IMG/VR virus record: IMGVR_UViG_3300046727_000269
DNA: 60,630 bases
Strand: one strand, 5' to 3'
Origin: a virus
Shown: in pieces, positions 1-60,630 of the stretch
How positions within the stretch are numbered: the first letter of the stretch is position 1
Layout: the number at the start of each line of letters is the position of its first letter
Notes under the pieces: model-generated
What the model saw: only the letters and a program-made list of their open reading frames with translations
The model's database searches: none
Told to the model about the DNA's origin: nothing
Program-made: the position numbers and the translations under genes

Positions 1-127
1 GGGGGCGGGAGCGTTTGCGGGGCACGGTGACCTACCTCTTTTTGTTGCCTTTTCGTTTTCTGCGTACGTTGCCCACAGACTTCATCGGCAACTCTTCCCC
101 TTCATACACCAAAACTTTAGGAAGTGA
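1..127. repeat. Terminal overlap copy 1 (identical to 60504-60630); contig closes on itself
   Basis: nt 1-127 (gggggcgggagcgtttgcgg...ctttaggaagtga) recur base-for-base as the last 127 nt; genes run continuously across the junction. Confidence 0.9.
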
Positions 128-229
128 TTGACGCCATTGAGCGTACCCACAAGTACAGATACCAGTGCCAGTAGATTGGTCACAGGATCGTTCGTGGCCT
201 CGCTTAGCGTAGGATGTAGGTGTTGCCAT
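32..229 (-). CDS. Hypothetical small protein (65 aa), Cys-containing with basic C-terminal tail
   Basis: ORF track 32..235; ATG at 229 overlaps upstream stop by 1 nt (TGATG), GTG 235 is an alternative start; ends RRKRKGNKKR; no family recognised. Confidence 0.5.
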   Translation of the reverse strand: MATPTSYAKRGHERSCDQSTGTGICTCGYAQWRQSLPKVLVYEGEELPMKSVGNVRRKRKGNKKR

Positions 230-549
230 CAACACTCCCCCTCTTCCCTCACCACCTCCACCACCTCCACCACTTTATATTTCCCGTGGTGACCCTTCTC
301 AGCCCACTTCTTCAACCCGGCCCTTGCGCTCTCCAGTGTTGGGGAGAAGAACTGGTCCGGGGGTAGGGGGGAGTCGATGGAGGGGGAGGGGCGTGTGATG
401 GTGACGCGGAATTGTGACATTAGCTTTCCTCTGGGGTGGGGGCCATAATACCGTCCTGTATTCGAGCCTCGGAAATCCAAACCCACACCCCATCCTCTTT
501 TAATTTTGTACCGACAGACTTCATAGAGATAATCAAGTCGTCCGCTCAT
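229..549 (-). CDS. Hypothetical protein (106 aa)
   Basis: ORF track; ATG 549 overlaps the stop of the small upstream ORF (ATGA); tightly packed in the minus-strand operon. Confidence 0.55.
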   Translation of the reverse strand: MSGRLDYLYEVCRYKIKRGWGVGLDFRGSNTGRYYGPHPRGKLMSQFRVTITRPSPSIDSPLPPDQFFSPTLESARAGLKKWAEKGHHGKYKVVEVVEVVREEGEC

Positions 550-635
550 TCAATGGCAGAGTCTTTTTTAAGCCACGTTGAGTCGATGTAACGTGGGCCA
601 AAGTATGGGTTGACCATTACGATGAAGAGTTTCAT
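546..635 (-). CDS. Small ORF (29 aa, MKLFIVMVNPYFGPRYIDSTWLKKDSAIE)
   Basis: Hand translation; ATG 635 lies 8 nt after the TTTCACAGGGAAA motif with an AAGGA RBS; stop overlaps the next start (ATGA). Below the 60-aa track cutoff. Confidence 0.35.
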   Translation of the reverse strand: MKLFIVMVNPYFGPRYIDSTWLKKDSAIE

Positions 636-643
636 GAGTCCTT

Positions 644-656
644 TTTCCCTGTGAAA
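644..656 (-). promoter_or_regulatory. TTTCACAGGGAAA motif, exact copy, gene sense
   Basis: Minus strand reads TTTCACAGGGAAA-AAGGACTC-ATG (8 nt to ATG 635); sits between the ERCC4 gene stop (661) and the next ORF. Confidence 0.7.
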
Positions 657-660
657 GATT

Positions 661-1479
661 CTATCCTTCGTCCCTCAACCCTCTCACCTGATCGTAAATC
701 TTCTGTGCCAGTACCTTCCCGATCCCCGGCACCTTCCCATCGGGGTCCTTTACCTTCTCCAGTGCCTTCACGTCCGCCTGACACAGGGCATAGAGGGAAG
801 GGAAGTGGCGCTCGATTAGCCCCGACCTGTCCCACCCAATGCCATCGAGGGTGAAGGCAGCACGGCGGAGGGTAGAGGCTTTCGTCACCGTGACGTGATT
901 TTGTGGCCTATGGATGGCTACGTGGGCACTGTGTTTCTCCCAGGGTTTGGAGTACGAGTGGTGCAATGCCAAAACAAACTCCACGGTGCTTCTCTCATCT
1001 ACCGTATGCTTCACATGCAGGGGCGTACACATTTGCAGAGTGTTGAGGTACGCTTCCATCTCTAGGCTTACGAATGTCTGTGTACCGACTTGGCACGGCA
1101 CCCAGTCCCGGCCTCTCTTCGTCTCCAACATTCCCGTGGTCCAATTCGACCGATATCTCCCCTCTACAACTAACCACGATTCCGCCCCGTACTCACGGAA
1201 CAATTTGGGCAACTGTTCACCGGACAATCGCCCGGATCGTATGTCCGACAGTAGCCCTTTCACCGTTTTGCGCTCGATCCCAACAAGGACCGGCCCATCG
1301 GGACCATTGCCAGAAAAGCAGAAGTCCCCCGCGTCAAGTTGTTTGGGGTGGGCGGGTGGGTGGGTGCGGTGGGAACGGAGGAGGGTGAGCATGTCGGTGC
1401 CTACGGTACGGGCGGAGTCGTGCGGGTGGACGCGTTCTTTTTCGCGGAGGTCCACGTAGATGGGAGAGAGGTCGGTCAC
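661..1479 (-). CDS. ERCC4/XPF-Mus81-type structure-specific nuclease with C-terminal helix-hairpin-helix
   Basis: 272 aa; GDFCF...VGIERKTVKGLLSDIRSGRLSGEQ matches the GDxn-ERK-x3-D ERCC4 signature; C-terminal VPGIGKVLAQKI is HhH-like; GTG start. Confidence 0.8.
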   Translation of the reverse strand: MTDLSPIYVDLREKERVHPHDSARTVGTDMLTLLRSHRTHPPAHPKQLDAGDFCFSGNGPDGPVLVGIERKTVKGLLSDIRSGRLSGEQLPKLFREYGAESWLVVEGRYRSNWTTGMLETKRGRDWVPCQVGTQTFVSLEMEAYLNTLQMCTPLHVKHTVDERSTVEFVLALHHSYSKPWEKHSAHVAIHRPQNHVTVTKASTLRRAAFTLDGIGWDRSGLIERHFPSLYALCQADVKALEKVKDPDGKVPGIGKVLAQKIYDQVRGLRDEG

Positions 1480-1483
1480 GGAG

Positions 1484-1678
1484 TTACTGAACCATTCTTA
1501 CTAACAAAATATCAACTGCCGTCTTGGGATCTTTGGACGCTGGGCAGTCGGGAGAGACTTGTTTATGGTGCATCTCCACCAAATAACAAGCTACAGATAA
1601 AGGCGGGTCCTCTGGGAGTACATGGACGGACCTAGATTGGTTTGGTGAGCACATTGCACACCTGTAGAAAATCATCAT
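1484..1678 (-). CDS. Hypothetical small Cys-rich protein (64 aa)
   Basis: ORF track 1484..1687; ATG 1678 overlaps the upstream stop (ATGA); exactly fills the gap before the ERCC4 start; visibly A/T-richer than its neighbours. Confidence 0.4.
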   Translation of the reverse strand: MMIFYRCAMCSPNQSRSVHVLPEDPPLSVACYLVEMHHKQVSPDCPASKDPKTAVDILLVRMVQ

Positions 1679-1908
1679 ACCTGCCACCGCAACGGCTCCG
1701 GTTCACGACTGGGCGCGTAGTCGGGGGGAGGGGTGCCTTGGCAGTACTTAGACACAGCACCCACCCTCGGCACACTGGAGAACTTCTCACAGCTACAACG
1801 AATGCACGGACCACTCCCAGGGTGAATGATGCCACTCAGTCCCGGTTTAACGTGCTCCCGCATGTGGTGACCACACTTACAATGCGTTCTCATTCTCATC
1901 CTTTTCAT
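1675..1908 (-). CDS. Small zinc-binding protein with CxCGH...PCxxCxC motif (77 aa)
   Basis: MKRMRMRTHCKCGHHMREH...GPCIRCSCEKF; ATG 1908 overlaps the upstream stop (ATGA); motif recurs at 16764..16922 and inside 58233..59747. Confidence 0.6.
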   Translation of the reverse strand: MKRMRMRTHCKCGHHMREHVKPGLSGIIHPGSGPCIRCSCEKFSSVPRVGAVSKYCQGTPPPDYAPSREPEPLRWQV

Positions 1909-2756
1909 TGCCCCCACACCTCCGGTGTCAACATTGTATCCGGGAACACTTCCATCCCCAGGTTCCAAAACGTGCTCGTACCCTCTTTCGCCCGCCATAT
2001 CTTCCCCATCAGATTAGACCCAAACCTCGTAGCCTGTCTATCATCGAGGCACGTGTAGAAATCCTTGTAGATCCTATCCCACCCACACCATACCGCCATG
2101 TCCATCATGTATCCAATGTCCCCGTACCCTTGCCGGTCGTACTCCCCGGTCCATTCCCCCGGACTGTTGGGGTTGGCACCAGCCGCTTTTTTATATTGCT
2201 TCTTCACCTTGTGGACGAAGATGAGGTTGAGGTCGGGGCGTTTCTTGTAGAGGTCCCAGAACAGTTTTGTGTAGTCGGCATTCATCGTGCCCCTGACATC
2301 GAGGCGGGCATTCCCCTTGAGCTTGCCGTAGTACGCGAGTTCACACAGGTCCTTTACTCCCGTCCCCGTGTCCTGGACGAGGGTGCGGATCTTGGGATTG
2401 GCAAGCACAGCATAGTGTGCGTCTTTCGTCCTCTGCCACGCGTCCCACCAGGATTGATGCTGTACCTTATCCACGTCGGCGGCGGCGATTACCTTCGGGT
2501 CCGGCGCGTTCCAGTCCATCGCGAGGTCGTAGATTACGCGGCCTTTGGCGCGGGCCTCGCTGATGACGTTGGCGGTGCCGGGGTCGTTGTACACTACCGC
2601 GATAGGGTCCGGTGCCGTCATGAGGGCGTAGTAGGTCTTTCCACATTTGTCCAGGCCGTCGAGGTTGATCGCGAGGCGGGGGATGGTGGGCTTGGACTGG
2701 GTGGAGGTGAAGAATTGGTCGAATTGGGGGGTGGTGGTCATGCCGTTGGTGCTCAT
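1905..2756 (-). CDS. AAA_24 / Sak4-like RecA-fold ATPase (recombination mediator)
   Basis: 283 aa; Walker A-like INLDGLDKCGKTYYAL, followed by PIAVVYNDPG and TLVQDTGTG; sits next to an exonuclease gene as in Sak4 modules. Confidence 0.7.
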   Translation of the reverse strand: MSTNGMTTTPQFDQFFTSTQSKPTIPRLAINLDGLDKCGKTYYALMTAPDPIAVVYNDPGTANVISEARAKGRVIYDLAMDWNAPDPKVIAAADVDKVQHQSWWDAWQRTKDAHYAVLANPKIRTLVQDTGTGVKDLCELAYYGKLKGNARLDVRGTMNADYTKLFWDLYKKRPDLNLIFVHKVKKQYKKAAGANPNSPGEWTGEYDRQGYGDIGYMMDMAVWCGWDRIYKDFYTCLDDRQATRFGSNLMGKIWRAKEGTSTFWNLGMEVFPDTMLTPEVWGQ

Positions 2757-2998
2757 AGTTCTTGGATTTCCTTAATTACGTCGTTGATGCCCTTGAGGGT
2801 TATCTTGTGCTCCAACTCAGTGATGACCTTCCTCTGCCATTGAATCGTCCCGGCTTGGGCATCCCGTTCCAGCCTCAACGAGTTGATGGTTTGATACAGG
2901 TGCTCGATGGCCCCCATTGATATCCTGTGGCTCGTGTAGACCCAGCCTAGGAGGATGGCGACGAAGATGAAGGCCCAGAAAAAACTGTCGTGTATCAT
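2753..2998 (-). CDS. Hypothetical membrane protein (81 aa), N-terminal TM + coiled coil
   Basis: FFWAFIFVAILLGWVY hydrophobic segment; ATGA overlaps at both ends. Confidence 0.6.
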   Translation of the reverse strand: MIHDSFFWAFIFVAILLGWVYTSHRISMGAIEHLYQTINSLRLERDAQAGTIQWQRKVITELEHKITLKGINDVIKEIQEL

Positions 2999-3600
2999 GA
3001 GTGTTCCTCTCTTTTCACGTTGGCGTGATCCTTATTCCTCAGCACCATGTCCCATACGGAATCAATCTCCTCTTGCTCAAAGGTGACGGATTCGGGGCGG
3101 TATACCGGGTCGATCCCTTGGTAGTCCCCGCGCAAATACACGGGGTGGAAGATTACTGTGCAGTGCCCCGGACCGTACTGAGCCTGCAACATCTTCAGGT
3201 ACCCGCACGCCTGCCACATCCAAAGTTGGTTGGAGCCGAGGGGGTGCTTAGAACTCTTATACGTTGTCTTGAACTCGTGCAGGACCAAATCACAATCCAG
3301 CCCATCAGGAGTTCCGTGGACTCCATCTAGGCTCATCTCCCCCGGTTGCCAGATTAGGCCGGGGATTCTCGCCGCCATCCATTCTTCCCAGGCGAATCCC
3401 AGGGCGAATCGTACGCTCGTGCCCTTGTGAGGGCCGGGGCCGTTGGCAGTGTCTAGGACCTCGTTCAGGTCGTCCCCGTAGTCCTTGATGGTGCCGAGGG
3501 TGCGGGTGATGTAGAGGAGGACGCCAGAGAGATGCGTGCCGGTGGACCGGGTGGGGCCGGTACGGAGGGATAGAGGTTGTGGGTGAGGTTGGACGACCAT
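2995..3600 (-). CDS. PD-(D/E)XK exonuclease (YqaJ/lambda-Exo-like)
   Basis: HGTPDGLDCDLVLHEFKTTYKS fits the D...(D/E)xK core; start taken at ATG 3600 (MVVQPHP), 8 nt after the motif, rather than track start 3693. Confidence 0.7.
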   Translation of the reverse strand: MVVQPHPQPLSLRTGPTRSTGTHLSGVLLYITRTLGTIKDYGDDLNEVLDTANGPGPHKGTSVRFALGFAWEEWMAARIPGLIWQPGEMSLDGVHGTPDGLDCDLVLHEFKTTYKSSKHPLGSNQLWMWQACGYLKMLQAQYGPGHCTVIFHPVYLRGDYQGIDPVYRPESVTFEQEEIDSVWDMVLRNKDHANVKREEHS

Positions 3601-3608
3601 AAATAACT

Positions 3609-3621
3609 TTTCCCTGTGAAA
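3609..3621 (-). promoter_or_regulatory. TTTCACAGGGAAA motif, exact copy, gene sense
   Basis: Minus strand TTTTTTCACAGGGAAA-AGTTATTT-ATG (8 nt to ATG 3600). Confidence 0.7.
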
Positions 3622-3736
3622 AAATTCCGGGGACGGGTGGGAAATGGTGATATTGCTACCATCCCGCCCCCGGAGCCGGTACGGTGCCCTCACTCGATGA
3701 AAAGGAAAAGGCCCGTACCGAGGTCAAGGAGGAGTA

Positions 3737-4603
3737 TTACCCGGCCATCAGGATTCCACCTGATACCGTCCAGCCATTGCCCGCCGCGATCACCTCAAGA
3801 TTGGCCGCGTCCTTAAACAGTGCCGTGGCTTCTTTCACGATAGGCATACGGGCCGGGTTGTTGATGTTGTTGGCAACGCAGTAGTCGAGTACCGACTTGG
3901 CCGGGTTGCTGGAGAGGTCCACGGTACCAATGGACTTGAGGATGTTGGCGAGGTCCGGGGAGATACCGGACGGGGCGGTGCCGTTGGTGGCGGGCATGGA
4001 GACAACATTGGAGGGTACCTGTGCCTGAGCTTGAGGCATCGGAGCACCGGCCCTCGCCCCCGTCTCCCAAGCAAACTTGGCGTACGTCGGAACGTACACC
4101 TTGTTCTTCCGTTGCCCCTGCCCTGAAGCAGCCTGCCCCGGTTGCCGGTCCTGGAAATCCCGATCCTCCTGGTCCTGTTGGGCAAACATGATCTCGCTGC
4201 CCTCCAGCACGTGGACCCCCGCCCCTTCGTCCAGCTTGCCCTTGGGAAGGCCACAGGTGGACTTGAGTTTGTTGATGAGGTACTTGGAGCAATTGGATGA
4301 GTCGGAGATGCCGGTACGTCCGTGGAGAGCGAGACAGAACCCGCCTTGTGATGCCATGTCAGGGATGAACTCGACGGCGGGGCCGACGTTCCAGAACAAT
4401 TCCGTGGGTTTGCCTTCGTTACTCCCATCCGTGGGCTGGAACGTGATGAAGATGCCGCAGTTTGAATCCTTCGCCTGCTTACCGTTGTAGTCGTGGAGTT
4501 GATACCGGCACGATTTCACGATGCCGCGTCCTCCGGGGTAAAGAGCACCTACGGCAAACTCTTCGTTTGACACGCGGGTGGGGGTACTTTGTTGTGGGTG
4601 CAT
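3737..4603 (-). CDS. Hypothetical protein (288 aa); possible ssDNA-binding partner of the Sak4-like module
   Basis: ORF track; the only support for an SSB role is its position upstream of the exonuclease/ATPase genes; no OB-fold motif recognised. Confidence 0.55.
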   Translation of the reverse strand: MHPQQSTPTRVSNEEFAVGALYPGGRGIVKSCRYQLHDYNGKQAKDSNCGIFITFQPTDGSNEGKPTELFWNVGPAVEFIPDMASQGGFCLALHGRTGISDSSNCSKYLINKLKSTCGLPKGKLDEGAGVHVLEGSEIMFAQQDQEDRDFQDRQPGQAASGQGQRKNKVYVPTYAKFAWETGARAGAPMPQAQAQVPSNVVSMPATNGTAPSGISPDLANILKSIGTVDLSSNPAKSVLDYCVANNINNPARMPIVKEATALFKDAANLEVIAAGNGWTVSGGILMAG

Positions 4604-4646
4604 TGATTAGGTCCTTTGATCCTTTCTTGATTTGGTCTGAGTTGAA

Positions 4647-5228
4647 CTAACGCCGAAACGCTGGTTCGTCCCAGCGCTCAATAACGTACCTTTGCAGCCC
4701 CGGTGCCGTGACACATAGGAATGGGTCGGCATGGACTACGGATTTGTGCTTGTAGACTTCTGTGACTTGAAACTCCACGCGGTCCCCAAGATCACGGAAA
4801 ATCTTTTCAGCGGTCATGAGTACTTCCACGGGGATGGTTTGCTGGTAGACAATGGGACGGCCTGTTTTGTTGTCCCATCCACACTGACCACTCCGCATGG
4901 CTACCCAACGCCACTTGACGGTGATTGTAGTGGTGCTGTAGCGTTTCCGTCGTTTGACTTTGGGGAACTGGCTAACTTTGCCATTCATATACTTCTCAAC
5001 AGCGGTCAGTGGGTATACTGTGTAGTGGTTGTCGGACAGATACTTTTCTAGCTCGTACTGGCCGACGTGTTGAGCACCAGTCAGCCCCATGAAGTCAACG
5101 ATGCGTTGATGCTCAGTGAGGGCCTTGTTGCCCCGTTGAACCTTCACGGGGATACGGAGAGAATCAATATCTTCCCCAGTCTCTTCCTCTGTTACTGTGA
5201 CGAGTTGATCTTCTACATCCTCAGCCAT
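4647..5228 (-). CDS. Hypothetical protein (193 aa), acidic N-terminus
   Basis: ORF track; no family recognised. Confidence 0.6.
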   Translation of the reverse strand: MAEDVEDQLVTVTEEETGEDIDSLRIPVKVQRGNKALTEHQRIVDFMGLTGAQHVGQYELEKYLSDNHYTVYPLTAVEKYMNGKVSQFPKVKRRKRYSTTTITVKWRWVAMRSGQCGWDNKTGRPIVYQQTIPVEVLMTAEKIFRDLGDRVEFQVTEVYKHKSVVHADPFLCVTAPGLQRYVIERWDEPAFRR

Positions 5229-5247
5229 TGGGATCTCCTTTCTTGGG

Positions 5248-6789
5248 TTATGCTGCTACTGAAAGAGGGGGCGGTGGCACAGGTAGCTCGTTAGCATACC
5301 TTACCTGCCGCAGAAACCACGGCGGAAATAGATCACGGTTGCGCTTCAAAAACCAATTGGCATGGGCATCGAGTATAACTGTCTCAGCGCGGTCATCGAC
5401 CGCTCGCATAATCCGGCCCGTCTCCTGAACGAGGGTCTGCGCCGTGAGGTAGCTCAAGTATTCCGGGTCCGCCTCGTGTCTCGCCTTCATCACGGGGGAG
5501 CGGGCGTCGATGAAAGGGACTTTTATTATGATCTGAAATTCTGCATCGGTGTAGCTGAAATCGTACCCTGTTGTGATGGCCGGGGAAATGAGGATGGCAG
5601 GAGCACGGCACAGACGGAACTCTTCAATTGCCCCCTTCAATTCTCCCGCGTTCCTCGGGGCGATCATTATGGAACGGTTCCGAGAGTCGCGGAGAATGTC
5701 TTTCTGCCGTTGGTAACTTACCGTGTGGATCAACCCCTTGCGATCCTGCCGTTGGTCAATCAGCATGTCCATACGGCCTATGACTTCCTGCCACTGACCC
5801 TCCCCCATCTTGTGGTCAACGCGGCATGGGCCGAAGAGATAGACGGGGCACCGGGACGGATCGAAGGTGTGGTCCTGGGATAAGAATAGGGACTCCTCCT
5901 CTTTCACCCCGAGGAGTTGCAGAGTCTTGGGGACGACGGTAGCGGACACAAGCAGAATCTTCGGCACGTCACGGAATAGATATTTGTGCGTGTGGTCGGT
6001 CGGCCACAGGGGACTTATCAGCGTCTCGTCCTTGTTGCTCTCGTCCAGTATCCAGGACTCGGGTACGTTCGCCAGCCTCTCGATAGAGAAGGCGAGGGCA
6101 TCGACCATGACCAGTCCCTTGTGATTGTTGGACTCCTTCACCGACTTGAGATGAGACTGAACCTTGGGTAGCAGAAATTTGGCCCACGTGCGCCAGTGGG
6201 CGATAGGTTTGCCGTACGGAGGGAAGGATTGGAAGATGTTGTAGAGGTGATTGTTGTGGTAGTGGTTCAGTCTCACTTCAATGGCGGAGCACACCTCCTG
6301 GACGAGGGAGTGGGCCTCGTCACAGATGAGGATGGAGGCGGGGCCTACCCCTTCGCTGTGGATTGCCGAGGACAACGAGTAGGCATAATTCGTCAACGCG
6401 AGATTGGATTGTAGGAACGCTTGGCGAGATACTTGGTACCCGCATGAAGAGTTGCGGCACCCGAGGATTCTGCCGTCGTTGCAGGACCCCGCGTGCTCGA
6501 CGCAAGAGAAGTTTTGACGGCCCCGCATGTCGGTCAGGCCGGGGAAGCCGTCGTTAGAAAGTTGGTCCTGGAGGGACTTGGAGGCGGTATTGTAGATGGC
6601 ACGGCCTCCTGTGAGGATTGCCGAGGCTACTGCGTACCCTGTTTTGCCAAATCCTGTTGGCCCACACTGGGCAATGAACCGGCGATCCGTTGTCACCGTC
6701 GTCTCCACCGACTCCCATTGGCCGGGACGCCAGGATTGGAACTTGGGTGGGAGGCCCAGGTCAGCGGGAGTGATGAGGGAGGAAGTCAT
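5248..6789 (-). CDS. XPD/Rad3/DinG-like superfamily-2 helicase with Fe-S cluster cysteines
   Basis: 513 aa; Walker A CGPTGFGKTG, DEAH box ILICDEAHSL, four-Cys block FSCVEHAGSCNDGRILGCRNSSCGY between them. Confidence 0.85.
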   Translation of the reverse strand: MTSSLITPADLGLPPKFQSWRPGQWESVETTVTTDRRFIAQCGPTGFGKTGYAVASAILTGGRAIYNTASKSLQDQLSNDGFPGLTDMRGRQNFSCVEHAGSCNDGRILGCRNSSCGYQVSRQAFLQSNLALTNYAYSLSSAIHSEGVGPASILICDEAHSLVQEVCSAIEVRLNHYHNNHLYNIFQSFPPYGKPIAHWRTWAKFLLPKVQSHLKSVKESNNHKGLVMVDALAFSIERLANVPESWILDESNKDETLISPLWPTDHTHKYLFRDVPKILLVSATVVPKTLQLLGVKEEESLFLSQDHTFDPSRCPVYLFGPCRVDHKMGEGQWQEVIGRMDMLIDQRQDRKGLIHTVSYQRQKDILRDSRNRSIMIAPRNAGELKGAIEEFRLCRAPAILISPAITTGYDFSYTDAEFQIIIKVPFIDARSPVMKARHEADPEYLSYLTAQTLVQETGRIMRAVDDRAETVILDAHANWFLKRNRDLFPPWFLRQVRYANELPVPPPPLSVAA

Positions 6790-7067
6790 ACGTTGAACTT
6801 ATATTTCCTGCGCCATGCCTCTGTTTTTAGGTACAAAGCCTTCTCTTCTTCCGTTGGTTTGAGTCTCCACCCGTACTCTCCGAAACCCTCAAATGCCAAA
6901 ACGATCAGTAGTGCAATAGGCCCGGCGACTAGCCCCCACATTAAGGCGAAGGATAGAGCCTGCCGATGGCTCTGATCGGGGTACTCATGTTGGGTGTGTG
7001 CGAAAGTAAACCCCGCAGCCAAAAGCCCAAGGAGCAACCAACCGAGAATGAACAATGCTACGTCCAC
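6786..7067 (-). CDS. Small membrane protein (93 aa, two TM segments)
   Basis: Start taken at GTG 7067, 13 nt after the motif; ALFILGWLLLGLLAAGF and LMWGLVAGPIALLIVLAF; stop overlaps the helicase start (ATGA). Confidence 0.55.
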   Translation of the reverse strand: MDVALFILGWLLLGLLAAGFTFAHTQHEYPDQSHRQALSFALMWGLVAGPIALLIVLAFEGFGEYGWRLKPTEEEKALYLKTEAWRRKYKFNV

Positions 7068-7080
7068 TTTACCCGTTCCT

Positions 7081-7093
7081 TTTCCCTGTGAAA
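7081..7093 (-). promoter_or_regulatory. TTTCACAGGGAAA motif, exact copy, gene sense
   Basis: Lies 8 nt after the TAG of the zinc-ribbon ORF and 13 nt before GTG 7067. Confidence 0.7.
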
Positions 7094-7101
7094 ACTTCTT
7101 A

Positions 7102-7260
7102 CTACCTACTGCGCTTCTTTTTAGTGTCCTGCCTGTCCGCACTCGGTGACGGCATCGGACCTTCCCCGCATTCCTCACATGCTACGTTGCGTCCCATGTC
7201 GGATTGCGTGGCCCCACACCAAGGACACTTCACTTCTTCTACTGGTTCCAGTTTTTTCAT
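7102..7260 (-). CDS. Zinc-ribbon protein (52 aa)
   Basis: Hand translation MKKLEPVEEVKCPWCGATQSDMGRNVACEECGEGPM...KKKRSR; CxxC...CxxC; ATG 7260 shares 1 nt with the upstream stop (TGATG). Confidence 0.5.
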   Translation of the reverse strand: MKKLEPVEEVKCPWCGATQSDMGRNVACEECGEGPMPSPSADRQDTKKKRSR

Positions 7261-7985
7261 CACTGTTCCCTCAACCTAGGCCGGTGCTCATCGTCTGGCA
7301 CCACTTCGCTCCCACTCCCAATCCTCTTTACCGTTGCCGCGTACTCGCTCGGCTTCTTTACTGCCCCGCTCGCATTGAAGCAGTCCCGGTACTTGTGCTC
7401 GATCTCACCCTTGAATCGGCGGGTCCAGGTGGAGTCCTGCACCCCATCCAGCTTCGATCTGATAGCCCCCAGCATCTTCAACGCCTCGGCACTCTCCCCA
7501 GATCGCATGTGGCGGTCAATCTGAGCCTCGGTACGGGCCAGGGCTTCCTCCACCCGCGTCCTCATGTCGTCGTCCCGCGCCACCTCCATGATGGATTCGA
7601 GCGACGGGAGGATGTGTTTCTCGATGGAATTGCGTTGCGCTGTACACCAATACAGGTGCCGCTTCACAGCGTGGCGTATCATGGCGGCAACATCGATGTA
7701 GGGGAAGCGGAGGGACCGGACGATAATCTGTGCTGCCCTCACCATCGACGGGGGCATGGAGATATTCACCGTCATGTGGGCACCTCGGTCGTCTCTGCCC
7801 GCGATCACGAAGGTGTCTAGTTCTTCTATCGGGACTTCGGCATGCATGGAGCCGCAGGTGGGGCAGGGTACCATCACCTCTGGGTCCGCGTCGCGGTAGT
7901 CTATGTCGTCGGGGACGGAGCGAGTAGAGGAGGAAGGGACGTTATCGGGGTCCGAGTGGTGGTTACTGCCGTTGCGACGGGCCAT
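7260..7985 (-). CDS. Hypothetical protein (241 aa) with CPTCG zinc knuckle
   Basis: Start taken at ATG 7985 (MARRNGSNHH), just after the upstream stop at 7990; no family recognised. Confidence 0.6.
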   Translation of the reverse strand: MARRNGSNHHSDPDNVPSSSTRSVPDDIDYRDADPEVMVPCPTCGSMHAEVPIEELDTFVIAGRDDRGAHMTVNISMPPSMVRAAQIIVRSLRFPYIDVAAMIRHAVKRHLYWCTAQRNSIEKHILPSLESIMEVARDDDMRTRVEEALARTEAQIDRHMRSGESAEALKMLGAIRSKLDGVQDSTWTRRFKGEIEHKYRDCFNASGAVKKPSEYAATVKRIGSGSEVVPDDEHRPRLREQ

Positions 7986-7989
7986 GTGA

Positions 7990-8277
7990 TTAGATGTTCC
8001 CCTCAGATTTCTTAGCCTCATCGTAGATTGGGATGCACGGGCACTGGAATACCCCATGGTCCTCACATCGCTTGTGGGCTTGGGCAAACTCTTTGGCAGC
8101 GTCAATGTTCAGAAAGTCTTTATCCGGGAATTGAACAGCGTACATAGACTGCGGGCAACCCTTGTTCTTGGGATCGTATCTGGCTATCGACACAAACACC
8201 CGATCCCCAGAAATTCCAAACCAGTTTCCACCAACCTCTTTCCACTGCAACAGGGGTACACCAATCTCTTTAGACAT
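7990..8277 (-). CDS. Hypothetical protein (95 aa)
   Basis: ORF track; tightly packed. Confidence 0.6.
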   Translation of the reverse strand: MSKEIGVPLLQWKEVGGNWFGISGDRVFVSIARYDPKNKGCPQSMYAVQFPDKDFLNIDAAKEFAQAHKRCEDHGVFQCPCIPIYDEAKKSEGNI

Positions 8278-8280
8278 ATC

Positions 8281-8613
8281 TTAGTGCCCCCCCGGTGTCT
8301 TGCCCGTCGGAGGAATCAACGTGGCCCCGTACAGAGGATTCTCGGCCCGCCTGATGTACTCCGTAAGATTGTGGATCGCGGCCAATCCCTCGGCTTCCGC
8401 CATTCGGAGTTGGGCGAGTTGGACCTTGCAAAGGGCGACGGTGAGAGGGTCCTCAACAACATCCCTTAAGTCCGCGTTGACCTTAGACTCTCTCCCCGCC
8501 TCCACCAGCACCTTAATACATTCCGTCGTCGTGGCTACCCTCGCCTCGATCCCAGGCAATTGTGCCTTGGCCTGTTCCAACGCCTGCCTCTGCCTCGGAT
8601 CAGCGGGACCCAT
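8281..8613 (-). CDS. Hypothetical coiled-coil protein (110 aa)
   Basis: ORF track. Confidence 0.55.
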   Translation of the reverse strand: MGPADPRQRQALEQAKAQLPGIEARVATTTECIKVLVEAGRESKVNADLRDVVEDPLTVALCKVQLAQLRMAEAEGLAAIHNLTEYIRRAENPLYGATLIPPTGKTPGGH

Positions 8614-8878
8614 ACATCACCTCCAGTGCCGTCTGCTCTTTCCTCACGAACCTGTCCACGGTCTTGTGGGTGTCCACGATGGTATGGCACTTCTCCTTAT
8701 CCAACGTATCCCCGTCCGGCGTCACTACGACTCCCGGATTCTTTTGCTTTTTGAGGGTGATGGATAACGCGGCACAACGTACGTTGGAGAATCGGGCGAC
8801 TGGGTTGCCTTTGCCCGACACGACAATGTACGGGTGCTTGGCGGGATCAAGAAAGAGAAACTGACTCAGAACAGACAT
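8600..8878 (-). CDS. Hypothetical protein (92 aa), first gene of the leftward operon from the divergent region
   Basis: ORF track; start faces the 150-nt divergent region shared with the plus-strand HTH gene. Confidence 0.55.
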   Translation of the reverse strand: MSVLSQFLFLDPAKHPYIVVSGKGNPVARFSNVRCAALSITLKKQKNPGVVVTPDGDTLDKEKCHTIVDTHKTVDRFVRKEQTALEVMYGSR

Positions 8879-9028
8879 AGCAATACGGGTCTACTCCTGC
8901 TCGATTTTCAGACGATCAATTTTGGTGCAACCCAACTTAGGGACAGTAGCGAGTATAGGTGTATAAGCCACACCAAGTCAAGCCCCTTTTTAGATTTATT
9001 TTCACCACACCTGTGATACACTTTTGCC

Positions 9029-9247
9029 ATGAGCCTTTCACGGGTCGAAGACAACCTGGAAAAGACTACCAGCTACGCCATCTCCAAGAGTGTGGGGGTA
9101 GACGCAAGTCATGTACGACACATTCTCCGGGGTACACGGGTCCCTAGTTTAGAGGTCGCGGCACGGATCGCACGGAAACTCAACGTGAGTCTTGATATGT
9201 TCTACCGCTACTACTCACGGCAGAGCAAACAAACTCCAGTGAATTAG
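9029..9247 (+). CDS. XRE/Cro-CI-type helix-turn-helix regulator (72 aa)
   Basis: TTSYAISKSVGVDASHVRHILRGTRVPSLEVAARIARKL fits the HTH_3 pattern; divergent from the minus-strand operon. Confidence 0.75.
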   Translation: MSLSRVEDNLEKTTSYAISKSVGVDASHVRHILRGTRVPSLEVAARIARKLNVSLDMFYRYYSRQSKQTPVN

Positions 9248-9249
9248 TC

Positions 9250-9879
9250 TTGACACTCCCGCAGGAACACCCCAAGGAACACCGTACCTGGATTGGTATG
9301 CGTAAGCGGTGCTTTGACACAACCGATCCCGCGTACAAGCATTACGGCGGACGAGGTATCGTCGTGTGTGATGAGTGGAGACTTTCCTTTGCGGCGTTTT
9401 TTGCTCACATAGGACCGGCCCCGTCACCTAAGCATCAAGTAGATAGGTACCCAAATAATGACGGCGACTATGAACCTGGAAATGTGCGTTGGGCGACGAC
9501 TAAAGAGCAGTCAAGAAACAAACGCAACAACTCCTGGTACCTCGTGGACGGACTACACAAAATGGTGGGGACTGACGCAATAAAATTCTTAGGCAAGAAA
9601 CCAAACGCCTGCATAATACACCATCCGAGAGTGAAGATGCTGGAGAACACCTACAGAAGATACGACATGTTAGAACACCTGCAATTCACCATCGAATGCT
9701 ACAAGTCCGACATAGAAGAACACATGGATGGAGTAAAAGAGTTGACAGATCAAATCCGAGTCACTGAGTCCCTGATTGAGGAAGAGAAGGAAAGACGCCA
9801 GAGAATAGTGGATAAGGTTGCAGCTTCCAATCGGCGTTACGAAGAAGCAAAAATCAAAATGCGTGCGGCCTCGGCCTAG
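9250..9879 (+). CDS. HNH-like (degenerate) homing-endonuclease-type protein, paralog 1
   Basis: HRTWIGMRKRC...YGGRGIVVCDEW..F..F...VDRYPNNDGDYEPGNVRWATTKEQSRNKR; paralog of 30293..30952; TTG start 2 nt after the HTH stop; visibly A/T-richer. Confidence 0.65.
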   Translation: MTLPQEHPKEHRTWIGMRKRCFDTTDPAYKHYGGRGIVVCDEWRLSFAAFFAHIGPAPSPKHQVDRYPNNDGDYEPGNVRWATTKEQSRNKRNNSWYLVDGLHKMVGTDAIKFLGKKPNACIIHHPRVKMLENTYRRYDMLEHLQFTIECYKSDIEEHMDGVKELTDQIRVTESLIEEEKERRQRIVDKVAASNRRYEEAKIKMRAASA

Positions 9880-10172
9880 CCTAGTGCCCGTGAGCCTGGA
9901 CGCGTTCTATCGGTATTACTCGAAACAGGCCCAGGGGTCCGTGTCGGTGAATTAGCGAAGGACCGAAAGTTAATCAGACGTGACTCAACCATCAGTAGGT
10001 TAAACTCCAGCATCCGCCGATTGTGTTTTCTTTCCCTCTCCGCATGAGCCTCTATTTGTCTGACTCGTTCTGTGCAGACACCTAAGCGTAGGCCAATGTC
10101 TTTCAACGTGTAACCACGATCACGAAGGAGTAGGATAAACTCTCTCCGTTGGACGACCTGAGATCGGGTCAC
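9876..10172 (-). CDS. Stand-alone sigma-70 region-4-like HTH protein (98 aa)
   Basis: REFILLLRDRGYTLKDIGLRLGVCTERVRQIEAHA contains the ERVRQIE region 4.2 signature; GTG 10172 overlaps the upstream stop (GTGA); C-terminal 26 codons are antisense to the HTH relic. Confidence 0.6.
   Translation of the reverse strand: MTRSQVVQRREFILLLRDRGYTLKDIGLRLGVCTERVRQIEAHAERERKHNRRMLEFNLLMVESRLINFRSFANSPTRTPGPVSSNTDRTRPGSRALG
9887..9955 (+). pseudogene. Relic duplicate of the 3' end of the XRE-type HTH gene
   Basis: Encodes PVSLDAFYRYYSKQAQGSVSVN* versus the intact NVSLDMFYRYYSRQSKQTPVN* at 9182-9247; differences are mostly synonymous; both end GTGAATTAG. Confidence 0.7.
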
Positions 10173-10492
10173 GTGAGCCCCGCCCAAATCCTCGTGTTGA
10201 GGGTGATGATGACCTCCCTCTCCACGTCGTCCATCATCAACGCCACGAGGACGCGGTCCCCACCCTCGACCTGTTCCGGCTGATAGTCCGGGTGGGATTC
10301 CTTCCGAGGACTGATCTTGAGCACGGTGCCGGGCCACAGGATGTCGCCCGTACTCTTTTTCTGTGCTGTGCCGGGGAGGTGGAGGAGCCCGAGGTCAGAC
10401 ATCGTGGGGGGCTTGTCGAGGTGGATTATCGCCCTACCTGGGAGGGGGGAGATTCGCGCCACGTCAGACAGTGTAAGTGTGCCCGTGTTCAC
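10169..10492 (-). CDS. GroES/Cpn10-like co-chaperonin
   Basis: ISPLPGRAIIHLDKPP..GLLHLPGTAQKKSTGDIL...GGDRVLV parallels GroES IRPLHDRVIV...GIVLTGSAAEKSTRGEVL...VGDIVIF; GTG 10492 overlaps the upstream stop. Confidence 0.55.
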   Translation of the reverse strand: MNTGTLTLSDVARISPLPGRAIIHLDKPPTMSDLGLLHLPGTAQKKSTGDILWPGTVLKISPRKESHPDYQPEQVEGGDRVLVALMMDDVEREVIITLNTRIWAGLT

Positions 10493-10740
10493 GGTTGCAC
10501 CCCTCTCCACCTCTCCTCGAACTCATCCACCGCCTTGTCCGCCGCCAGTCTCGCGTCGTACACGCACTGATGGATACCTTCCTGGGTCGATGGCTCCCGG
10601 CCTTCGAGGAACGTGCTCAGGGCCGTCGTATAGATGTCCAGCCACAATTCGGATATCTCCTTGGCCCGTGCCCGTGTGTCAATCTGGGAACGGTCGCGGG
10701 GCTCGGGTTTTGGTTTGGGTTTTGGTTTGGTCCACGACAT
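10489..10740 (-). CDS. Hypothetical protein (83 aa) with KPKPKPKPEP N-terminus
   Basis: ORF track. Confidence 0.55.
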   Translation of the reverse strand: MSWTKPKPKPKPEPRDRSQIDTRARAKEISELWLDIYTTALSTFLEGREPSTQEGIHQCVYDARLAADKAVDEFEERWRGVQP

Positions 10741-10856
10741 GGGATTATTCTAGCTCCATTTTATAAAAATATACCTTACCTCACCTGATCGTACCTAGCC
10801 TAACCCAGCCTGACTACACCGGACCCAGCCCCAACACACTCGTCCACACCGCACCA
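10741..10856. repeat. Strand-asymmetric C+A-rich (GGT-rich on the coding strand) non-coding block, 3' flank of ORF 10857..11492
   Basis: Almost G-free on the plus strand; shares ACCTCACCT and ACCTAGCCT(A/T)ACCC words with block 11541-11660. Confidence 0.6.
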
Positions 10857-11492
10857 CTAATCTTGTGTAGTCTCAAACTTTGTCAACTGGTACCGCCCGA
10901 ACGTGGGCCGGAAATCTCCCACACCACAGATCCGGCCCGCGAGACTGAACACCTCGTGGAGAAGTTCTGGACTGACGTACTCGGGCAACACGACTTCAAA
11001 AGTCGCATCGACCTCCCACCCAGCCAACAGTGCGGGCCGGTGCCGTGTGATCCCGTTGCGTTGAATCATCACGCGGCGACGGTCGATGTAGTCCCAATCC
11101 TTCTTCCCGGTTGAGCAATACTCCTCCGTTGGGAAGATCGCCGCCTTGAACAGGTCCATCGCGGATTTCCGAGGTGACCTTGGGTCCTGTTTGAATTTGG
11201 CTGCAAGGACGATGGACATACGGAACTGTTCCGCTGGTACACACAGGATTCCCTTTTCGTTCCGGTACACGTAGGACTCCAAGTCGTCCTCTTTTTTCGC
11301 TTTGCTCCCTTTGGCCGCTTTCGACTTCGCCTCCACCCCGTCCACCGACCAACGGTGGAAGAGATAGGGAGCCGCCCCGTGGACTCGGACTGACACTGAG
11401 TAGGGCTTGTTGATGTCAATGATCCGTTCCGCGTCGTTCGACACGTCACCGATCATGGTAACTTTCTTCGCTGTTGCTACTGCACTTTTCAT
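10857..11492 (-). CDS. Hypothetical protein (211 aa) bracketed by GGT-rich non-coding blocks
   Basis: Start taken at ATG 11492 after AGGAGAACGGGTAAAA; C-terminal GVGDFRPTFGRY glycine-rich loop; no family recognised. Confidence 0.6.
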   Translation of the reverse strand: MKSAVATAKKVTMIGDVSNDAERIIDINKPYSVSVRVHGAAPYLFHRWSVDGVEAKSKAAKGSKAKKEDDLESYVYRNEKGILCVPAEQFRMSIVLAAKFKQDPRSPRKSAMDLFKAAIFPTEEYCSTGKKDWDYIDRRRVMIQRNGITRHRPALLAGWEVDATFEVVLPEYVSPELLHEVFSLAGRICGVGDFRPTFGRYQLTKFETTQD

Positions 11493-11540
11493 TTTTACCC
11501 GTTCTCCTGAATTGAATTTGACCTTACCGCACACAGCCAA

Positions 11541-11660
11541 GCCTGGGCGAACCCAAACTTACCTGACCTCACCTACCGAACCCCAGCTAACCAGCACCAC
11601 GCCATACCATGCCTTGCCATACCGCAACTCGGCTGACCTAGCCTTACCCCACCGAACCAC
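11541..11660. repeat. Strand-asymmetric C+A-rich non-coding block (5' leader of ORF 10857..11492)
   Basis: On the minus strand: GGTTCGGTGGGGTAAGGCTAGGTCAG ... GGTATGGC x2 ... GGGTTCGGTAGGTGAGGTCAGGTAAG; shares 9-15-nt words with 10741-10856. Confidence 0.6.
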
Positions 11661-11664
11661 GTCA

Positions 11665-11700
11665 GACTGTACAATAATCCAAAGGTTATTGAACAGTCAA
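11665..11700 (-). promoter_or_regulatory. Sigma-70-like promoter overlapped by a 13-bp inverted repeat (candidate operator)
   Basis: Minus strand TTGACT-18 nt-TATTGT; arms GACTGTTCAATAA / TTATTGTACAGTC (12 of 13 complementary) with an 8-nt spacer; directly after the recombinase stop. Confidence 0.45.
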
Positions 11701-11710
11701 GAGGGAATTG

Positions 11711-12364
11711 CTAAGAGGCGCGTTTGCGGGTGGAATGGGGGCGGGAATGGGGGGAGGGTTTTTGAACGGAGGAGGGAGAGGGGGAGAGTTCCCGGTAGAC
11801 GTTCAGGGCAGTGGACGCCGTGACGTTTAGACGGGTGCCTATGGCCCGCCAACTTAAACCCTCAGAATCCCTCAGGCGTAACACTTCGTCCCGTTTGAAC
11901 ACGATCCTAGGCCGTCCCAGGGTCTTCCCTTTGGCTTTGGCGGCACGGACGCCTGCAATGGTTCGTTCCCGAATGATTTCGCGTTCAAACTCCGCGACGG
12001 CGGCGAGGACTTGGAGGATGAGGGTGGAAACAGGGTTGGAGGCATCCGTGTCAATGCCTTGACTCACAGCAAGGAACCGGACACCATACCGCTTGAGGGA
12101 GTCCATTTGTTGGTGGAGGTGGAGGACGGAACGGGAGAAGCGATCCAGTTTCCACACAACCACTGTGTCGAAATCCCGTTGCTGGGCGGAAGTCATGAGG
12201 CGGTCGAGGGCGGGGCGGGAGGCTTTGGCACCGGACACACCGGAGTCCACATACTCGTGCGTGAGGGTCCAACCTCGACGGGAACAGTAGTCCCGCAGTT
12301 CTTTCAACTGGATTTCACAGTTCTGATCGTTGGTGGAAACGCGGGCGTACAAAACTACCTTCAC
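11711..12364 (-). CDS. Small serine recombinase (resolvase/invertase family) with C-terminal HTH
   Basis: VVLYARVSTNDQ catalytic-Ser motif, VVVWKLDRFSRS, ERTIAGVRAAKAKGKTLGRP, HTH LSWRAIGTRLNVTASTA; start taken at GTG 12364. Confidence 0.85.
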   Translation of the reverse strand: MKVVLYARVSTNDQNCEIQLKELRDYCSRRGWTLTHEYVDSGVSGAKASRPALDRLMTSAQQRDFDTVVVWKLDRFSRSVLHLHQQMDSLKRYGVRFLAVSQGIDTDASNPVSTLILQVLAAVAEFEREIIRERTIAGVRAAKAKGKTLGRPRIVFKRDEVLRLRDSEGLSWRAIGTRLNVTASTALNVYRELSPSPSSVQKPSPHSRPHSTRKRAS

Positions 12365-12380
12365 GTGGACTAGGATAGTG

Positions 12381-12414
12381 CCAATTTCCCCCTTTGGCAA
12401 TTAGGGGAAGTTGG
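12381..12414. repeat. Imperfect inverted repeat just upstream of the recombinase start (candidate recombination site or operator)
   Basis: CCAATTTCCCC-12 nt-GGGGAAGTTGG, 10 of 11 complementary. Confidence 0.4.
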
Positions 12415-12416
12415 GA

Positions 12417-12773
12417 TTAAGGGTCTATGTGGCGTTCCACGTAGGTCTTGTCTGGGGTGAAAGAGTACTGCCACCAGTTGTCACCAAGACAGAAGAAGAC
12501 GGACATGGGCTGGTGGACGTAGAAGGGCCAACGGTGGTTGCGTTCACGGATGCCTTCTAGGAAATCATCATCAGTCGGCGGCTCGTACCGGATCATACGA
12601 AGGTTGAGGGATTCGTCAATCTTGTTGAAGTCCCAAGTTTTGGGGTGTGGCCCCAGTTCTAAGAAGTGTAGTGGGCACTGGAGGTACAGGAGGCCGTTCT
12701 TCGTCACTGATAGTCCATAGCTGTCGAGGCAGGCGCGGATGTCGGCCAACTTGCTCTCGGCAGAAAACTCCAT
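12417..12773 (-). CDS. Hypothetical protein (118 aa)
   Basis: Start taken at ATG 12773 (MEFSAESKL) after a GGAGGTGGAG RBS region; no family recognised. Confidence 0.55.
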   Translation of the reverse strand: MEFSAESKLADIRACLDSYGLSVTKNGLLYLQCPLHFLELGPHPKTWDFNKIDESLNLRMIRYEPPTDDDFLEGIRERNHRWPFYVHQPMSVFFCLGDNWWQYSFTPDKTYVERHIDP

Positions 12774-12937
12774 CTTTACTTTCAACACTCCACCTCCAGA
12801 ACACCCACCCCGCTCGACCACCCCGCTAACGGGTAAACGTCGCTGATGAGTGTTCCGCAGGTCCCCGGCCCCGCGTAGGGGTGGTCGTGACACCGTTTCC
12901 GCGAAGGGCCTGCTACCCAGGCCGGGGAAAGTCAAAC

Positions 12938-13216
12938 TCAGTTCATAATGTGAGGCGACGGATTCATGCGATGGTACGTGTGCCCCGTCCTCAACGTGAT
13001 CTCAGTAATCACAATCAACGTCCCTCCCGCCCACTTGTAGAAGATCCGGTAGTCTGGCACTTTGGCACGATACACTGACCTTGATCCTCTCAGCCTGTCA
13101 CCGGCAAATAGTGGCTCCCGTTTGATGTCCTCGATCACAGACAGGACCTTATCCTGGACGTGAGCGGGGAGCCTTTTCAATTGCCCCTTCACCTTGGCCG
13201 TGTATTTGAGTCTCAC
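12938..13216 (-). CDS. RelE/ParE-family toxin
   Basis: 92 aa; LKRLPAHVQDKVLSVIEDIKREP...LRGSRSVYRAKVPDYRIFYKWAGGTLIVITEITLRTGHTY fits the RelE/ParE pattern; GTG start overlaps the antitoxin stop (GTGA). Confidence 0.7.
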   Translation of the reverse strand: MRLKYTAKVKGQLKRLPAHVQDKVLSVIEDIKREPLFAGDRLRGSRSVYRAKVPDYRIFYKWAGGTLIVITEITLRTGHTYHRMNPSPHIMN

Positions 13217-13383
13217 GACCGGCCTAACTCTCGTAGCACACGGGACTCCGCGATTAGCTTTCCATCGCGAGAGGATTGGAGAATCTTTCGGATTCTGGAG
13301 AGATCACGGGCATCCTCACGGTCCTGTGCCATCTGTGATCCTTTCCATCGTCGTGGTGAGTTCCGTTTTCTACGTAGTGCCAT
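13213..13383 (-). CDS. Putative antitoxin (56 aa from ATG 13383, or 39 aa from ATG 13332)
   Basis: Hand translation MALRRKRNSPRRWKGSQMAQDREDARDLSRIRKILQSSRDGKLIAESRVLRELGRS; translationally coupled to the toxin; below the track cutoff. Confidence 0.45.
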   Translation of the reverse strand: MALRRKRNSPRRWKGSQMAQDREDARDLSRIRKILQSSRDGKLIAESRVLRELGRS

Positions 13384-13448
13384 GCCTCAATCCTCTCAAG
13401 CCTTTTTGTGTGGGTCAATGCCCCCGTTTGTGGGGAGAACGTGAGGGG

Positions 13449-13486
13449 AATAAAAAACGGGCCGGATCACGGAGGACCCGGCCCGA
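13449..13486 (-). terminator. Rho-independent terminator for the minus strand
   Basis: Minus strand CGGGCCGG-12 nt loop-CCGGCCCG followed by TTTTTTATT; 40 nt downstream of CDS 13526..13843. Confidence 0.7.
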
Positions 13487-13525
13487 TTCAGGTTTACTAC
13501 TCGGAGGATACAACTCGGAATCTTG

Positions 13526-13843
13526 CTACGGAGCCGGGGCAGGCGTCGGCGTGGGTGCTGGTGCAGCCGGGTCAATCGCGTTGATCGCGGCGGTATTCGT
13601 CGCAATCCCGCTCAGTATCGCCGTCTGATCCGCCACGGGAACGATAGTCGCTGGGTCGGGTGGTGCCGGTACTCGCGTCTTCAACGCATCAATCGCCGTC
13701 GTCTGGGTGGCGAGTGCCGTCGTTACGTCATCTTTGAACATCCTTATCTCCTTTCCTAGGTGATTGAAGAGGGCGAGGACCACCAGGAGCAAAAAGAAAT
13801 TCAGTCCAAACGCCAGTGATATCGTCAATGCTGTCGATGGCAT
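13526..13843 (-). CDS. N-terminally anchored membrane protein with coiled coil and Pro-rich tail (holin or i-spanin-like lysis accessory)
   Basis: Start taken at ATG 13843 (MPSTALTISLAFGLNFFLLLVVLALF); directly downstream of the endolysin. Confidence 0.5.
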   Translation of the reverse strand: MPSTALTISLAFGLNFFLLLVVLALFNHLGKEIRMFKDDVTTALATQTTAIDALKTRVPAPPDPATIVPVADQTAILSGIATNTAAINAIDPAAPAPTPTPAPAP

Positions 13844-13866
13844 CTCACCCCTCTCCTGGGTAAAGT

Positions 13867-14382
13867 TTAGCTCACAATTGGTAGGGGTGGAAGTGAAATC
13901 TGAGCCTGAGCGAGGGTCACCACTTTGTCCGGGTCCAGCCCACCCGTACAACAGAGCACGTGGCCGTCTGTCGGGCTCGCTTCATTGTGGGACTTAACGT
14001 GGGTACGATCACACGGGATCTTGAGCACCCCACAGAGCCACGCAACCAACTTACTCGACGCCACGTACTGTTCCTCCGTTGCCGCCAATCCCTCCGCCGT
14101 CGCCGCGTGCTCGATCCCTACAGACCTACTGTTGACCTGGGACGCGTGCCACGTGGTATCGTTCAAGTCCACCAACTGGTACACCGTGCCATCTCTGTCG
14201 ATTACAAAGTGGGCCGAGACACGGTGAGGGTGGACACTGGCCCTGAACGTGGCGATGGCGGACGCTGCACTGGACCCCTCCGTGATGTGGAGGATGATGA
14301 GGTTTCGATTGGAGAGAAGGCCGGGGGCCGAGTGATCCACCAGTGGCTCCCATTTCGCGTCGGGGTAGAGTACAAGGCTCAT
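13867..14382 (-). CDS. N-acetylmuramoyl-L-alanine amidase (amidase_2/PGRP-type endolysin)
   Basis: 171 aa; IILHITEGS, SAHFVIDRDGTVYQLV, TWHASQVNSRSVGIEHA, HVKSHNE match the amidase_2 zinc-ligand pattern. Confidence 0.85.
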   Translation of the reverse strand: MSLVLYPDAKWEPLVDHSAPGLLSNRNLIILHITEGSSAASAIATFRASVHPHRVSAHFVIDRDGTVYQLVDLNDTTWHASQVNSRSVGIEHAATAEGLAATEEQYVASSKLVAWLCGVLKIPCDRTHVKSHNEASPTDGHVLCCTGGLDPDKVVTLAQAQISLPPLPIVS

Positions 14383-14603
14383 ATGGTCCCGTTTGACGCT
14401 GGGACATCACAGGAGAATGTTTTGCCATACTTCTCGGTCGAGTATATTCCCGTCTGCCCCGCCACGGAGTAAGTGGTGCCACCGCACACGGTGTCCGCTA
14501 CATAGGTCCCCGTGGCAGGCCCGCCCACGTTGATGTGAATGGCGGTAGTGCCTTGGGCGAGTGACAGGGCCGAGAATACGATCAGGGCTATACAGTGTTT
14601 CAC
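14379..14603 (-). CDS. Small secreted protein (74 aa)
   Basis: Signal peptide MKHCIALIVFSALSLAQG; INVGGPATGTYVAD resembles a malectin-type motif. Confidence 0.55.
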   Translation of the reverse strand: MKHCIALIVFSALSLAQGTTAIHINVGGPATGTYVADTVCGGTTYSVAGQTGIYSTEKYGKTFSCDVPASNGTI

Positions 14604-14848
14604 GGTGCTGGATTTAGTGGTGGTACCGACACCGGCCCAAGGGCAACAACCGGATGCGCCGCTTCGTCCGCCGCCACGGTGGTACGGGTGTCGGCATTGG
14701 TGGCGTACACGACCTGAGCCACAGTCGCCAACGTGTCCGGTGTGAGGGCGGGGTGTTTCTTAAACAACGCCATGATGTCCTCTACTAGCACTGGGGCCTC
14801 CTGGATCAGGAGGGAGATTACTGCGGGATTTGCAAGGATAGCGGCCAT
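14600..14848 (-). CDS. Hypothetical protein (82 aa)
   Basis: ORF track; 4-nt overlap with the downstream gene. Confidence 0.5.
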   Translation of the reverse strand: MAAILANPAVISLLIQEAPVLVEDIMALFKKHPALTPDTLATVAQVVYATNADTRTTVAADEAAHPVVALGPVSVPPLNPAP

Positions 14849-14849
14849 T

Positions 14850-15269
14850 TCATTGCACCTGTGCCTGGAGCTGAGTTAATACTGTTTTTACTGCTGTGAG
14901 TGCCGCCTGTACCGTCGCCTCCGTTGGGTTGGGGTTGGGGATCTGAAATCCCGTGAGGAGCACGATAATCTTTTGTTTCTGTACAGGCCACGAGTCGGAG
15001 GAGGCAATCTCCATCTCCACCTTGTCACTGACGAGGGTTGCCGACACGGACCAATCCTCAATCTGTTTCGTATTCCCCGCCGACAGTTTTCCCTGGTCCC
15101 TCATTGCAATGGATGTTTTCACCAATGCGTTGATGGAATCGGCCAACGTCTTGTTGATGTTGTGGGCCTGAGTCTGTGGGGAGTTGGTGACGGGGGAAGG
15201 GGTGGTGGCGGTAGGGGTGCCACATCCTACTAGCCCGAGGGTGATTACGAGTACCAAAAGAGTTTTCAT
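14850..15269 (-). CDS. Lipoprotein (139 aa)
   Basis: MKTLLVLVITLGLVGCGTP lipobox; ATG lies 8 nt after the mirrored motif variant with a GAAAAGGAAAAC RBS. Confidence 0.7.
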   Translation of the reverse strand: MKTLLVLVITLGLVGCGTPTATTPSPVTNSPQTQAHNINKTLADSINALVKTSIAMRDQGKLSAGNTKQIEDWSVSATLVSDKVEMEIASSDSWPVQKQKIIVLLTGFQIPNPNPTEATVQAALTAVKTVLTQLQAQVQ

Positions 15270-15277
15270 GTTTTCCT

Positions 15278-15290
15278 TTTCACCGGGAAA
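15278..15290 (+). promoter_or_regulatory. Motif variant TTTCACCGGGAAA (mirrored relative to gene direction)
   Basis: One mismatch (centre C). The minus strand reads TTTCCCGGTGAAA, contains the TGA stop of 15280..15786 and lies 8 nt before ATG 15269. Confidence 0.5.
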
Positions 15291-15786
15291 GAATCAGGAT
15301 ACCTACCAGAGTTGCGACACCCAACGCCATCATAGCACCTGGGTTGGAAGAAATGTCGGAGGGCGGGGACACGGAGGAATCGATAGGGAGGGGGCTACTA
15401 CCTGAGTCCGTGATGAGGGACTGGACACTCGTGCTCGGGTCCACCCCAAGGGCATTGGCAATCGACGCGGCGTAGGCCGGGGCATTCCCTCCCTGCCCAC
15501 TGCCCAACCATGAGTACGTTAGGTCCGAAATACTATCTCCCCGTGCCGCATCCACCTGGATCTGGTGTTGGAGGGCGGCGTAACCAGTAGCGTAGTCCGG
15601 GAACTTGGCGAATCCCCCGGCACCTGGGATGGCACCGAATGCCGACGCGTAATAGCTCGTGTACACGAGGTTTCCAGGGTTGTTGTTGACGTAAGCCAGT
15701 GACCCTGGGTAGTACCCTTCCACTTGTTGGATCGTCCCAGCTATCGTGTCGAGTGCTCCGGGGATTCCTAGCCCAAAGAGCCGCAT
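15280..15786 (-). CDS. NNNPGNL-motif protein with C-terminal membrane anchor (168 aa)
   Basis: MRLFGLGIPG N-terminus; YVNNNPGNLVY...FAKFPDYATGYAALQHQI; C-terminal MMALGVATLVGILIL. Confidence 0.6.
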   Translation of the reverse strand: MRLFGLGIPGALDTIAGTIQQVEGYYPGSLAYVNNNPGNLVYTSYYASAFGAIPGAGGFAKFPDYATGYAALQHQIQVDAARGDSISDLTYSWLGSGQGGNAPAYAASIANALGVDPSTSVQSLITDSGSSPLPIDSSVSPPSDISSNPGAMMALGVATLVGILILSR

Positions 15787-15789
15787 CGG

Positions 15790-16044
15790 TTACCTTAGTA
15801 GTACCGTCCGTTGGAACTCTTCAAGCCGTGTAATCCCCTTGCCATCTCCAAGTGGGTAATCGTCATAACACATGTGGGGCTTCAGTTCACGGATTGCATT
15901 TCCCAAAGACACGTATAGGCTAATCGCTTCGTCAGCGGACATGAACGCTTGAAATCCTCCGTCATTTTCTAGGACTATTATCGAACCTTTGTCGGTAGCC
16001 CTAGCTACTATGGCGGCGTTCTCTTGACTTAACGTCATGCTCAC
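15790..16044 (-). CDS. Hypothetical protein (84 aa)
   Basis: ORF track. Confidence 0.5.
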   Translation of the reverse strand: MSMTLSQENAAIVARATDKGSIIVLENDGGFQAFMSADEAISLYVSLGNAIRELKPHMCYDDYPLGDGKGITRLEEFQRTVLLR

Positions 16045-16053
16045 GAGGTTATT

Positions 16054-16764
16054 CTACCTCAATACGGTGGTGAGGGGGGACAACGTGGCGGGGCCAAAAC
16101 ACTCTCTTCGGTAGAACGGCTCCTGTGATGGATCGTGCCCCACGTACCACTCATACTTCCGTTCCCGCTCGGCCTTGTCCAGGTACCCATAGTGTAGGAG
16201 TCGGATCGGTTCCGGCTCGTGCAATCGTGGCTCACAGGAGATATGGGAGACGGGGACACTGGTAGGGTGCAGAGGGCCGGAATGATTCCTAAACTCCATG
16301 TCGGGCCGGATCAAACGGAATATCGACGGCCTGTAACATTTCGCATAGTGCCCATCCGTTCGTACCGCGTTCACCGAGTCCCACAGGTAAAGGATCTGTA
16401 CCGTCCAATGATTCATCACGTGGCCGAGGGACGAGAGGTAGAGCTTAGGGCGATCCTCCTCCACTAACACCTCATCCCCGTCAATTGAGAATACCCAATA
16501 CTGTGACCCTGGCCCGATCCAATCGAGGGGGATGGTGCTGGTGATGGCCCTCAGTAACCACGTCTTGTCACGCGCCTCGTCCAAGCCAGTGAACGGGGAA
16601 AGGAAATACCGGCACTTGTCATAGGCGTGGATGATGTCGGGGGTCGAGTCGGTGGAATGGTCGTCAAGGACGAAGATTTTGTCACAGACCGGGAGGATGG
16701 ATTGGAGGCACTGGTGGAGGTATTTTTCTTCGTTGAATACACGGAGCATTCCGTAGACGGGCAC
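16054..16764 (-). CDS. Family-2 glycosyltransferase
   Basis: YGMLRVFNEEKYLHQCLQSILPVCDKIFVLDDHSTDSTPDI; paralog of 16919..17686. Confidence 0.8.
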   Translation of the reverse strand: MPVYGMLRVFNEEKYLHQCLQSILPVCDKIFVLDDHSTDSTPDIIHAYDKCRYFLSPFTGLDEARDKTWLLRAITSTIPLDWIGPGSQYWVFSIDGDEVLVEEDRPKLYLSSLGHVMNHWTVQILYLWDSVNAVRTDGHYAKCYRPSIFRLIRPDMEFRNHSGPLHPTSVPVSHISCEPRLHEPEPIRLLHYGYLDKAERERKYEWYVGHDPSQEPFYRRECFGPATLSPLTTVLR

Positions 16765-16922
16765 TACTTTTCTCTCCGATCTAGTGGAGTGAACTCAACA
16801 CACTCACATCCCGATATGATGCAGGGCCAAGGTTGGTCTCTATAAATGTCGTGGCACGCTATCGTGTGCCCACAATGAATGCACTGGTCGGAAATCAACG
16901 TGGGCATGTCCGGTTCAATCAT
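16764..16922 (-). CDS. Small zinc-binding protein with CxxCGH...PCxxxxCxC motif (52 aa)
   Basis: MIEPDMPTLISDQCIHCGHTIACHDIYRDQPWPCIISGCECVEF; ATGA overlap with the upstream gene. Confidence 0.55.
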   Translation of the reverse strand: MIEPDMPTLISDQCIHCGHTIACHDIYRDQPWPCIISGCECVEFTPLDRREK

Positions 16923-17686
16923 CCTACTTTCTCCACTCTCAACGGCCCCGCCCACTTCAACTTCGCTTCCCTCGGCACCCACACCACGTCCCCTTGAACA
17001 ATATGCCGGTACCCATCCTCCGTCATATTCTCCGGGTCAATCTGGTTGTACCATTTATATTTCCGCAACCGATCCTCCTTGTCCATGTACCCGTAATGCA
17101 GGAGTCGGGCTGGGCTCGGGCACGAGTGGTGCAAAAGCTCCTGTGGAATGTTTGAGCAGTGAAAGTTAGCCCCGTTCCCCCAGGGGGTGGACATGTAGGT
17201 AAAGGCGCGGTTCATCAGGCGAAACAGGGACGGACGCCGAAACTCCCCATACACCCCGTCCACCCTCACCTGATCCGGGGAATCCCATAGGTATAGGATT
17301 CTCGGGCTATGCACGTGCTGTGGGCCTTTCACGGCGTCGGCAAGTATCTCCCAGTCACCCGCCGCCAACTCCTCGTCACCGTCTATCGCAAGGCACCAGT
17401 AGGGGGAGGCTTCGTTGCCACTCAGGTAGTGTTGATCTCCGTTGGGGACCTTGCCGAAGAGTTTTTGCAGGAGCCAATTTTTATCGCGGGACTCATCGAG
17501 GCCGACGAACTCGGACCTGTATACCGTGGTGCAGGGAAGGCCCTCGCAGATTTCTACGGTATTGTCTGCTGATCCGTCGTCCAAAACAAACACCCAGGAA
17601 CACAGGGGCAATATCGAGTGGATTACCCGTGCGATCCACCGGCCTTCGTTTTTCACACGCAACATGCCGAACACGGTAGGTGTCAT
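16919..17686 (-). CDS. Family-2 glycosyltransferase
   Basis: FGMLRVKNEGRWIARVIHSILPLCSWVFVLDDGSADNTVEI. Confidence 0.8.
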   Translation of the reverse strand: MTPTVFGMLRVKNEGRWIARVIHSILPLCSWVFVLDDGSADNTVEICEGLPCTTVYRSEFVGLDESRDKNWLLQKLFGKVPNGDQHYLSGNEASPYWCLAIDGDEELAAGDWEILADAVKGPQHVHSPRILYLWDSPDQVRVDGVYGEFRRPSLFRLMNRAFTYMSTPWGNGANFHCSNIPQELLHHSCPSPARLLHYGYMDKEDRLRKYKWYNQIDPENMTEDGYRHIVQGDVVWVPREAKLKWAGPLRVEKVG

Positions 17687-17874
17687 AGTCCATGTCGTAT
17701 AAAAAACTCTTCGTCCAGGATATCGGAGATCCGAACACCAGTCCGTTTAACGTCCTGTGGCCGGACAGGATTGTTGGCGGGATTCTTGGCCGCTTTCTTC
17801 CCAGCCTTCCGTTTCATGGCGGAGACTTGGCCGGGGGAAAGTTTCTTTTTTACCCTAGATAATTCTGTTGCCAT
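17683..17874 (-). CDS. Small basic protein (63 aa)
   Basis: ORF track; KKKLSPGQVSAMKRKAGKKAAKNPANNPVRP; overlaps the upstream gene end by 20 nt. Confidence 0.4.
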   Translation of the reverse strand: MATELSRVKKKLSPGQVSAMKRKAGKKAAKNPANNPVRPQDVKRTGVRISDILDEEFFIRHGL

Positions 17875-18718
17875 AAAACCCCCTGGGCCGTGGCACCTTA
17901 ATCAGATCCCACTCGGTGCCATCGATCACCACCGTCTCGGGGGATGCGTTCAGCCCCGGCAACTTGCTCTTAAAATACTTCTCCATGTGGAGGGCATTCG
18001 TGTTCCAGTCGAGTACCCTCAACACATTCTCGGAATGGTAGTTCACGTTCTTCCCACAGAAGTATGCCAACTCTTCATTCATCCACCGCACGATCCCGGC
18101 ATTGATCCTCTCCAACGATTCAGGCGACCGGGAGGATGTCTCGTCGTGGGTGACAGCGACTTCTGGCACGCACGCTATCTGGTACCCGGCGATACGTAGC
18201 CTCCGACACCAGTTCACTTCCTCATGGTGGCCTATTTCCGTGTTGAACGGTCCCACCGTCCTCTGTGCCATTCTACTCGTGACCCAACAGAATCCAGCGG
18301 ACCAAAGACACTCGGTATATTGTCCATTGTTCACGGGGTAATGCCCGTGGCCGGGGAATACTAATCCGAGGGAGTGAAACCTGTCCAGGAATGAACACAG
18401 AGACTCGTCCCATCCTGGACTTTGGACATAAGCATCGTTATCGAGGTATCCGATGTATTCGGTGGTAGCCAATTGAAACAGTTTGTTGACGGCTCCTGCG
18501 TAACCAGAGTTGGCTTGGACAATAGGCACAATCCTACCGTCAGAGTTGCAAACCGTTTTAAGAACCTCTTGAGCATCCACACTCTCCTGTGAACCGTCGT
18601 CGTTATGAATAACAAAGAGTCGCCAGTCGGTGGTGCTGAATTGTTGCACGTACTGGATGGTCCGGCGTAACTTCTCGGGGGAACGGAAGGACGCGATGCC
18701 AATGTCTAGTCGTCGCAT
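17855..18718 (-). CDS. Family-2 glycosyltransferase
   Basis: LDIGIASFRSPEKLRRTIQYV...WRLFVIHNDDGSQES; DNDAY motif. Confidence 0.8.
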   Translation of the reverse strand: MRRLDIGIASFRSPEKLRRTIQYVQQFSTTDWRLFVIHNDDGSQESVDAQEVLKTVCNSDGRIVPIVQANSGYAGAVNKLFQLATTEYIGYLDNDAYVQSPGWDESLCSFLDRFHSLGLVFPGHGHYPVNNGQYTECLWSAGFCWVTSRMAQRTVGPFNTEIGHHEEVNWCRRLRIAGYQIACVPEVAVTHDETSSRSPESLERINAGIVRWMNEELAYFCGKNVNYHSENVLRVLDWNTNALHMEKYFKSKLPGLNASPETVVIDGTEWDLIKVPRPRGFYGNRII

Positions 18719-18724
18719 AAAACT

Positions 18725-18838
18725 TTAGGCACGTACGGAGTTTTTGTCCAGGCCCACCGACCGATAGCCGCCGTGTTGTAAGCCATTATCCATTGAATTG
18801 GATTTCGATAGAGAGCCGGGGTCCTCCAAGTCATCCAT
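18725..18838 (-). CDS. Small ORF (37 aa)
   Basis: MDDLEDPGSLSKSNSMDNG...; fills the gap between the two glycosyltransferase genes; weak evidence. Confidence 0.3.
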   Translation of the reverse strand: MDDLEDPGSLSKSNSMDNGLQHGGYRSVGLDKNSVRA

Positions 18839-18866
18839 AGCCAATTCACGTAGGCACGTATAAGTG

Positions 18867-19586
18867 TCATAATCCCATCTCCACCACGGCCCGTTGCAAC
18901 TCTTCAACACTCGGCTCCACCAGTTTCACCGCCCTCTCATTGACCTGTGGCATATCCGGGGTGAAGCTCACGATGATTTGTTTCTTGCCAAAGAGTGCCG
19001 CGACGTTGGTAAAACTCGATAGCACCCCAACGAACCCCGCCGACCCCAACACAGCATTCACCATCGCCTCGAATCCTTGGTTGGGCAACATCTCCCACCC
19101 CGGCCCCGGCTCGTACTCTCCAGGTAGCCCTACCGCTTTTACCGGCCTTGCGTACGTCACTTCCCTCACCACCATTCGGCAATTCTTCCAGTCGTGCCTT
19201 GTGTAAGGATGGACCACCGTATAGTCCCCGTCCACCACCTCGATCCCGTGGACTTCCAAAGGTTCCGCAAATCCCTCACACTCCCCTGCGTGGATGACTT
19301 GTTCCTGTGGGTACTCACTCGTCACAAATTTTAGGGCCGGTGATATTGCAAGGAACCCTTTACCCGGACAGAACTCGTGTTCCACCACGTCCGGGTCCTC
19401 AATCACCCTCTCTATTTTGTAATCCGCTCCCTTGACATACTTCTTCGCCCACTCCCATACAGGCAACGAGTAGGACCCTGAGACGAGATGTACGTCACGG
19501 TCCCGGCATAGGCCCACGACGGCGGGTAGGTGAGTCCAGGAGTCACCCATGAGGAACCCAACGGAAGAGACTACAATTGGTGTCAC
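18867..19586 (-). CDS. GT9-like (heptosyltransferase-type) glycosyltransferase
   Basis: SVGFLMGDSWTHLPAVVGL near the N-terminus and GFVGVLSSFTNVAALFGKKQIIVSF near the C-terminus resemble GT9 patterns; GTG 19586 overlaps the upstream stop (GTGA). Confidence 0.55.
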   Translation of the reverse strand: MTPIVVSSVGFLMGDSWTHLPAVVGLCRDRDVHLVSGSYSLPVWEWAKKYVKGADYKIERVIEDPDVVEHEFCPGKGFLAISPALKFVTSEYPQEQVIHAGECEGFAEPLEVHGIEVVDGDYTVVHPYTRHDWKNCRMVVREVTYARPVKAVGLPGEYEPGPGWEMLPNQGFEAMVNAVLGSAGFVGVLSSFTNVAALFGKKQIIVSFTPDMPQVNERAVKLVEPSVEELQRAVVEMGL

Positions 19587-20203
19587 ACCTTCTCCAGTAA
19601 CGCCATGGGAAACACGGGCTCCCCTCCCGAGTCCAGTTGCCGCCACCCGTTCTGAAGCAGGTATGGGATGAGGAAAATGCCCTTGCCGTCGTACGTTACC
19701 GGGTCGGTATCGTCAATCAGCATCAGACTCCCCGGTACGAAGCAAGCCGGGTCGAACTGTTTGTGCAGTTCAATGTAAAAAGACGGGATCTCCGGGTGAC
19801 GTTTCACGAACGCTTTATAATCGTTCTCACAGATCAACTCGAATCCCGCATCCACGTACAGCAACGCGATGGGCTCGTGCAGGCCAGGGACCCAATCGTA
19901 GGCATCGCCTAGGGTAATCTCCGGGAGTGCCGAGTACTCGGGGATGTAGGTTTCGAGGATCGTCCTGCAATTCCTCACCGCCCCTTCTCGGACATCGATG
20001 GACTTGATCCGCGCCCCGTACTTCCCCGCGTACCATGCGTACGCCAACATCGCGTTACCAAGTCCGTTGGGGTTGTAGGATTCGGAAGTGCCGATTTCAA
20101 CGATCAAGGGGTTGCCGCCCACTCTTCTTTCGTTGACCAATTCCAGTGTCCGCTTCAACGTCTTCTCCCGGCCAAAAGGCGGGTGCCCGGTCCAGTCAAT
20201 CAT
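19583..20203 (-). CDS. Class I SAM-dependent methyltransferase-like protein
   Basis: Start taken at ATG 20203 (MIDWTGHPPF), 12 nt after the motif; LIVEIGTSESY motif I-like, LLYVDAG. Confidence 0.6.
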   Translation of the reverse strand: MIDWTGHPPFGREKTLKRTLELVNERRVGGNPLIVEIGTSESYNPNGLGNAMLAYAWYAGKYGARIKSIDVREGAVRNCRTILETYIPEYSALPEITLGDAYDWVPGLHEPIALLYVDAGFELICENDYKAFVKRHPEIPSFYIELHKQFDPACFVPGSLMLIDDTDPVTYDGKGIFLIPYLLQNGWRQLDSGGEPVFPMALLEKV

Positions 20204-20613
20204 TTTGTGCCTCCCTTTCCCTGTGAAAAAGACCATTCCCAATTCTTCACTTCATGCTCGTCCTGGTCGTCGGGTCGCCACGCGGGACTCGGCATGTTGA
20301 GGACGTAGGCAAACCCATCCCCCTCGTTGTACAGTGCGGCGGGGACTCCAGGACTCACGGGGATAGGGTCGTCCTCTTCATCCACCACGGTACTGATGTA
20401 GACCCCTTGGCTAGTCCGTATCACGAGGTGGACTGTGCCTAGGATCACCTTAAACAACCCCCGACGTTTCATGTGGAGGTGTGGGCCTTTCACTGTGAAA
20501 GGTGAAATCACCGTCAAGTACACTTGGTCAACTGGTGGGCCGTCCAGCACGTTCCAAATCGGGACGAGATATCCGTTTATCTTACCGTCACTCCCTTTCG
20601 TCTCAATTTTCAT
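20200..20613 (-). CDS. Cupin-fold sugar epimerase/isomerase (RmlC or WxcM/FdtA-like)
   Basis: 137 aa; KGPHLHMKRRGLFKVILGTVHLVI; neighbours are nucleotide-sugar enzymes; last codons contain motif copy 20216-20228. Confidence 0.6.
   Translation of the reverse strand: MKIETKGSDGKINGYLVPIWNVLDGPPVDQVYLTVISPFTVKGPHLHMKRRGLFKVILGTVHLVIRTSQGVYISTVVDEEDDPIPVSPGVPAALYNEGDGFAYVLNMPSPAWRPDDQDEHEVKNWEWSFSQGKGGTK
20216..20228 (-). promoter_or_regulatory. TTTCACAGGGAAA motif, exact copy, gene sense
   Basis: Embedded in the last codons (FSQGKGGTK*) of the cupin gene; 12 nt before ATG 20203. Confidence 0.65.
20488..20500. promoter_or_regulatory. Motif variant TTTCACTGTGAAA (perfect 6-1-6 palindrome)
   Basis: One mismatch to the main motif; lies inside the cupin coding sequence. 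Confidence 0.35.
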
Positions 20614-22181
20614 AACGGTTTCCTATACCAATTGCTCGACTCCTGTACGAACCCGATGGAGTTGAGCAATGGGTCCCAGTCCTTTTCAAAATGATCGTTC
20701 ACGGTCAGGTGCATGGGAATACTCCCCTGTGGGCCACTACCACAATTGAAGGCGTTTTGTGCGAAAAACAATCCCCCCGGCACCAAGTTTCCGTAGATGG
20801 CCCGTACCCACTCCTCGACATTAGGAACGTGCTCCAGGAAGTCCGCCGACACGATAGCATCGAATGCCCCTAGTGGGATGTCAAAGTCAAGCCTATCTCC
20901 GGGATAGCTGATGGGAGTGAAGGTGCCCGTCTCTAGCAACTGAATCACGTGCCCACGCATCTGGAAACTGGACTCGGCAAAGTTGGCAATCCGGCTCCAG
21001 TAGAGGTCGTTGTAGCACGGCGACATCCCGGCCTGCGCCACGGCAAGGGATAAGTCCCCGGTCCCGTCCCCGAGGCATAGTACCGTTTTCTTCCCGTCCG
21101 CCTTCAACCTGTCCACGATCCCCTTGCACATCCCCACGTAGTTGAATCCAGGATGCACGTGGTACGCCGTCAACTCCCAGATGTACGCCTCCGTCTCTCG
21201 GTACCACGCCGTCAACTCTTCGTCAGTCGTAGGATTGGCCCGCCTAAAATCCTCTGCCACCTCCCCGTGCAAAGTGCCAAACCCACTCTCCAGCTTTTGC
21301 AAACACGTCTCGTGTGGCAGGTGGAGGAACGCGGCAATCTCTTTCGACTTGTAATGCACGTCATCGGCCTGTCTTGATTCCCACTCTTGACGAAGACGGA
21401 TCAGACCGTTAGCCAGAGATACCGTGTGGTACGATCCCACCTCGTACGGTCCCGTCGTGTCCAGAGGCCGAGGCGCTAATCCCGGTAGATCCTCGTGCTT
21501 CACCGGAACCACGTCCTGGTTGCTTGCCAAGAGCACCGCCAATTCGTACCGGGATACTCGCGTGGGGCCACCTACGTAGTGGATGGACCGCGTAGGAGGG
21601 GCTTGACACAGCTTCCAAATCATCTCCGCCACGTCCCACGCAAATGCGACGGCAAAGTATCTGTCGTCTACCGATTGGTGCTCTTGGCCTGCCAACATTC
21701 TTTCAGCGGGATTCTCTCGCCCTATGCCGGGGAAGGGGCGAATACCAAGGACGAAGGTGGGGCGGACGATGGTGTAGTTACTGTACCCACCAAACGCTAA
21801 GTAGTCATCCGCTTTACGTTTTTGCTCACCATAAGCATTCACGGGGTCCAGTGCCGCTTGACTACTTGCATGGATCAGGTGTTTGTTGTGGGTATCACAC
21901 CATGTCACCAGAGCATCAACAAGGTCACAGTTCACTTCCCAATATCTCACTGATGGACTCTGCTCTACTACATCCGGCCTACTCTCACCGGCCAAGTTTA
22001 CAACCACGTCTGGCATCAACTCATTCAATAAGTCGTCAGGTTCATTCACACGGAATGCGTCAAATCCCCGGTACAAATGGCTCTCAGTCCTCCGTGTGAA
22101 TGTGGCGTCCACTCCCACTGGCACCGACACGTGCAAATGTTGACCGATGATACCCCCGGCCCCGATCACTACCACTTTCAT
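20610..22181 (-). CDS. Fusion protein: NAD(P)-dependent sugar reductase/epimerase (RmlD-like) + SAM methyltransferase
   Basis: Start ATG 22181 (ATGA overlap); MKVVVIGAGGIIGQHL Rossmann motif; C-terminal half has VLCLGDGTGDLSLAVAQAG and LVPGGLFFAQ methyltransferase motifs. Confidence 0.75.
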   Translation of the reverse strand: MKVVVIGAGGIIGQHLHVSVPVGVDATFTRRTESHLYRGFDAFRVNEPDDLLNELMPDVVVNLAGESRPDVVEQSPSVRYWEVNCDLVDALVTWCDTHNKHLIHASSQAALDPVNAYGEQKRKADDYLAFGGYSNYTIVRPTFVLGIRPFPGIGRENPAERMLAGQEHQSVDDRYFAVAFAWDVAEMIWKLCQAPPTRSIHYVGGPTRVSRYELAVLLASNQDVVPVKHEDLPGLAPRPLDTTGPYEVGSYHTVSLANGLIRLRQEWESRQADDVHYKSKEIAAFLHLPHETCLQKLESGFGTLHGEVAEDFRRANPTTDEELTAWYRETEAYIWELTAYHVHPGFNYVGMCKGIVDRLKADGKKTVLCLGDGTGDLSLAVAQAGMSPCYNDLYWSRIANFAESSFQMRGHVIQLLETGTFTPISYPGDRLDFDIPLGAFDAIVSADFLEHVPNVEEWVRAIYGNLVPGGLFFAQNAFNCGSGPQGSIPMHLTVNDHFEKDWDPLLNSIGFVQESSNWYRKPL

Positions 22182-22924
22182 ACCGTCACCTCCGGGAACA
22201 ATGCCGCCCACTCGCTCTCTTCCCTCTTCTTCCCATGATTATCCACTCCCCATTTCTCGATGAAGAGTTTCAGGTTGGGTTTGAAGTCGGCGGGTTGGCC
22301 TGAACGAAAAGAGGAGCGAAGTGTGGAGTGGTCCACGTAGCAGAGGTCGTACACCCCAATCTTCAACCCTGCCTCTCGCACCGCTGCACAAAAGTCATCG
22401 TCCTCGACAGCGTAATCTACATACCGTTCATCGAGGAGTCCAGGGTAAGGTTCTGTTTTGAGGGGGAGATTGAATGTATGGCGAGGGATGTACACACAGA
22501 GGAAACAAACCATCCGGGGCTCATCCCTCAACCCCTTCCTATCCCCGTATGGCCTTACCGTTTGGTTCGGATTCCCTGCCGCGTCCGTTACTGCCGCGAT
22601 CACCCCATACTCAGGGTTGGCCTTACTCACGGCTTCCATCTTCGTGAACCCGTCCGGTGTCTTGAGAATGGCATCGTCATTCAACAGAATCACGTCATCG
22701 TCCCCCGCCGCTCGAATCCCAATGTTGGCGTTGCGGGCAAAGATGAAAGGCTTCTCCCCAGCCACGTATCGAATCAACCCGGACGTAGGGTACTCAGCAT
22801 ACACACCTTCCAACCCATCGTCCACAACAATGATCTTGGCGTCGGGCTCATTGGACCTGACGGCACCTACACAGGTTCTTAGGTTGTTGATGTTCTTGCT
22901 CAGTATAACGACGGAAAATCCCAC
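22178..22924 (-). CDS. Family-2 glycosyltransferase
   Basis: FSVVILSKNINNLRTCVGAVRSNEPDAKIIVVDDGLEG; GTG start 15 nt after the motif. Confidence 0.8.
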   Translation of the reverse strand: MGFSVVILSKNINNLRTCVGAVRSNEPDAKIIVVDDGLEGVYAEYPTSGLIRYVAGEKPFIFARNANIGIRAAGDDDVILLNDDAILKTPDGFTKMEAVSKANPEYGVIAAVTDAAGNPNQTVRPYGDRKGLRDEPRMVCFLCVYIPRHTFNLPLKTEPYPGLLDERYVDYAVEDDDFCAAVREAGLKIGVYDLCYVDHSTLRSSFRSGQPADFKPNLKLFIEKWGVDNHGKKREESEWAALFPEVTV

Positions 22925-22939
22925 ACGTGTACCTACCCT

Positions 22940-22952
22940 TTTCCCTGTGAAA
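22940..22952 (-). promoter_or_regulatory. TTTCACAGGGAAA motif, exact copy, gene sense
   Basis: In the 71-nt gap heading the glycosylation operon; 15 nt before GTG 22924. Confidence 0.7.
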
Positions 22953-22995
22953 GACTATTGAGCTTTACCCGTTCTACGTGCTCGGGGACAGTCTA

Positions 22996-23460
22996 TCACT
23001 TGATGCACTCAAGCACAACTCTTATTTTCCACACTTCCTCGTACGCGTCCTGGTAGGCCGTTTCCCCAATCTCCAGGATCTTGAACCTCGCGGTAATTCC
23101 GTACAGGCCCGCGAGCCGATTCACCGCAAAGCTCCCCGCCTCGTAGTACTGGAAACTATTGAGGCACCACCCCGACTTATGCGTAGGGTCCTGCCAGTAC
23201 CCGGCACCTCGGCTCGCGTTGGGGGTGATAATCTCTACCCTCGCCCCCGCCCCCATCACCCGGTGAAGCTCATTCATGAAGTGGATGCGGTCGGCAATGT
23301 GCTCGATGATGTCGTGGGCAATTACTTCCGTTACCGACGACGTTTCCCAGGGCCAAGGGAGGGACAGGTCCACAATCGCGTCGGCGGGAGGCCCTACGTC
23401 CACGTTAGTAAATCCAGGGAGGAGGATATCCGCACAACCGAGGTTCAGTTTCTTAATCAT
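22996..23460 (-). CDS. SAM-dependent methyltransferase (Methyltransf_11-like)
   Basis: 154 aa; KLNLGCADILLPGFTNVD...VTEVIAHDIIEHI...ELHRVMGAGARVEIITP. Confidence 0.7.
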   Translation of the reverse strand: MIKKLNLGCADILLPGFTNVDVGPPADAIVDLSLPWPWETSSVTEVIAHDIIEHIADRIHFMNELHRVMGAGARVEIITPNASRGAGYWQDPTHKSGWCLNSFQYYEAGSFAVNRLAGLYGITARFKILEIGETAYQDAYEEVWKIRVVLECIK

Positions 23461-25562
23461 TGGCGGGACACGTTCCCTCCTACTGTGACAATGACCGATC
23501 CGCCTCTAGATGTTGGTATCACTGATAAATTGCTCATAACCGGAACGCCAGTGTTAGCCGTGCGAAGTGCGGCATATAGGGTGTTGTCTGTGACCGTAAC
23601 GGGGATGGTGATAGACACGGGAGTGAACTCCAGGCAGGTAGGCAACAGCGTACATAGATCAATTTGCAACGGAGAATAGCCCAAAAGATCCCATGCTCCC
23701 CCTACCGCACTCCCCCCTGGAACCGTCCCAGGACCATTGTAAATCACTCCATTCACATCCATACCAAAGGTAATGACCCCTGTAGAATAGGCTCCCCCAA
23801 AAGCGAAATTGTATGTCACATTGTAGGTTCCGTTTGGAACGATATATTTAAATCTGAGATCATCACCGAACCAGCAAGTCTGATACAACCCGACATCAGT
23901 CAGTGGGGGCCACCCGAACGGGCTGTAGCATACCGTATTCCCCGCAAGTCTCCAGATCGCTCCGTTCCCCGTATACCAGATGTTCCCATTCGCGTCTGGG
24001 CCATAATTACCATCCGGCGCAAGGCTTGACCCGTTAAGGTGGATGTAAATTCCCGTGTTCGGGTAGCTAAATACGTTGAAGTAAATCGCTTGGCTACTAT
24101 CCGCTGTTGGCGTGATGGTGACTATAGTAGTCTGCCGACTTGCACAAGTTGCGGGAGGCGTATAAAGTCCGCCGCTGGTCAATGTGCCGATCGATGGACT
24201 CATGGTAGCCGTAAATGTTGTAGTCCCTGAGCCGTTTACCCACACCGGGAGTTGATACGCGGGAGCCCCACACATAAAAGAATATCCAATCGATTGCGCA
24301 GTTCCGACCATTACGGGCTGTAGGATTACAGGCATCGTGGAAGATTCGGATGAACCGTTCGTTGCAATCACAGTGACAAAATCATCCGGCGTCACTGAAC
24401 CATTAGCGGGATCGACGCGACCTGTTTGATAGCCGGGAGAGGTCACAGTCATGTCTTCTAAAGAAGATTCGTCTACAACCTCAAATTGGGTTGCCGGAAC
24501 TCCTCCTCCACCAAGCATCTCCTGTTCAAGAGCGTAGAAAAGAGTATATGTCCCAACGGCATCCGTCATGGTTTGAACAGCCATGCGGTTCCCGCCGTCG
24601 TCCATGAAGAGGCCATAGTCCTTTACAGCGGTCAGGAAGCATTGTACGGCAGTACTATACCCAGAAATGTTAAATGAAGATTTCAGGCGCACCCTGGTTC
24701 CATACGGGATCATCCCAGCGAAAGGGTTGGGAATCGCCGTGGCGGGCCAGACGAAGTAGTTTGCATTTAGGCTATTATCTAGCGTGAACCGAAATCCATG
24801 CTTGATCGGTACCCCGTTGTCAATACAGTTCTGTATTTCCGAGTAGCGTAACGCTAGGGGGATCATGGGCATCCCAGAGGCATCGGCAGTTCCGGTTGTA
24901 GGCTGAATGTAGTTGTCGTGATACTTGTATCCGCTCTGGGCGTTACAGGTTATGCACTCGCCGACATTATCCCCAATTTTGTAGGGGGCATACACTTCGT
25001 AGAAAGTTCCGTCCTGCCGATTGACCCCCAACACATGATGGTCATTAGCCGGACTTCCGAAAAAACCAGCCTCAACTCCGATATCCGCTATCCCGAGCCA
25101 CGGGAAATTGGCGTTCTGTCCCGAGGTGTAGTTAAAGAGCATCGGGATCGTAGGCGTCAAATTTGTATACAAGTTCTGAGGAAAACTGATTTCCAAGTGC
25201 AGCGCTTGAGACCCTACTTGAGTTTGCAGATATGTGGTCAGCCCAGCATCGGTAGGTAGCGCATCGATGCGGGTGTTTATCACGTGATCGTTTGGGAGCG
25301 CCTGCACGCCTAGGAAGTTATTTTTGGCTGTCACTGATGAAGGGGCCGTATAGAGACCAGTGGAAGAGTTTATGGAACCCTTGCTTCCAGCCGCCAGGGT
25401 CCAGGTAACAGCCTGATTTGCCGTTAACGTCATTGTGGTATTTGCGGCTACGCAGGGGATCGGGCCTCCTGGGTCTGGATGGCAAGTAGTCGTTCCGGGG
25501 GTGATCGTAGGTGCAACTGCCCAGCAGTTAATCACCGTTAAGAAGAAAATAATCCTGTTCAT
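23457..25562 (-). CDS. Large signal-peptide protein (701 aa), Ig-like N-terminal region, Thr/Ser/Asn/Gly-rich
   Basis: Start ATG 25562 (MNRIIFFLTVINCWAVAPT); TLTANQAVTWTLAAGSKGSINSSTGLYTAP is Big-like; many NxS/T sequons. Confidence 0.7.
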   Translation of the reverse strand: MNRIIFFLTVINCWAVAPTITPGTTTCHPDPGGPIPCVAANTTMTLTANQAVTWTLAAGSKGSINSSTGLYTAPSSVTAKNNFLGVQALPNDHVINTRIDALPTDAGLTTYLQTQVGSQALHLEISFPQNLYTNLTPTIPMLFNYTSGQNANFPWLGIADIGVEAGFFGSPANDHHVLGVNRQDGTFYEVYAPYKIGDNVGECITCNAQSGYKYHDNYIQPTTGTADASGMPMIPLALRYSEIQNCIDNGVPIKHGFRFTLDNSLNANYFVWPATAIPNPFAGMIPYGTRVRLKSSFNISGYSTAVQCFLTAVKDYGLFMDDGGNRMAVQTMTDAVGTYTLFYALEQEMLGGGGVPATQFEVVDESSLEDMTVTSPGYQTGRVDPANGSVTPDDFVTVIATNGSSESSTMPVILQPVMVGTAQSIGYSFMCGAPAYQLPVWVNGSGTTTFTATMSPSIGTLTSGGLYTPPATCASRQTTIVTITPTADSSQAIYFNVFSYPNTGIYIHLNGSSLAPDGNYGPDANGNIWYTGNGAIWRLAGNTVCYSPFGWPPLTDVGLYQTCWFGDDLRFKYIVPNGTYNVTYNFAFGGAYSTGVITFGMDVNGVIYNGPGTVPGGSAVGGAWDLLGYSPLQIDLCTLLPTCLEFTPVSITIPVTVTDNTLYAALRTANTGVPVMSNLSVIPTSRGGSVIVTVGGNVSRQ

Positions 25563-25563
25563 T

Positions 25564-26283
25564 TTATTGCCCCAAGAAGACTGCATTTGCGGCAACGCAG
25601 ACTCCGGCACTAGCAGTCCACGTTGGATTCACCGTACCAGAGCTTACTAGATAACTAGCTCGGCCACCAAAGTTTGATCCCGATCCAGGCATATTGGTTA
25701 GTTCATTGGCGGTGAATCCAAGGTCTACGGTGAAAGTTGCATTCGCCGCCGAAGCTGTCCCCGTCAATGTGACGCTATTTGAATTGCTGGGCGTCTCGCT
25801 TCCCCCCTGGCAGGTACTAGCTCCCGTTGCGCCCTTATCCGAACCGGCGTCAAATACTCCGCTTGTCTTCATCCCACTGAATACGAAGTAGCAAACATCA
25901 GAGAAGCTGGCTGCGACAGAAACGGAGAGAGAGTGCCCCGTGGACATGGACGCGGGGTTCTGCTCATAGAACACCTGAATAGAGGCATCACCCGTGAAAG
26001 CATAACGAGTGAGCGTAGTAATGCTGTTTCCTTGATCGTCTGTGACTACAGGAACGCCGAAATCGTATCCTATGGCGTAGCCCGCTATGAAGTTCCCTCC
26101 GGTGGCGTTGAAGGTTGGAGTAGTGCCGCCGTTAGCACCCAGAATCACGCAATCGCCCGTAATAAAAGTTGGAGTGGTTCCCCCGGAGCTAGCCTTGCCT
26201 GCCAGGATCGGAAGAAGGATCTGCGCTCGCAGGTTGCAGAGTGGAGCCAAAAGAAGAATAAATGCTAGGAGATAATTTGTCAT
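25564..26283 (-). CDS. Signal-peptide protein (239 aa)
   Basis: Start ATG 26283 (MTNYLLAFILLLAPLCNLRAQ), 2 nt after the upstream stop. Confidence 0.6.
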   Translation of the reverse strand: MTNYLLAFILLLAPLCNLRAQILLPILAGKASSGGTTPTFITGDCVILGANGGTTPTFNATGGNFIAGYAIGYDFGVPVVTDDQGNSITTLTRYAFTGDASIQVFYEQNPASMSTGHSLSVSVAASFSDVCYFVFSGMKTSGVFDAGSDKGATGASTCQGGSETPSNSNSVTLTGTASAANATFTVDLGFTANELTNMPGSGSNFGGRASYLVSSGTVNPTWTASAGVCVAANAVFLGQ

Positions 26284-26285
26284 GC

Positions 26286-27725
26286 TCAGTGCTTCGTCCA
26301 TGTCCCCGAGTGCGGTAGGAACATCCAGTGCGTCGAGTCGATTCCATAAACGCAAGCTCCATCGCGGGCCGCGCCACCTGAGGTCACGTTGCCGCCCGTC
26401 GCCGTCAGCGTGCCATCGGTGAACACCATAAACTGACCGCTCGCCGAGGTGGAGAACGTGAGCACGCCAGTGTCCGCCGCCGACCCATTCCACCCATTGT
26501 CGATACAGCGTTGGAGCCCTGATGCCGCCGTTGGCAAAGTGTACGTTACTCCTGCCCCCGCCGTTGCTTCTTGATTGACTGTAAACGCCGTTGAAAGGAC
26601 TGCACTCGTCCCAGTGGTAATGACTGTGACAGCACTCCCCGACAACACAATCCAATTGGTCCCATTACAGTAGATTGATACATGATTTGTCCCGCTCCCC
26701 GCTACCACGGCCCCCTGCTCAGTTGTAGTTGAGTCCGTTACAGTGCCGATCGTGCCGTCGTAAGAGGATGAACAGGATGGGAAGTTGCTAAAGGCTACTG
26801 GTGGGTATTCCGTACCGTGCCACAGTGAACTTGGGACGGAAGCCACGGCACTCTGGTAAGAGGCACCGTCCCATGTAAAATCCTGTAGAGTAGTCGCTCC
26901 AGATGTGCAATCGGGAGCTACTCCTCCCTTGAAGATTGCATTGTACGCTACCGTACGACAGGATGTGTCCTGTATCCAAATGATTCGGTAAGGCCCAGAT
27001 CCGTGAGGATTGCTAGGTACACCTAAAGTTGTGTTCCCGGACGCCATCGTTATTACCGTGACGTTGGATAAACTCCAGTCAATAGTAGTGGTGCCCCCTG
27101 ATACGTAGGTAGTGGTACTGGGTGGTGCCCAAGTCAAGGCTTTAGAGGCGTTGATGGACCCGTCAGACCCTTGGTTGAGATTAGCAGGCCCACAGATACC
27201 AGCACCAACAAACAACTGTATGTCTCCAGCAACACCTTGAGGACAATTACTCCCTGACCCACCACCACCGCTTCCGGCGTACCCAGTTTTGTATCCATAT
27301 AGGACACCAAATACCGTCCCCGTTCCCGTCAACCCAGACAGAGTGACCCGGATGAAGGGGATGTCTACGGTGCCGTTCTTAAACGTCGTCACGGCCCCGG
27401 TAGTAGAGGTGTTAGGGTTCGCCCCCGTAGCGACGGTACCGGCGTACGTGACCCAGGAACCGGGAGTGGTAGGGGTAGAGGCGGGGGCGGACTGCACCGT
27501 GATGGTGAGTCCGCTGAACCCCACGGAGGTATATTGAAACGTCCACGTTTGACAGGCGGTGAAGTAATTGGCAAAAGTGGATGTAGACCCCGCCGTGGTG
27601 CGATTGTTTATCAATATCACACAGTCCGGGGGCGGTGGATTGTTCTGGGCACGCGCATCTTTCCCTGTGAAAAGGGCCAATGCCATCAGTAGAACAAAAA
27701 GCGAAGCGTACTTTTTCGGTCGCAT
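26286..27725 (-). CDS. Signal-peptide protein (479 aa), Thr/Ser/Gly/Asn-rich
   Basis: Start ATG 27725 (MRPKKYASLFVLLMALALFTGKDARAQNN); sequons NRT, NTS, NGT, NVT, NTT, NGS; motif copy lies inside the signal-peptide codons. Confidence 0.7.
   Translation of the reverse strand: MRPKKYASLFVLLMALALFTGKDARAQNNPPPPDCVILINNRTTAGSTSTFANYFTACQTWTFQYTSVGFSGLTITVQSAPASTPTTPGSWVTYAGTVATGANPNTSTTGAVTTFKNGTVDIPFIRVTLSGLTGTGTVFGVLYGYKTGYAGSGGGGSGSNCPQGVAGDIQLFVGAGICGPANLNQGSDGSINASKALTWAPPSTTTYVSGGTTTIDWSLSNVTVITMASGNTTLGVPSNPHGSGPYRIIWIQDTSCRTVAYNAIFKGGVAPDCTSGATTLQDFTWDGASYQSAVASVPSSLWHGTEYPPVAFSNFPSCSSSYDGTIGTVTDSTTTEQGAVVAGSGTNHVSIYCNGTNWIVLSGSAVTVITTGTSAVLSTAFTVNQEATAGAGVTYTLPTAASGLQRCIDNGWNGSAADTGVLTFSTSASGQFMVFTDGTLTATGGNVTSGGAARDGACVYGIDSTHWMFLPHSGTWTKH
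27660..27672 (-). promoter_or_regulatory. TTTCACAGGGAAA motif, exact copy, gene sense, intragenic
   Basis: Encodes LFTGK within the signal peptide of 26286..27725, 53 nt after its ATG. Confidence 0.5.
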
Positions 27726-27726
27726 C

Positions 27727-28068
27727 TTATTTCCTTCCATGTTCGTTGCGTCCATTGTGCTCATCGTCGAGCTTATCCAACCTTCGTGCAATGTCTTTCT
27801 GAACTAGCTCATCCTGTACCAGATGTACTTCCACTTGCCTACTTAGGTCCACGAGCTTTTGACGGGACCCATTCACATCTTTCCTCGTCTCGTCCACCTT
27901 CAACTCAACACGATCTATCTTGCCGCTCAGGCTCTCAAACTCATTCAGGTTCTGGATATGCCGGATCTCCACACGCTTGTCCCAACGGTGGTAAGCGAAT
28001 AAGACCCCGCCGACTGTTCCTACTCCTGTGATAATGTTCCCCAGGCTTATGGTTGTGTCGAAAACCAC
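27727..28068 (-). CDS. Membrane-anchored coiled-coil protein (113 aa)
   Basis: ITGVGTVGGVLFAY TM segment followed by a heptad-like charged region. Confidence 0.6.
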   Translation of the reverse strand: MVFDTTISLGNIITGVGTVGGVLFAYHRWDKRVEIRHIQNLNEFESLSGKIDRVELKVDETRKDVNGSRQKLVDLSRQVEVHLVQDELVQKDIARRLDKLDDEHNGRNEHGRK

Positions 28069-28098
28069 CGCTTTGGCCCTTTCTTACGTCCATATTTT

Positions 28099-30225
28099 TT
28101 AGTGCCTCGGCCAGAAGTACCCGTGCAGTCCCGCGACTACGTTCCCCACCCCCGCCGTCAGTGCCCCCGTGACGTTCGGTGCCGCGACGATGTACCGGAT
28201 CAGATCACCGGACCTGACTTGAAGCCCCCCGGCAATGGGTGACATGTTCTGTAGCGTGCCGATGCTCACCTCCATCAACCCACAGTCCCGCATGAAGCGG
28301 CCCGCAGATTCCAGCCGCCAAACAATGTCCCCAGAGCCCTCGACAAAGATTGGCACGGGGAACGCGGTGGGATCGGTAATGTACCCGTGGTACTGGCCCA
28401 GGATCACGCCATCGTAGCCTATGGGGACACGGAACTGGAATATCACGTTGTCACCCGAGGCCACCGTGGGTAACGGGATCGCCCCGGTAGGATTGAAGGC
28501 GATGGCTCCCTCGGGCGGTCCCATCGGCACTTCCTCGTGCTCGGAAAAGTTCCCGCCCCAGTCCCGCTCGTCAGTACAAAAACAGAACGGCTTCACCCCA
28601 CACTTGAGGAGTTCCCGGTTGATGAGCTTATAGAGGAGGTATTCTCGGCCTAAGCACGAATCAAAGTGGTTGAGGATGACGTGAATGAATCCTCTACCCC
28701 CCGTTGACGGTACTGGCGGGATGACGATAGAGCAATTTGCAGTTGCCGTTGCCCCGAGTGAATCAGTCGCTTGCACCGTGAAGGAGAAGGTGCCGGACAG
28801 TAATGGAATCCCCGTGATGATGCCGGTGGCGGGATCGAGGGTTAGGCCAGGTGGGAGAGAACCGGAAATGATGGCGTAGGTGTAAGGGGGCGTACCACCT
28901 GTCGCTACTACCGTCCCCGTGTAGAGGATGTTCAACGTGGCGGAACCGATGGGACACGTGACGATGACGGGGGCCACGACTCCTATGGATAAATGAAACT
29001 GCCCTTGATATATCTCCGTCCCCGCTTGAATTGGGAAAAGTCCAATCATTGCTCTGACGCCAAAACTAAGTTGGCGAACAGAGACAGAGTTGGGGGTGTT
29101 CTCCCCGTTAAGACCACCCGCTTGAGGCGGTGGCGTAACGGGGGGGTCCACCGCCTTGTCCCAGTAGACCGATTCCACCGCCCAAGGTCCTACCAACGCG
29201 GGGGACGTGGACTGGAGTACTTGATTCGGAGTATTCCCCGGCCCAGGCCCTTGCCACGTCCACATGGAGGTGAGAGTGAGGCCGTCTGGCGAAATGCAGA
29301 AGTCCGTCCAGAAAGTGTCCTCGTCCGCATTGATATCCGAGGCCACCACCACCGTTGCAAACACTGGCGGCGACACACTCATATCTGCCGTAAGCATGGT
29401 TGGTTGGATGGTGGAGGGGGTAGGGAAGAAGGGGAGGCACCAACCAATCTTGTTTTCCGCCGCTACAAATTTCCCCTGCGCGTTCCACCCTTGGCCGAGA
29501 TCGTAGCGATTGTCGTTCCAAGGGGTGGAGTAGGGGAACGCGACGGATTTTGCCGAGAACCCACCACCCGAGGTCCAGGTAGCCACGTAGTACTGGGCAT
29601 CCACCTGTGAGTCCCACGTCATCACCACCGTGTCGGCATTGTCAATCCCCATGAGGTTGACGAAGTTTGAAGCGGATAGACTGCCCGCCTGGAGTAGGTG
29701 AGGGGTGCCCCAGACTCCCGCTGAGGAACACGTTACCGCGAGTACGCTACCGGTGCCTGATGACGTATCCGTGTAGAATGCAACAAAGGTCCCCGTTGAG
29801 GTCCGTGCTAGAAGTTGGTTTGGTGCCGAGGCCCCCGCATTCGGCCCCCCCGTGGCAATCGAAGTCCACGTGTCGGTAGCCATGTTGAAACTGAAAATCG
29901 ACAGTGGGTTAGAAAACTTACCTACCCCTTGTTGCGTGAGGATGTAAAGGATATTGCCGCCAGACGACGGGTAGAAGCAGGAACTAAACCAGTCTTGGAT
30001 TCCCCCTGTTGGTGCTCCTGGGATGTCTTGTTCGGTGAAGGTCACTCCACTGTCAGTGGATTTGAAAACCCCGGTACGGATTGCTACCTGGGTAACGGCG
30101 TCGAAGACGGACAATACTTCGTAGATCGCGCCACCGCGCTCAAACGGGCCTTGGTTTCCGTCTCCTAGGTTGTACCCATAGATGATGTCCCCAGGCTGAA
30201 TGATGTGTGGTGTTGGTCCCGGCAT
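28099..30225 (-). CDS. Fibre/spike-like protein (708 aa): propeller-like N-terminus, Ig-like domain, C-terminal domain paralogous to 30955..31623
   Basis: Asp-box-like STDSGVTF; TGGTPPYTYAIISGSLPPGLTLDPATGIITGIP Ig-type repeat; C-terminal VPIGYDGV...FVEGSGDIVWRLESAGRFMRD...GYFWPRH matches the neighbouring 222-aa protein. Confidence 0.75.
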   Translation of the reverse strand: MPGPTPHIIQPGDIIYGYNLGDGNQGPFERGGAIYEVLSVFDAVTQVAIRTGVFKSTDSGVTFTEQDIPGAPTGGIQDWFSSCFYPSSGGNILYILTQQGVGKFSNPLSIFSFNMATDTWTSIATGGPNAGASAPNQLLARTSTGTFVAFYTDTSSGTGSVLAVTCSSAGVWGTPHLLQAGSLSASNFVNLMGIDNADTVVMTWDSQVDAQYYVATWTSGGGFSAKSVAFPYSTPWNDNRYDLGQGWNAQGKFVAAENKIGWCLPFFPTPSTIQPTMLTADMSVSPPVFATVVVASDINADEDTFWTDFCISPDGLTLTSMWTWQGPGPGNTPNQVLQSTSPALVGPWAVESVYWDKAVDPPVTPPPQAGGLNGENTPNSVSVRQLSFGVRAMIGLFPIQAGTEIYQGQFHLSIGVVAPVIVTCPIGSATLNILYTGTVVATGGTPPYTYAIISGSLPPGLTLDPATGIITGIPLLSGTFSFTVQATDSLGATATANCSIVIPPVPSTGGRGFIHVILNHFDSCLGREYLLYKLINRELLKCGVKPFCFCTDERDWGGNFSEHEEVPMGPPEGAIAFNPTGAIPLPTVASGDNVIFQFRVPIGYDGVILGQYHGYITDPTAFPVPIFVEGSGDIVWRLESAGRFMRDCGLMEVSIGTLQNMSPIAGGLQVRSGDLIRYIVAAPNVTGALTAGVGNVVAGLHGYFWPRH

Positions 30226-30247
30226 CTTTTCTTATTCCGGGTTCAGA

Positions 30248-30283
30248 CTACCGGGGGTACACGAACCACCCCGTGATGCTACA
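30248..30283 (-). pseudogene. Relic duplicate of the last 11 codons of gene 30955..31623
   Basis: Minus strand TGT AGC ATC ACG GGG TGG TTC GTG TAC CCC CGG TAG = CSITGWFVYPR*; the intact gene ends VSITGWVYPR*; they share AGCATCACGGG and then differ synonymously. Confidence 0.65.
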
Positions 30284-30292
30284 ATCAAATTC

Positions 30293-30952
30293 ATGCCCAC
30301 AGTTCCAAAACTGATCCCAAAAGCTGGTGATAGATTTGGACTCTGGACAGTGCTCGGCCCTGCCAGGGAGAAACATAACTATCGTGCGCGTTATTACTTT
30401 TGCCTTTGCGACTGTGGCACTGAAAGGGACGTGAATGTATACCGCCTCAGAGAAAGAACGTATTGCAGTTATGCACGCCATGAGGTAGGAAACACTGTTC
30501 ATGGGTTGTGTCGCGTGAAGGGAGCAGACGGACGTTCGATCAGAGATAAACAGACACCCGAGTATGTTGCATGGCGCAATATGAAACAGCGTTGCTACAA
30601 TCCAAATTTCTCTGGGTATGAGAGGTGGGGTGGTCGCGGCATCACCGTTTGCACTCGTTGGCTTGAGTCGTTTGAAAACTTTTTTCAGGACATGGGTAAA
30701 CGCCCAAGCTCCCGTCACACACTTGAACGCAAGAACAATTCTCTCAACTACACTCCTAACAATTGCAAATGGGCAACGAGAGAAAGGCAGTCGAACAACA
30801 CTAGGACTAATCGAATCCTCACGCACAACGGGAAGAGCCTGACTGTGGCTGATTGGGCCAGGGAAACGGGGATCTCCTACGTCGTTCTTTCGAGCCGTGT
30901 TAGGTATGGATGGTCCATTGAAAGAATACTCACGGCCCCAGTGAGAAAATAA
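30293..30952 (+). CDS. HNH-like (degenerate) homing-endonuclease-type protein, paralog 2
   Basis: EYVAWRNMKQRC...WGGRGITVCTRWLESFENFFQDMGKRP...LERKNNSLNYTPNNCKWATRERQSNNTR plus C-terminal HTH-like GKSLTVADWARETGIS; plus strand inside a minus-strand block; A/T-richer. Confidence 0.7.
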   Translation: MPTVPKLIPKAGDRFGLWTVLGPAREKHNYRARYYFCLCDCGTERDVNVYRLRERTYCSYARHEVGNTVHGLCRVKGADGRSIRDKQTPEYVAWRNMKQRCYNPNFSGYERWGGRGITVCTRWLESFENFFQDMGKRPSSRHTLERKNNSLNYTPNNCKWATRERQSNNTRTNRILTHNGKSLTVADWARETGISYVVLSSRVRYGWSIERILTAPVRK

Positions 30953-30954
30953 AT

Positions 30955-31623
30955 TCATCGAGGATATACCCATCCCGTGATGCTGACCACGATCTTACTC
31001 GTCGCGTTGATTCGTGCGTCGGCTCCGGGGGCGAAGGCGACGAAGAACTGAAGGATGTCCTCGGACCATACCCTAAGTCCGCCTCGTGGTACCGGGCTAG
31101 GTGACGTGAGACTGCCCAGGCTCGTCTTGATGTTCCCGTGGTCACGGAGGAAGCGGCCCGAGGCACTGAGCCGCCAGATGAGGTCACCGGACCCTTCCAC
31201 AAACCCCGTGGCGGTACCTCCAGCCCCCGGCAGAATCCCGCATACCACATCGGTAATCACACCATCGTATCCGACCGGCACCAACTCATTGCCCGATTGT
31301 GTGTTGAACGGGACCTGAGTATCAAGCCCGTTGAATCCCACCATCCCTGGGACTGCCAACAGGCCAATGGGCTTAAACCGTCTCCCCTCGGCGGGCATCG
31401 CGATCCAAGGGCGGGTAGTGTAGGGGGTGCGACCTCGGGGGCAACATATTTTACGTAATCCACCTCCCGCCACCATTTGGTTCCACAGCATCCGGTCAGA
31501 GTTCAGACAGGCATCGTACGAGTTGGGCCGTTGTGACGGCTTCTGGAGGCACGTGTTGATGATTACCGTGCTACGAGTTGTTTGGTACGCCGGTATTACC
31601 GCGTTGCCCTGTTGTGGGTCCAT
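30955..31623 (-). CDS. Virion-associated candidate (222 aa), paralog of the C-terminal domain of the 708-aa protein
   Basis: VPVGYDGVITD...FVEGSGDLIWRLSASGRFLRDHG...ITGWVYPR aligns with the C-terminus of 28099..30225. Confidence 0.65.
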   Translation of the reverse strand: MDPQQGNAVIPAYQTTRSTVIINTCLQKPSQRPNSYDACLNSDRMLWNQMVAGGGLRKICCPRGRTPYTTRPWIAMPAEGRRFKPIGLLAVPGMVGFNGLDTQVPFNTQSGNELVPVGYDGVITDVVCGILPGAGGTATGFVEGSGDLIWRLSASGRFLRDHGNIKTSLGSLTSPSPVPRGGLRVWSEDILQFFVAFAPGADARINATSKIVVSITGWVYPR

Positions 31624-32256
31624 CTATATCACCGCCTCTTCATACAACCCCGATTGCATCAGGAGTTGGCGCATCTGTTCCGGTGGTACGCACGGCTCGG
31701 CAATGAGGAGAGTGACTTGGCACGTCAAGGATTGACCAATGGGTGGCGTGCTCGTGTCCACGAGGCGATTGTAAATCTCAACGTCGATTAGACCCGGCTC
31801 TCCAATCAGTCCCGGTTGGGCGAACAGGAACGGGTTGCGGCGATTCTGACTACCATTCGCCGGACTCGCACAGGCGATTTGGTACGAGTAGATGTAGTCA
31901 GAGAAGAGGGCTGTTTCCGTACAGGCGTCGGTAACCTGCACATGGACATCTCCGTTGATGGTGCCCTGGACCAGGGAATCGTTGAGGGAGGCAGGGGCCG
32001 AGAAACAAATCCCCCAGAGGTATGATCCGGGGAGACAGTTCACTTGCCGCTCGATCTGAGTGAAGGGACCGATGGGGTTCTCGTTGTCGTCGGCGTCGGG
32101 GATGAGGTAGTGACGGCAACGGTACCCACGGGAGCGGCGGAGGACTTCCATTTGCGCGAGGGCACTGGCACGGTACGTCGTGCTGAGGTACAGCATACTC
32201 GCACTCAGTACGAATCCGTCGAGGATCGGGGGGTAGTCGATATTGGTCCCGCTCAT
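31624..32256 (-). CDS. Beta-rich structural candidate (210 aa)
   Basis: ORF track; abuts both neighbours (adjacent stop/start and ATGA overlap). Confidence 0.65.
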   Translation of the reverse strand: MSGTNIDYPPILDGFVLSASMLYLSTTYRASALAQMEVLRRSRGYRCRHYLIPDADDNENPIGPFTQIERQVNCLPGSYLWGICFSAPASLNDSLVQGTINGDVHVQVTDACTETALFSDYIYSYQIACASPANGSQNRRNPFLFAQPGLIGEPGLIDVEIYNRLVDTSTPPIGQSLTCQVTLLIAEPCVPPEQMRQLLMQSGLYEEAVI

Positions 32257-32402
32257 TGCAACGTCAACCTCTCTTTAAGACGGAAATTCTCCCAGCGCAA
32301 GGATGAGATCACCTCCCCTAACCGGCGTAGATTGTACGAGGCCAAGAAGGAATGGAAGGCCGGTTCCTTCCCAGGGTCGTGGTACAGTCCATCGGAATAC
32401 AT
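32253..32402 (-). CDS. Small ORF (49 aa)
   Basis: MYSDGLYHDPGKEPAFHSF...; fills the 175-nt gap; stop overlaps the next start (ATGA); weak RBS. Confidence 0.35.
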   Translation of the reverse strand: MYSDGLYHDPGKEPAFHSFLASYNLRRLGEVISSLRWENFRLKERLTLQ

Positions 32403-32431
32403 CACGGTGTTGTCACGGGCCTGTGTCACCC

Positions 32432-33286
32432 CTAGCACGGTATCCTCCGTACTCCGTGGAGCAGGAGTTGGAACGTCTGGGGGAGAACTGTCGGTGAAAA
32501 CAGTAGGCTCCAAATGTCGAAGTAGATGGCCCCATTCACGGGGAACAGGATCGGAGGGCACGGCCAGAAATTGAACTCACCAGAACTGGTTTGTGGGTTC
32601 AGATGGAAGAACATATTGGAGAGGACGGGACGGTTGCTCCTCGCCATTCGATTGTTGTCGTACAGGGTGACCTTGAACTGGGAGGACTGTTGGTTGTCTT
32701 GTAGTGCGAGTTCAATCCTGCGTAGCTCGAAATCGAAGTCCTCAACCTTGATCTGAATTTGCGTCGGCCCATTCACCACTCCCCCCGTGGTCGCGTAATT
32801 GTTGATGGAGAGGGTGTAGGGGATCGCGTACGGCTTCTCGTAATACTTGTAGGCGGACGGTACCGGGTCCGACACCGTGTTGGCCCGTCTCTTAGCTCCG
32901 GTGTAAACCATCTGGGACTTGTACAGAGTGGTCCCGGTATCCGTCCCCGCCACCACCAACGCCACCGTTTGGAGGTCTTGCCGGATGTAACTGTTGTCCG
33001 GGTACCAGAGTTCAGGAGTCACCACCATATTGGCGAACTGATTCGCCGCCGTGCCCAACGTCATGAAGTCGGAGGACCTGAACCTCCCTTGCCAGTCGTA
33101 GAACTTGAGGCCCTGGGCGATGGTCGAGAGGCCGGACCAATAACGGAGAAGGAAATCCCCGTCTACCACGTGAGGGCCGACTTGGAATAGCGTTTGCCCA
33201 TTCGCAATCCCACTTACATCCTGGGCATCAAACACGTACTGGTAGAACGTGTCGCCGAATCCCGTTGGTGTTGTGTAATCGTACAC
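32432..33286 (-). CDS. Two-unit jelly-roll-like protein (284 aa), candidate double-jelly-roll major capsid protein
   Basis: Two internal units (GDFLLRYW...KFYDWQGRF...ELWYPDNSYIRQDL and FDFELRRI...VTLYDNNRM...PILFPVNGAIYFDIW) resemble the single unit of 33294..33719. Confidence 0.6.
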   Translation of the reverse strand: MYDYTTPTGFGDTFYQYVFDAQDVSGIANGQTLFQVGPHVVDGDFLLRYWSGLSTIAQGLKFYDWQGRFRSSDFMTLGTAANQFANMVVTPELWYPDNSYIRQDLQTVALVVAGTDTGTTLYKSQMVYTGAKRRANTVSDPVPSAYKYYEKPYAIPYTLSINNYATTGGVVNGPTQIQIKVEDFDFELRRIELALQDNQQSSQFKVTLYDNNRMARSNRPVLSNMFFHLNPQTSSGEFNFWPCPPILFPVNGAIYFDIWSLLFSPTVLPQTFQLLLHGVRRIPC

Positions 33287-33293
33287 GGGGACT

Positions 33294-33719
33294 CTACGCT
33301 CCCTGGGCGACTTGGTAACGGTTCGCCCCGATGAAAAGGATCTGTCCAGTATTCGTCGCCACGCTCAAATCCTGGATATTCAGGTAGATCCTGCCGCCAG
33401 CGGGATAGAAAATCTCCGGGAACATGGGGAAGGGATCACCGGGGGAGTTGGGAAGGTTCGTGCTGAACGTCAACCCCGAACTCAGGTAGTACCCTTGCCC
33501 GTCTTGGAACTGCACGGCGAAGAGGCCAGTGGATTGAAACACGAGCCCTCTCCACACGAAGTCGGCTTCCGTGAAGATACTCACCACCTGCCCCTGTAAA
33601 AGTTGTGACGCCGTGAGGGAAATGTTGTACGTGTAGTTGAAAGGTACCTCGATGTACCCGACCCCCAAGTTGTCCCCCGCGATGCCTTGCACGGCGGGTG
33701 GTGCTATTGGATTCTGCAT
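33294..33719 (-). CDS. One-unit jelly-roll-like protein (141 aa), candidate penton or minor capsid protein
   Basis: ADFVWRGLVFQSTGLFAVQFQDGQGYYLSS...FPEIFYPAGGRIYLNIQDL; strong RBS TTAAGGAGCG before the ATG. Confidence 0.6.
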   Translation of the reverse strand: MQNPIAPPAVQGIAGDNLGVGYIEVPFNYTYNISLTASQLLQGQVVSIFTEADFVWRGLVFQSTGLFAVQFQDGQGYYLSSGLTFSTNLPNSPGDPFPMFPEIFYPAGGRIYLNIQDLSVATNTGQILFIGANRYQVAQGA

Positions 33720-33778
33720 GGTATCGCGCTCCTTAAAAATCTTTCGGGCATACGGCCCCGACTCTTACCCATTACCTT

Positions 33779-33791
33779 TTTCCCTGTGAAA
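33779..33791 (-). promoter_or_regulatory. TTTCACAGGGAAA motif, exact copy, gene sense
   Basis: 59 nt upstream of ATG 33719; 6 nt before a 22-codon mini-ORF (MGKSRGRMPERFLRSAIPCRIQ) that overlaps that start. Confidence 0.65.
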
Positions 33792-33881
33792 GGCCGGAGT
33801 GCCGCCGCGTGGGAGGGATAAGGGGGACGCGAGCAACGCCCCAATTCCCCTGGGTAAGCAGCACCCCGGACCCATCGGACT

Positions 33882-33920
33882 CGCGGGGTGGAGGAACGGG
33901 TAAGGAACCCCACCCCCGCG
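33882..33920 (-). other. GC-rich hairpin downstream of the capsid-like gene (attenuator or terminator-like, no U tract)
   Basis: CGCGGGGTGG / CCACCCC(C)GCG arms, 10 bp with one bulge and a 17-nt loop; 34 nt after the stop of 33954..34598. Confidence 0.4.
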
Positions 33921-33953
33921 AGAACTCGCAACAACGAAAGAGGACCAGTATTC

Positions 33954-34598
33954 CTACTGGACGCCTCTCGCGTGTAGACCGTCGAGAATCACTTGCATGT
34001 TGAGACCAGTACCACCGCCCGATGTCGTGGTAAGGGTAACGCTGGTCCCTACCAACTGGCAATAGAACGACGCTTGGTTGTCAATCACGATGTTGATTCC
34101 CAACTCGTGCCGGTGCATCTTCCCCGGCATTCCGTTGGTAAGAGCGGTACTGGCCGAAGAGAACCCCGTCACGCCGCCGCCGACCGGATAGAAGATCAGA
34201 GGCGCACGGTTGTAGGATTTTTCGCCAATCCAGAACTCCAGAGCGAAGGACCGGAGCATGGTGTTGAGATCCGCGAGGAGGGTCCCCGCATCAAACCACA
34301 GTCCAATCCCCATTGCGGCGAAGGCTTGAGGGGCGTCCAACCGTTTTGCGGTTTGTACGTTGGTGTCCGCCAACGTCTTCCCCGTTTGATTGCCAGTGGT
34401 GAAAAACTGGGTCAAATTGGTGATGACTGCTCCCGCCGCCCAAGGTGCGTTTGTTGCGGGATTCCAGGAACGATCATACAACGGCTCGTGCTGGACATCC
34501 ATCGCGTTGGGCTGATACGTGGTGCCGGAAAATTGGTTTTGAATCCAATTCGCCAGTCCCAGTGCATCGGCCCCGCCAACTACTTGTGTGCTAGGCAT
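33954..34598 (-). CDS. Capsid-like beta-rich structural protein (214 aa)
   Basis: ORF track; followed by a strong hairpin, consistent with a highly expressed structural gene; FALEFWIGEKSYNRAPLIFYPVGGGVTG; no family assigned by eye. Confidence 0.6.
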   Translation of the reverse strand: MPSTQVVGGADALGLANWIQNQFSGTTYQPNAMDVQHEPLYDRSWNPATNAPWAAGAVITNLTQFFTTGNQTGKTLADTNVQTAKRLDAPQAFAAMGIGLWFDAGTLLADLNTMLRSFALEFWIGEKSYNRAPLIFYPVGGGVTGFSSASTALTNGMPGKMHRHELGINIVIDNQASFYCQLVGTSVTLTTTSGGGTGLNMQVILDGLHARGVQ

Positions 34599-34655
34599 AT
34601 ATTTGTGTTTTCATTTTCCTTTCTGAGATGAGCGTGGCAAAGGGCGAGTGCCCTA

Positions 34656-35669
34656 CTACCGCCTCCCTCCGAATGCCCCACGGAACGCGCCCATACCGGC
34701 ACCTGCCGAGATCGGGACCACGCCCATCTTAATGGGGTTCTGCGGGACGACGTAGGAACCGGGGATGATGTCGCCTACCCCGGAAAGAGCCAAGCGACCG
34801 GACAGGGTGGGCGGGGCAAACGCATTGAGCGCCGCACTCGCCGTCTGAGCCAAGCCACCGAGGAGCACCGCGTCGGCAAATGCACCGGGCGATACCTTGC
34901 GAGCGAGCATCCCGGCCACGAACGCCCCGGCCCCGGTAACGAGGACGGAAATGAAGCTGGACGTGCCGAACGTCGATAACAGCGATGCGGGAACGAGGGT
35001 GGGGAGATATTTTGTCGCCGCCACGCCCACGAGCACACCCCCCGTCATCATCAGAAGGTCTTTCCCACTGGACCTCCCGAAGATTGCGGGATTGTGTCGG
35101 CGGGAATAGTGCCGGTTATGACGGCGGCGAGGATTAGCCCGCCGACGATGCTGCCGATTCCCTGTCTTTCGTCGATAACCGAACGCCTTGGCCCACGCGG
35201 GTGGGGCATTGCGTCTCCGCCGTGCTACACGGCGCGGGTTGGTGGTACGACGACGATGATAATTCCGTTTTCGTCTTGCCATGTGACTCCTTTTCTTTCG
35301 TGGATTTATCGCGCCTAGTTCAATAAGCACGGGGTTGGAGACGCGGCTTCGGCGGTACGATTTCCGCTTGTTACGCGCCTTGGAACGGCGGCGGGGATTT
35401 GATGAGACTCCTAGTCGCCGTAACTCGGTTCGGAGCATCCCGACGATGCTCGATGATTTCTTAGTCGCCTTGCGTTTGCGCGTGTACCGGCGCTTGGATG
35501 TGGCGGTGCGCTTGCGGGGATTCTTTCGCGCCTTGGCCCGCTTCCGTTTGACGAAGTGGCCGAGACGGTTGCGGAAACGGCGCTTGGTGCCCGTGGCCCG
35601 CTTCCTCCGTACCTTGATCCGCTTCCGTCGTGGGTTCGCCACCCGGATTAACTTTCCTACTGTCGCCAT
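34656..35669 (-). CDS. Arg/Lys-rich NP-repeat protein with hydrophobic Gly/Ala-rich C-terminal half (337 aa)
   Basis: Nine xNPxx repeats (ANPRR, KNPRK, SNPRR, SNPVL, INPRK, TNPRR, ANPRR, HNPAI, QNPIK); the first ~200 aa are extremely basic; C-terminal TM-like segments and PGSYVVPQNP motif. Confidence 0.75.
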   Translation of the reverse strand: MATVGKLIRVANPRRKRIKVRRKRATGTKRRFRNRLGHFVKRKRAKARKNPRKRTATSKRRYTRKRKATKKSSSIVGMLRTELRRLGVSSNPRRRSKARNKRKSYRRSRVSNPVLIELGAINPRKKRSHMARRKRNYHRRRTTNPRRVARRRRNAPPAWAKAFGYRRKTGNRQHRRRANPRRRHNRHYSRRHNPAIFGRSSGKDLLMMTGGVLVGVAATKYLPTLVPASLLSTFGTSSFISVLVTGAGAFVAGMLARKVSPGAFADAVLLGGLAQTASAALNAFAPPTLSGRLALSGVGDIIPGSYVVPQNPIKMGVVPISAGAGMGAFRGAFGGRR

Positions 35670-35684
35670 GTTTTCCTTTCTAAA

Positions 35685-37520
35685 CTAGTGCTCCAGACCC
35701 GGACTCGTTCCAATCAAGGGCTGGTTGACGAAATAAATTCCACCAGACAGTAGTAGCTTCTGGTTTCGTTTGTCGTAGATGAGCGTGGGTAGCTCACCTG
35801 TTCCAAATGTCGTGTCCTTCGGGGGGACGGCATCTTGCCATAGGTCACCACCGCGTGGGGGCTTGGTTTCTTTCGGGCCATGTATGTGGATGTATTCCGT
35901 CAGGCCGTCTTCACTCCCGCCGTCGCCAAATACTTTTTCAGTCCTGTAGTTGACTCCCCAGACTTCACCGATGGTTATGAGTTCTTTTTCAGCGAGGTCA
36001 CCGTCGATCTTTAGGGCGTCTAAGTCAAGGGACTGGTCACCTCCAATCAGGCTTAGATTTTTCCCGTCTTCGGTCGAGCACAGAAGCACGTGGTCAGGGT
36101 TGGAACTTTTGCGTGGGTTCATCCTCATGAGACGAACCTTCTCCCCTTCCTTCCGTGATTCCTTGGCGATTTGTAAAGCCTCTTTCTTCGACAGACCGGA
36201 CCCTGTGTGGACCTGTACCCCGTCCTCGTCCACGACCTTGTACACACCACGGTCTAGGGCACGTTTAAACCAGGGATTCCCCTTCACCCCCACGGCCCGC
36301 AACCCCTTATCCGCCGCTCCCGCCACCATCCCGGTGAACGCGTCGATGGGACGGTAGATGGCCCCTACCGTGTCGCCTACGAATCGTTGGGAGGAGGCGA
36401 AGGGGCCAGAGGCATGACCATTCCCAGGATTAGGCTTCTTACCGATTGGCAACACAACCTTTTCCAACACGTCCTCGTCGAGTGCAATCCTTGCGGACTT
36501 CAACATTTCTTCCGTGCCATGGGCGAACGGTTTCCAGTAGTTCCCACGCTTATGCCGATACAGTAGCCAGAGTGTATGTGTGTCCTTGGGATTGGGCCTC
36601 TGCTTCGTCCAGTGGTCGATAAACTTCTTCGCATCCTTAACACTGTCGAACACACTGTCCCGCTCAATCCCCGGCACCACGTACCCGTCCTTTGATTCGG
36701 ACTTGTAGATGGTGTGGTGCTTGTACTCCGTGGCGGTATGGAACTTGTGGCCCGAGGGGACGTGCATTATCGTGGTGCGGGTCAACGAGTTGAAGGGCCA
36801 GATGTTGGAGCGACGTGGGTTTTCTTGGATATCTGCATACCCATCCTCATAGCCATCCCGCCAATCCCACTCTAAGAAGTAATGATCTCTCTCATCCTTG
36901 GTTTTTAGCCAAGTTTCAAACTCCGCACGTTCTTTACGCTCCTTAGTACTATCGTGTTCTGAGGCTGCCTCACCCGCCGTGTAACCCATTGAGTAGGCGA
37001 GTTCACCATCTCGGTAATTTTGAGTGTGAAAATCCGGGTTAGACTGTTTGTGTGGGTTATTCACCTTCCTACTTTCAAATCCCAACGTGACATCGTACCC
37101 ACTCACCGTCCGCACCTTCAATCCCACCAGTTCCCCCAGTGCCGCGAGGTTACTGTGGTAATGCTCCTTCTCCTCGTACTCGTCGATGGCAGTGGATGGG
37201 GTCCCGTGGAAGGAGGAGTACATGGATTCTGCCCCACCTTCAGGGTTACGCTTCTTCTCCCTCAGCTTTTCCGGGTCACCGTCCAAGTTCCTGATTGACT
37301 GATTGATGGCGCCTTCCCAGTCAGGCCAGATAGTGTCACGCAACTGACCGATTGTTGGCCCGCCTTCTGTGATACGCATGTCATCTGTGTAGGCTGGATG
37401 TCTGGCAACCAATTTGAGAAGGAAGTTTTGTTTCTTACGTAGACGAGTACGGTACTTGTCAGACATGAAGGGATTGCCCTTGGTCTGTCCCATGCCCCGT
37501 CTTGTCGCCTGTGCTGCCAT
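35685..37520 (-). CDS. Large virion candidate (611 aa) with ten NP repeats
   Basis: GNPFM, RNPEG, NNPHK, SNPDF, ENPRR, PNPKD, PNPGN, GNPWF, MNPRK, SNPDH; ATG lies 2 nt after the motif, so the true start may be the downstream MGQTKGNPF. Confidence 0.7.
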   Translation of the reverse strand: MAAQATRRGMGQTKGNPFMSDKYRTRLRKKQNFLLKLVARHPAYTDDMRITEGGPTIGQLRDTIWPDWEGAINQSIRNLDGDPEKLREKKRNPEGGAESMYSSFHGTPSTAIDEYEEKEHYHSNLAALGELVGLKVRTVSGYDVTLGFESRKVNNPHKQSNPDFHTQNYRDGELAYSMGYTAGEAASEHDSTKERKERAEFETWLKTKDERDHYFLEWDWRDGYEDGYADIQENPRRSNIWPFNSLTRTTIMHVPSGHKFHTATEYKHHTIYKSESKDGYVVPGIERDSVFDSVKDAKKFIDHWTKQRPNPKDTHTLWLLYRHKRGNYWKPFAHGTEEMLKSARIALDEDVLEKVVLPIGKKPNPGNGHASGPFASSQRFVGDTVGAIYRPIDAFTGMVAGAADKGLRAVGVKGNPWFKRALDRGVYKVVDEDGVQVHTGSGLSKKEALQIAKESRKEGEKVRLMRMNPRKSSNPDHVLLCSTEDGKNLSLIGGDQSLDLDALKIDGDLAEKELITIGEVWGVNYRTEKVFGDGGSEDGLTEYIHIHGPKETKPPRGGDLWQDAVPPKDTTFGTGELPTLIYDKRNQKLLLSGGIYFVNQPLIGTSPGLEH

Positions 37521-37522
37521 TC

Positions 37523-37535
37523 TTTCCCTGTGAAA
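37523..37535 (-). promoter_or_regulatory. TTTCACAGGGAAA motif, exact copy, gene sense
   Basis: In the 22-nt gap between stop 37543 and ATG 37520. Confidence 0.65.
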
Positions 37536-37542
37536 AACTCTC

Positions 37543-38001
37543 TTACAGCTTCGGTGCTGCTTCCTCTCCTGCCTTCACCACTCCCGGACCAACCACAGGA
37601 GTAACCGGCACTCCCGCCGCCACCGCCGCGACATCCGCCGCCCTCCCTTTCACGGCGGTATTGTAGATGAGCCAATTGAACCCGTACGACTTCATAGCAC
37701 TCACCCCCGCGCTGTAAATGGCCGGTCCCGTCAACCCCGTGATCGTCAATGCCCCCAGGCTCGGGTCATAGTGGTAATGAATCCCCACCCCCGCGATCAA
37801 CGCGGCCAGCCACGATAACGCCCTGTTCAGCCCCGACGACTCCTGGGAGAAAGCCTTGAGCACGGGCCACTGACTGTTCTTCACCGCCTGGATGAGAGCA
37901 ACGGAAATGGCAGAGGTCGAGATTATCGCGGGCAAATCCGTCGATACCGCCATCGGGTTCTCCACCGCCGCCTGTGCCGCCGCTTGAAGTAATAGCATCA
38001 T
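37543..38001 (-). CDS. Membrane protein (152 aa)
   Basis: Start taken at ATG 38001 (MMLLLQAAAQ); several hydrophobic Ala/Gly-rich segments. Confidence 0.55.
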   Translation of the reverse strand: MMLLLQAAAQAAVENPMAVSTDLPAIISTSAISVALIQAVKNSQWPVLKAFSQESSGLNRALSWLAALIAGVGIHYHYDPSLGALTITGLTGPAIYSAGVSAMKSYGFNWLIYNTAVKGRAADVAAVAAGVPVTPVVGPGVVKAGEEAAPKL

Positions 38002-38036
38002 CCTAAAGTTGCTCCCACGCCCCCTTCCCCTTCCCC

Positions 38037-38258
38037 TTACCTGCCCCTCTCCCAAAATGGACGAGTGACATCGCCACCGCTCCCCGTGTAATTCAACTCA
38101 CGATTTGCAAACAGGAGGATGAGGATAATCAGCAACACCCCTACCGCCCACTTCGCCGGGGCGAAGGTAGGAAACGATCTATCGCACACGTAGAACAACC
38201 CCCACCCGAGGGCGGCGAGTACCGCGATGCCGATGATGATTTCAATGAGTTGGCCCAT
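38037..38258 (-). CDS. Small membrane protein (73 aa, two TM)
   Basis: Start ATG 38258 after TAAGGAGTTCAAC; LIEIIIGIAVLAALGWGLFYV and WAVGVLLIILILLF. Confidence 0.55.
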   Translation of the reverse strand: MGQLIEIIIGIAVLAALGWGLFYVCDRSFPTFAPAKWAVGVLLIILILLFANRELNYTGSGGDVTRPFWERGR

Positions 38259-38268
38259 GTTGAACTCC

Positions 38269-38739
38269 TTAGAACGCCTTCGCCGCCGCCCGGTACGCCC
38301 GTCTCCCTCTCCCCGCGTACGAGTGTTGCTCCCCACCTACGAACATGAACAGGGCCAGTGCCGCACCTGCCGCCCAGACTGGGACGCCAAAGAATGTCGA
38401 CTGCAACGCGGCCATATAGTTCCCAGCGGAAAGGTTCCCGGTAAAGGTCCCGTAGTCCGTGGTGAAGTCACCCAAGCCACGGATACCATTGATCTGGCCC
38501 CCGCCACATCCACCCCCACAGCCTCCCCCGCACCCGCACCCACTCACACCCTGACCAATCAGCTTCGTCTGTCCCCGCGTGTAATCCTTCACGGGATTCT
38601 GTGGGACTGGAAATGATCCGGGTAGAATCTCACTGATGCCGCGAATGTACTTCACCGGTTGCACGGGATTCTGCGGCACAACATAGAATCCGGGTAAGAG
38701 ATCCCCAAGCCCCGGTGCCGGATGATGACTGAGTTGCAT
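38269..38739 (-). CDS. Membrane protein (156 aa) with two PGxxxVPQNP motifs and a Gly/Cys-rich stretch
   Basis: GLGDLLPGFYVVPQNPVQ and SEILPGSFPVPQNPVK; GCGCGGGCGGGCGGG; TM FFGVPVWAAGAALALFMFVGG. Confidence 0.6.
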   Translation of the reverse strand: MQLSHHPAPGLGDLLPGFYVVPQNPVQPVKYIRGISEILPGSFPVPQNPVKDYTRGQTKLIGQGVSGCGCGGGCGGGCGGGQINGIRGLGDFTTDYGTFTGNLSAGNYMAALQSTFFGVPVWAAGAALALFMFVGGEQHSYAGRGRRAYRAAAKAF

Positions 38740-38756
38740 AATCTTTTTCCTCTCCC

Positions 38757-39221
38757 CTATTCCTTCGCCAGAAAAAACGCCCCGACCACCCCAGCCAAAA
38801 GCAGGGTTGTTGTCGAGAGCCCAAACAGGTTCGACGTGCTCGGGTTCGTCAGGGCCGCACTGGTGCTCCCGCTCGCCAAGTTAATCACGCCACCTTGCAA
38901 CATCACTCCGGGACACAGGGGCATCGTATTGTTCAGTGCATCCAGGGCGGAGATGATTTGCCCTCTCAAGTCCCCCGCTGGGAGTGCGTTTATTACGGTA
39001 GCGATCACACTCACGTTGATGTTGGTGGGGATGTACCCAGTAAGATTCGTCGTCACCGAGTTCACCGTCATCATCTGCCCCGCCCAGTTGTTCAGAGTGT
39101 TCTGGATGTCGGACTCGTACACCCCAGTACAATCCCCCGTGACGTTGAATGAGATTACCGTGCCGGGTTGGAGTACGTCCGTATCACTCATCCCGAGATT
39201 TCCCAGCCCGTGCAATCTCAT
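38757..39221 (-). CDS. C-terminally anchored membrane protein (154 aa)
   Basis: MRLHGLGNLG N-terminus; C-terminal TTTLLLAGVVGAFFLAKE. Confidence 0.6.
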   Translation of the reverse strand: MRLHGLGNLGMSDTDVLQPGTVISFNVTGDCTGVYESDIQNTLNNWAGQMMTVNSVTTNLTGYIPTNINVSVIATVINALPAGDLRGQIISALDALNNTMPLCPGVMLQGGVINLASGSTSAALTNPSTSNLFGLSTTTLLLAGVVGAFFLAKE

Positions 39222-39228
39222 CCCTTTC

Positions 39229-39555
39229 CTACCGTCTCCCCTTTAAAAGAAAGAACGCGAGTATCCCCCCTGCAACATAGAGGTACGTGTTGGGAATCCC
39301 CGCAATCAAACTGGACGTGGACGGAATTGGGAGACAGGCCAAATCGTTCGGGTCCATGTATTGCCCACTCGGACACGCGGCACTGATGTTAGGGGGACAA
39401 TACGTCTGCCCCGGTGCCAGTGGTCCCATCGACCCTTGCGGAATACAGGGAGGTGGGGCCGACGCCGTAGCGCACCCGGCAATGGTATCCCCCGTGATGG
39501 GATCGACCGCCCCCACCACACACGTCCCGTCCGTCGCCACCACTCCCATCCTCAT
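39229..39555 (-). CDS. Cys-rich C-terminally anchored membrane protein (108 aa)
   Basis: Start ATG 39555 (ATGA overlap); C-terminal YLYVAGGILAFFLL. Confidence 0.55.
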   Translation of the reverse strand: MRMGVVATDGTCVVGAVDPITGDTIAGCATASAPPPCIPQGSMGPLAPGQTYCPPNISAACPSGQYMDPNDLACLPIPSTSSLIAGIPNTYLYVAGGILAFFLLKGRR

Positions 39556-39752
39556 TTCTTTGCGGCTCCTAATGCCACCACGCCCGCCCCGACCAACCAG
39601 AACCACCAGGGAGTATCACAGGCGGTGGCACTGGTCCCGCTCACTCCCGTATCGACCCCACTTGCCTCCGCTGCCGTTTGCGTTGGCCCCGCCACGGTAA
39701 CGTAGGGCCTCGCCTGACAGTCCATCTGGTTAAACCAGCCCAGGCACATCAT
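39552..39752 (-). CDS. Small C-terminally anchored membrane protein (66 aa)
   Basis: C-terminal PWWFWLVGAGVVALGAAKK. Confidence 0.5.
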   Translation of the reverse strand: MMCLGWFNQMDCQARPYVTVAGPTQTAAEASGVDTGVSGTSATACDTPWWFWLVGAGVVALGAAKK

Positions 39753-40366
39753 TGGATTGTTTGACCTCCTACGGGACGGTTGCGGAAAACGGACGGGGCT
39801 CCGATCCGGGGCCGGTTGTTTGCGAGGCTACCGCCGAAACTCATGGAGGGGACTTGAGCCACCGTGTTGGCCGGAACCACGCCACGCAACCCACTCACCC
39901 CTACGTTGGGATTGGCCGGGTTAATCCCCGCCGCCGTCAGCGCAGAAAGGAACTGGTCCACGCTCATCCCCGGCATGGGGTCAACTCGGGCACCGAACGC
40001 GGCACCGAACTGTTGGCCGGTTAAAGCCGGTGGGTACAGTTGATTCCGGTAATAATCCCACTGGTCGGCATTCATACTCGTGACACCGCCCGCCGCCGTC
40101 AGGAGTTTGGTTCGTACGTCCGCCGTTGTGCTGGGGGCCGGTTGCGTGGACCCGCCTGGAGTCTGGGTCTGGGTCGTGACGGTGGTGGTGGCAGGGGCCG
40201 TGGATTGTGCCGCCCCACCAAACCACGTGTCCCACCAAGTCAGGGCTACCTGTTGCCCCGAGGCATTGAACGCGGCACCGGATGGCCCGTACCTCGTCAC
40301 GTACCAATACGCGGCACCCAGCCCCCCGACCACCAGTACCATCGTCATCATGTTGTCTTTTTTCAT
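39749..40366 (-). CDS. N-terminally anchored membrane protein (205 aa)
   Basis: MMTMVLVVGGLGAAYWYV TM; Thr/Pro/Gln-rich ectodomain. Confidence 0.6.
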   Translation of the reverse strand: MKKDNMMTMVLVVGGLGAAYWYVTRYGPSGAAFNASGQQVALTWWDTWFGGAAQSTAPATTTVTTQTQTPGGSTQPAPSTTADVRTKLLTAAGGVTSMNADQWDYYRNQLYPPALTGQQFGAAFGARVDPMPGMSVDQFLSALTAAGINPANPNVGVSGLRGVVPANTVAQVPSMSFGGSLANNRPRIGAPSVFRNRPVGGQTIQ

Positions 40367-40659
40367 TACTCGTGTCCCTTCTTCCCACCAAACATGAGGA
40401 AGGCCAGTCCCGCGAGAATCCCCGCCGCCAATAGGGGATTGTCATTCACCCACTGGTTGATCCCGGAACAGGAGGGGCCTACCACTACGGGGGTGCTATT
40501 GGTGATGGAGGGCATCGGGTTGAGCAGGGATGAGGGAGTAAGCCCCGGTTGCGGTGACGCCGTAAGAAGCTGGGAGGTCGCGGTCATGGACGGCATCGAC
40601 GAGGTAGTGGATACCGGCATCGAATCTGCGGGGGTCGAGATGTAAGAGAGTTCAGCCAT
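40366..40659 (-). CDS. C-terminally anchored Ser/Thr/Pro-rich membrane protein (97 aa)
   Basis: C-terminal PLLAAGILAGLAFLMFGG. Confidence 0.55.
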   Translation of the reverse strand: MAELSYISTPADSMPVSTTSSMPSMTATSQLLTASPQPGLTPSSLLNPMPSITNSTPVVVGPSCSGINQWVNDNPLLAAGILAGLAFLMFGGKKGHE

Positions 40660-40662
40660 ATC

Positions 40663-40974
40663 CTAGTTCTCCATCAACTTTCCAACAAAAAATCCGACAC
40701 CACCAAACACTACCGCCGCCCAACTCGGGTTGTGAATCATATCGTGAGGGCCACCAATCTCAGCACACAACGTCATTGGATTATCCGGTGGAGACTGACC
40801 AACGGGCAAAGTTATCTGTTGCCCGGTTTGAAGATTCTGCCACGCAATTGTGCCTTGTCCTCCAGCCGTAAGCAAAGACATTTGTGTCCAGTGCGTTCCA
40901 CTTGACGTAGTTCCACCACACATCAGCTTTGGGCCAACGAACGCACCGACCGCAGCTAAGATGAATGGCATCAT
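40663..40974 (-). CDS. Membrane protein (103 aa, TM at both ends)
   Basis: Start ATG 40974 (ATGA overlap); MMPFILAAVGAFVGPKL and AAVVFGGVGFFVGKL. Confidence 0.55.
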   Translation of the reverse strand: MMPFILAAVGAFVGPKLMCGGTTSSGTHWTQMSLLTAGGQGTIAWQNLQTGQQITLPVGQSPPDNPMTLCAEIGGPHDMIHNPSWAAVVFGGVGFFVGKLMEN

Positions 40975-41654
40975 TTCTTCTTCATCACCATCAGCAACAC
41001 GACGGCACCACCGGCCAGTGCTACCCACATTGGTATACCGACGAATGGGATTGGGTCAGTGAGCCAGCTCCAGCTATACGTCGCCGGTCCCGTGTTCGTA
41101 ATACTCGTACCGTTCGCCAGTGCCACACTCCCACCCTGAGTCTGGTTGTTCACGACCTGGGTACTCGTCACGGGAGTAGTGACCACGGGTGGAGCCAGTA
41201 CGTTGCCACCAGCTTGGTTTGTCGTCACCCCCGTCGTGTTGGGTGCCACGGTATTGAGCACATTCGGTGCCGGGACGTACGTGGGGGGAGCCACGATCTG
41301 TCCTGATTGAATCAGGTAGGCAGTATTCGCTACCGTGCTGTTGTACGCGGCGGTATATTGCGCCACGTAGGAACTGATGAGGGCAGAGACGGAATTGGGA
41401 TCACAAGGAGTAGGGCTCACGTCCGCGCACGCGTTGATGGCGGCACTCGTCAACGTCTCCTGTACAACTGCGGGAGTGGCCGCGTTGCCCTGCTCTACGG
41501 CAAACTGCAACCCGTTCATAAACGAGTTGAAGTAGGTGGTGATTTGCCCCGTCAAGTCGTACGCCCCGAGCCCGTGGACGCCGGTTGGTAATCCCGGCAC
41601 CGTCAGGGCGGGGACGATTCCGTTGAGGCGGGGGGAGAAGTCGGAAAGTCTCAT
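40971..41654 (-). CDS. C-terminally anchored protein (227 aa), MRLSDFSP N-terminus
   Basis: Start ATG 41654; shares GACTTCTCCCCC (DFSP) with the next gene upstream; C-terminal IPMWVALAGGAVVLLMVM. Confidence 0.6.
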   Translation of the reverse strand: MRLSDFSPRLNGIVPALTVPGLPTGVHGLGAYDLTGQITTYFNSFMNGLQFAVEQGNAATPAVVQETLTSAAINACADVSPTPCDPNSVSALISSYVAQYTAAYNSTVANTAYLIQSGQIVAPPTYVPAPNVLNTVAPNTTGVTTNQAGGNVLAPPVVTTPVTSTQVVNNQTQGGSVALANGTSITNTGPATYSWSWLTDPIPFVGIPMWVALAGGAVVLLMVMKKK

Positions 41655-41659
41655 GTGAT

Positions 41660-42478
41660 TTAATCGCCCCCCATCATCGTGAAGGCGAGCACCCCGCCCC
41701 CGATTAAAAGCAGTGGGAGTGGAAAGGAGGAAAGGAATCCACCCCCACTCGCACCTGTAGTCGTGGAACCGGATGCGGAACTTGATCCCGCCAACAGTGC
41801 CAACGCTTGCCCCGCCTCGGGTGGATCGGGGACGACGGTAGGATCGTTCGCAATGGGATCGCGGAGGTCGGCGAACGCATCGCACCCGGTACACAGGCCA
41901 CCGCCGACTTGTACTGCGTTGGGAGCATTGCAGCACCAGGAGGAGGCACCGCCTCTCTGCCGTTCACTGATGCACCGTTGACCAGCGGCACCCAACGAGG
42001 GATCACCACAGGCTTTTACCAGTGCCGTCCAACCTACATCGAAATTGTTCAACGCGGCCAACTGGAGGGACTTGTAGTGGACCGGGGCATTCATGTACTG
42101 GTTAAGATTCTGCTGCCAGTACGTTTGGAGTTGGTTGGCAATACTCGTTGCCGCCACACACGTCTGCCCGCACCCCCTGAAGAGGGAGGCGATACCGATA
42201 CCGATTGCCGCGAGGCCCACCACGATGGCTGCAATTGGTGCGGCGGGTCCGAACGCGGCGGAAATCATTCCCATGTGCGCGAGGCCGGTAAGAATGGTCC
42301 CAGTCATTGCCGCCCCCTGCATTGCTTCGGATGCGATGGTGGTGGAAGTGACATCGAGGCCGAGGGAACCTACACCAGTGCCCCGTGTACCCTTGGCCCG
42401 TGCGTAGGTACGCGGGGCGAATGCGCTGGGGATGAATGCGAGGGGGTGGCCCGTGGTGGGGGAGAAGTCGAGGCGCAT
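41660..42478 (-). CDS. Membrane protein (272 aa), MRLDFSP N-terminus, Cys-rich ectodomain
   Basis: Start ATG 42478; TM IAAIVVGLAAIGIGIASLF and C-terminal LLLIGGGVLAFTMMGG. Confidence 0.6.
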   Translation of the reverse strand: MRLDFSPTTGHPLAFIPSAFAPRTYARAKGTRGTGVGSLGLDVTSTTIASEAMQGAAMTGTILTGLAHMGMISAAFGPAAPIAAIVVGLAAIGIGIASLFRGCGQTCVAATSIANQLQTYWQQNLNQYMNAPVHYKSLQLAALNNFDVGWTALVKACGDPSLGAAGQRCISERQRGGASSWCCNAPNAVQVGGGLCTGCDAFADLRDPIANDPTVVPDPPEAGQALALLAGSSSASGSTTTGASGGGFLSSFPLPLLLIGGGVLAFTMMGGD

Positions 42479-42675
42479 TAGAATCTGATATCCTCGACTT
42501 GAAATGTCATCCCTAAAACGACTGGTACGATCACGCAAAGTACGAATCGCGGCACGTAAGAAAAGTGGGAACAAAAAGCATCGACGTAGTAGTAGTGGGA
42601 GTGAAGTTGTTGTCCTATGCGCGATAGGAATGGCAGTTGGCTACTGGCTTGGCAAACTTGGCAAACGGCCCTCAT
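42478..42675 (-). CDS. Small Cys-rich membrane protein (65 aa)
   Basis: ORF track; TAATG overlap with the downstream gene and 1-nt gap after the upstream mini-ORF. Confidence 0.45.
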   Translation of the reverse strand: MRAVCQVCQASSQLPFLSRIGQQLHSHYYYVDAFCSHFSYVPRFVLCVIVPVVLGMTFQVEDIRF

Positions 42676-42676
42676 T

Positions 42677-42763
42677 TTAGAATCCCGCTTCCTTCCGTGC
42701 GTACTTCTTCAGTCTCGACTTACTCTCAGCGGGCATCACCAAGTAGGAACCGTTGTAGGCCAT
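42677..42763 (-). CDS. Mini-ORF (28 aa, MAYNGSYLVMPAESKSRLKKYARKEAGF)
   Basis: Hand translation; GGAG RBS; fills the gap exactly; weak. Confidence 0.3.
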   Translation of the reverse strand: MAYNGSYLVMPAESKSRLKKYARKEAGF

Positions 42764-42771
42764 CGTCTCCG

Positions 42772-43380
42772 TTACCGTCCCCGGCTCATCATCATGAACG
42801 CGAGTCCCACCACCGCCACCATCATTAACGTGCTACTGTTGATCCCCCCGAAACTCCCGCTCCCAATCGGCGTCACGAAACTCCCTTGCGCCCCGCCCCC
42901 GGTATTTCCATAGATCCCCGGAAGGTTCTGGGTATTCCCCGTGGGCTGAGAATAAATCACATTCCCCTGTGGGTCCTTGTAATACGTCCCAGGGTTCTGT
43001 GCCGCCATGATCTTCGCCATGCTCGTGCTGGACACGTTGATGACGTTCGCCAGTGCATTCCAATTGAAGTCGGGGCTCCCGGATGGAATAACGGTAGGAA
43101 CAGTACCCCCGCCTCCCGCCCCCGGTGCCGCCCCGCCACTATCCATCGTGCCGAGGTACACGGAACCATCGGGGCACATTCCCCCGGCATCCACCTGGGC
43201 ATTCAAACAGTCCCCAATCCCCTGCACCCCTCTCACCCCGCCCCGACTCTGCATCCGGTCCACGCCACCCACGAGTAACCGTTGCGCCCCCCAGTCCACG
43301 CGGCGATACTGTCGAGGAATCATCAATTCAGCCGGTAGACTTCTCGCCCCCGGTGGCAGTGTCTGAGTAATGACGTTCAT
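42772..43380 (-). CDS. C-terminally anchored Gly-rich protein (202 aa)
   Basis: C-terminal STLMMVAVVGLAFMMMS; stop and start abut the neighbouring genes. Confidence 0.6.
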   Translation of the reverse strand: MNVITQTLPPGARSLPAELMIPRQYRRVDWGAQRLLVGGVDRMQSRGGVRGVQGIGDCLNAQVDAGGMCPDGSVYLGTMDSGGAAPGAGGGGTVPTVIPSGSPDFNWNALANVINVSSTSMAKIMAAQNPGTYYKDPQGNVIYSQPTGNTQNLPGIYGNTGGGAQGSFVTPIGSGSFGGINSSTLMMVAVVGLAFMMMSRGR

Positions 43381-43848
43381 CTAATCGTTCCTCCATTCCG
43401 GGAACACGCCGCCCAATTTCTCCACCATCTGAATCCGGGTGGCGTCGGGCATATTCGTCAGCCCGTTGATCTGGATGAAGCTCCCCACGTCGATGATGGT
43501 CTGCAACATTCCGTCCGGCGTGGGGAACGTCCCCGTGATGGTATAGATGCGCGGGTCCTCATCCCCGCCCGCGTTGAAGTATTGCAACTTGCAAAACGGT
43601 GGGTACGAGTGATTCAATCCCGTGTCCGCGATCTCAAGCACGGCCCGTTCCGCGTTATCAAACGTGAGGAGTTCCAAATACTCCACGAGATCGTTGCACT
43701 GGTGCTTGGTGGCGAATCCCAGCATTTCACGTAGGGGGAGTTGTGGCGTCCAGGGGAATTTCTGGTTGGGATCGAACGGGACGTACATCGCGTCCTCTTT
43801 CGTGGGACGAATCACTTGCTTGAGGCTTGCGGGTAAAGGGAGTGTCAT
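43381..43848 (-). CDS. Hypothetical soluble protein (155 aa)
   Basis: ORF track; stop and start abut the neighbouring genes. Confidence 0.6.
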   Translation of the reverse strand: MTLPLPASLKQVIRPTKEDAMYVPFDPNQKFPWTPQLPLREMLGFATKHQCNDLVEYLELLTFDNAERAVLEIADTGLNHSYPPFCKLQYFNAGGDEDPRIYTITGTFPTPDGMLQTIIDVGSFIQINGLTNMPDATRIQMVEKLGGVFPEWRND

Positions 43849-44577
43849 TTAACTGTGTGCCACCTTCCAAACTTGTTTCGCGCCCCACCAGATACCGAGG
43901 GCGAGTGCCGCCGTACCTACCGCGTTCCCCACGAGCCAAGCCAACCGATCCCACACGGGCCACTCTTTATACTTCCCGTATTGGTTGGGGACTTCCCACC
44001 CCGGATACTCGCCATGACTGGCATCAAGGGGGAGGCGTTCCACTTGGCCCGCGTCATTCACGGGGTACGCCACGACATACACGTGGGAGAACTGGGTAGG
44101 TACTCTTTCATCCGCCCCGACAGTCACAAAGGCGCACCCGATCCCATTCGCCTTCAATAACGCGGCCAAGTAGCACGAGAAGTCGTCACAGTCCCCTACC
44201 CCCTTGCCCTCGTCCACGTACCGGGCCATGTCGAGGGGCCGGATACTCGTCTCAATCACTTCCTCTTCGGGATATCCCCCGATCCCCGCCCCCGTCACCT
44301 CGTCCCGCTGGAATCGAATCCTGCCATTCTTCTTCCACGCGTGTTGATAGAGGGAGTAGGCGCGGGACTTCTCGGACCCCTCGCCTGCCAGTCCTACTGC
44401 CCTCGCCTTGAACCACGGGTCCGCACTGTCCTGGGCGGCACGCTCCAGCATGAGTGCCAACGTCTGCCCCACCTGGGTATCCGGGTCCCAGCTTAGGTTC
44501 TGAACCCGGTACTTCACCTCGCCCAATTGGGAATGGTACTGGGTGCCCTGTGCCCCGGCCTGAAATCCCAGTCTCAT
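43849..44577 (-). CDS. Transglutaminase-like cysteine protease-fold protein with C-terminal membrane anchor
   Basis: KGVGDCDDFSCYLAALLKANGI ... FSHVYVVAY ... LPLDASHG gives a Cys-His-Asp arrangement; C-terminal LVGNAVGTAALALGIWWG. Confidence 0.65.
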   Translation of the reverse strand: MRLGFQAGAQGTQYHSQLGEVKYRVQNLSWDPDTQVGQTLALMLERAAQDSADPWFKARAVGLAGEGSEKSRAYSLYQHAWKKNGRIRFQRDEVTGAGIGGYPEEEVIETSIRPLDMARYVDEGKGVGDCDDFSCYLAALLKANGIGCAFVTVGADERVPTQFSHVYVVAYPVNDAGQVERLPLDASHGEYPGWEVPNQYGKYKEWPVWDRLAWLVGNAVGTAALALGIWWGAKQVWKVAHS

Positions 44578-44600
44578 ATAAAGGAAGGCCCTCGCCCACC

Positions 44601-44613
44601 TTTCCCTGTGAAA
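44601..44613 (-). promoter_or_regulatory. TTTCACAGGGAAA motif, exact copy, gene sense, at the head of the leftward virion operon
   Basis: 23 nt upstream of ATG 44577, inside the 176-nt divergent region. Confidence 0.7.
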
Positions 44614-44741
44614 GAATTGGGCCGCTCAATACCTGTTGGGTTGAGTAGGCGGGCGACTAGCACCCTGGGAGCGGCCACGGAGGGAGTTTTGCACACTTTG
44701 GAGGTTCGTAACAGGTACTAGGTATTGGTAACTGTGTCTCC

Positions 44742-44756
44742 GGTACTCCCAGTACC
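44742..44756. promoter_or_regulatory. Perfect inverted repeat GGTACT-ccc-AGTACC in the divergent region (candidate operator)
   Basis: A third GGTACT lies 24 nt upstream (44714-44719). Confidence 0.35.
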
Positions 44757-44789
44757 CTGCCCATGACACTTGCGCATCAATAACTTGCC

Positions 44790-46694
44790 GTGTATAGTAG
44801 GTCGTCAGGGAGAAAAAGAGCCTTGGCGACCCCAATCAACACGGAAATTGATGACACCGAGGGCCTGGAAGAGGTCACGGATGCAACCTTAGTGGACCCA
44901 GACTCCCCTTATGAGTCTTCCGAGTCCCAATTGGCCGCCGATCGGTCCCACCATGCCAAACCTGGGGCAAAAGGTGGTGGACCAAGGAAAGATGGCATCA
45001 AAACGGGGACGGTAGACGTGGACCTGCCCATTCCCACCCCTCGGTACCGCGTTTTCAAGTCGGACTCGACCAATCCCAACCAGTCCTCTAAGTCGGGATG
45101 GAACTACGGCAATACATTACCCGAGTGGGCCAAGGCGAAACTCGTTTACTACGTGTATCGAGACTGGCCCGTGCTCCTCGATCCGGGGTTTGACGAAGAA
45201 GAGGAAGTGTACGACCGGCAATACAAGTACATCGACAAGATTTCCGGCAACGAACCCATCCAGGACGACATGGACCTACTCCATCGTTATGGCTGTGGGA
45301 CCTACCGAGTCGTCGCCAAGGACTCATCCTCAAAGCGGAAAGTAGATAAGCCCGTATTCACGGTATGGGTGATGAACGTGGGTGGGGCCGACTACAAATC
45401 CAACCCACCGACCGACGCCCGCATCAACGACGTTGAACAGGTGGACCTGAACCATCCCGCTAATAAGTCCTACGTAGCGTACCTCCGTGGGCAGGGGAAG
45501 TTACCGGAGCAGTTGAACTCAAGACAAGTGGAGGGGGAGATGGCGCAAGTACAGATTATCGAGAAGCTCACTGACAAGATGGTGCAGATGGCCGAGAACA
45601 CGTCCACAGGCAAAAACAAAGACGCCGGAGTGCTCCAGGACGCCATGAAAGGCGCGATGGATGTGATGCAGAAGGGGGCGGAGGCGGCGATTAAAACGAC
45701 TCAGGAAGCGAACGAGTATGCCGCCAAGGTTCGGAATGAGGCGGAGGCTAACCGGCCCGCCGCCACTGCTACCTCCGACCCCATGATGTTGGCGTTGAAA
45801 ATCGTGGAGCTAATCCACAGTGAACGCCCCGCCCCCACTCCCGGCACCGACGCGAGGTACGACGCACTCCAGGCTCAATTGGCCCAGTTACAACAAAGTC
45901 AGATTGACAGGTTGGCAAAACAAGTCGAGACACTGTTGGATGCCAAGGTTACCGGCCCCGCCGCCTCCACTTCCCCTTTCTCTGCCATGAATGAAGGACT
46001 CGATTCGTTGGAGAAGTTCAGCACCGTGATGGATCGCCTCAAAGGTGGGAAGGAAGAAGGGGAGGATGCCGTGACCGACACCATAGCCGACGCCGCCCCC
46101 AAGTGGATGCGGCCTATCCTCCCGATCCTCCCCGGCCTCGCGCAAGGTTTAATGGGATGGCTGCAAACAAGGAATCAGCAACCTCAACTTACCTACTACC
46201 AGACGGCGGATGGCCGAATCCTGCCCATCGCCATCCCCCAGGTTATGCCCCAGCCTCAACAGATCCAGGCTCCCCCTATGCAATGGAACGGGCCGACCCG
46301 TCCCCAACAGCAATTCGGACCCCAGCCCGTGCCGTCTCCCGCCAGTGCCCCCGCCCAGGACCCCATCTACGCCCTGCTATCTTCCATCACCATTCCCCTC
46401 CTCAACAACCTGCAAGTGAACGGCACGGGTACAGATTTCGCGGATTGGTTCATCGGGGGGTACGGGCAGGATGTGTATGACGACGTGAGCCAACTTGGAC
46501 CCGATACTCTATTCCAGGCGGTATCCACGTTCCCCCCCATCACATCCAATCCCATCTACGCTCAGACTCCGGTAGAGCAGGTGCAGAAGTTCATTACCGA
46601 GTTCTGTGATCCGAACTGGCCGGACGAAGGGGAGGGAGAAGGAAATGGGGCGGGGGTAGGGACGGAGCCGGGGACGGGGCCAGTCCCAGCATAA
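44790..46694 (+). CDS. Large plus-strand protein (634 aa or less): globular N-terminus, coiled-coil/Ala-Gln-rich centre, hydrophobic segment, Gln/Pro-rich region
   Basis: ORF track; start uncertain (GTG 44790 or a downstream TTG after AGGGAG); no family recognised; the only large plus-strand gene. Confidence 0.7.
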   Translation: MYSRSSGRKRALATPINTEIDDTEGLEEVTDATLVDPDSPYESSESQLAADRSHHAKPGAKGGGPRKDGIKTGTVDVDLPIPTPRYRVFKSDSTNPNQSSKSGWNYGNTLPEWAKAKLVYYVYRDWPVLLDPGFDEEEEVYDRQYKYIDKISGNEPIQDDMDLLHRYGCGTYRVVAKDSSSKRKVDKPVFTVWVMNVGGADYKSNPPTDARINDVEQVDLNHPANKSYVAYLRGQGKLPEQLNSRQVEGEMAQVQIIEKLTDKMVQMAENTSTGKNKDAGVLQDAMKGAMDVMQKGAEAAIKTTQEANEYAAKVRNEAEANRPAATATSDPMMLALKIVELIHSERPAPTPGTDARYDALQAQLAQLQQSQIDRLAKQVETLLDAKVTGPAASTSPFSAMNEGLDSLEKFSTVMDRLKGGKEEGEDAVTDTIADAAPKWMRPILPILPGLAQGLMGWLQTRNQQPQLTYYQTADGRILPIAIPQVMPQPQQIQAPPMQWNGPTRPQQQFGPQPVPSPASAPAQDPIYALLSSITIPLLNNLQVNGTGTDFADWFIGGYGQDVYDDVSQLGPDTLFQAVSTFPPITSNPIYAQTPVEQVQKFITEFCDPNWPDEGEGEGNGAGVGTEPGTGPVPA

Positions 46695-46702
46695 AATAAA
46701 AA

Positions 46703-46742
46703 GGGCGAGGTGAAGGTGCGTCCACTACCCTCACGCTCGCCC
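46703..46742. terminator. Bidirectional terminator hairpin between convergent genes
   Basis: GGGCGAGGTGAAGGT-loop-ACCCTCACGCTCGCCC; the minus strand continues with TTTTTATTTTAT, the plus strand is preceded by AAAAA. Confidence 0.65.
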
Positions 46743-46789
46743 ATTTCCGTCCCAGGGGTCGGAGGCCACCCAGGACGGTACCTTTGACG

Positions 46790-47716
46790 TTACCGGGGTG
46801 CCACCAACACGAGCACCCTCTTGTGCAACGCCTTCATACTCATCTTGCCCGCCAGGAACCCCTTGAGGCACGCGTACAGTTCCAACGCCTTCTTGTCGGC
46901 GGCAACGATTTTACCCTCCGCCGCCTTGATGGTGCCCACCTGAGCCTCCACGGACTCATACAACTCTTCCGCGTCGGGGGTCGATGCCTTCGCCTTCTTC
47001 CGCCCTTGCTTCCCCTTGCGTCCCTTTTTCTTCTTCGCCTTGGATGCCTTGGCGGAGGCGGTGCCGGTGGTAGGATTCTCCAACTCAGCCAGTAGCTCGT
47101 CCTGTTCAACCTCGGACAATGCGGGGAGCACTTCCATGACACGGGACGACACGAGGCCCCTGTGAATCTTGGTTTGAATTTCCTTACGGAGGCCGATCAA
47201 CGCCAGCAATCGAGTTACCGACGTGGGACTCAGCCCCAGTACCTTCCCCGCCGCCCCCTTCCCCATCCCACCTACCTCCACCTTTTCCTTCAGGATGTAC
47301 GCCTTGTCCATTGGGCTCAGGTCGGTGCGCTGCAAGTTCTCGTCCAGGTTCACCCCTTCCGATGGCCCCGAGATTACCGTGGCCCGGATCGGTACCGGGT
47401 GCCCCTCATCAGCGAGTAACCGCAACGCCCCTACTCGCTGATACCCCGCTTCCAATTGATGGGTGGCCCCGTCGCCATTCGCCTCGACCGGGTACACGAT
47501 CACGGGGTTGATTAGCCCCTGCTCTCGGATCGAGTCGGCCAACTTGCGAATGTCCTGGGCCGGTACCGGGAACTTTCTCAGGTTCCGCCCCTCCTCCACC
47601 CGGAGCTTGTCCAAGGCCAATTCAATGACCGGCCCCTCGACCTTGGCCCCCGTCCCCGTCATCGGCTCGTTGCTCACGCGGACGCTCGGCCCGCTCTTAC
47701 CCTTTTTGTTACCCAT
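46790..47716 (-). CDS. ParB N-terminal-domain protein
   Basis: IRKLADSIREQGLINPVIVYPV...HQLEAGYQRVGALRLL matches the ParB/Srx core; basic C-terminal tail; start taken at ATG 47716. Confidence 0.8.
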   Translation of the reverse strand: MGNKKGKSGPSVRVSNEPMTGTGAKVEGPVIELALDKLRVEEGRNLRKFPVPAQDIRKLADSIREQGLINPVIVYPVEANGDGATHQLEAGYQRVGALRLLADEGHPVPIRATVISGPSEGVNLDENLQRTDLSPMDKAYILKEKVEVGGMGKGAAGKVLGLSPTSVTRLLALIGLRKEIQTKIHRGLVSSRVMEVLPALSEVEQDELLAELENPTTGTASAKASKAKKKKGRKGKQGRKKAKASTPDAEELYESVEAQVGTIKAAEGKIVAADKKALELYACLKGFLAGKMSMKALHKRVLVLVAPR

Positions 47717-48113
47717 AGATGGGTTCTCCTTCCCCTTCGTCGTCGTCATCGTCTTCATCGTCACCAGGGCCGAGGTCGGCGGTCGGGGTGGTCACGTCGT
47801 CTCCTTCAACTTCCGGCACGTCGTCACCGTCATCATCCTCGTCGTCCTCGTCCCCCTCGTCGTCCTCTTCGTCTTCAGGCTCAACGTGTTCCAACGCCTT
47901 CGCCTCGTAAACCCATGAGGGTAGTAGGCTCTCCACGTTCTGAGCCTCGTCCCCCGCCCCTTCCGGCAAATCTACAAACGCGAGGTACTTCTTACCGTTT
48001 GGAGCTTCCCATTCCAGGGGTTCCCCAAACGGGACTAATTCCGATTCGTCCTCACCTAGGCACAGTTTGTATCCGTCCGGGACGGTAAGTAAGCGTACGT
48101 CTGAATGGGCCAT
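47709..48113 (-). CDS. Protein with an extremely acidic C-terminal tail (134 aa)
   Basis: EPEDEEDDEGDEDDEDDDGDDVPEVEGDD...GDDEDDDDDEGEGE. Confidence 0.6.
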   Translation of the reverse strand: MAHSDVRLLTVPDGYKLCLGEDESELVPFGEPLEWEAPNGKKYLAFVDLPEGAGDEAQNVESLLPSWVYEAKALEHVEPEDEEDDEGDEDDEDDDGDDVPEVEGDDVTTPTADLGPGDDEDDDDDEGEGEPIYG

Positions 48114-48182
48114 AGATTGTGCGTTGTACCCGTTCCTTTCCTTAATCAGTTTGGGGGAGGGGAGGGGGCCGTGTCAAGGGTT

Positions 48183-48195
48183 TTTCACAGGGAAA
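48183..48195 (+). promoter_or_regulatory. TTTCACAGGGAAA motif, exact copy, the only one in plus sense
   Basis: In the 92-nt gap between 48206..48454 and 47709..48113; the minus strand reads TTTCCCTGTGAAA-AACCCTTGACACGG, about 70 nt upstream of ATG 48113. Confidence 0.55.
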
Positions 48196-48205
48196 GAGGG
48201 TGGAT

Positions 48206-48454
48206 TCACTCGGCCACCGCCTTATAGTGATACGGCAAGTTTTCCGCTATGTTTGTCATCCAGCCAACACTTCGGTAAAAAGCCAGGGCCTCATGCTTAG
48301 GAACCTCTTCAATAAGCACGATCTTGGTCCCCACCGGGATAACGGAGCCTGCCGTCTTTTGTATCATCGTCGCTGGAAGTCTGGTAGGCACATCTGACAT
48401 AGCGACGATGTACCCAAATCTCTCTAAGGCTTCCTGTGCCGTTAGCTTCTTCAC
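48206..48454 (-). CDS. Hypothetical protein (82 aa)
   Basis: Start taken at GTG 48454 (GTGA overlap with the upstream stop). Confidence 0.5.
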   Translation of the reverse strand: MKKLTAQEALERFGYIVAMSDVPTRLPATMIQKTAGSVIPVGTKIVLIEEVPKHEALAFYRSVGWMTNIAENLPYHYKAVAE

Positions 48455-49131
48455 TCTCCCCCCTTCGGTCCCGTCACGCGTACCGTCGTGTATTCCTTCC
48501 GCTTCGTACACTGGGCAATCGTCTCAGCCGGTACCCCCGCCAGCACCAACGCCTCCTTGTCCAGGGTACTATTGCTCCCGTTCACCTTCGCCACCGTCCA
48601 GTCCTCCCACGTCACCTTCTCCACCCCTTGCCGGTCAAAGAATCCAAGCAGGGACTTGTTAATGACCTCGATCCTCTCCTTGATCCTGTCCGCGTCCGTC
48701 TTGAGGGAGATACGCTCCTGGAACAGTTCCCGGAGGAGTTCGGGCTTGCCGGGGAACTCGATCCCCCACAGGAGTTCCGCGTCCTCGATGGAGTAGGACT
48801 CACCCTTGGTCGGCCCTATCCCCGTCAAAGGCACCATCGTAGGTAATGTTGGAACACCACGCACCATAACTGTGACTTCCACTGGCCCTACCTCAGCCTC
48901 CACCACCGGCACCGGCCCTGTGTTCCCGTCTTTGAACCCATTCAACTCCTCACTCAACATGGAAAGGGCCGCTTTCTTCGTCACCCCGTACGCCGTCACC
49001 CCCAGACACTCGGCCTGCCACTTGCCCCCATCCACCTTTTCTACCACGTAGTCCAACCCTTCCAATGGGTCCGTCTTAGGGGGAGCCTTTGGTTTAGGTT
49101 CCGCTCCCGGTTCTCGTTTTGCTCTCGGCAT
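48451..49131 (-). CDS. Hypothetical protein (226 aa)
   Basis: ORF track; basic/Pro-rich N-terminus; no family recognised. Confidence 0.6.
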   Translation of the reverse strand: MPRAKREPGAEPKPKAPPKTDPLEGLDYVVEKVDGGKWQAECLGVTAYGVTKKAALSMLSEELNGFKDGNTGPVPVVEAEVGPVEVTVMVRGVPTLPTMVPLTGIGPTKGESYSIEDAELLWGIEFPGKPELLRELFQERISLKTDADRIKERIEVINKSLLGFFDRQGVEKVTWEDWTVAKVNGSNSTLDKEALVLAGVPAETIAQCTKRKEYTTVRVTGPKGGE

Positions 49132-49165
49132 TTTGCTCGTTTACCCGTTCCTTTCAGATTTTGAA

Positions 49166-49324
49166 TTACCAAACTTTCCCGTTCTCGGAGTCCAACACAA
49201 ACGTCTGAACACTGAGTTCCCCACTGTGGGACTGCACACACTTCTCCGCAAGTTCATTAGTAGAGAACACACCAACGATGGCCCAAGCGTACTCGGCACT
49301 CATATAGACCACAAACACTTCCAT
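49166..49324 (-). CDS. Small ORF (52 aa)
   Basis: MEVFVVYMSAEYAWAIVGVF...; ATG lies 5 nt after the upstream stop. Confidence 0.4.
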   Translation of the reverse strand: MEVFVVYMSAEYAWAIVGVFSTNELAEKCVQSHSGELSVQTFVLDSENGKVW

Positions 49325-49329
49325 TTGAG

Positions 49330-49527
49330 CTACTGACCACCAGTTTCTAACTCCCGCACCCACCGCTCCTGTACCACCGCCGCTCGTCTCCCGTGTAGTC
49401 CCCGTACGTGTACCGCGTGCCGGTGCAACCACCAGGACAACTGTTCGACCGTGTTGACGTACCCGTGCCCCACGAGGCACACCCCGACCCAACACAGGAC
49501 GAGGATGAGGACGTATACCAGCGTCAT
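49330..49527 (-). CDS. Small membrane protein (65 aa)
   Basis: MTLVYVLILVLCWVGVCLVG; ATGA overlap with the upstream gene. Confidence 0.5.
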   Translation of the reverse strand: MTLVYVLILVLCWVGVCLVGHGYVNTVEQLSWWLHRHAVHVRGLHGRRAAVVQERWVRELETGGQ

Positions 49528-49886
49528 AGCCCTAGTGCCCTCCGCTCTTTTGGTGTGAGCTTAGCCAACGCCGTCTTACGTTCCTTCTCTTCCTTCTCCC
49601 GTTCGATGTCCGCTAGGATGTGGTCCTTGTGCCATTCCTTCAGCCTACGTGACATCGCGTTGCTCTGGTTGCAGAGTTGGGCAAGACGTTTGGAGGACAG
49701 ACCTTTTAAGAAGGTACAGAGAGTCGGCACCAAATCCAACTCACAATACTCATCCTGTGCCGCTGTACTCACAGACTTTGGGACCTTTGATCCTTCCTGT
49801 CCGTAGCACCACTCCAACAGTTCCGCCGTTTTCTGAAGGGCACGTTCTTTCCCGTTCGGCTCCATGTAGCTTGAATCACAGGGCAT
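49524..49886 (-). CDS. Hypothetical protein (120 aa)
   Basis: Start ATG 49886 after GAGGAGAAAACAGA. Confidence 0.55.
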   Translation of the reverse strand: MPCDSSYMEPNGKERALQKTAELLEWCYGQEGSKVPKSVSTAAQDEYCELDLVPTLCTFLKGLSSKRLAQLCNQSNAMSRRLKEWHKDHILADIEREKEEKERKTALAKLTPKERRALGL

Positions 49887-50004
49887 TCTGTTTTCTCCTC
49901 GTGGGCAACCCCAACTCCACCGTCCACACCCCACACTCCCTCATCTTCTTCCGGCGATACCATCTACAGTGCCGCCACAGGAACAGGTCGATCACTTTAG
50001 CCAT
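49876..50004 (-). CDS. Small basic ORF (42 aa)
   Basis: MAKVIDLFLWRHCRWYRRKKMRECG...; GGGAGGAG RBS sits within the helicase stop region. Confidence 0.35.
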   Translation of the reverse strand: MAKVIDLFLWRHCRWYRRKKMRECGVWTVELGLPTRRKQNAL

Positions 50005-50008
50005 AAAA

Positions 50009-51547
50009 TTACTCCTCCCACCACTCGGAATTTTGACCGCCCTTTTTTGGGTCGGGCACAGGTACACACACGTCCACGAGTTCTCGCTTAGCCCGCGTTA
50101 CCGCAACGTAGGCTAGGTTCCGCTCTCCCTCGATGTCGGCCTCAGTCTTGGCCCACTTGGACGGCTGGTACCGATTCCGACCCAGGATAAACACACGATC
50201 CCACTCACGGCCCTTCGCACGGTGAATCGTACAGAGCCTCACGAGGTCCTGTCCCTGGTACTGCCCCTCGCCAAAGGTCATTTCAAGTTTCTGGACCAAC
50301 CGGCGCACCGGCTCATCTCCCCCCACGTCCTCCATCAGGTCCCGGAGTATCCCCACCTTCTCCCCGACCCACTCCGCCTTGTCCTCTCGACCTTTGCCCC
50401 GCCACTTCTCCAACTCCTTCTCCAGGTGGCCGGACAGGAGGACATCCAACTGATCTACGGTAATGTCCCCGCCCCATTTCGTGGCGAGGGCAATGATGGC
50501 TTTCCCACTCTGGCCCTCGACGATGCAGGGGATGCCATTGTTGCGGAGGCGGCGGGCGACCCCTACCAAGGGGCGAGTATTCCGGCACAGGATGGCGTCC
50601 TTGCCAGGGACCAGTGACTCCCCCCAGAACTTGAGGTGGGAAATGGTACGGACGGTGCCTTCAGGATTCTCCTCGTGCGCCGTGTAGTCAGGACACCACG
50701 TTTGCGCGAGGGCCACCACTGATTTAGGGCACCGATACGTAATGTTCAAGGGCAACTCATCCGCCCCAGTCACATCTCTGATTAGGTCCATCGCGTTAGC
50801 CGTGGCCCCGGCGAAATGAAAGATACACTGGAAATCGTCGCCTACCGCAATGACCCGGCCACCAGTTTTGAGCACGTGGAGGGCCATCAGGCGACGGGTG
50901 GCACTGGTATCCTGGCACTCATCAATCATTACCGTGTCGTACAATTCTGGCTTTCCCTGTGAAAACATGAGGGGGAGGAGGAGCATGTCACTGAAGTCGA
51001 TCCTCCCCTCGTCGCACGCCATCCTCACCGATTCCTTGTATGTCTTGATGCACTCGGTGATAATCCGTGCCGGTGTGATCCCACTAGGCACCTCATCCCA
51101 AAGGTCGTAGTCGTCAAATAGTTTCTCCCATGACGTAACACTGTCGATGGCGGGGAGACCAGGGATGCCGAACCCAATGTGCTTGGCGTACTCTACCGCG
51201 TCCACCAGGACATCGGCGTGTGCCCGGTCCCACTGGGCGTGGGTCTTAGCGATGGCACGGACTTTGCGCCCGTCCACCTCGTTCTTGCTACGAATCTTGC
51301 GCCACTGGGAGAAGCCCACGGAATGGAGGGTGGCGGCGGTGGCGTACGGATTGCCCGTGATGCGGGACCCGAGTTCATCGGCAATGCTCTTGTTAAAAGC
51401 GCAGAGGAGTGTATGGCCCACGGTGCGATTGGCGCATTCCACGAGCACGGTAGATTTCCCCGTGCCTGCCCTCGCTTTAATAATGAGGGAATCACGGCTC
51501 TGTTGAACTTTCGCGTAGATGAGAAGTTGCTGTTCCGACCAATTCAT
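50009..51547 (-). CDS. UvrD/PcrA/Rep-type superfamily-1 helicase
   Basis: Start ATG 51547 after GTAAGGAGACTAGTCAA; Walker A ARAGTGKSTV, MIDECQDTS, TIHRAKGREWD, YVAVTRAK. Confidence 0.85.
   Translation of the reverse strand: MNWSEQQLLIYAKVQQSRDSLIIKARAGTGKSTVLVECANRTVGHTLLCAFNKSIADELGSRITGNPYATAATLHSVGFSQWRKIRSKNEVDGRKVRAIAKTHAQWDRAHADVLVDAVEYAKHIGFGIPGLPAIDSVTSWEKLFDDYDLWDEVPSGITPARIITECIKTYKESVRMACDEGRIDFSDMLLLPLMFSQGKPELYDTVMIDECQDTSATRRLMALHVLKTGGRVIAVGDDFQCIFHFAGATANAMDLIRDVTGADELPLNITYRCPKSVVALAQTWCPDYTAHEENPEGTVRTISHLKFWGESLVPGKDAILCRNTRPLVGVARRLRNNGIPCIVEGQSGKAIIALATKWGGDITVDQLDVLLSGHLEKELEKWRGKGREDKAEWVGEKVGILRDLMEDVGGDEPVRRLVQKLEMTFGEGQYQGQDLVRLCTIHRAKGREWDRVFILGRNRYQPSKWAKTEADIEGERNLAYVAVTRAKRELVDVCVPVPDPKKGGQNSEWWEE
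50952..50964 (-). promoter_or_regulatory. TTTCACAGGGAAA motif, exact copy, gene sense, intragenic (helicase)
   Basis: Encodes MFSQGK within 50009..51547. Confidence 0.45.
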
Positions 51548-51605
51548 TTGACTAGTCTCCTTACCCTTCCCTAGCCTACCCCTAATTGTGGCACGATTGC
51601 AAGAG

Positions 51606-51797
51606 TTATTTTTTCTTTTTCCCTGTGAAAGGGAGGACAGTACCCTCACCCTTACCCGTGCCCCGGTCCTTGCAATGCCCCCTCGCCTCCCTCGCCCCCT
51701 CACACTTCACCCCACAGAACGTACAGTACCGGGGACGGAGCTTAGGCCCGGTACGGATACGGGGGGTAAGGTCTGGGGCAGTGGTACGCTTGCTCAC
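51606..51797 (-). CDS. Small zinc-ribbon-like basic protein (63 aa)
   Basis: GTG start with GTGA overlap; YCTFCGVKCEGAREARGHC; last codons (PFTGKKKK*) contain motif copy 51618-51630. Confidence 0.5.
   Translation of the reverse strand: MSKRTTAPDLTPRIRTGPKLRPRYCTFCGVKCEGAREARGHCKDRGTGKGEGTVLPFTGKKKK
51618..51630 (-). promoter_or_regulatory. TTTCACAGGGAAA motif, exact copy, gene sense
   Basis: 70 nt upstream of the helicase ATG 51547. Confidence 0.65.
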
Positions 51798-52234
51798 GGC
51801 TTAGGCTTCCGGGCTGGCTCATCGGCGGTGTGCTCCTCGCTCAGCGGGGCGAGGGCAAGTTCCGCCTGCATTCGTTGAAGCGTTAGCGATTTCACGTAAC
51901 CCGGTTGGCATCCGAGACCATCCACGCAGTCCCGCAGCAACTTCCGCAGCCGGTCGCACTCCTCGCGTGCCGCCTGTAACTCTTTCCGTTGATTTACTCG
52001 ATCAGTCGCGTGCGCTTCCAACTCCGCTTCGTTGTCATAAACTCCGTGGCGCTCCATGAGGGCGGTTTCTTCCGCCCTGCGACGTTCAATCAACTTGCAA
52101 ACCATCTGGTAGTCGCGTGCCTCGTTGATTCTTCGGTCATAAGACATATACAGCGTAATTAGCTCGTTACGCATATCACCCACAGTCCAGGGCAGCGGTT
52201 GGGTGTTCTGTACGGGGCGGTCATCGTTGGGCAT
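51794..52234 (-). CDS. Hypothetical coiled-coil protein (146 aa)
   Basis: ORF track. Confidence 0.55.
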   Translation of the reverse strand: MPNDDRPVQNTQPLPWTVGDMRNELITLYMSYDRRINEARDYQMVCKLIERRRAEETALMERHGVYDNEAELEAHATDRVNQRKELQAAREECDRLRKLLRDCVDGLGCQPGYVKSLTLQRMQAELALAPLSEEHTADEPARKPKP

Positions 52235-52364
52235 TGGGTTTCTCCTGGTCGTATGGCACCCATGCTGCTCCGCAGTTTCCGCAGGTTAGGCCCCAATCGT
52301 AGCGATCCAAGAATCCTACGTGGTTGCAAAGCATTCTGACATCTGGATACGTCACTTGTTTCAT
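52221..52364 (-). CDS. Small Cys-containing ORF (47 aa)
   Basis: Hand translation MKQVTYPDVRMLCNHVGFLDRYDWGLTCGNCGAAWVPYDQEKPNAQR; GAGGA RBS; 14-nt overlap with the next gene. Confidence 0.35.
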   Translation of the reverse strand: MKQVTYPDVRMLCNHVGFLDRYDWGLTCGNCGAAWVPYDQEKPNAQR

Positions 52365-52380
52365 TGACTGAATCTCATCC

Positions 52381-52590
52381 TCACGACTTGGCATCTTTCC
52401 CCTCCTTGGCGATCAGGGCGGCGCGTTCTTCCGGCGAGTCAATCGTCATGGTGTAGCCACAGCACTTCGGCCATCCGTTACGCAGGCAATCCGCACCGTC
52501 CACATGCTGCGTTCGCCCGCAATGGGTACACCACACCTGCCCGCGTGACAGGCTCGGATGGACGGTGGCGAGCTTCGAGTAGTCGGTCAT
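52381..52590 (-). CDS. Zinc-finger protein (69 aa)
   Basis: VWCTHCGRTQHVDGADCLRNGWPKCCGYTM. Confidence 0.55.
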   Translation of the reverse strand: MTDYSKLATVHPSLSRGQVWCTHCGRTQHVDGADCLRNGWPKCCGYTMTIDSPEERAALIAKEGKDAKS

Positions 52591-53231
52591 CGCGCCTCCA
52601 GGAGCTTCATGATTGCGTCGGTGGTCTTCTCAAGCCGGGGGTGCCAGTGAGTTAAACCTTGTTTTACGGCTTCGCGCACCTGCTCCCTCGTGATCGCCGT
52701 TGGCCCAAGGTATTCCCCGAGCCATCCCAGCACGTCCCGTGCCTCATCCTCAGTGACCGTGATCGATCCAACAGCGCAGTCGCCAGCCACGCGCTCCAGC
52801 TTGTACCGGGGACGTTGCCCGGCGGCGGCAGATAGCGCGCCTGGAAGAATCTGCGTGACATAGGCACCTTCGGGGCGGGTGCGGTCCAGGGTCGCTTTCG
52901 GACGTATCGAATCCCCATTCCCGCAACGGATGCAGGTTAAGCCTTCGATTGATGGCGCGGGAGCCGCTTGCGCTGCTGGCCCTTGATGCCATTCACAATA
53001 TTCAATCTTGAGCACTGCCTCTTCTGGCACTTGGGGAGTGTAAACAAATGGCCCATCCAGGATCACAACGGCACACGTACATGGTCCCGATGGCGCACTC
53101 GCCGGGGCGGGCGCTTCGGCTTTCAGTGCGCGCTCGGCGAGGTTACATAGGTTTCGCGTTTCCGCTAGTGTCGCACCACGTACACGAATCTCCGCGATCC
53201 GTTCCAGCGTCAGCCGTTCACTCTGGCTCAT
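52587..53231 (-). CDS. Hypothetical protein (214 aa)
   Basis: Start ATG 53231 (ATGA overlap). Confidence 0.55.
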   Translation of the reverse strand: MSQSERLTLERIAEIRVRGATLAETRNLCNLAERALKAEAPAPASAPSGPCTCAVVILDGPFVYTPQVPEEAVLKIEYCEWHQGPAAQAAPAPSIEGLTCIRCGNGDSIRPKATLDRTRPEGAYVTQILPGALSAAAGQRPRYKLERVAGDCAVGSITVTEDEARDVLGWLGEYLGPTAITREQVREAVKQGLTHWHPRLEKTTDAIMKLLEAR

Positions 53232-53473
53232 TGTTCCGCTCTCTTTCCCAACCACTCTTCCAACTTCACCCGTACCAGTGCCTCGGTGATGAGGGTGGGC
53301 TTTTTCGTTACACGGACGATCAGGGTGCCGGGGCCGGAGTGGTATTCGTATTCCGCCGTGATCCCCTTGGCCGTCAACGTGCCCCTGTCCTCAGTTAAAG
53401 GGATGCCCAGGGTGAGAAGGCGGGCACGGGCGGATTGGATCTGTGATTCTGTCAGTGCAAATTTCAACTCCAT
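53228..53473 (-). CDS. Hypothetical protein (81 aa)
   Basis: ORF track; TAATG overlap with the upstream gene. Confidence 0.5.
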   Translation of the reverse strand: MELKFALTESQIQSARARLLTLGIPLTEDRGTLTAKGITAEYEYHSGPGTLIVRVTKKPTLITEALVRVKLEEWLGKRAEQ

Positions 53474-54003
53474 TACTTTTCTCCAAAGGCCCTTTGAATA
53501 GCCTCTCCAAAATGACTAGTCTCGGTGTTCCCCGCTTTCATCTCTGCTAACAGGTCCTCCGTTATGTTGTCGGCAATCTTCTCAAACAACCTAATCTCCT
53601 CCATCAACCTCCCCCACGTCACGGTGGCGAGGGGTCCGATAGGCTCGTTACAAGGCATCAGAGGTTTATTGGATCTGGACGTTGACGAGGCCATTTCAAT
53701 AAACCTGTGGCACGGTTGGCACAAGTTAACGATCTCCGGTGCATCCCCCAGGATCTCTTGACGTGCAACCTTTGGAATCTTCCAAGAAATTCTCTGTGGT
53801 ACTCGGTGGTGACGGGAAATTGTTTTAGGGTGGTAGTGACCACAAGCAGCACACGAGACATTCTCCACCGTCTTTTCCGTGGAAGGCCCGCGTAGGATTG
53901 CCAACTCTGCCTCAAGGCCACGGACACGTTTTTGTAGCTTCCGCATCTCTTGTTGACGAGCGGTACAACTACTGCACGTGTGAGTGGTCCGAGTAAGTGT
54001 CAC
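53473..54003 (-). CDS. HNH endonuclease
   Basis: CAACGHYHPKTISRHHRVPQR...EIVNLCQPCHRFIE (H-N-H with flanking Cys pairs); GTG 54003 overlaps the polymerase stop (GTGA). Confidence 0.75.
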   Translation of the reverse strand: MTLTRTTHTCSSCTARQQEMRKLQKRVRGLEAELAILRGPSTEKTVENVSCAACGHYHPKTISRHHRVPQRISWKIPKVARQEILGDAPEIVNLCQPCHRFIEMASSTSRSNKPLMPCNEPIGPLATVTWGRLMEEIRLFEKIADNITEDLLAEMKAGNTETSHFGEAIQRAFGEK

Positions 54004-55397
54004 AGGTCCCCCCACCTTTCTCCAAACTCCAAACTACTTTCACTCGGGACGTTCAAACTCACACTGCCCTCCATCGTGGCCCTCGCGTACTGCCCGAACT
54101 CTTCCGCGTGCCGTACGTCTACATCTGCCAATATCTGATCGTGGATTTGCAGAGCCGGGGTGCATCGGTAACTCTTGTTCCGTTTCTCCATCTCCACGTT
54201 GGTTTCCGCCATGGCCAACTTCACCCCACCTTGGCTTGAACTTTGCTCGTAATGATTCCCCGCCTTCCGCGTCCCCTCATTCACCAGCCTCATGTGGGTA
54301 GACTTCGCCTCGGGAACAAGCCGGGGCCTACCAAACGCATCCCATACAAGTCCGTACCTCTTGGCACGGGTATATTGCAGGTCCATGAAGGCGCGGAGGC
54401 GGGGATAGATTCCAAAGAACTGGTCAATGAAGGACTGACACTTCGCCTCGGACCAGCGTATGGCCCCTTCACTCTCTTTTAATATGTTTCGCTGGAGTCC
54501 AAGGGCAGTGAGGCCGTACAGTACGCCAAATCCCAGGTTCTTGGTGGGGGCACGTTCCTCTCTTTTGATACGCTCAAACTCGGGCGACTTCTTATCCATC
54601 GCCATGACGGTATCGTAGTCCCGGCCAAAGATGGCACAGGTATTTTTCCAGTGGATGTCTTGGCCGAGATAGAACACTTCCATCATGACTGGGTCCTGGG
54701 AACCGTGAGCGGCCCACCTCATCTCATCCTGGGAGCGGTCAACAGAAACGAACGTGCAGCCGGGGGATGCAATAAAGGCGTTGCGTACGGCTTTACCCAG
54801 TGGTGCAGTCTTGCCATTGACGGTAACGAGTGTTTTGCTCCTTGCCGAGACGTTTTGCAAATTTGGTCGTGATGATGACAACCGGCCCGTTGCCGCCACC
54901 GTTGGGTTGAAAGTCGTGTGGAGGTAAGAATCGGAATCAACTAACAAAGGCAACGGTTCAGTGTACGTGTTCTTAGTTTTGTCCAACTCTCGCCAATCAA
55001 GAATCAGGTTTACTATTGGACTACGTGACTTGAAAACTTCTAGGATGTCATCAGACGTGGTATACCGCATTCCTTTGGGTGTCATCGGTACGGGATCATC
55101 GCCCTGAATCTTCATGTGCTCAAACAAGAGACGGGAAACATGGTCCGGCGATCCAACGGAGAATGGCGTCAACTTCCCTTTGTACGAATCCTGGTACGCG
55201 CCCAGGTGTACCCCCATCTCAAACTCGATGTCGGAGATTTGCCGGTTGATTTCGACGGTAAGGGAGTTGATGTAGGGGACATCGAGCCTCACCCCGTACT
55301 TGTGCATGTCCCGAATCATGGGGAGGGCCGCGATATCGAGGGCATGGGTGTTGGCAGGGTCAGGCCAGTCCTCCGAGAAATGAATCCCACCCCACAT
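54000..55397 (-). CDS. Family-A DNA polymerase, polymerase (thumb/palm/fingers) part only
   Basis: Motif A FVSVDRSQDEMRWAAH, motif B RAPTKNLGFGVLYG, motif C LQIHDQILADV; start ATG 55397 (MWGGIHF), 1 nt after the upstream stop. Confidence 0.9.
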   Translation of the reverse strand: MWGGIHFSEDWPDPANTHALDIAALPMIRDMHKYGVRLDVPYINSLTVEINRQISDIEFEMGVHLGAYQDSYKGKLTPFSVGSPDHVSRLLFEHMKIQGDDPVPMTPKGMRYTTSDDILEVFKSRSPIVNLILDWRELDKTKNTYTEPLPLLVDSDSYLHTTFNPTVAATGRLSSSRPNLQNVSARSKTLVTVNGKTAPLGKAVRNAFIASPGCTFVSVDRSQDEMRWAAHGSQDPVMMEVFYLGQDIHWKNTCAIFGRDYDTVMAMDKKSPEFERIKREERAPTKNLGFGVLYGLTALGLQRNILKESEGAIRWSEAKCQSFIDQFFGIYPRLRAFMDLQYTRAKRYGLVWDAFGRPRLVPEAKSTHMRLVNEGTRKAGNHYEQSSSQGGVKLAMAETNVEMEKRNKSYRCTPALQIHDQILADVDVRHAEEFGQYARATMEGSVSLNVPSESSLEFGERWGDL

Positions 55398-55398
55398 C

Positions 55399-55614
55399 CT
55401 AGTAATCGTCCTTGAGCAAGAAGAAGTACATGGCCGCAATTGTGCCCACCGAAAAAAGCACCATCAGAGTTGTCGCCGGAATCTGCCAGAGGACGGGGTG
55501 ATTTGGGTCCCACGGACATACGGCGTCAAAAGCTAGACGAGGGACGAGCAACAGAAAATCGGACAGAGAGAATAGTATGACTCGGCCACAACCTTCAAAA
55601 AAGCTTTTCATCAT
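55399..55614 (-). CDS. Small membrane protein (71 aa)
   Basis: VILFSLSDFLLLV and LMVLFSVGTIAAMYFFLL. Confidence 0.5.
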   Translation of the reverse strand: MMKSFFEGCGRVILFSLSDFLLLVPRLAFDAVCPWDPNHPVLWQIPATTLMVLFSVGTIAAMYFFLLKDDY

Positions 55615-55729
55615 TTAGTCCTTGTCTGGTGTATCCCGTGGTACGGGCACAACCACGCGAGTTCGGTACCGAGAGCGGAGAATAGAATCGGCGTCCAATG
55701 AGGGCGACACCACCAGAGGGAGGGGCCGG

Positions 55730-56191
55730 TCATGGATGAATCTCCACGACGGTAAACCTGTCGTCCAGGATCGGAGCTATGACGGCGCGTACGTCGGACC
55801 ATTGTAGGTGCCCGTTCCCACAACCGGGCCGGGGAAGATACACGTGGTCCATATTCGCAACCCGTTCATCAGTACTTAATAGACGTGCAGTTCGGTCTAT
55901 CAATTCCATGTCCGCCGTGTCGCCCCAATGCCATTTGACCCGGAAAGTAATTAGACGCCACTCAGGGAAAACGAAAACTGGAAAATTGAGTAGCCCTCGG
56001 GAAGGTGGGCCATAAAAAAGTAGTTCTTTCCCGACTGCATAAGGGAACTGCGGAAATCTACTCGCTGCCTGTTTTGCAATCCCTCGCCCCATCACACAGG
56101 CCCCGTCCCGTCGCACGGTCCCATTCGTCGTGATGCAGATGTAGTGCCCTTGCGCGTGGAAGTCCCAGAGGTCACCAGTAATCTCTTTCAT
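55730..56191 (-). CDS. Macro domain protein (Poa1p-like ADP-ribose-binding/hydrolase fold)
   Basis: ITGDLWDF..HYICITTNGTVRRDGACVMGRGIAKQAASRFP ... VYLPRPGCGNGHLQWSDV fit the macro-domain N- and C-terminal signatures. Confidence 0.7.
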   Translation of the reverse strand: MKEITGDLWDFHAQGHYICITTNGTVRRDGACVMGRGIAKQAASRFPQFPYAVGKELLFYGPPSRGLLNFPVFVFPEWRLITFRVKWHWGDTADMELIDRTARLLSTDERVANMDHVYLPRPGCGNGHLQWSDVRAVIAPILDDRFTVVEIHP

Positions 56192-56334
56192 CGCTCGTCT
56201 TTCCCCTTCCCCTCAAACATGAACTTGACCACGTGCCAGATCAAAAAATACGTCACCGCGATCCCCTCGGCTAAAACGATGACGGCAACCAAAACCAACA
56301 TCCCGTCCAGTACCCAGTCTCGCCAGTGGATCAT
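56188..56334 (-). CDS. Small membrane ORF (48 aa)
   Basis: MIHWRDWVLDGMLVLVAVIVLAEGIAVTYFLIW; stop overlaps the macro-domain start (ATGA); the track start (TTG 56412) is possible instead. Confidence 0.35.
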   Translation of the reverse strand: MIHWRDWVLDGMLVLVAVIVLAEGIAVTYFLIWHVVKFMFEGKGKDER

Positions 56335-56482
56335 ACCGTCACCTGCCCTTTTTAAAATCGATTCGTAGGGGTCTGCCCCGCTCCAGGTGCAATCGGGGCC
56401 GTATCCACCCAATACCGGGACACCCCCAGGGGGCTTACAACGCGTCCTAGAGCGTTTGTTCCCTTTTCATTCGCCTTGGGCC

Positions 56483-56495
56483 TTTCACCGGGAAA
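56483..56495 (+). promoter_or_regulatory. Motif variant TTTCACCGGGAAA (mirrored)
   Basis: The minus strand TTTCCCGGTGAAA contains the TGA stop of 56485..56877. Confidence 0.4.
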
Positions 56496-56877
56496 GATTT
56501 GCATTTTGAGCCTCCCTTTTCGCCGCCAACTTCGCCAATCTCTTCCTCGTCTCCTCCTGGTGCTCCCGTTCCAGCTTCACTGCCAGTTGATCCAATTGCC
56601 TGTCCGCTTCCTTCTGCCGTTCCATTTCCAATCTCCTCGCCTCTTCCTCATCGGTGAAAGAATGGGTCAGGTGTACGCCGATCACGTTCAGCAGGCTCTC
56701 GACGCCACGGGAGAGTTTCACTTGGCTCCAGGAATCCTTGGTCCCCTTTTTGAACGTGTGATTACCTACCGTGAAGTCACGGAGCACTACCCCGTTCTTC
56801 GCCAGGGGCTCCGGTTTAACCGTATGCACTTTCACCTTGGCCTGCTTGGGAACGATTCTGAGTTTCTTTTTTCTCAC
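56485..56877 (-). CDS. Hypothetical protein (130 aa), basic N-terminus, charged coiled-coil C-terminus
   Basis: ORF track, GTG start. Confidence 0.5.
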   Translation of the reverse strand: MRKKKLRIVPKQAKVKVHTVKPEPLAKNGVVLRDFTVGNHTFKKGTKDSWSQVKLSRGVESLLNVIGVHLTHSFTDEEEARRLEMERQKEADRQLDQLAVKLEREHQEETRKRLAKLAAKREAQNANLSR

Positions 56878-56880
56878 GGG

Positions 56881-57252
56881 CTACCGGATCTCGTCGTAGT
56901 ACTTCCTGTCTTCCGTTCGATAGTCGTCCTTGGTTTTCCGTTTCGTCCTCAACGTGTACATCAATAGATCATGGAACCACTTTTCAAGGATTGGGAAATG
57001 ATATTTGACCGTCATCCGTTCGCACGCCTCACATACCGGGACCGGGAGGCGGGAACTGCGGCGGACCATCAACGTGAGGGTAGATGGGAGCACGCCAATG
57101 GTCCGCGCCAATTCCTCCCAGGTCATGCCGGTATACTCCTTCAACAGGCCCAACGCCTCCCCGATGGTCTGGGGTTTGACCTCGCGGGGCCGGTGGCTCC
57201 GATGGTAGGTGCGGAACAGGCGTTGGTAAAAAGATTCTTCGGTCTGTGCCAC
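56881..57252 (-). CDS. HTH-containing protein (123 aa)
   Basis: MTWEELARTIGVLPSTLTLMVRR is HTH-like; GTG 57252 shares 1 nt with the upstream stop. Confidence 0.5.
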   Translation of the reverse strand: MAQTEESFYQRLFRTYHRSHRPREVKPQTIGEALGLLKEYTGMTWEELARTIGVLPSTLTLMVRRSSRLPVPVCEACERMTVKYHFPILEKWFHDLLMYTLRTKRKTKDDYRTEDRKYYDEIR

Positions 57253-57683
57253 TACAGCATCTCCATGACTCTCACCTTGCGCCGGAAGGTGTTCCACAAC
57301 TCCGTCATTACCCCCGCTTCAATTTGGGCCACGAGGATGGGGGTGAGGCGCATCTGGGCCTCCTGTGGGGCGTTCCACGTGCCTCCTGATATCGTCCGCA
57401 TCTGCTGGTCGTGGTACAGGTACTCGACATCGATCCCGTCGTCGGTAGCGTACGCGTTGCATACGATCTCGGAACGGGTCAAGGGTGACTCTTGGAGGAA
57501 GAAAGAAACTCGGAGTGTGTACGGATCTTCAGTTGCCGTTACCAATTTACCTGTGCTCCCTGTTTTCGATTTGCTCGTGCGCCCGGTGCCGGTACCCTTA
57601 CCCTCGCCACTGCCCCGTCCCAGTACCCTTCTCTTATAACATACATGGATATAAATATACAAGGCTTGTACAACGATATTCAT
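57252..57683 (-). CDS. Hypothetical protein (143 aa or less, start uncertain)
   Basis: ORF track; the 5' third lies in an A/T-rich stretch that may be non-coding. Confidence 0.4.
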   Translation of the reverse strand: MNIVVQALYIYIHVCYKRRVLGRGSGEGKGTGTGRTSKSKTGSTGKLVTATEDPYTLRVSFFLQESPLTRSEIVCNAYATDDGIDVEYLYHDQQMRTISGGTWNAPQEAQMRLTPILVAQIEAGVMTELWNTFRRKVRVMEML

Positions 57684-57768
57684 GTATAGGGGGTCTGGGG
57701 GGGACGAAACTAAAAATTACGGTGTTTTGGGGGTTGGTATACAGCTTTTGTTCTCTTTTTGTTCCCTT

Positions 57769-58257
57769 TCATGCCCTACCATTCACCTTGTTCCAGACTC
57801 TCAGAGCTTCATTAATGTGTTGCCAAGTTGCCAAGAGTTCAGCTTGTATTTTGCGCTCAACTCGTACTTTCCTTTTCTTCGGGGGTGTAATTTTAGTGCG
57901 CTGGACTCGATACACGCCGTAGATTCTTTGACCACTTGAGATTCTTTGGCTGCGTAAAACATGTTGGCGATTACTGACTGGTTTGAGTCTTTTGATGAGT
58001 CGGATCTCAAGCTGTTCCCTCTCTTCAATCTCACGGTATTTGAAGGTTAGTTGGCTTGCCTCCGCTAGAACTCCCAAAGCACGTTTTAGATGGCCATTCA
58101 GCCTCTTTCGTAGGTTCTTGGATTCCCCAACGTATCTCAGTAACCCATCGAGGTATATGACGTAAACGCCCGAAGATTGTGGGACTGTGTTGATGCCGTC
58201 GATGGTTGCAGATTTCCAGCGCGACAAAGTTTTCACAGGAAAAGAAACGGTTGGCAC
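57769..58257 (-). CDS. GIY-YIG nuclease (homing-endonuclease type)
   Basis: SGVYVIYLDGLLRYVGESKNLRKRLNGHLKR; A/T-richer than its surroundings; overlaps the end of the exonuclease gene by 25 nt. Confidence 0.75.
   Translation of the reverse strand: MPTVSFPVKTLSRWKSATIDGINTVPQSSGVYVIYLDGLLRYVGESKNLRKRLNGHLKRALGVLAEASQLTFKYREIEEREQLEIRLIKRLKPVSNRQHVLRSQRISSGQRIYGVYRVQRTKITPPKKRKVRVERKIQAELLATWQHINEALRVWNKVNGRA
58231..58243 (+). promoter_or_regulatory. Motif variant TTTCACAGGAAAA (one mismatch, plus sense)
   Basis: Inside the first codons of the GIY-YIG gene; weak. Confidence 0.25.
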
Positions 58258-59747
58258 TTCTCAAGGTACAGGTGCAGACGGAGGGTTGAGTCGGCATCTC
58301 TCACGGCATAGTGTACGAGTTCCTTCTCAGGTACGTGAGCGACACTCGCTACCGGCCACTCTCCAACGTAATCCACCGCGTACCCTCGGTCCCATTCATG
58401 CCACGCTCTCACCCGCTTCCACGGATCGACAAAGGGGTAGTCGTCTTCATCGTCCATGTCGAGTTCTTCCGCGACTTGGTGATTTTCAATTGCCGTGATG
58501 AGGTTGACGGTTTTGCGATGCAGGAGAGAGTGCCGTTTCTCTTCCTCAGTCAGTGGGGACCGCTTGTTGTGTTTGTGCCTCTTACATAAACACAAAGTAC
58601 ACGGTCCTGTGCGTCGTTTAGTTTTGCCCCTTCCTTCATGTACCGCCGTCGCGTGACCGCAGATACATGTGAGTACTTTGCTCCCCGGCTCAAACGTCGC
58701 CTTCACTCTTTTCAGCCACTCCACCATCCTCGGGATCGAGTGGGGGTATACCGTATCCCTGAAGCTCGTCATGCTCATGTGAAGATATCGGTACGCCAAC
58801 ATCTTCAACGAGAGAGAGCCTCGTGCCCCACGCCCAGCCTCGTCGTCATCACCGCCCCCACCTAGACACAGGTTGTACGCGTGGACCATCGTATCAGTGA
58901 AGGTACCGATGGTGAGGTCCAGTGCATCGAACACTGTAACGTCGTGGAGGTAGTTGTGGAACGCCAGTTCAGCAGAAGTTACTTTCAACCATCGGCGGAG
59001 GTACGCCAACGTGTGCTCATCCTTCACATAGATCAGTCTGCCCGTCCCAGGAGTGTGGGATACCGTGACGCAGTAGGGGGATTTGTCAGGGAGGGATTCC
59101 GTGTCACAGGCGAGAAGTAACACCGCGTTCATGTCATCCAAATACTCGTCCAACTCGTTTGGCCCACGGCATACCCTGTAGTCCGGCTCCGGGTACGGGT
59201 CACTCGGCCACGTGAATGTCCCCCGGTCCAACTCCGCCAGCATCTTCCTTAGCCCGTCGAAGTCGTTCAACAACGGGATCATGTAGGCGGCTTGGCGCAT
59301 CCCAGCGGTAATGTGGTGAGTCGGATAAACGATCCCCGACCAAGACCCCCATTTAGCCTGCCGTGGAATCCCGTGGTCGGTCGTTACGTTAATCCCAAAC
59401 AGGCTACAGCTTACGGCACCGGACAGGACCAGGACCTGTGGCTTGACCTGCTCCAGCATCGGCCCGAGGTGGATCGAGGCACAGGACATGGCTTGTTCAG
59501 GAGTAGGGTTGGCGTAGTCCGGTTCACTGCACCACCGGGCGTTGGCAAGGAAGATTTCGGACCTCGGGATGTTCAAGAGGGTGAGGTATAGGCCCTCTAG
59601 TTCCTGTCCCGTGGGTCCGCACAGGGGTCGCCCATAGGCATCTTCTTTGTGGTGGGGAGCCTCAGCAAGTAAGGCCACCCGGCATGGGATGGGGCCTTCG
59701 GGGAGGACGGGGGGACGGTATTTAGGACAGAGGGAGCACCGCGTCAT
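58233..59747 (-). CDS. Family-4 uracil-DNA glycosylase fused to the 3'-5' exonuclease domain of family-A polymerase
   Basis: UDG4: CSLCPK..., LLAEAPHHKEDAYGRPLCGPTGQEL, IVYPTHHI; exonuclease: LLLACDTESL (Exo I), HNYLHDVTVF (Exo II), YAVRDADSTL (Exo III); Zn insert CICGHATAVHEG...GPCTLCLCKRH. Confidence 0.85.
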   Translation of the reverse strand: MTRCSLCPKYRPPVLPEGPIPCRVALLAEAPHHKEDAYGRPLCGPTGQELEGLYLTLLNIPRSEIFLANARWCSEPDYANPTPEQAMSCASIHLGPMLEQVKPQVLVLSGAVSCSLFGINVTTDHGIPRQAKWGSWSGIVYPTHHITAGMRQAAYMIPLLNDFDGLRKMLAELDRGTFTWPSDPYPEPDYRVCRGPNELDEYLDDMNAVLLLACDTESLPDKSPYCVTVSHTPGTGRLIYVKDEHTLAYLRRWLKVTSAELAFHNYLHDVTVFDALDLTIGTFTDTMVHAYNLCLGGGGDDDEAGRGARGSLSLKMLAYRYLHMSMTSFRDTVYPHSIPRMVEWLKRVKATFEPGSKVLTCICGHATAVHEGRGKTKRRTGPCTLCLCKRHKHNKRSPLTEEEKRHSLLHRKTVNLITAIENHQVAEELDMDDEDDYPFVDPWKRVRAWHEWDRGYAVDYVGEWPVASVAHVPEKELVHYAVRDADSTLRLHLYLEKCQPFLFL

Positions 59748-60088
59748 TGCCTAAACACAAACACTGGTTTGCCCCTCAACGTCATTTGGGCGATCATGTG
59801 ACGGGTGCCGTTGCTCTGCCCATCCCACAAGGCAATCAGGGCGTCGGCGTAATCCGCCATCTGCACATTCCGTGCAAACCCGGCAGACTTCCCGAGATTG
59901 TTCCAGTCGGCGGGGAAGCGGCGGATTGGTTTGTTGTTTTCAAATGCCCAAATTTCTCCCAACCTATCAATACCCCGTGCCGTACCCGAGACTACTTCAG
60001 AGACTTTTAAGCCGGATTCTTTAACGGCACGACAGATGAGGCCAGGGTGAGCGAGGATGTTGCGGGAACCGGCGATGATGACTTTCAC
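59744..60088 (-). CDS. SLOG-superfamily protein (DUF2493/YspA-like)
   Basis: MKVIIAGSRN...VVSGTARGIDRLGEIWA...FPADWNNLGKSAGFARNVQMADYADALIALWDGQSNGTRHMI. Confidence 0.75.
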   Translation of the reverse strand: MKVIIAGSRNILAHPGLICRAVKESGLKVSEVVSGTARGIDRLGEIWAFENNKPIRRFPADWNNLGKSAGFARNVQMADYADALIALWDGQSNGTRHMIAQMTLRGKPVFVFRQ

Positions 60089-60528
60089 GTGCGTAGGCTC
60101 CTGTCATACTCTTTTCTCTTCTCCACATCCCCCACCACTTCATACGCGGAATTGATCCGTTGCATCTTAATACTGTTCCCCGTCTTGGGCACATCGGGGT
60201 GGTAGATGCGACTGAGTGCCCGGTACGCCGCCTGGATCACTTCTTGCCTCGCGTCCTTGGATACCCCTAAGACATCGTAGTGGTGGGGCCAGACGCGGGG
60301 TACCGGCACAGGGTCCCGGCCCGTCCTGGGACGTTTCCCGGCCTTTCCCTCGGCCTTTGGTGGGGGAGGGGGAACCTGCCCCTGTGCCCCCTGTTGCCTC
60401 AGTAACACCTCTTGGAGGTCGTAGGTAGCGTCCTCGACGAAATCCAGGACCGTATCCCGCAACCCACTAAAGAACTGTTCGAGCGGGGACGGGGGAGGGT
60501 GGCGGGGGCGGGAGCGTTTGCGGGGCAC
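60085..60528 (-). CDS. J-domain (DnaJ-like) protein
   Basis: HYDVLGVSKDARQEVIQAAYRALSRIYHPDV with the HPD tripeptide; GTG start lies inside the terminal 127-nt overlap. Confidence 0.8.
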   Translation of the reverse strand: MPRKRSRPRHPPPSPLEQFFSGLRDTVLDFVEDATYDLQEVLLRQQGAQGQVPPPPPKAEGKAGKRPRTGRDPVPVPRVWPHHYDVLGVSKDARQEVIQAAYRALSRIYHPDVPKTGNSIKMQRINSAYEVVGDVEKRKEYDRSLRT

Positions 60529-60630
60529 GGTGACCTACCTCTTTTTGTTGCCTTTTCGTTTTCTGCGTACGTTGCCCACAGACTTCATCGGCAACTCTTC
60601 CCCTTCATACACCAAAACTTTAGGAAGTGA
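60504..60630. repeat. Terminal overlap copy 2 (identical to 1-127)
   Basis: Base-for-base identity with nt 1-127; contains a truncated second copy of the 3' part of ORF 32..229. Confidence 0.9.

Follow-up and report, generated by a model that had tools for sequence, protein, structure and literature searches.

The DNA analysed here (the window: the whole 60,630-nt stretch of IMG/VR record IMGVR_UViG_3300046727_000269) raises the question of what is served by a 13-base word, TTTCACAGGGAAA, that recurs along it, mostly at the 5' edge of genes. Judging from sequence comparison, the word is most likely the docking site of a DNA-binding regulator encoded by the element itself, a reading that we favour over a promoter or an RNA hairpin.

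The window ends in a 127-bp terminal overlap, the duplicated part of which holds no copies of the motif, and thus corresponds to a circular assembly of 60,503 bp. It is a complete, circular, phage/plasmid-like element of ~60.5 kb from an uncultured, undescribed family. No close relative was found in GenBank phages, PLSDB or IMG/VR; the proteins of the motif-bearing relatives are just 40-85% identical to those of the window. The relatives compared were L002, L003, L004, L006, L007, L008, L010 (the closest), R2 (= L016) and L018, and every contig is a free circle of ~60 kb. Pfam and PHROGs matched no structural protein, and an amidase, Ig-like domains and the gene layout hint weakly at a viral nature. 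One early or maintenance region is free of the motif (table 1). Its layout of toxin, small recombinase and opposite-strand HTH gene is repeated in L018; a small recombinase is also present in R2, being of the serine type in the window and of the tyrosine type in R2 and L018. The ParE/RelE toxin-antitoxin gene, the small recombinase and a ParB-family gene together suggest plasmid-like maintenance and a plasmid-prophage lifestyle, so that the element would be temperate or plasmid-living. The HNH gene of the region is mobile, lying in different places in different relatives.

The recurrence of the word is a real observation: there are 12 exact copies against 0.00 expected from dinucleotide shuffles, and 17 matches with at most two mismatches against 1.6 expected. 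All 12 were found where the preliminary description had placed them, 11 on the minus strand and one on the plus strand (48183), and the variants that it had listed at 15278, 56483 and 20488 were recovered, as was 58231, among the matches with at most two mismatches. Its distances to start codons (8, 8, 13, 12, 15, 2 and 23 nt, besides two of 59 and 70 nt) proved correct on inspection of the flanks, and so did its statement that only a pyrimidine at -1 and purines at +14/+15 are conserved outside the word (31 sites, 7 genomes). The supposed lock to gene direction stands for exact copies (11:1, P = 0.006) and becomes weaker once the one-mismatch sites, which are themselves non-random, are counted: the coding-strand tally is then 11 direct, 3 inverted (48183, 15278 and 56483) and 1 perfect palindrome (20488). 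Eight of the 12 exact copies are wholly intergenic, against an intergenic share of 5.2% of the genome (P = 2e-8), and in 7 of the 12 a start codon follows 2-23 nt beyond the motif. Copies are spaced 3-7 kb apart over a long stretch transcribed in one direction, and the sites, ~15 in total, extend across the replication, structural and lysis modules. The copy at 50952 may be incidental, since the closest relative has TTTCCCAGGGAAA there, one synonymous base apart.

Table 1. Motif sites and other features of the window, with counterparts of the sites in related genomes.
Feature	Position	Strand	Context	Counterparts in relatives
Exact copy	644..656	(-)	8 nt 5' of ATG 635 (29-aa ORF); directly past ERCC4-nuclease gene	R2 (L016 16284, TTTCACAGTAAAA); L018 (10847, TTTCACAGGAAAA)
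Exact copy	3609..3621	(-)	8 nt 5' of ATG 3600; TTT extends T-run of terminator-like hairpin ~3626-3674 (fold -30.9 kcal/mol)	R2: hairpin kept along with motif variant TTTTACAGAAAAA
Exact copy	7081..7093	(-)	13 nt 5' of GTG 7067; ahead of small gene and DEAD_2 helicase	R2 (L016 9798); upstream flank aggtagtaagaagt conserved too
Early or maintenance region	7200..13485	(-)	Motif-free
Best sigma-70-like promoters of window	12619, 11700, 8981		In motif-free region
Serine resolvase	11711-12400		In motif-free region
ParE/RelE toxin	12938-13216		In motif-free region
Strong intrinsic terminator	13485-13458		In motif-free region
XRE and HNH genes		(+)	In motif-free region
One-mismatch site	15278..15290	(+)	Inverted, TTTCCCGGTGAAA on coding (minus) strand; includes TGA of upstream gene; next ATG 8 nt downstream
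Exact copy	20216..20228	(-)	Final codons of 20200-20613; 12 nt 5' of ATG 20203
Perfect 6-1-6 palindrome, TTTCAC-A/T-GTGAAA	20488..20500	(.)	Within coding sequence
Exact copy	22940..22952	(-)	15 nt 5' of GTG 22924
Exact copy	27660..27672	(-)	53 nt into gene 26286-27725, signal-peptide codons (L-F-T-G-K)	47 nt into homologous genes of L003 (exact) and R2 (TTTCACAGTAAAA, L-F-T-V-K, R2's own motif variant)
Exact copy	33779..33791	(-)	59 nt 5' of 141-aa gene, itself ahead of conserved 284-aa gene	46-55 nt 5' of same gene in L002, L003, L004; own variant in each
Exact copy	37523..37535	(-)	2 nt 5' of ATG of 611-aa gene	L003 (3 nt), L004 (2 nt), L010 (2 nt), L006 (0 nt)
Exact copy	44601..44613	(-)	Divergent intergenic region; 23 nt 5' of ATG 44577	Aligned position kept in 5 genomes: direct in window and L010, inverted in R2 and L004, near-palindromic in L006
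ParB-family protein (ParB_N and HTH_ParB, Pfam)	46790-47764	(-)		All relatives
First gene of ParB operon, 134 aa, very acidic D/E-rich tail	47709..48113	(-)		All relatives
Candidate promoter, acidic protein and ParB operon	48148..48177	(-)	TTGACA (48177-48172), 18-nt spacer, CAAACT (48153-48148)	L004: TTGCAC-N17-TACACT
Exact copy, sole one in plus sense	48183..48195	(+)	TTTCCCTGTGAAA on coding strand; 5 nt 5' of TTGACA box	Arrangement kept in L010, L004, R2; site also in L006
Exact copy	50952..50964	(-)	Mid UvrD-like helicase gene (F-S-Q-G-K)
Candidate sigma-70-like promoter, helicase operon	51602-51573		TTGCAA 51602-51597, 18 nt, TAGGCT 51578-51573
Exact copy	51618..51630	(-)	15 nt 5' of candidate helicase-operon promoter	L010 identical; R2 motif 8 nt 5' of TTGCAA
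One-mismatch site	56483..56495	(+)	Inverted on coding strand (TTTCCCGGTGAAA); 12 nt 5' of ATG
One-mismatch site, uncertain status	58231..58243	(+)	TTTCACAGGAAAA; 3' end of UDG-exonuclease gene

As had been described, the word is an imperfect 6-1-6 palindrome, in which 5 of 6 positions pair. Allowing up to one mismatch, the genome has 18 instances of TTCAC-N-GTGAA at spacer 1, where ~1 is expected for any one spacer. The exact asymmetry (ACAGGG) is retained in every copy. Orientation may flip while position stays, as in the sites at 15278 and 56483, which are inverted yet lie 8 and 12 nt 5' of coding-strand ATGs. The preliminary description had also asked whether the motif is conserved at equivalent positions of related genomes, and it is, in L003, L004, L006, L010 and R2. 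What varies is its spelling. R2 has GTAAAA in place of GGGAAA at 6 homologous sites, including the copy inside a gene (Gly to Val); L004 has GGAAAA, and both L006 and L007 carry a central G. The more distant L007 and L008 have perfect TTCAC-N3-GTGAA palindromes in like places (5, 13 and 29 nt 5' of starts, one of them 13 nt 5' of parB). Because the motif is altered in concert within each genome, it is expected to be read by an element-encoded trans factor and not by the ribosome or an unmodified host polymerase, which points to a reader that co-evolves with its sites.

These data bear on the proposal that the word acts in RNA. The stem-loop once suggested for it found no support: the 13-mer folds at 0.0 kcal/mol, the C4:G10 pair is lost (G to A) and uncompensated in two clades, the Y/R flanks do not co-vary, and no RNA family was found. 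A broader version, in which a start-associated sequence, transcribed within the ribosome-binding region, would tune translation initiation by attracting the ribosome or a factor of phage or host origin, seems to us quite improbable. It would account for the 7 of 12 copies that stop 2-23 nt short of a start codon and for the purine-rich 3' half that runs into the Shine-Dalgarno region, and its formal parallels with the start-associated sequences (SAS) of cluster K phages are striking (PMC3203893). However, conserved copies also lie 46-70 nt 5' of starts or 47-53 nt into coding sequence, and RNA recognition cannot explain inverted sites that hold the same distance to coding-strand ATGs. Nor can the word pair with invariant rRNA, since it differs between close relatives; GTAAAA of R2 has no Shine-Dalgarno character, and no stable or co-varying RNA structure was seen. 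The dyad, and a sister motif that is palindromic, speak instead for DNA.

If the word acts in DNA, it might be a phage-specific promoter, used by the host RNA polymerase with a factor from the element or by an unrecognised polymerase, with transcription beginning inside or right after the motif as in T7 class II/III or T4 late promoters. Several features would suit this. The copies share the orientation of the genes, are enriched in intergenic DNA and are spaced at 3-7 kb; the early region with the best sigma-70-like promoters has none of them, while the stretch from 42 to 60.6 kb is poor in such promoters (0 against 7.7 expected). Purines are conserved at +14/+15, one copy directly follows a terminator-like hairpin, and a co-evolving specificity factor would fit the concerted change. 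Still, we regard a promoter as unlikely. A scan of ~60 proteins found no RNA polymerase, the conserved 634-aa protein being a coiled-coil without a polymerase-like fold, and the sole sigma-like protein is absent from R2, where the motif persists. Conservation is limited to ~15 nt, with no -35/-10 partner, as the preliminary description had noted for the -35 element. The placement is also awkward for a start signal: in 5 genomes the 611-aa gene has its ATG 0-3 nt past the motif, one copy is conserved 47-53 nt into coding sequence, and the site at the divergent locus points in opposite ways in two genomes versus two. Antisense transcription would be expected from three inverted sites, including one kept in 4 or 5 genomes, and the sister clade has perfect palindromes instead.

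The earlier proposal of a virus-specific promoter or operator read by an HTH protein divides into two halves. Its promoter half lacks a partner element, an RNA polymerase gene or a sigma factor conserved among relatives, whereas its operator half agrees with the dyad symmetry, the co-variation across relatives, the in-place flip at one locus and the adjoining sigma-70-like promoters. The readers named for it fare poorly: R2 retains the motif yet lacks a homologue of the sigma-region-4-like protein (9876-10337), the XRE protein is barely conserved (33%), and the HTH protein at 56881-57252 is a weak candidate at most. The conserved ParB-family protein did not figure on that list.

This orphan ParB-family protein is, in our comparison, the most likely reader. 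It scores 66.9 bits against NCBIfam TIGR00180 (cut-off 58.45), matches Spo0J (3e-10), Noc (4e-9) and KorB (9e-5) in the PDB, and has been kept by every relative. The window and L010 have the same motif and the same putative recognition helix, which is different in each genome with a different motif, a correspondence confounded by phylogeny and drawn from just 5 or 6 genomes; L007 and L008 retain the TTCAC half-site despite strongly diverged ParB helices. The strong half of the motif, TTTCAC, is the half-site of parS, and GGGAAA that of the Noc NBS. The promoter of the ParB operon next to one site is a candidate recognised by its match to the sigma-70 consensus. Against ParB as the reader count its GYQR in place of the canonical CTP-binding motif GERR and the missing ParA, no ParA-type Walker motif being found in the element. 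Moreover, the asymmetry of the sites is kept without obvious need for a symmetric ParB dimer, so that a better fit would be an L5-type repressor acting as a two-domain monomer; none was recognised among the proteins of the element.

Half-sites resembling parS, together with a ParB-family protein and plasmid-type maintenance genes, also raise the possibility of purely centromere-like sites, at which ParB would serve segregation of the plasmid-prophage with no role in expression. Dispersed centromere repeats of this kind (sop sites) are present in the linear plasmid-prophage N15. We think this very improbable, as no ParA-type ATPase is encoded, a centromere needs neither an 11:1 strand bias nor placement at gene 5' ends or beside promoters, and ~15 sites spread evenly over 60 kb are unlike the clustered parS of most replicons. 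Strand-specific DNA processing, through localised nicks as in T5, phiKMV and tf-type phages or through replication or packaging signals, hardly deserves credence. A long, exact, strand-biased word and the encoded HNH and GIY-YIG nucleases would be in keeping with it, but the HNH gene has no fixed place among relatives, positions relative to start codons and promoters are kept to the nucleotide across diverged genomes, and both orientations occur. Dyad symmetry is not known from the consensus sequences of nicks.

We are thus left with a cis-acting operator for an element-encoded regulator, with the ParB-family protein as its likeliest reader and silencing of lytic units as its outcome, a reading to which we give somewhat less than an even chance. 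We infer that a protein binds the sites, that it is this one and that the effect is repression. The sites would be 13-bp, near two-fold symmetric yet asymmetric targets of the element's own sequence-specific DNA-binding protein, which would keep the lytic transcription units down during persistence, probably as a plasmid-like prophage. Owing to their asymmetry, the block might be polar with respect to the direction of transcription, a possibility for which mycobacteriophage stoperators offer a parallel. With ParB as the reader, they could act as the KorB OB sites of plasmid RK2 do, as points where a ParB-type protein binds or loads and from which it silences promoters close by. An operator does not require such closeness to start codons (2-23 nt for 7 of the 12 copies), which counts against this reading.

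Four known systems invite comparison. Like the motif, the SAS of cluster K are 13 bp long, asymmetric with symmetric outer triplets and present in 11-19 copies (PMC3203893; PMC12699233); they lie a few nt 5' of starts, all but one copy in the same orientation, and persist from one subcluster to another (PMC3203893). They differ in having an AGGAG Shine-Dalgarno core, which the motif lacks, in lying 3-7 nt from starts, against 0-70 nt or inside genes, and in being restricted to non-structural genes, while the motif has a dyad and is found in every module.

The C1 operators of P1 and the conserved inverted repeats of phiC31 are, as proposed for our sites, numerous repressor targets dispersed across the genome of a temperate phage. 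P1 itself lives as a plasmid-prophage and encodes ParB, a recombinase and a toxin-antitoxin system. In both phages the sequences and proteins are other than those of the window; P1 operators overlap recognisable promoters, and no C1-like protein was found in the window.

The stoperators of cluster A are reportedly also treated in a further study by Mavrich and Hatfull (2019). Those read by L5 gp71 and the TipsytheTRex repressor are likewise 13-bp asymmetric words, in at least a dozen near-identical copies on a genome of ~50-60 kb, found in short intergenic spaces and promoters, oriented with transcription and varying in consensus between related phages (PMC9283540). Their sequence (GGTGGMTGTCAAG) is unrelated to the window motif, which has a 6-1-6 pseudo-palindromic form and is matched in relatives by a sister motif that is palindromic. 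Its ~15 sites, three of them inverted, compare with >20 stoperators; the host of the window is not a mycobacterium, and among the window's proteins none was recognised as homologous to the HTH-plus-stoperator-domain repressor.

Plasmid RK2 carries 12 OB sites. The OB core is a 13-bp TTTAGC-G-GCTAAA, with proximal sites 4-10 bp upstream of promoters and others far from them (PMC11790492). Unlike OB, and unlike the sites of ParB-parS and Noc-NBS, those of the window fall short of true palindromes and have an asymmetry that is both conserved and biased towards one strand. Most adjoin start codons and not promoters, their binding is putative, no ParA/IncC or KorA partner was identified in the window, and GYQR stands for GERR. 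The likeness to the KorB OB sites of this IncP plasmid lies in the length of 13 bp, the 6-1-6 form, the outer triplets TTT...AAA and the dispersal over a ~60-kb replicon (PMC11790492). It extends to promoters as well, one conserved site lying 5 nt 5' of the -35 box in the candidate promoter of the parB operon and another 8-15 nt 5' of the TTGCAA of the helicase operon.

We found the 13-mer TTTCACAGGGAAA in 12 exact copies in the window, 11 on the minus strand, which is the coding strand of most genes, and one on the plus strand (48183), whereas none were expected from dinucleotide shuffles. Number, coordinates and strands of these copies were all as given in the preliminary description of this DNA, and the distances to the next start codons proved correct when re-read from the sequence. 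With up to two mismatches allowed, there were 17 matches in the window against 1.6 expected; four to five copies differ from the 13-mer by a single mismatch, and our mismatch scan recovered the four additional sites already reported (15278, 56483, 20488 and 58231). Intergenic DNA makes up 5.2% of the genome and wholly contains eight of the 12 exact copies (P = 2e-8), and the 11:1 orientation of the exact copies (P = 0.006) is matched to the direction of transcription. Once variants are included, the coding-strand tally of full-length sites is 11 direct, three inverted and one perfect palindrome. Distances from motif to start range from 0 to 70 nt, with some copies inside coding sequences. The information content of 31 sites from seven genomes is confined to the 13-mer and its nearest flanks, with one pyrimidine preceding and two purines following.

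The motif is a 6-1-6 pseudo-palindrome in which five of the six position pairs are symmetric, in agreement with the imperfect palindrome first proposed, and its asymmetry is kept in every main copy. In R2, a metagenomic relative of the element, the mismatch shifts from pair 5/9 to pair 4/10 and the symmetric count stays at five. A search for TTCAC-N-GTGAA with at most one mismatch gave 18 sites with a spacer of 1 in the window, against about one expected per spacer length. The two inverted one-mismatch sites precede coding-strand ATGs, one by 8 nt and the other by 12 nt. Five genomes have a site in the same alignment columns of the divergent intergenic region: it is direct in the window and in the relative L010, R2 and L004 have it inverted, and L006 has a near-palindrome. 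A de novo search for other dispersed words, which returned mostly Pro/Gly-rich coding repeats, also brought up five perfect TTCAC-YWR-GTGAA palindromes in the more distant L007, placed 5, 13 or 29 nt upstream of starts or overlapping a GTG start, one of them 13 nt upstream of parB; another relative, L008, has GTTCAT-GTT-GTGAAC. Dyad symmetry, a position kept whatever the orientation and a sister motif that is palindromic characterize protein-DNA sites, not promoters or RNA signals. In the spacer that separates the early genes, which run leftward, from the divergent XRE gene, we also observed an isolated TTTCAC half-site facing TGTGA (TTTTCACCACACCTGTGATAC), adjoining the best sigma-70-like promoter of the window.

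The DNA of the relatives was taken from around homologues of three proteins, and a scan at equivalent positions showed that the motif recurs at homologous places, in each genome's own variant. It is found 0-3 nt before the ATG of the gene for a 611-aa protein in five genomes, 46-59 nt upstream of a 141-aa gene in four and, in three, 47-53 nt inside the signal-peptide codons of one and the same gene. Homologous copies also precede the helicase operon, occur in the divergent region and follow the ERCC4 gene, and one in reversed sense stands upstream of the operon of an orphan ParB-family protein (hereafter ParB). The word varies among genomes and is uniform within each; even the R2 copy within coding sequence follows the R2 variant, at the cost of a Gly to Val change. 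Sites in R2 are direct in seven cases and inverted in two. Because six homologous sites changed in the same way, the sequences point to one trans-acting factor with a drifting specificity, and such concerted change speaks against an invariant reader from the host, for example 16S rRNA or RNA polymerase in its unmodified form. The mid-helicase copy may be incidental, since the L010 sequence differs there by one synonymous change. Of the three replication-module sites, one is retained in L018 and none in L019.

Two other sets of noncoding sequences were observed in the same comparison. The 234-nt spacer before the 141-aa gene contains, upstream of the motif, blocks of inverted-repeat character conserved in four genomes (AGTTCTCGCGG..., CCTTACCCGTTC and GCGTTGCTCG), and these could form a structured leader, or else a terminator or promoter region. 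Two intergenic spacers of L008 (3911-3952 and 12893-12972) carry iteron-like tandem TCAGTAATCAG repeats, three to six units each, of a type not seen in the window.

Sites, motif variants and genes of the element, in window coordinates unless a relative is named
Feature	Location	Remarks
One-mismatch site	15278	TTTCACCGGGAAA
One-mismatch site	56483	TTTCACCGGGAAA
One-mismatch site	20488	Perfect palindrome
Match beyond the exact copies	58231	Also listed in the preliminary description
Motif variant	Window, L003, L010	TTTCACAGGGAAA
Motif variant	L004, L018	TTTCACAGGAAAA
Motif variant	R2 (contig SRR10850318_48; about 54 of 61 kb recovered)	TTTCACAGTAAAA, six exact copies
Motif variant	L006, L007	TTTCACGGGGAAA
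Half-site in divergent spacer	8995-9020 (+)	TTTTCACCACACCTGTGATAC
Best sigma-70-like promoter	8981-8952	TTGACT-18-TATACT
Conserved blocks before 141-aa gene	33792-33953 (-)	
Strong terminator	13485-13458	
Identical ends	1-127 and 60504-60630	
Family-A DNA polymerase, split	58233-59747; 54000-55439	UDG and exonuclease; polymerase
Helicases and nuclease		UvrD-like helicase, DEAD_2 helicase, ERCC4 nuclease
Lysin and Ig-domain genes		Amidase_2 lysin, Ig-domain protein
Nucleases		HNH, GIY-YIG
Other recognizable functions		ParB-family, XRE and sigma-region-4-like proteins; serine resolvase; ParE/RelE toxin
GIY-YIG-like gene	57769-58257	Adjoins exonuclease gene
HNH gene	9029-9879 (+), with the fused XRE gene	
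Toxin, probable antitoxin and small recombinase	11711-13383	
ParB	46790-47764 (-)	
First gene of ParB operon	47709-48113 (-)	134 aa
634-aa gene	44790-46694 (+)	
611-aa gene	35685-37520 (-)	

To serve the 611-aa gene in the five genomes, a phage-specific promoter would need its transcription start within the motif itself. It would also be wasted inside signal-peptide codons and would run antisense at the conserved reversed copy; we regard it as unlikely, even though spacing, orientation, absence from the early region and one terminator-motif junction fit it. As first stated for a -35-like element, the 31-site profile has no conserved partner, and sigma-70-type scores are at background whether the partner is placed upstream of, overlapping or downstream of the motif. 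Its TTCACA could serve as the -35 of a TATA-like -10 only in the divergent region of L006, L007 and L010, which is not general. We found no RNA polymerase among the about 60 proteins of the element that were scanned, and the sigma-region-4-like protein, once suggested as a reader of the motif, has no homologue in R2, which keeps the motif. The 634-aa protein was considered as a hidden RNA polymerase and rejected (a beta domain plus coiled coil; best PDB match E = 0.39). A terminator upstream of every copy was likewise discarded, being convincing only at 3609.

An RNA stem-loop or translation signal, the other role suggested at the outset, is improbable. The 13-mer alone folds at 0.0 kcal/mol, the UUUC/GAAA stem occurs in the minimum-energy structure in four of 11 contexts, and R2 and L004 have lost the C4:G10 pair with no compensating change, as position 10 goes from G to A there and position 4 stays C. 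The flanking pyrimidine and purine show no co-variation either, and the motif matches no Rfam family.

The reading we favour, with a probability placed slightly below even, is that the motif serves as an operator for a protein encoded by the element. This retains the operator half of the original proposal, on account of the dyad, the concerted change and the flips in orientation, and drops the promoter half. The leading candidate for the reader, as yet unproven, would be ParB, the only recognizable DNA-binding protein conserved in every relative. It matches TIGR00180 (NCBIfam ParB/RepB/Spo0J) at 66.9 bits against a cut-off of 58.45 and Pfam HTH_ParB at 28.1 bits (above the 22.6 cut-off), with ParB_N at 19.8 bits (below the cut-off of 26.3), and its structural matches in the PDB are Spo0J, Noc and KorB. 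The strong half of the motif, TTTCAC, is the half-site of canonical parS, TGTTTCAC-GTGAAACA, and the weak half, GGGAAA, is the one present in Noc-binding sites. Only 5 nt separate the reversed copy from TTGACA-N18-CAAACT downstream of it, a candidate promoter of the ParB operon by consensus match only, and the site at this place is conserved in four genomes (window, L010, L004 and R2). The helicase copy precedes TTGCAA-N18-TAGGCT by 15 nt in the window and L010 and by 8 nt in R2. The window and L010 have the same motif and the same putative recognition helix in ParB; the helix is different in R2, L004 and L006, which have other variants. This tracking of motif by helix is only suggestive, given the few genomes compared.

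Several features argue against ParB. A symmetric dimer does not require the conserved asymmetry, for which a monomeric two-domain repressor of the L5 type would be a better fit by analogy, and the TTCAC half-site survives in L007 and L008 despite a diverged helix. In addition, the CTP-binding motif GERRxRA reads GYQRvgA in the window clade, thus GYQR rather than GERR, and G(Y/F)RR in L006, L007 and L008, with the ENxxRxDLS box intact, and no ParA was found: the element encodes no Walker A protein of the KGGxGK type, P-loops being present only in the helicases and one 283-aa protein. The serine resolvase, considered as a conserved partner, was rejected as it is absent from R2. The first gene of the ParB operon, present in every relative, encodes a protein whose C-terminal half is almost pure Asp/Glu and which could be a DNA mimic or a partner of ParB.

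An identical stretch of 127 bases at both ends shows the window to be a complete element of 60,503 bp, assembled as a circle or in circularly permuted form. Independent assemblies gave this contig from a Logan run, at 60,533 bp, and from a JGI metagenome, at 60,646 bp. Nearly all genes are on the minus strand, along which gene order follows one long transcription direction, starting from a strong terminator. A motif-free region from 13.4 to 7.2 kb holds the toxin and resolvase genes together with the best sigma-70-like promoters and, on the plus strand, the genes for XRE and HNH; it is followed by replication genes, the ParB operon, one conserved plus-strand gene, a structural-like block and lysis genes. 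About 20 kb with the layout of a structural module has no match in Pfam or PHROGs, and for this reason the element can be called a virus only as a likely assignment. Rfam and tRNA searches of the window gave no matches. Sigma-70-type promoter-like sequences occur in the expected number in the first 20 kb, and there are none between 42000 and 60630, against 7.7 +/- 2.9 expected from shuffles.

Some genes deserve separate mention. The two parts of the polymerase are encoded about 3 kb apart. The 634-aa gene is the only large plus-strand gene, is conserved in all relatives (43 homologues) and has no Pfam domain; in the model of its product (pLDDT 67), a beta domain predicted with confidence (residues 80-235) is combined with long coiled-coil helices and a C-terminal domain that is helical, and the PDB offered no structural match. 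The 611-aa protein is modular, with homologues (P0001-P0032) of 349 to 1,044 aa that share sequence only in part, in conserved blocks between recurrent Asn-Pro linkers; its AlphaFold model, sought for a virion function, was too poor to use (pLDDT 56). The HNH gene, fused in the window head-to-tail with the XRE gene, has copies of about 50% identity elsewhere in relatives (L002 about 10542; L010 about 3042), and because these lie at quite different genome positions, the endonuclease appears to be a mobile (homing) gene.

Close relatives were found neither among GenBank phages by megablast and tblastn nor in PLSDB, two IMG/VR scans and a protein scan of GTDB genomes. The polymerase and helicase gave only remote matches of about 30% identity, and a scan of metagenomic contigs yielded four distant loci. 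Protein searches revealed a large metagenomic family, with more than 30 distinct contigs of about 57-63 kb in the homologue tables, where a forest metagenome is the one sample whose name tells its source. In the literature, we found the motif in no paper in a microbial context. A host link through a 21-nt pattern of site plus flanks gave one match in an Aquificaceae MAG, inside an ArsA-like cellular gene of 45% GC, which we rejected as chance (about 0.5 expected).

The ParE/RelE toxin and its probable antitoxin are located next to the small recombinase, within the motif-free region. Whereas the window has a serine resolvase here, R2 and L018 have a tyrosine recombinase of about 230 aa at the same place (module at 5514-6197 of the R2 locus L016 and at 136-1263 of L018), which is a non-orthologous replacement; the toxin recurs in L018. 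A toxin of this type, a small recombinase and ParB form the classic maintenance kit of plasmid-prophages such as P1, and the gene content suggests that the element may persist as a plasmid-like prophage. Dispersed operators are known from the setting of silenced extrachromosomal prophages, namely the stoperators of L5 and the C1 sites of P1. The reversed copy at 48183 points the same way as the 634-aa gene, whose transcript is the only long one on the plus strand, and would stop that transcript from running into the replication genes, as a polar block might.

A bolder reading, which we consider rather doubtful, is that the orphan ParB would act as a polar, genome-wide silencer through about 15 asymmetric operators, hybrids of parS and Noc-binding half-sites at the 5' ends of transcription units, in the manner of KorB and without ParA or KorA, and that specificity drift (GGGAAA, GTAAAA, GGAAAA; spacer 1 or 3) would define immunity or incompatibility groups. 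To our knowledge, many-copy operators that silence whole phage genomes have been detailed in only a few models (L5 stoperators, P1 C1 sites and KorB on RK2), and the SAS elements of cluster K phages are, as far as we know, still unexplained after 15 years. If the link to ParB were true, long-range silencing of the CTP-clamp type would be extended from plasmids to viruses, and immunity groups would have a marker readable from sequence. The motif itself marks a widespread uncultured family of circular elements of about 60 kb, and its variants offer a handle for annotating transcription units in this family, ready targets for DAP-seq or EMSA, and a natural series of operators and readers in which to follow the evolution of DNA-binding specificity.

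Compared with known systems, the motif shares with the stoperators of cluster A phages a 13-bp asymmetric site in many near-identical dispersed copies whose orientation is tied to the direction of transcription, but their consensus, GGTGGMTGTCAAG, is unlike TTTCACAGGGAAA. The L5-type repressor is monomeric with two domains (PMC9283540), and no match to the L5 gp71 family (HTH plus stoperator domain) was found with Pfam, PHROG or NCBIfam among the about 60 proteins scanned. The geometry of the motif has a precedent in KorB, a ParB-family protein acting on a 13-bp 6-1-6 site, OB, whose core is TTTAGC-G-GCTAAA and which lies 4-10 bp upstream of promoters or far away (PMC11790492). With KorB-OB and ParB-parS the element shares a ParB-family protein on the same replicon and a site next to the candidate promoter of the parB operon, and it differs from them in that no partner of the ParA/IncC type was found in the window; palindromic dimer half-sites appear in one perfect palindrome and in the L007/L008 clade, yet the main copies conserve their asymmetry. 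The parallel with the SAS of cluster K is striking: these are 13 bp long with symmetric outer triplets, and occur in 11-19 copies in one orientation plus a single reversed copy (PMC3203893), and the window motif is likewise a 13-bp asymmetric word with one main orientation. However, SAS lie 3-7 nt from starts and have an AGGAG core, whereas our motif lies 0-70 nt away, lacks that core and in its R2 variant (GTAAAA) has no Shine-Dalgarno character; SAS are also confined to non-structural genes, whereas copies at 44601, 37523, 33779 and 27660 precede structural-module genes. The motif thus resembles stoperators and SAS in form, and ParB, Noc and KorB sites in sequence and geometry. By sequence it belongs to none of these families, the defining features of each failing, and we class it as a probable operator, present in many copies with a bias in orientation, of elements whose family has not been described before.

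Follow-up and report, generated by a model that had tools for sequence, protein, structure and literature searches.

The window, i.e. the whole stretch of 60,630 nucleotides that was analysed, represents the circular, 60.5-kb genome of a soil virus and carries a dense glycosylation island of 7.4 kb. Five glycosyltransferases (GTs), three methyltransferase domains and two deoxy-sugar enzymes, a reductase and a cupin, are encoded there, all on the minus strand, and neighbouring genes mostly share start/stop overlaps of 4 nt. The features are as follows, in the direction of transcription.

23457..25586, minus strand: 709-aa protein with a signal-like N-terminus and 25% S+T+N, a candidate acceptor, coupled to the island by the overlap with MT3
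22996..23460, minus strand: MT3, 154-aa class I SAM methyltransferase encoded by the first cassette gene (phrog_6636, 8e-11)
22940..22952, minus strand: 13-nt motif TTTCACAGGGAAA, in the island's only intergenic gap (71 nt) and 15 nt ahead of the GT2d start
22178..22924, minus strand: GT2d, GT-A family 2, 248 aa (PF00535, 33.1 bits against a cut-off of 23.3; DDx motifs)
20610..22181, minus strand: RmlD-like extended SDR fused to a class I methyltransferase, 523 aa (PF04321, 55.5 bits; Methyltransf_23/11)
20200..20613, minus strand: small cupin, 137 aa (PF05523, FdtA, E 0.006, below cut-off)
20216..20228, minus strand: second copy of TTTCACAGGGAAA, within the 3'-terminal part of the cupin gene and 12 nt ahead of the MT1 start
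19583..20203, minus strand: MT1, class I COMT/MeT1-like O-methyltransferase, 206 aa, accessory module (AF2 pLDDT 92.4)
18867..19586, minus strand: compact GT-B of GT9-like fold, 239 aa (AlphaFold (AF2) model, pLDDT 93.5)
18706..18870, minus strand: small ORF, 54 aa, not conserved; an overlapping 61-aa ORF at 18725-18910 is the gene caller's choice
17855..18718, minus strand: GT2c, GT-A family 2, 287 aa (PF00535, 48.2 bits; D93-N-D95)
17683..17874, minus strand: basic 63-aa ORF (pI 10.8) that the gene caller recognises
16919..17686, minus strand: GT2b, GT-A family 2, 255 aa, core member (PF00535, 28.4 bits; D102-G-D104)
16764..16922, minus strand: Cys/His-rich ORF, 52 aa (zf-C3HC4_5, E 0.0066, below cut-off)
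16054..16764, minus strand: GT2a, GT-A, 236 aa (PF00535, 35.8 bits; PF13704, 34.6 bits)

ORF calling recovered every ORF listed in an earlier note on this DNA, at the same coordinates and on the minus strand. Mechanical calling places the starts of three further upstream, at 19646, 20242 and 22211; the shorter starts at 19586, 20203 and 22181 agree with an independent gene caller on the same contig and yield 4-nt ATGA/GTGA overlaps. The translational coupling proposed for the island genes was borne out, since from the 709-aa gene through GT2a (13 ORFs) 8 of the 12 junctions are 4-nt overlaps, one of them between the stop codon of the 709-aa gene and the ATG of MT3, the others being overlaps of 1, 13 and 20 nt and a single gap of 71 nt. 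Upstream, the array is coupled to a virion-like block, and lysis genes (SLT-like, then Amidase_2) come after it. The 52-aa ORF had been called a 'Zn module', which is at most a putative label: the zinc-finger match is sub-threshold, the gene caller omits the ORF and related loci contain no homologue. The two copies of the 13-nt motif are present at 22940 and 20216 as described, but the element belongs to this one genome as a whole, not to the island in particular: there are 12 exact copies of TTTCACAGGGAAA, 17 within two mismatches compared to 1.6 expected, and none in the closest cassette-bearing relative.

Profile or fold evidence backs all nine enzymes named earlier (9/9) and thus the inventory of five GTs, three methyltransferase domains, reductase and cupin; profile searches and predicted structures agree with both the GT and the methyltransferase folds. 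The four GT2 proteins (16054-16764, 16919-17686, 17855-18718 and 22178-22924) match PF00535 above the gathering cut-off, and each contains a DxD motif. GT2c is the best-conserved core GT with 41–60% identity across loci, and GT2d is a core cassette member in ~25 loci. GT2a is a tandem paralogue of GT2b, 35–41% identical to GT2b-type genes, and was seen solely in the window virus and its closest relative; among the other loci the duplicate is present in L006 and L007 only. The GT-B (18867-19586), an accessory-module gene that is always paired with MT1, gave zero sequence-family matches, and none of 21 family members has a Pfam match, PF01075 included, even at E <= 1. Foldseek matched the model to WaaC, WaaF, TibC and a Veillonella GT9 (E 1e-6 to 5e-4) as well as to GT9-like proteins of uncultured phages, one of them annotated 'Aah/TibC'. 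WaaC, WaaF and TibC came out first by structure, both in the PDB and in the viral library (best E 1e-6), and the two-Rossmann GT-B fold is common to the island enzyme, the GT9 heptosyltransferases WaaC/WaaF and the protein heptosyltransferases TibC/Aah. With 239 aa, however, the island protein is shorter than these heptosyltransferases (about 320–400 aa), and the TM is only about 0.6.

Among the methyltransferases, MT3 has homologues in L002, L015 and L016 (40–47% identity) that match Pfam Methyltransf_11. The top Foldseek match of MT1 is the sugar O-methyltransferase MeT1 of M. hassiacum (2e-8), which acts in post-transfer sugar O-methylation and shares the COMT/MeT1-like fold; COMT-type O-methyltransferases follow, and the MT1 profile reached PaMTH1 with E 0.2. 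In the fusion protein, residues 1–250 form the SDR part (RmlD_sub_bind, PF04321, 55.5 bits compared to a cut-off of 27) and residues 371–485 match methyltransferase profiles, the methyltransferase part being placed at about 360–480. The motifs GxGGxxG, SSQ, YGxQK and VLCLGDGxGD are invariant among the homologues, including S106/S107 and Y117-x3-K121 of the SDR and motif I of the methyltransferase. The SDR part is a predicted NAD(P)H-dependent keto-sugar reductase, though it falls short of an RmlD equivalog, with 56 bits for TIGR01214 where the cut-off is 224. A 4-sequence profile of the cupin (A3) matched QdtA with E 0.007 and also 3ejk, Cap5F and WxcM; of its nine PDB matches eight, namely all those with E <= 0.2, belong to the cupins that act as nucleotide-sugar isomerases or epimerases. 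KGPHLHMK of the cupin aligns with RGYHSHKK of QdtA, and the H-x-H motif of QdtA/FdtA is thereby shared. By sequence the cupin thus resembles the QdtA/FdtA dTDP-keto-6-deoxyhexose isomerases or epimerases at marginal E-values, which count against the pathway proposed below.

Like bacterial dTDP-6-deoxyhexose pathways (RmlC/RmlD, FdtA/QdtA 3,4-ketoisomerases), the island possesses an extended SDR with an RmlD substrate-binding domain and YxxxK. Unlike them, it has its reductase fused to a methyltransferase and lacks RmlA and RmlB as well as the aminotransferase and acetyltransferase that usually accompany FdtA/QdtA; neither RmlA, RmlB nor any other sugar-activating enzyme was found anywhere in the window genome. 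Enzyme families, folds and invariant motifs support the earlier suggestion of a methylated, probably 6-deoxyhexose-containing glycan.

The search of related loci revealed that the island is not unique and that the same block recurs among uncultured phages. The core order MT3, GT2d, RmlD/MT, cupin, GT2c, GT2b is kept in about 25 other loci with 40–60% amino-acid identity, the cassette occurs on 19 IMG/VR contigs, and the fusion protein has at least 264 homologous 90%-identity clusters in metagenomes. With tblastn of the fusion, GT2b and GT2c, 50,697 GenBank phage records gave nothing relevant. The cluster had been described as exceptional, which holds for cultured phages but not for uncultured ones, where it is widespread. 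In the HK97-type siphoviruses L002, L014, L015, L016, L017 and L027 the cassette lies between MCP/connector genes and the head-closure and tail genes, in L031 between TerL and portal, and in L003 and L022 near a Phage_capsid_4 MCP; in at least eight loci the head or packaging module, not a moron site, harbours it. Two relatives of the window virus (L036, L037) share its structural block, yet the 20-kb loci fetched around it are free of cassette genes, for which reason we regard the cassette as accessory. The island is best read as an expanded copy of a horizontally mobile phage cassette that recurs in many unrelated uncultured phages.

What does this cassette modify? Because it sits inside head-morphogenesis modules in several backbones, we favour the virion: a late-expressed, horizontally mobile cassette would glycosylate virion proteins in the cytoplasm, a proposal to which we give an even chance. 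The earlier note had left virion and host envelope side by side, and the position in the head modules tips the balance towards the former, though not decisively. Families and folds, intact catalytic motifs, operon structure, the lack of membrane components, recurrence in a conserved gene order and head-module placement are observed, whereas the sugar, the order of steps and the acceptor are inferred. Since the virus encodes neither RmlA nor RmlB, dTDP-4-keto-6-deoxy-D-glucose would be provided by the host enzymes. The QdtA/FdtA-like cupin would isomerise or epimerise it, and the RmlD-like SDR domain would reduce the product to a dTDP-6-deoxyhexose. Four soluble GT-A enzymes and the soluble GT9-like GT-B may then add sugars successively to a cytoplasmic acceptor, most probably a virion structural protein, and the three SAM-dependent methyltransferase domains, one of them fused to the reductase, would O-methylate these sugars to give a methylated, deoxyhexose-containing glycan coat on the particle. 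Several observations count against this proposal. The Ser/Thr-rich C-terminal tail of glycosylated mycobacteriophage capsids is missing from the L002 MCP, and apart from enzyme genes none accompanies the cassette from one backbone to the next. As no capsid, portal or terminase gene is recognisable in the window virus, its virion proteins are themselves putative. The copy in L013, a prophage in an Acidobacteria MAG, stands at the end of the element and directly precedes the integrase, a typical position for lysogenic-conversion genes.

This last copy, together with the integrase encoded by the closest relative (L007), speaks for remodelling of the host envelope, which we consider unlikely but far from negligible. 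GT2 enzymes that work on lipid-linked intermediates are often soluble or peripheral, so that soluble GTs at the inner membrane face could act on undecaprenyl-PP-linked O-antigen or EPS repeat units of the host. The altered, methylated deoxyhexose polysaccharide, exported by the host flippase and polymerase, would then exclude superinfecting phages or bring about lysogenic conversion; that GTs of temperate phages convert O-antigens is established (cited in PMC12619734). However, no island protein has a transmembrane segment, profile searches of the island found no flippase, polymerase or phosphoglycosyltransferase, and the cassette comes without GtrA/GtrB-like proteins, Wzx, Wzy, a priming transferase or any membrane protein. 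Host Wzx and Wzy would have to accept the product of five GTs. The location in head or packaging modules also argues against this explanation, as does the translational coupling of the window cassette to the late gene array.

Alternatively, the acceptors could be the adjacent signal-peptide, Ser/Thr/Asn-rich proteins (709, 245 and 479 aa) and the He_PIG fibre-like protein, which appears improbable to us. Glycosylation would take place in the cytoplasm before Sec export, as in TibC/Aah-modified autotransporters or GtfA/B-modified serine-rich adhesins, followed by display either on the cell or on virions of an unusual kind that may contain a membrane; that modification must precede export if these three neighbours are acceptors counts against the virion proposal as well. 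The composition noted before was found again (24–31% S+T+N with N-terminal hydrophobic, signal-like segments), the first island gene is coupled to one of these proteins by its overlap with the stop of the 709-aa gene, TibC and the phage protein annotated 'Aah/TibC' are structural neighbours of the GT-B, and in the close relative L006, too, three proteins with signal peptides are encoded directly upstream of the cassette. Yet these neighbours are not conserved with the cassette: the siphovirus copies have no such adjoining genes, L036 and L037 lack a cassette but retain a 479-aa-type protein, the L006 cassette is preceded by a 507-aa protein that is not homologous to the 709-aa protein (for which no Pfam, PHROG or PDB match was found), and the GT-B is an accessory member. 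Oligosaccharide hypermodification of the phage DNA, evading restriction as T-even glucosyl-hmC and other phage DNA glycans do, is hardly credible, as neither a thymidylate-synthase-like dNMP hydroxymethylase nor any other gene for base hypermodification occurs in the genome, the cassette belongs to head or late modules instead of standing beside replication genes, and we know of no precedent among DNA glycans for deoxyhexose tailoring with three O-methyltransferases. In favour of this reading are the known phage GTs that decorate DNA with diverse glycans (Pyle et al. 2024, cited in PMC12619734) and the glycosylated DNA of T2, T4 and T6 (PMC9614988).

Glycosylation of virion proteins, the reading we prefer, has known counterparts. 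In the mycobacteriophages Che8, Corndog and Myrna, phage GTs modify subunits of the capsid and the tail tube with glycans (Freeman et al. 2023, cited by PMC11256854, PMC12363180 and PMC12619734); these are soluble, cytoplasmic phage enzymes forming a glycan shield, the role proposed here for the cassette from its genes. Such phages have a few GTs and, as far as these papers tell, no enzymes for nucleotide-sugar tailoring, whereas the cassette combines 3–5 GTs with 2–3 methyltransferase domains, a reductase and a cupin. The hosts also differ, being actinobacteria for the mycobacteriophages and Acidobacteria and similar hosts for the cassette phages, and the tblastn searches revealed no detectable sequence relationship (fusion, GT2b and GT2c; 50,697 phage records).

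Temperate-phage GtrABC-type modules likewise consist of phage-borne GT genes, and one cassette copy is found at a prophage end beside an integrase. Gtr systems are integral membrane proteins acting in the periplasm on bactoprenol-linked glucose, unlike the cassette proteins, none of which has a transmembrane segment.

PBCV-1 builds 2,3-di-O-methyl-rhamnose on its capsid glycans with A064R, two rhamnosyltransferase domains and a 2-O-methyltransferase, and A061L, a 3-O-methyltransferase (PMC9614988). Similar to the cassette, viral cytoplasmic GTs and SAM methyltransferases with fused catalytic domains are employed, in PBCV-1 to O-methylate the L-rhamnose, a 6-deoxyhexose, that terminates the capsid glycan of the virus itself. 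The likeness is one of proposed function, with no homology claimed: the order is GT-GT-MT in PBCV-1 and reductase-MT in the cassette, and the host is eukaryotic, the genome 330 kb and the genes scattered, in contrast to the operon of the cassette. The clade-specific clusters of Mimivirus and Megavirus, which glycosylate virion surface structures, also unite genes for nucleotide-sugar synthesis or tailoring with GT genes in a bacterial-like organisation (PMC9614988). In these giant amoeba viruses, clusters of 6–21 genes, each with its own promoter, produce amino sugars from UDP-GlcNAc, whereas the cassette is a translationally coupled operon in phages of 40–60 kb.

The island at 16054-23460 encodes a set of enzymes that very likely forms a functional glycan-building cassette. 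In transcription order it comprises the following genes:

22996-23460, minus strand, methyltransferase MT3 (154 aa)
22178-22924, minus strand, predicted glycosyltransferase GT2d
20610-22181, minus strand, fusion of an RmlD-like SDR reductase and a methyltransferase (523 aa)
20200-20613, minus strand, cupin protein (137 aa)
19583-20203, minus strand, methyltransferase MT1 (206 aa)
18867-19586, minus strand, predicted GT-B enzyme
17855-18718, minus strand, predicted glycosyltransferase GT2c
16919-17686, minus strand, predicted glycosyltransferase GT2b
16764-16922, minus strand, 52-aa ORF
16054-16764, minus strand, predicted glycosyltransferase GT2a

Four of the encoded proteins score above the curated Pfam cut-off of 23.3 bits for PF00535 (GT2), with 35.8 bits for GT2a, 28.4 for GT2b, 48.2 for GT2c and 33.1 for GT2d, and contain DxD-type motifs (DGD95-97, DGD102-104, DND93-95 and DDA83-85, respectively). 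They are predicted GT2-family GT-A glycosyltransferases. For the GT-B protein no match was obtained in Pfam, NCBIfam, PHROGs or PDB sequences. Its family, consisting of the window protein and 20 homologues, matches no Pfam family at E <= 1, including PF01075, the heptosyltransferase family of GT9, and its profile search against PDB sequences was too weak to place the protein. The AlphaFold model from the 21 homologues has a pLDDT of 93.5 and a pTM of 0.89. Its best PDB neighbours in Foldseek are E. coli WaaC and WaaF, TibC and a Veillonella GT9 enzyme (E 1.4e-6 to 5e-4, TM 0.54-0.64), followed by other GT-B enzymes, and the top matches in a viral structure library are phage proteins annotated as RfaF, GT9 or Aah/TibC. 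TibC is a protein heptosyltransferase. Because the model is confident and its neighbours are WaaC, WaaF and TibC, with no match to any sequence family, the protein is predicted to be a compact GT-B enzyme with a GT9-like fold, outside GT9 by sequence. Both this protein and MT1 were placed by structure prediction and Foldseek only; sequence and profile searches did not resolve them.

The reductase half of the fusion protein matches the RmlD substrate-binding/extended-SDR domain with 55.5 bits (Pfam cut-off 27) and shows the Ser/Thr-Tyr-Lys triad and the glycine-rich NAD(P) motif of SDR enzymes. Since it reaches 56 bits against the equivalog model TIGR01214, below the cut-off of 224, it is no RmlD equivalog. 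The C-terminus is a class I methyltransferase domain that reaches or exceeds the cut-offs of Methyltransf_23 and Methyltransf_11. When the protein is aligned with three homologues (45-58% identity), the NAD(P)-binding GAGGIIG, the catalytic residues SSQ...YGxQK and the methyltransferase motif I VLCLGDGxGD (VLCLGDGTGD in the window) are invariant, so that both halves look active.

The cupin reaches 16.8 bits against PF05523 (FdtA), below the cut-off of 23, and its homologue in the comparison locus L009 is a weak FdtA match. With a profile of four sequences the best PDB matches are QdtA (E 0.007), a "dTDP sugar isomerase", the cupin domain of Cap5F and WxcM-like proteins. KGPHLHMK of the cupin aligns with RGYHSHKK of QdtA, and KGPHLH, containing a His-x-His pair, is invariant across the four homologues. 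The predicted function as an FdtA/QdtA-like keto-sugar isomerase or epimerase is a statistically marginal assignment.

The model of MT1 (pLDDT 92.4) matches class I O-methyltransferases, with the sugar methyltransferase MeT1 of Mycobacterium hassiacum in first place beside COMT-like enzymes (Foldseek E 2e-8); its profile was too weak against PDB sequences (PaMTH1 at E 0.2). MT3 matches the methyltransferase family phrog_6636 (8e-11), and its homologues in other loci match Pfam Methyltransf_11 (PF08241). A class I SAM methyltransferase fold or profile is hence supported for all three domains, those of the fusion, MT1 and MT3. The inventory of five glycosyltransferases, a reductase, a cupin and three methyltransferase domains, which the earlier note had read from the sequence, is borne out by Pfam/PHROG profiles, motifs and models; no such support was obtained for the 52-aa ORF described there as a Zn module. 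Single-sequence PDB searches of four unassigned proteins returned noise only.

The island ORFs belong to a longer minus-strand array (~13.8-44.6 kb), in which the island has a virion-like block on one side and lysis genes on the other. MT3 opens the island and overlaps the stop codon of the gene before it, which encodes a 709-aa protein (23457-25586, minus strand). From the 709-aa gene through GT2a, 13 ORFs form 12 junctions, eight of them 4-nt ATGA/GTGA overlaps; the others are overlaps of 1, 13 and 20 nt and a sole gap of 71 nt between MT3 and GT2d. Island and genome are similar in GC content (0.549 and 0.560), and consensus scans for island promoters and terminators stayed at or below chance level. 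Gtr-type O-antigen conversion is ruled out by the lack of a transmembrane segment in any island protein and of a matching Pfam, NCBIfam or PHROG hit; it takes an integral membrane GtrA flippase, a GtrB bactoprenol glucosyltransferase and a serotype-specific glycosyltransferase, a set that the island does not contain.

The 13-nt motif TTTCACAGGGAAA, claimed before to head sub-operons of the island, is present at 22940 and 20216 as stated. It is no property of the island, since it occurs genome-wide at varying spacing and is missing in the nearest cassette-bearing relative, as in all fetched relatives. Twelve exact copies were located at 644, 3609, 7081, 20216, 22940, 27660, 33779, 37523, 44601, 48183 (plus strand), 50952 and 51618, 11 of them on the coding strand; within two mismatches there are 17 copies compared to 1.6 expected. 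The next start codon follows at a variable distance of 2 to 23 nt and certain copies lie within coding sequence, which rules out a ribosome-binding site. Possible roles of the motif are those of a promoter, a regulatory site or an RNA-processing site specific to this genome.

At E <= 1e-10, homologues of the fusion protein form at least 264 clusters (90% identity). Of the 120 matches listed, all but five are full-length fusions of ~500-600 aa, many on contigs of 20-62 kb. In IMG/VR, single-protein scans gave nothing and an alignment query was needed to find the 19 contigs carrying the fusion, and a scan of the genome collection with the GT-B alignment gave no match. Among GenBank phages (50,697 records) tblastn detected no homologue of the fusion, GT2b or GT2c, and megablast of the island revealed nothing relevant.

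A comparison of 30 loci by tblastn revealed a core in constant order, consisting of MT3, GT2d, reductase/methyltransferase, cupin, GT2c and GT2b. The accessory pair of MT1 and GT-B occurs in a subset (the window and the fetched loci L006-8, L002/L024, L009 and L034) and is relocated in L003/L025. GT2a, a tandem duplicate of GT2b, is restricted to the window and L006/L007. The cassette comprises 6-10 genes. Directly before MT1 and GT-B, L009 contains an extra gene (6155-6739, plus strand) of the PF04989 RMNT_CmcI family (rhamnosyl O-methyltransferase/CmcI), which fits a methylated glycan containing a rhamnose-type sugar.

In six HK97-type siphoviruses (L002, L014, L015, L016, L017 and L027) the cassette is situated within the head module, in the order TerL, portal, protease, MCP, (connector), cassette, head-closure, gp10-like, tail completion, tail tube and tape measure. 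In L031 it lies between large terminase and portal, and in L003 and L022 a Phage_capsid_4 capsid is found near it. Another copy, in a 490-kb contig of an Acidobacteria MAG (L013), is located immediately before an integrase and is therefore a prophage; this host link applies to a cassette homologue, not to the window virus. A 4-kb contig was binned with Gemmatimonadota. The MT3 homologue of L013 forms the C-terminal end of a 1222-aa ORF (4946-8614, plus strand), the remainder of which weakly matches further glycosylase-transferase families; this frame is either a giant multi-domain glycosyltransferase-methyltransferase fusion or a product of merged ORFs. A non-enzyme gene shared across the cassette loci, as expected for a candidate acceptor, was not found.

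A Logan contig from SRR26076595 has exactly the sequence of the window. The window carries an exact terminal direct repeat of 127 bp (1-127 and 60504-60630), an assembly overlap that marks the contig as circular or terminally redundant with a genome of ~60.5 kb. The genome contains no tRNA genes and encodes two helicases, ParB, an ERCC4 nuclease, a resolvase, a lytic-transglycosylase-like protein and an Amidase_2 endolysin. Its family A DNA polymerase is split into two separate genes ~2.8 kb apart, one of which is abutted by an endonuclease-like ORF:

58233-59747, minus strand, UDG-like and 3'-5' exonuclease domains of the family A polymerase
57769-58257, minus strand, weak GIY-YIG endonuclease-like ORF, abutting the preceding gene
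54000-55439, minus strand, polymerase domain of the family A polymerase

Among the ~30 consecutive genes at 23.4-44.6 kb (23457-44577, minus strand) PHROGs and Pfam revealed no terminase, portal, capsid or tail family, and a capsid of the window virus was not found by PHROG, Pfam or PDB profile search. A conserved block of proteins of 156, 611, 337, 214, 141, 284, 210, 222, 708 and 479 aa recurs in L036 and L037, two IMG/VR viral contigs of 41 and 61 kb, whose fetched loci are without the glycosylation cassette. The 62-kb relative L006/L007 has the whole cassette at 31-83% identity. Since the block is shared without the cassette in the former and the cassette is present in the latter, the island is an accessory, acquired module even in the lineage of the window virus; it is inserted between the signal-peptide/fibre-like genes and the lysis genes.

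This lineage may have an undescribed or highly divergent virion. The 284-aa protein of the block (32432-33286, minus strand) has 251 homologous clusters at 50% identity, mostly of 270-310 aa, and no Pfam or PDB match. Its N- and C-terminal halves are related (hhalign probability 99.1%, E 4e-19) and each ends in YPxxSxIxFD...FxGVRR, making this internally duplicated protein a possible candidate for a two-barrel capsid protein. A 708-aa He_PIG (Ig-like) protein (28099-30225, minus strand) and the 222-aa protein (30955-31623, minus strand) share a C-terminal domain of ~190 aa ending in ...G(W/Y)xxPR, which is a modular anchor domain of spike, penton or fibre; L036 has three copies and L006 two. 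The 337-aa ORF (34656-35669, minus strand), split by the gene caller, has a pI of 12, many NPR(R/K)K-type repeats over ~200 residues and a hydrophobic, TM-like C-terminal third, and its C-terminal part is kept in L036 and L037. It may be a DNA-condensing and also membrane-associated protein.

Three consecutive proteins of 709, 245 and 479 aa (23457-27725, minus strand) show Sec-type signal-peptide-like N-termini and 24-31% Ser+Thr+Asn. It is unusual for proteins from a structural block of a phage to carry signal peptides. An equivalent arrangement is found in L006, made up of proteins that are for the most part not homologous to these; the one match is between the N-terminus of the 436-aa protein of L006 and the 479-aa protein. 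A single-sequence PDB search of the 709-aa protein gave noise only.

The cassette contains a predicted keto-sugar isomerase/epimerase and a reductase, and neither a nucleotidyltransferase nor a 4,6-dehydratase was found in it or elsewhere in the genome. Host dTDP-4-keto-6-deoxy-D-glucose, a compound that E. coli, for example, produces via RmlAB or RffGH, would be drawn on and converted by cupin and reductase to a dTDP-6-deoxyhexose. Three to five soluble glycosyltransferases would add sugars on a cytoplasmic acceptor, and two to three methyltransferases would O-methylate them. The deoxyhexose is possibly rhamnose, 6-deoxytalose, 6-deoxyallose or fucose; its stereochemistry is unpredictable because the cupin is FdtA/QdtA-like with no accompanying aminotransferase. 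The acceptor would most probably be one or more virion proteins, as no membrane, flippase, polymerase or priming enzymes are encoded, translation of the cassette is coupled to that of late genes, and head-assembly modules have received it in repeated, independent insertions. The MCP of L002 has no Ser/Thr-rich C-terminal tail of the kind found in mycobacteriophage capsids. We see an even chance that the cassette glycosylates virion proteins in this way, with a methylated deoxyhexose glycan.

Remodelling of the host envelope by the cassette is an unlikely but serious alternative. It would agree with the position at a prophage end in L013 and with the integrase in L007, and is opposed by the head-module positions and by the lack of a membrane component. 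As a variant of virion glycosylation, the neighbouring signal-peptide Ser/Thr/Asn-rich proteins might be glycosylated in the cytoplasm before export. We consider this improbable since those genes do not travel with the cassette, even though the coupling to the 709-aa gene in the window and the TibC-like GT-B fold point in its direction. Glycosylation of phage DNA is very improbable, as the Pfam/PHROG matches of the whole genome include no hydroxymethyl-pyrimidine or other base-modification gene.

Returning to virion glycosylation, a broader proposal is tentative and stands somewhat below an even chance. Starting from an intermediate of the host, soil phages that infect Acidobacteria and other bacteria would make a dTDP-6-deoxyhexose of their own and then assemble an O-methylated oligosaccharide coat on the virion, a widespread and unrecognised mode of self-glycosylation. 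The module moves between unrelated backbones, including a lineage without recognisable HK97 capsid, portal or terminase, whose duplicated 284-aa protein is maybe a double-barrel capsid. In soil-virome studies phage GT2 genes are usually classed as auxiliary metabolic genes for carbon utilisation (e.g. PMC11924767). Placement in head modules suggests that many such genes serve the particle, not host metabolism, and that glycan coats, here probably of methylated hydrophobic deoxyhexoses, are common in soil phages. Possible consequences of such coats concern the stability of the particle, its adsorption to soil matrices or EPS, its host range, and receptor or defence evasion. Being compact, soluble and independent of membrane machinery, the cassette might also be reused in protein glyco-engineering.

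To our knowledge, experimental proof of virion glycosylation is limited to a few mycobacteriophages, in which the glycosylation alters antibody recognition. A limited literature search found no published description of the present cassette. Its setting, with glycosyltransferase genes inside the head modules of L002, L014, L015, L016, L017, L027 and L031, resembles that of the mycobacteriophage systems, for which experimental evidence of capsid and tail-tube glycosylation is cited in PMC11256854, PMC12363180 and PMC12619734. No homology to the characterised mycobacteriophage glycosyltransferases Che8 gp110 and Corndog gp38 was detected, as GT2b, GT2c and the fusion gave no actinobacteriophage match in tblastn against GenBank phages. 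In logic the ensemble is nearest to the giant-virus glycosylation machinery, with no detectable sequence homology to giant-virus or mycobacteriophage systems. A further experimentally shown precedent is PBCV-1, in which A064R and A061L add and then 2-O-/3-O-methylate the terminal rhamnose of the capsid glycan (PMC9614988). The parts belong to known enzyme families. New are the conserved architecture of several enzymes, among them the reductase-methyltransferase fusion, the tailoring of deoxy-sugars within a bacteriophage, the mobility of the cassette over at least three or four virion backbones, and the fact that it abounds in uncultured phages, which apparently come from soil or wood samples, in contrast to its absence from cultured ones. 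If the proposal is true, bacterial viruses would have, in this cassette, an equivalent of the glycosylation found in chloroviruses and mimiviruses.
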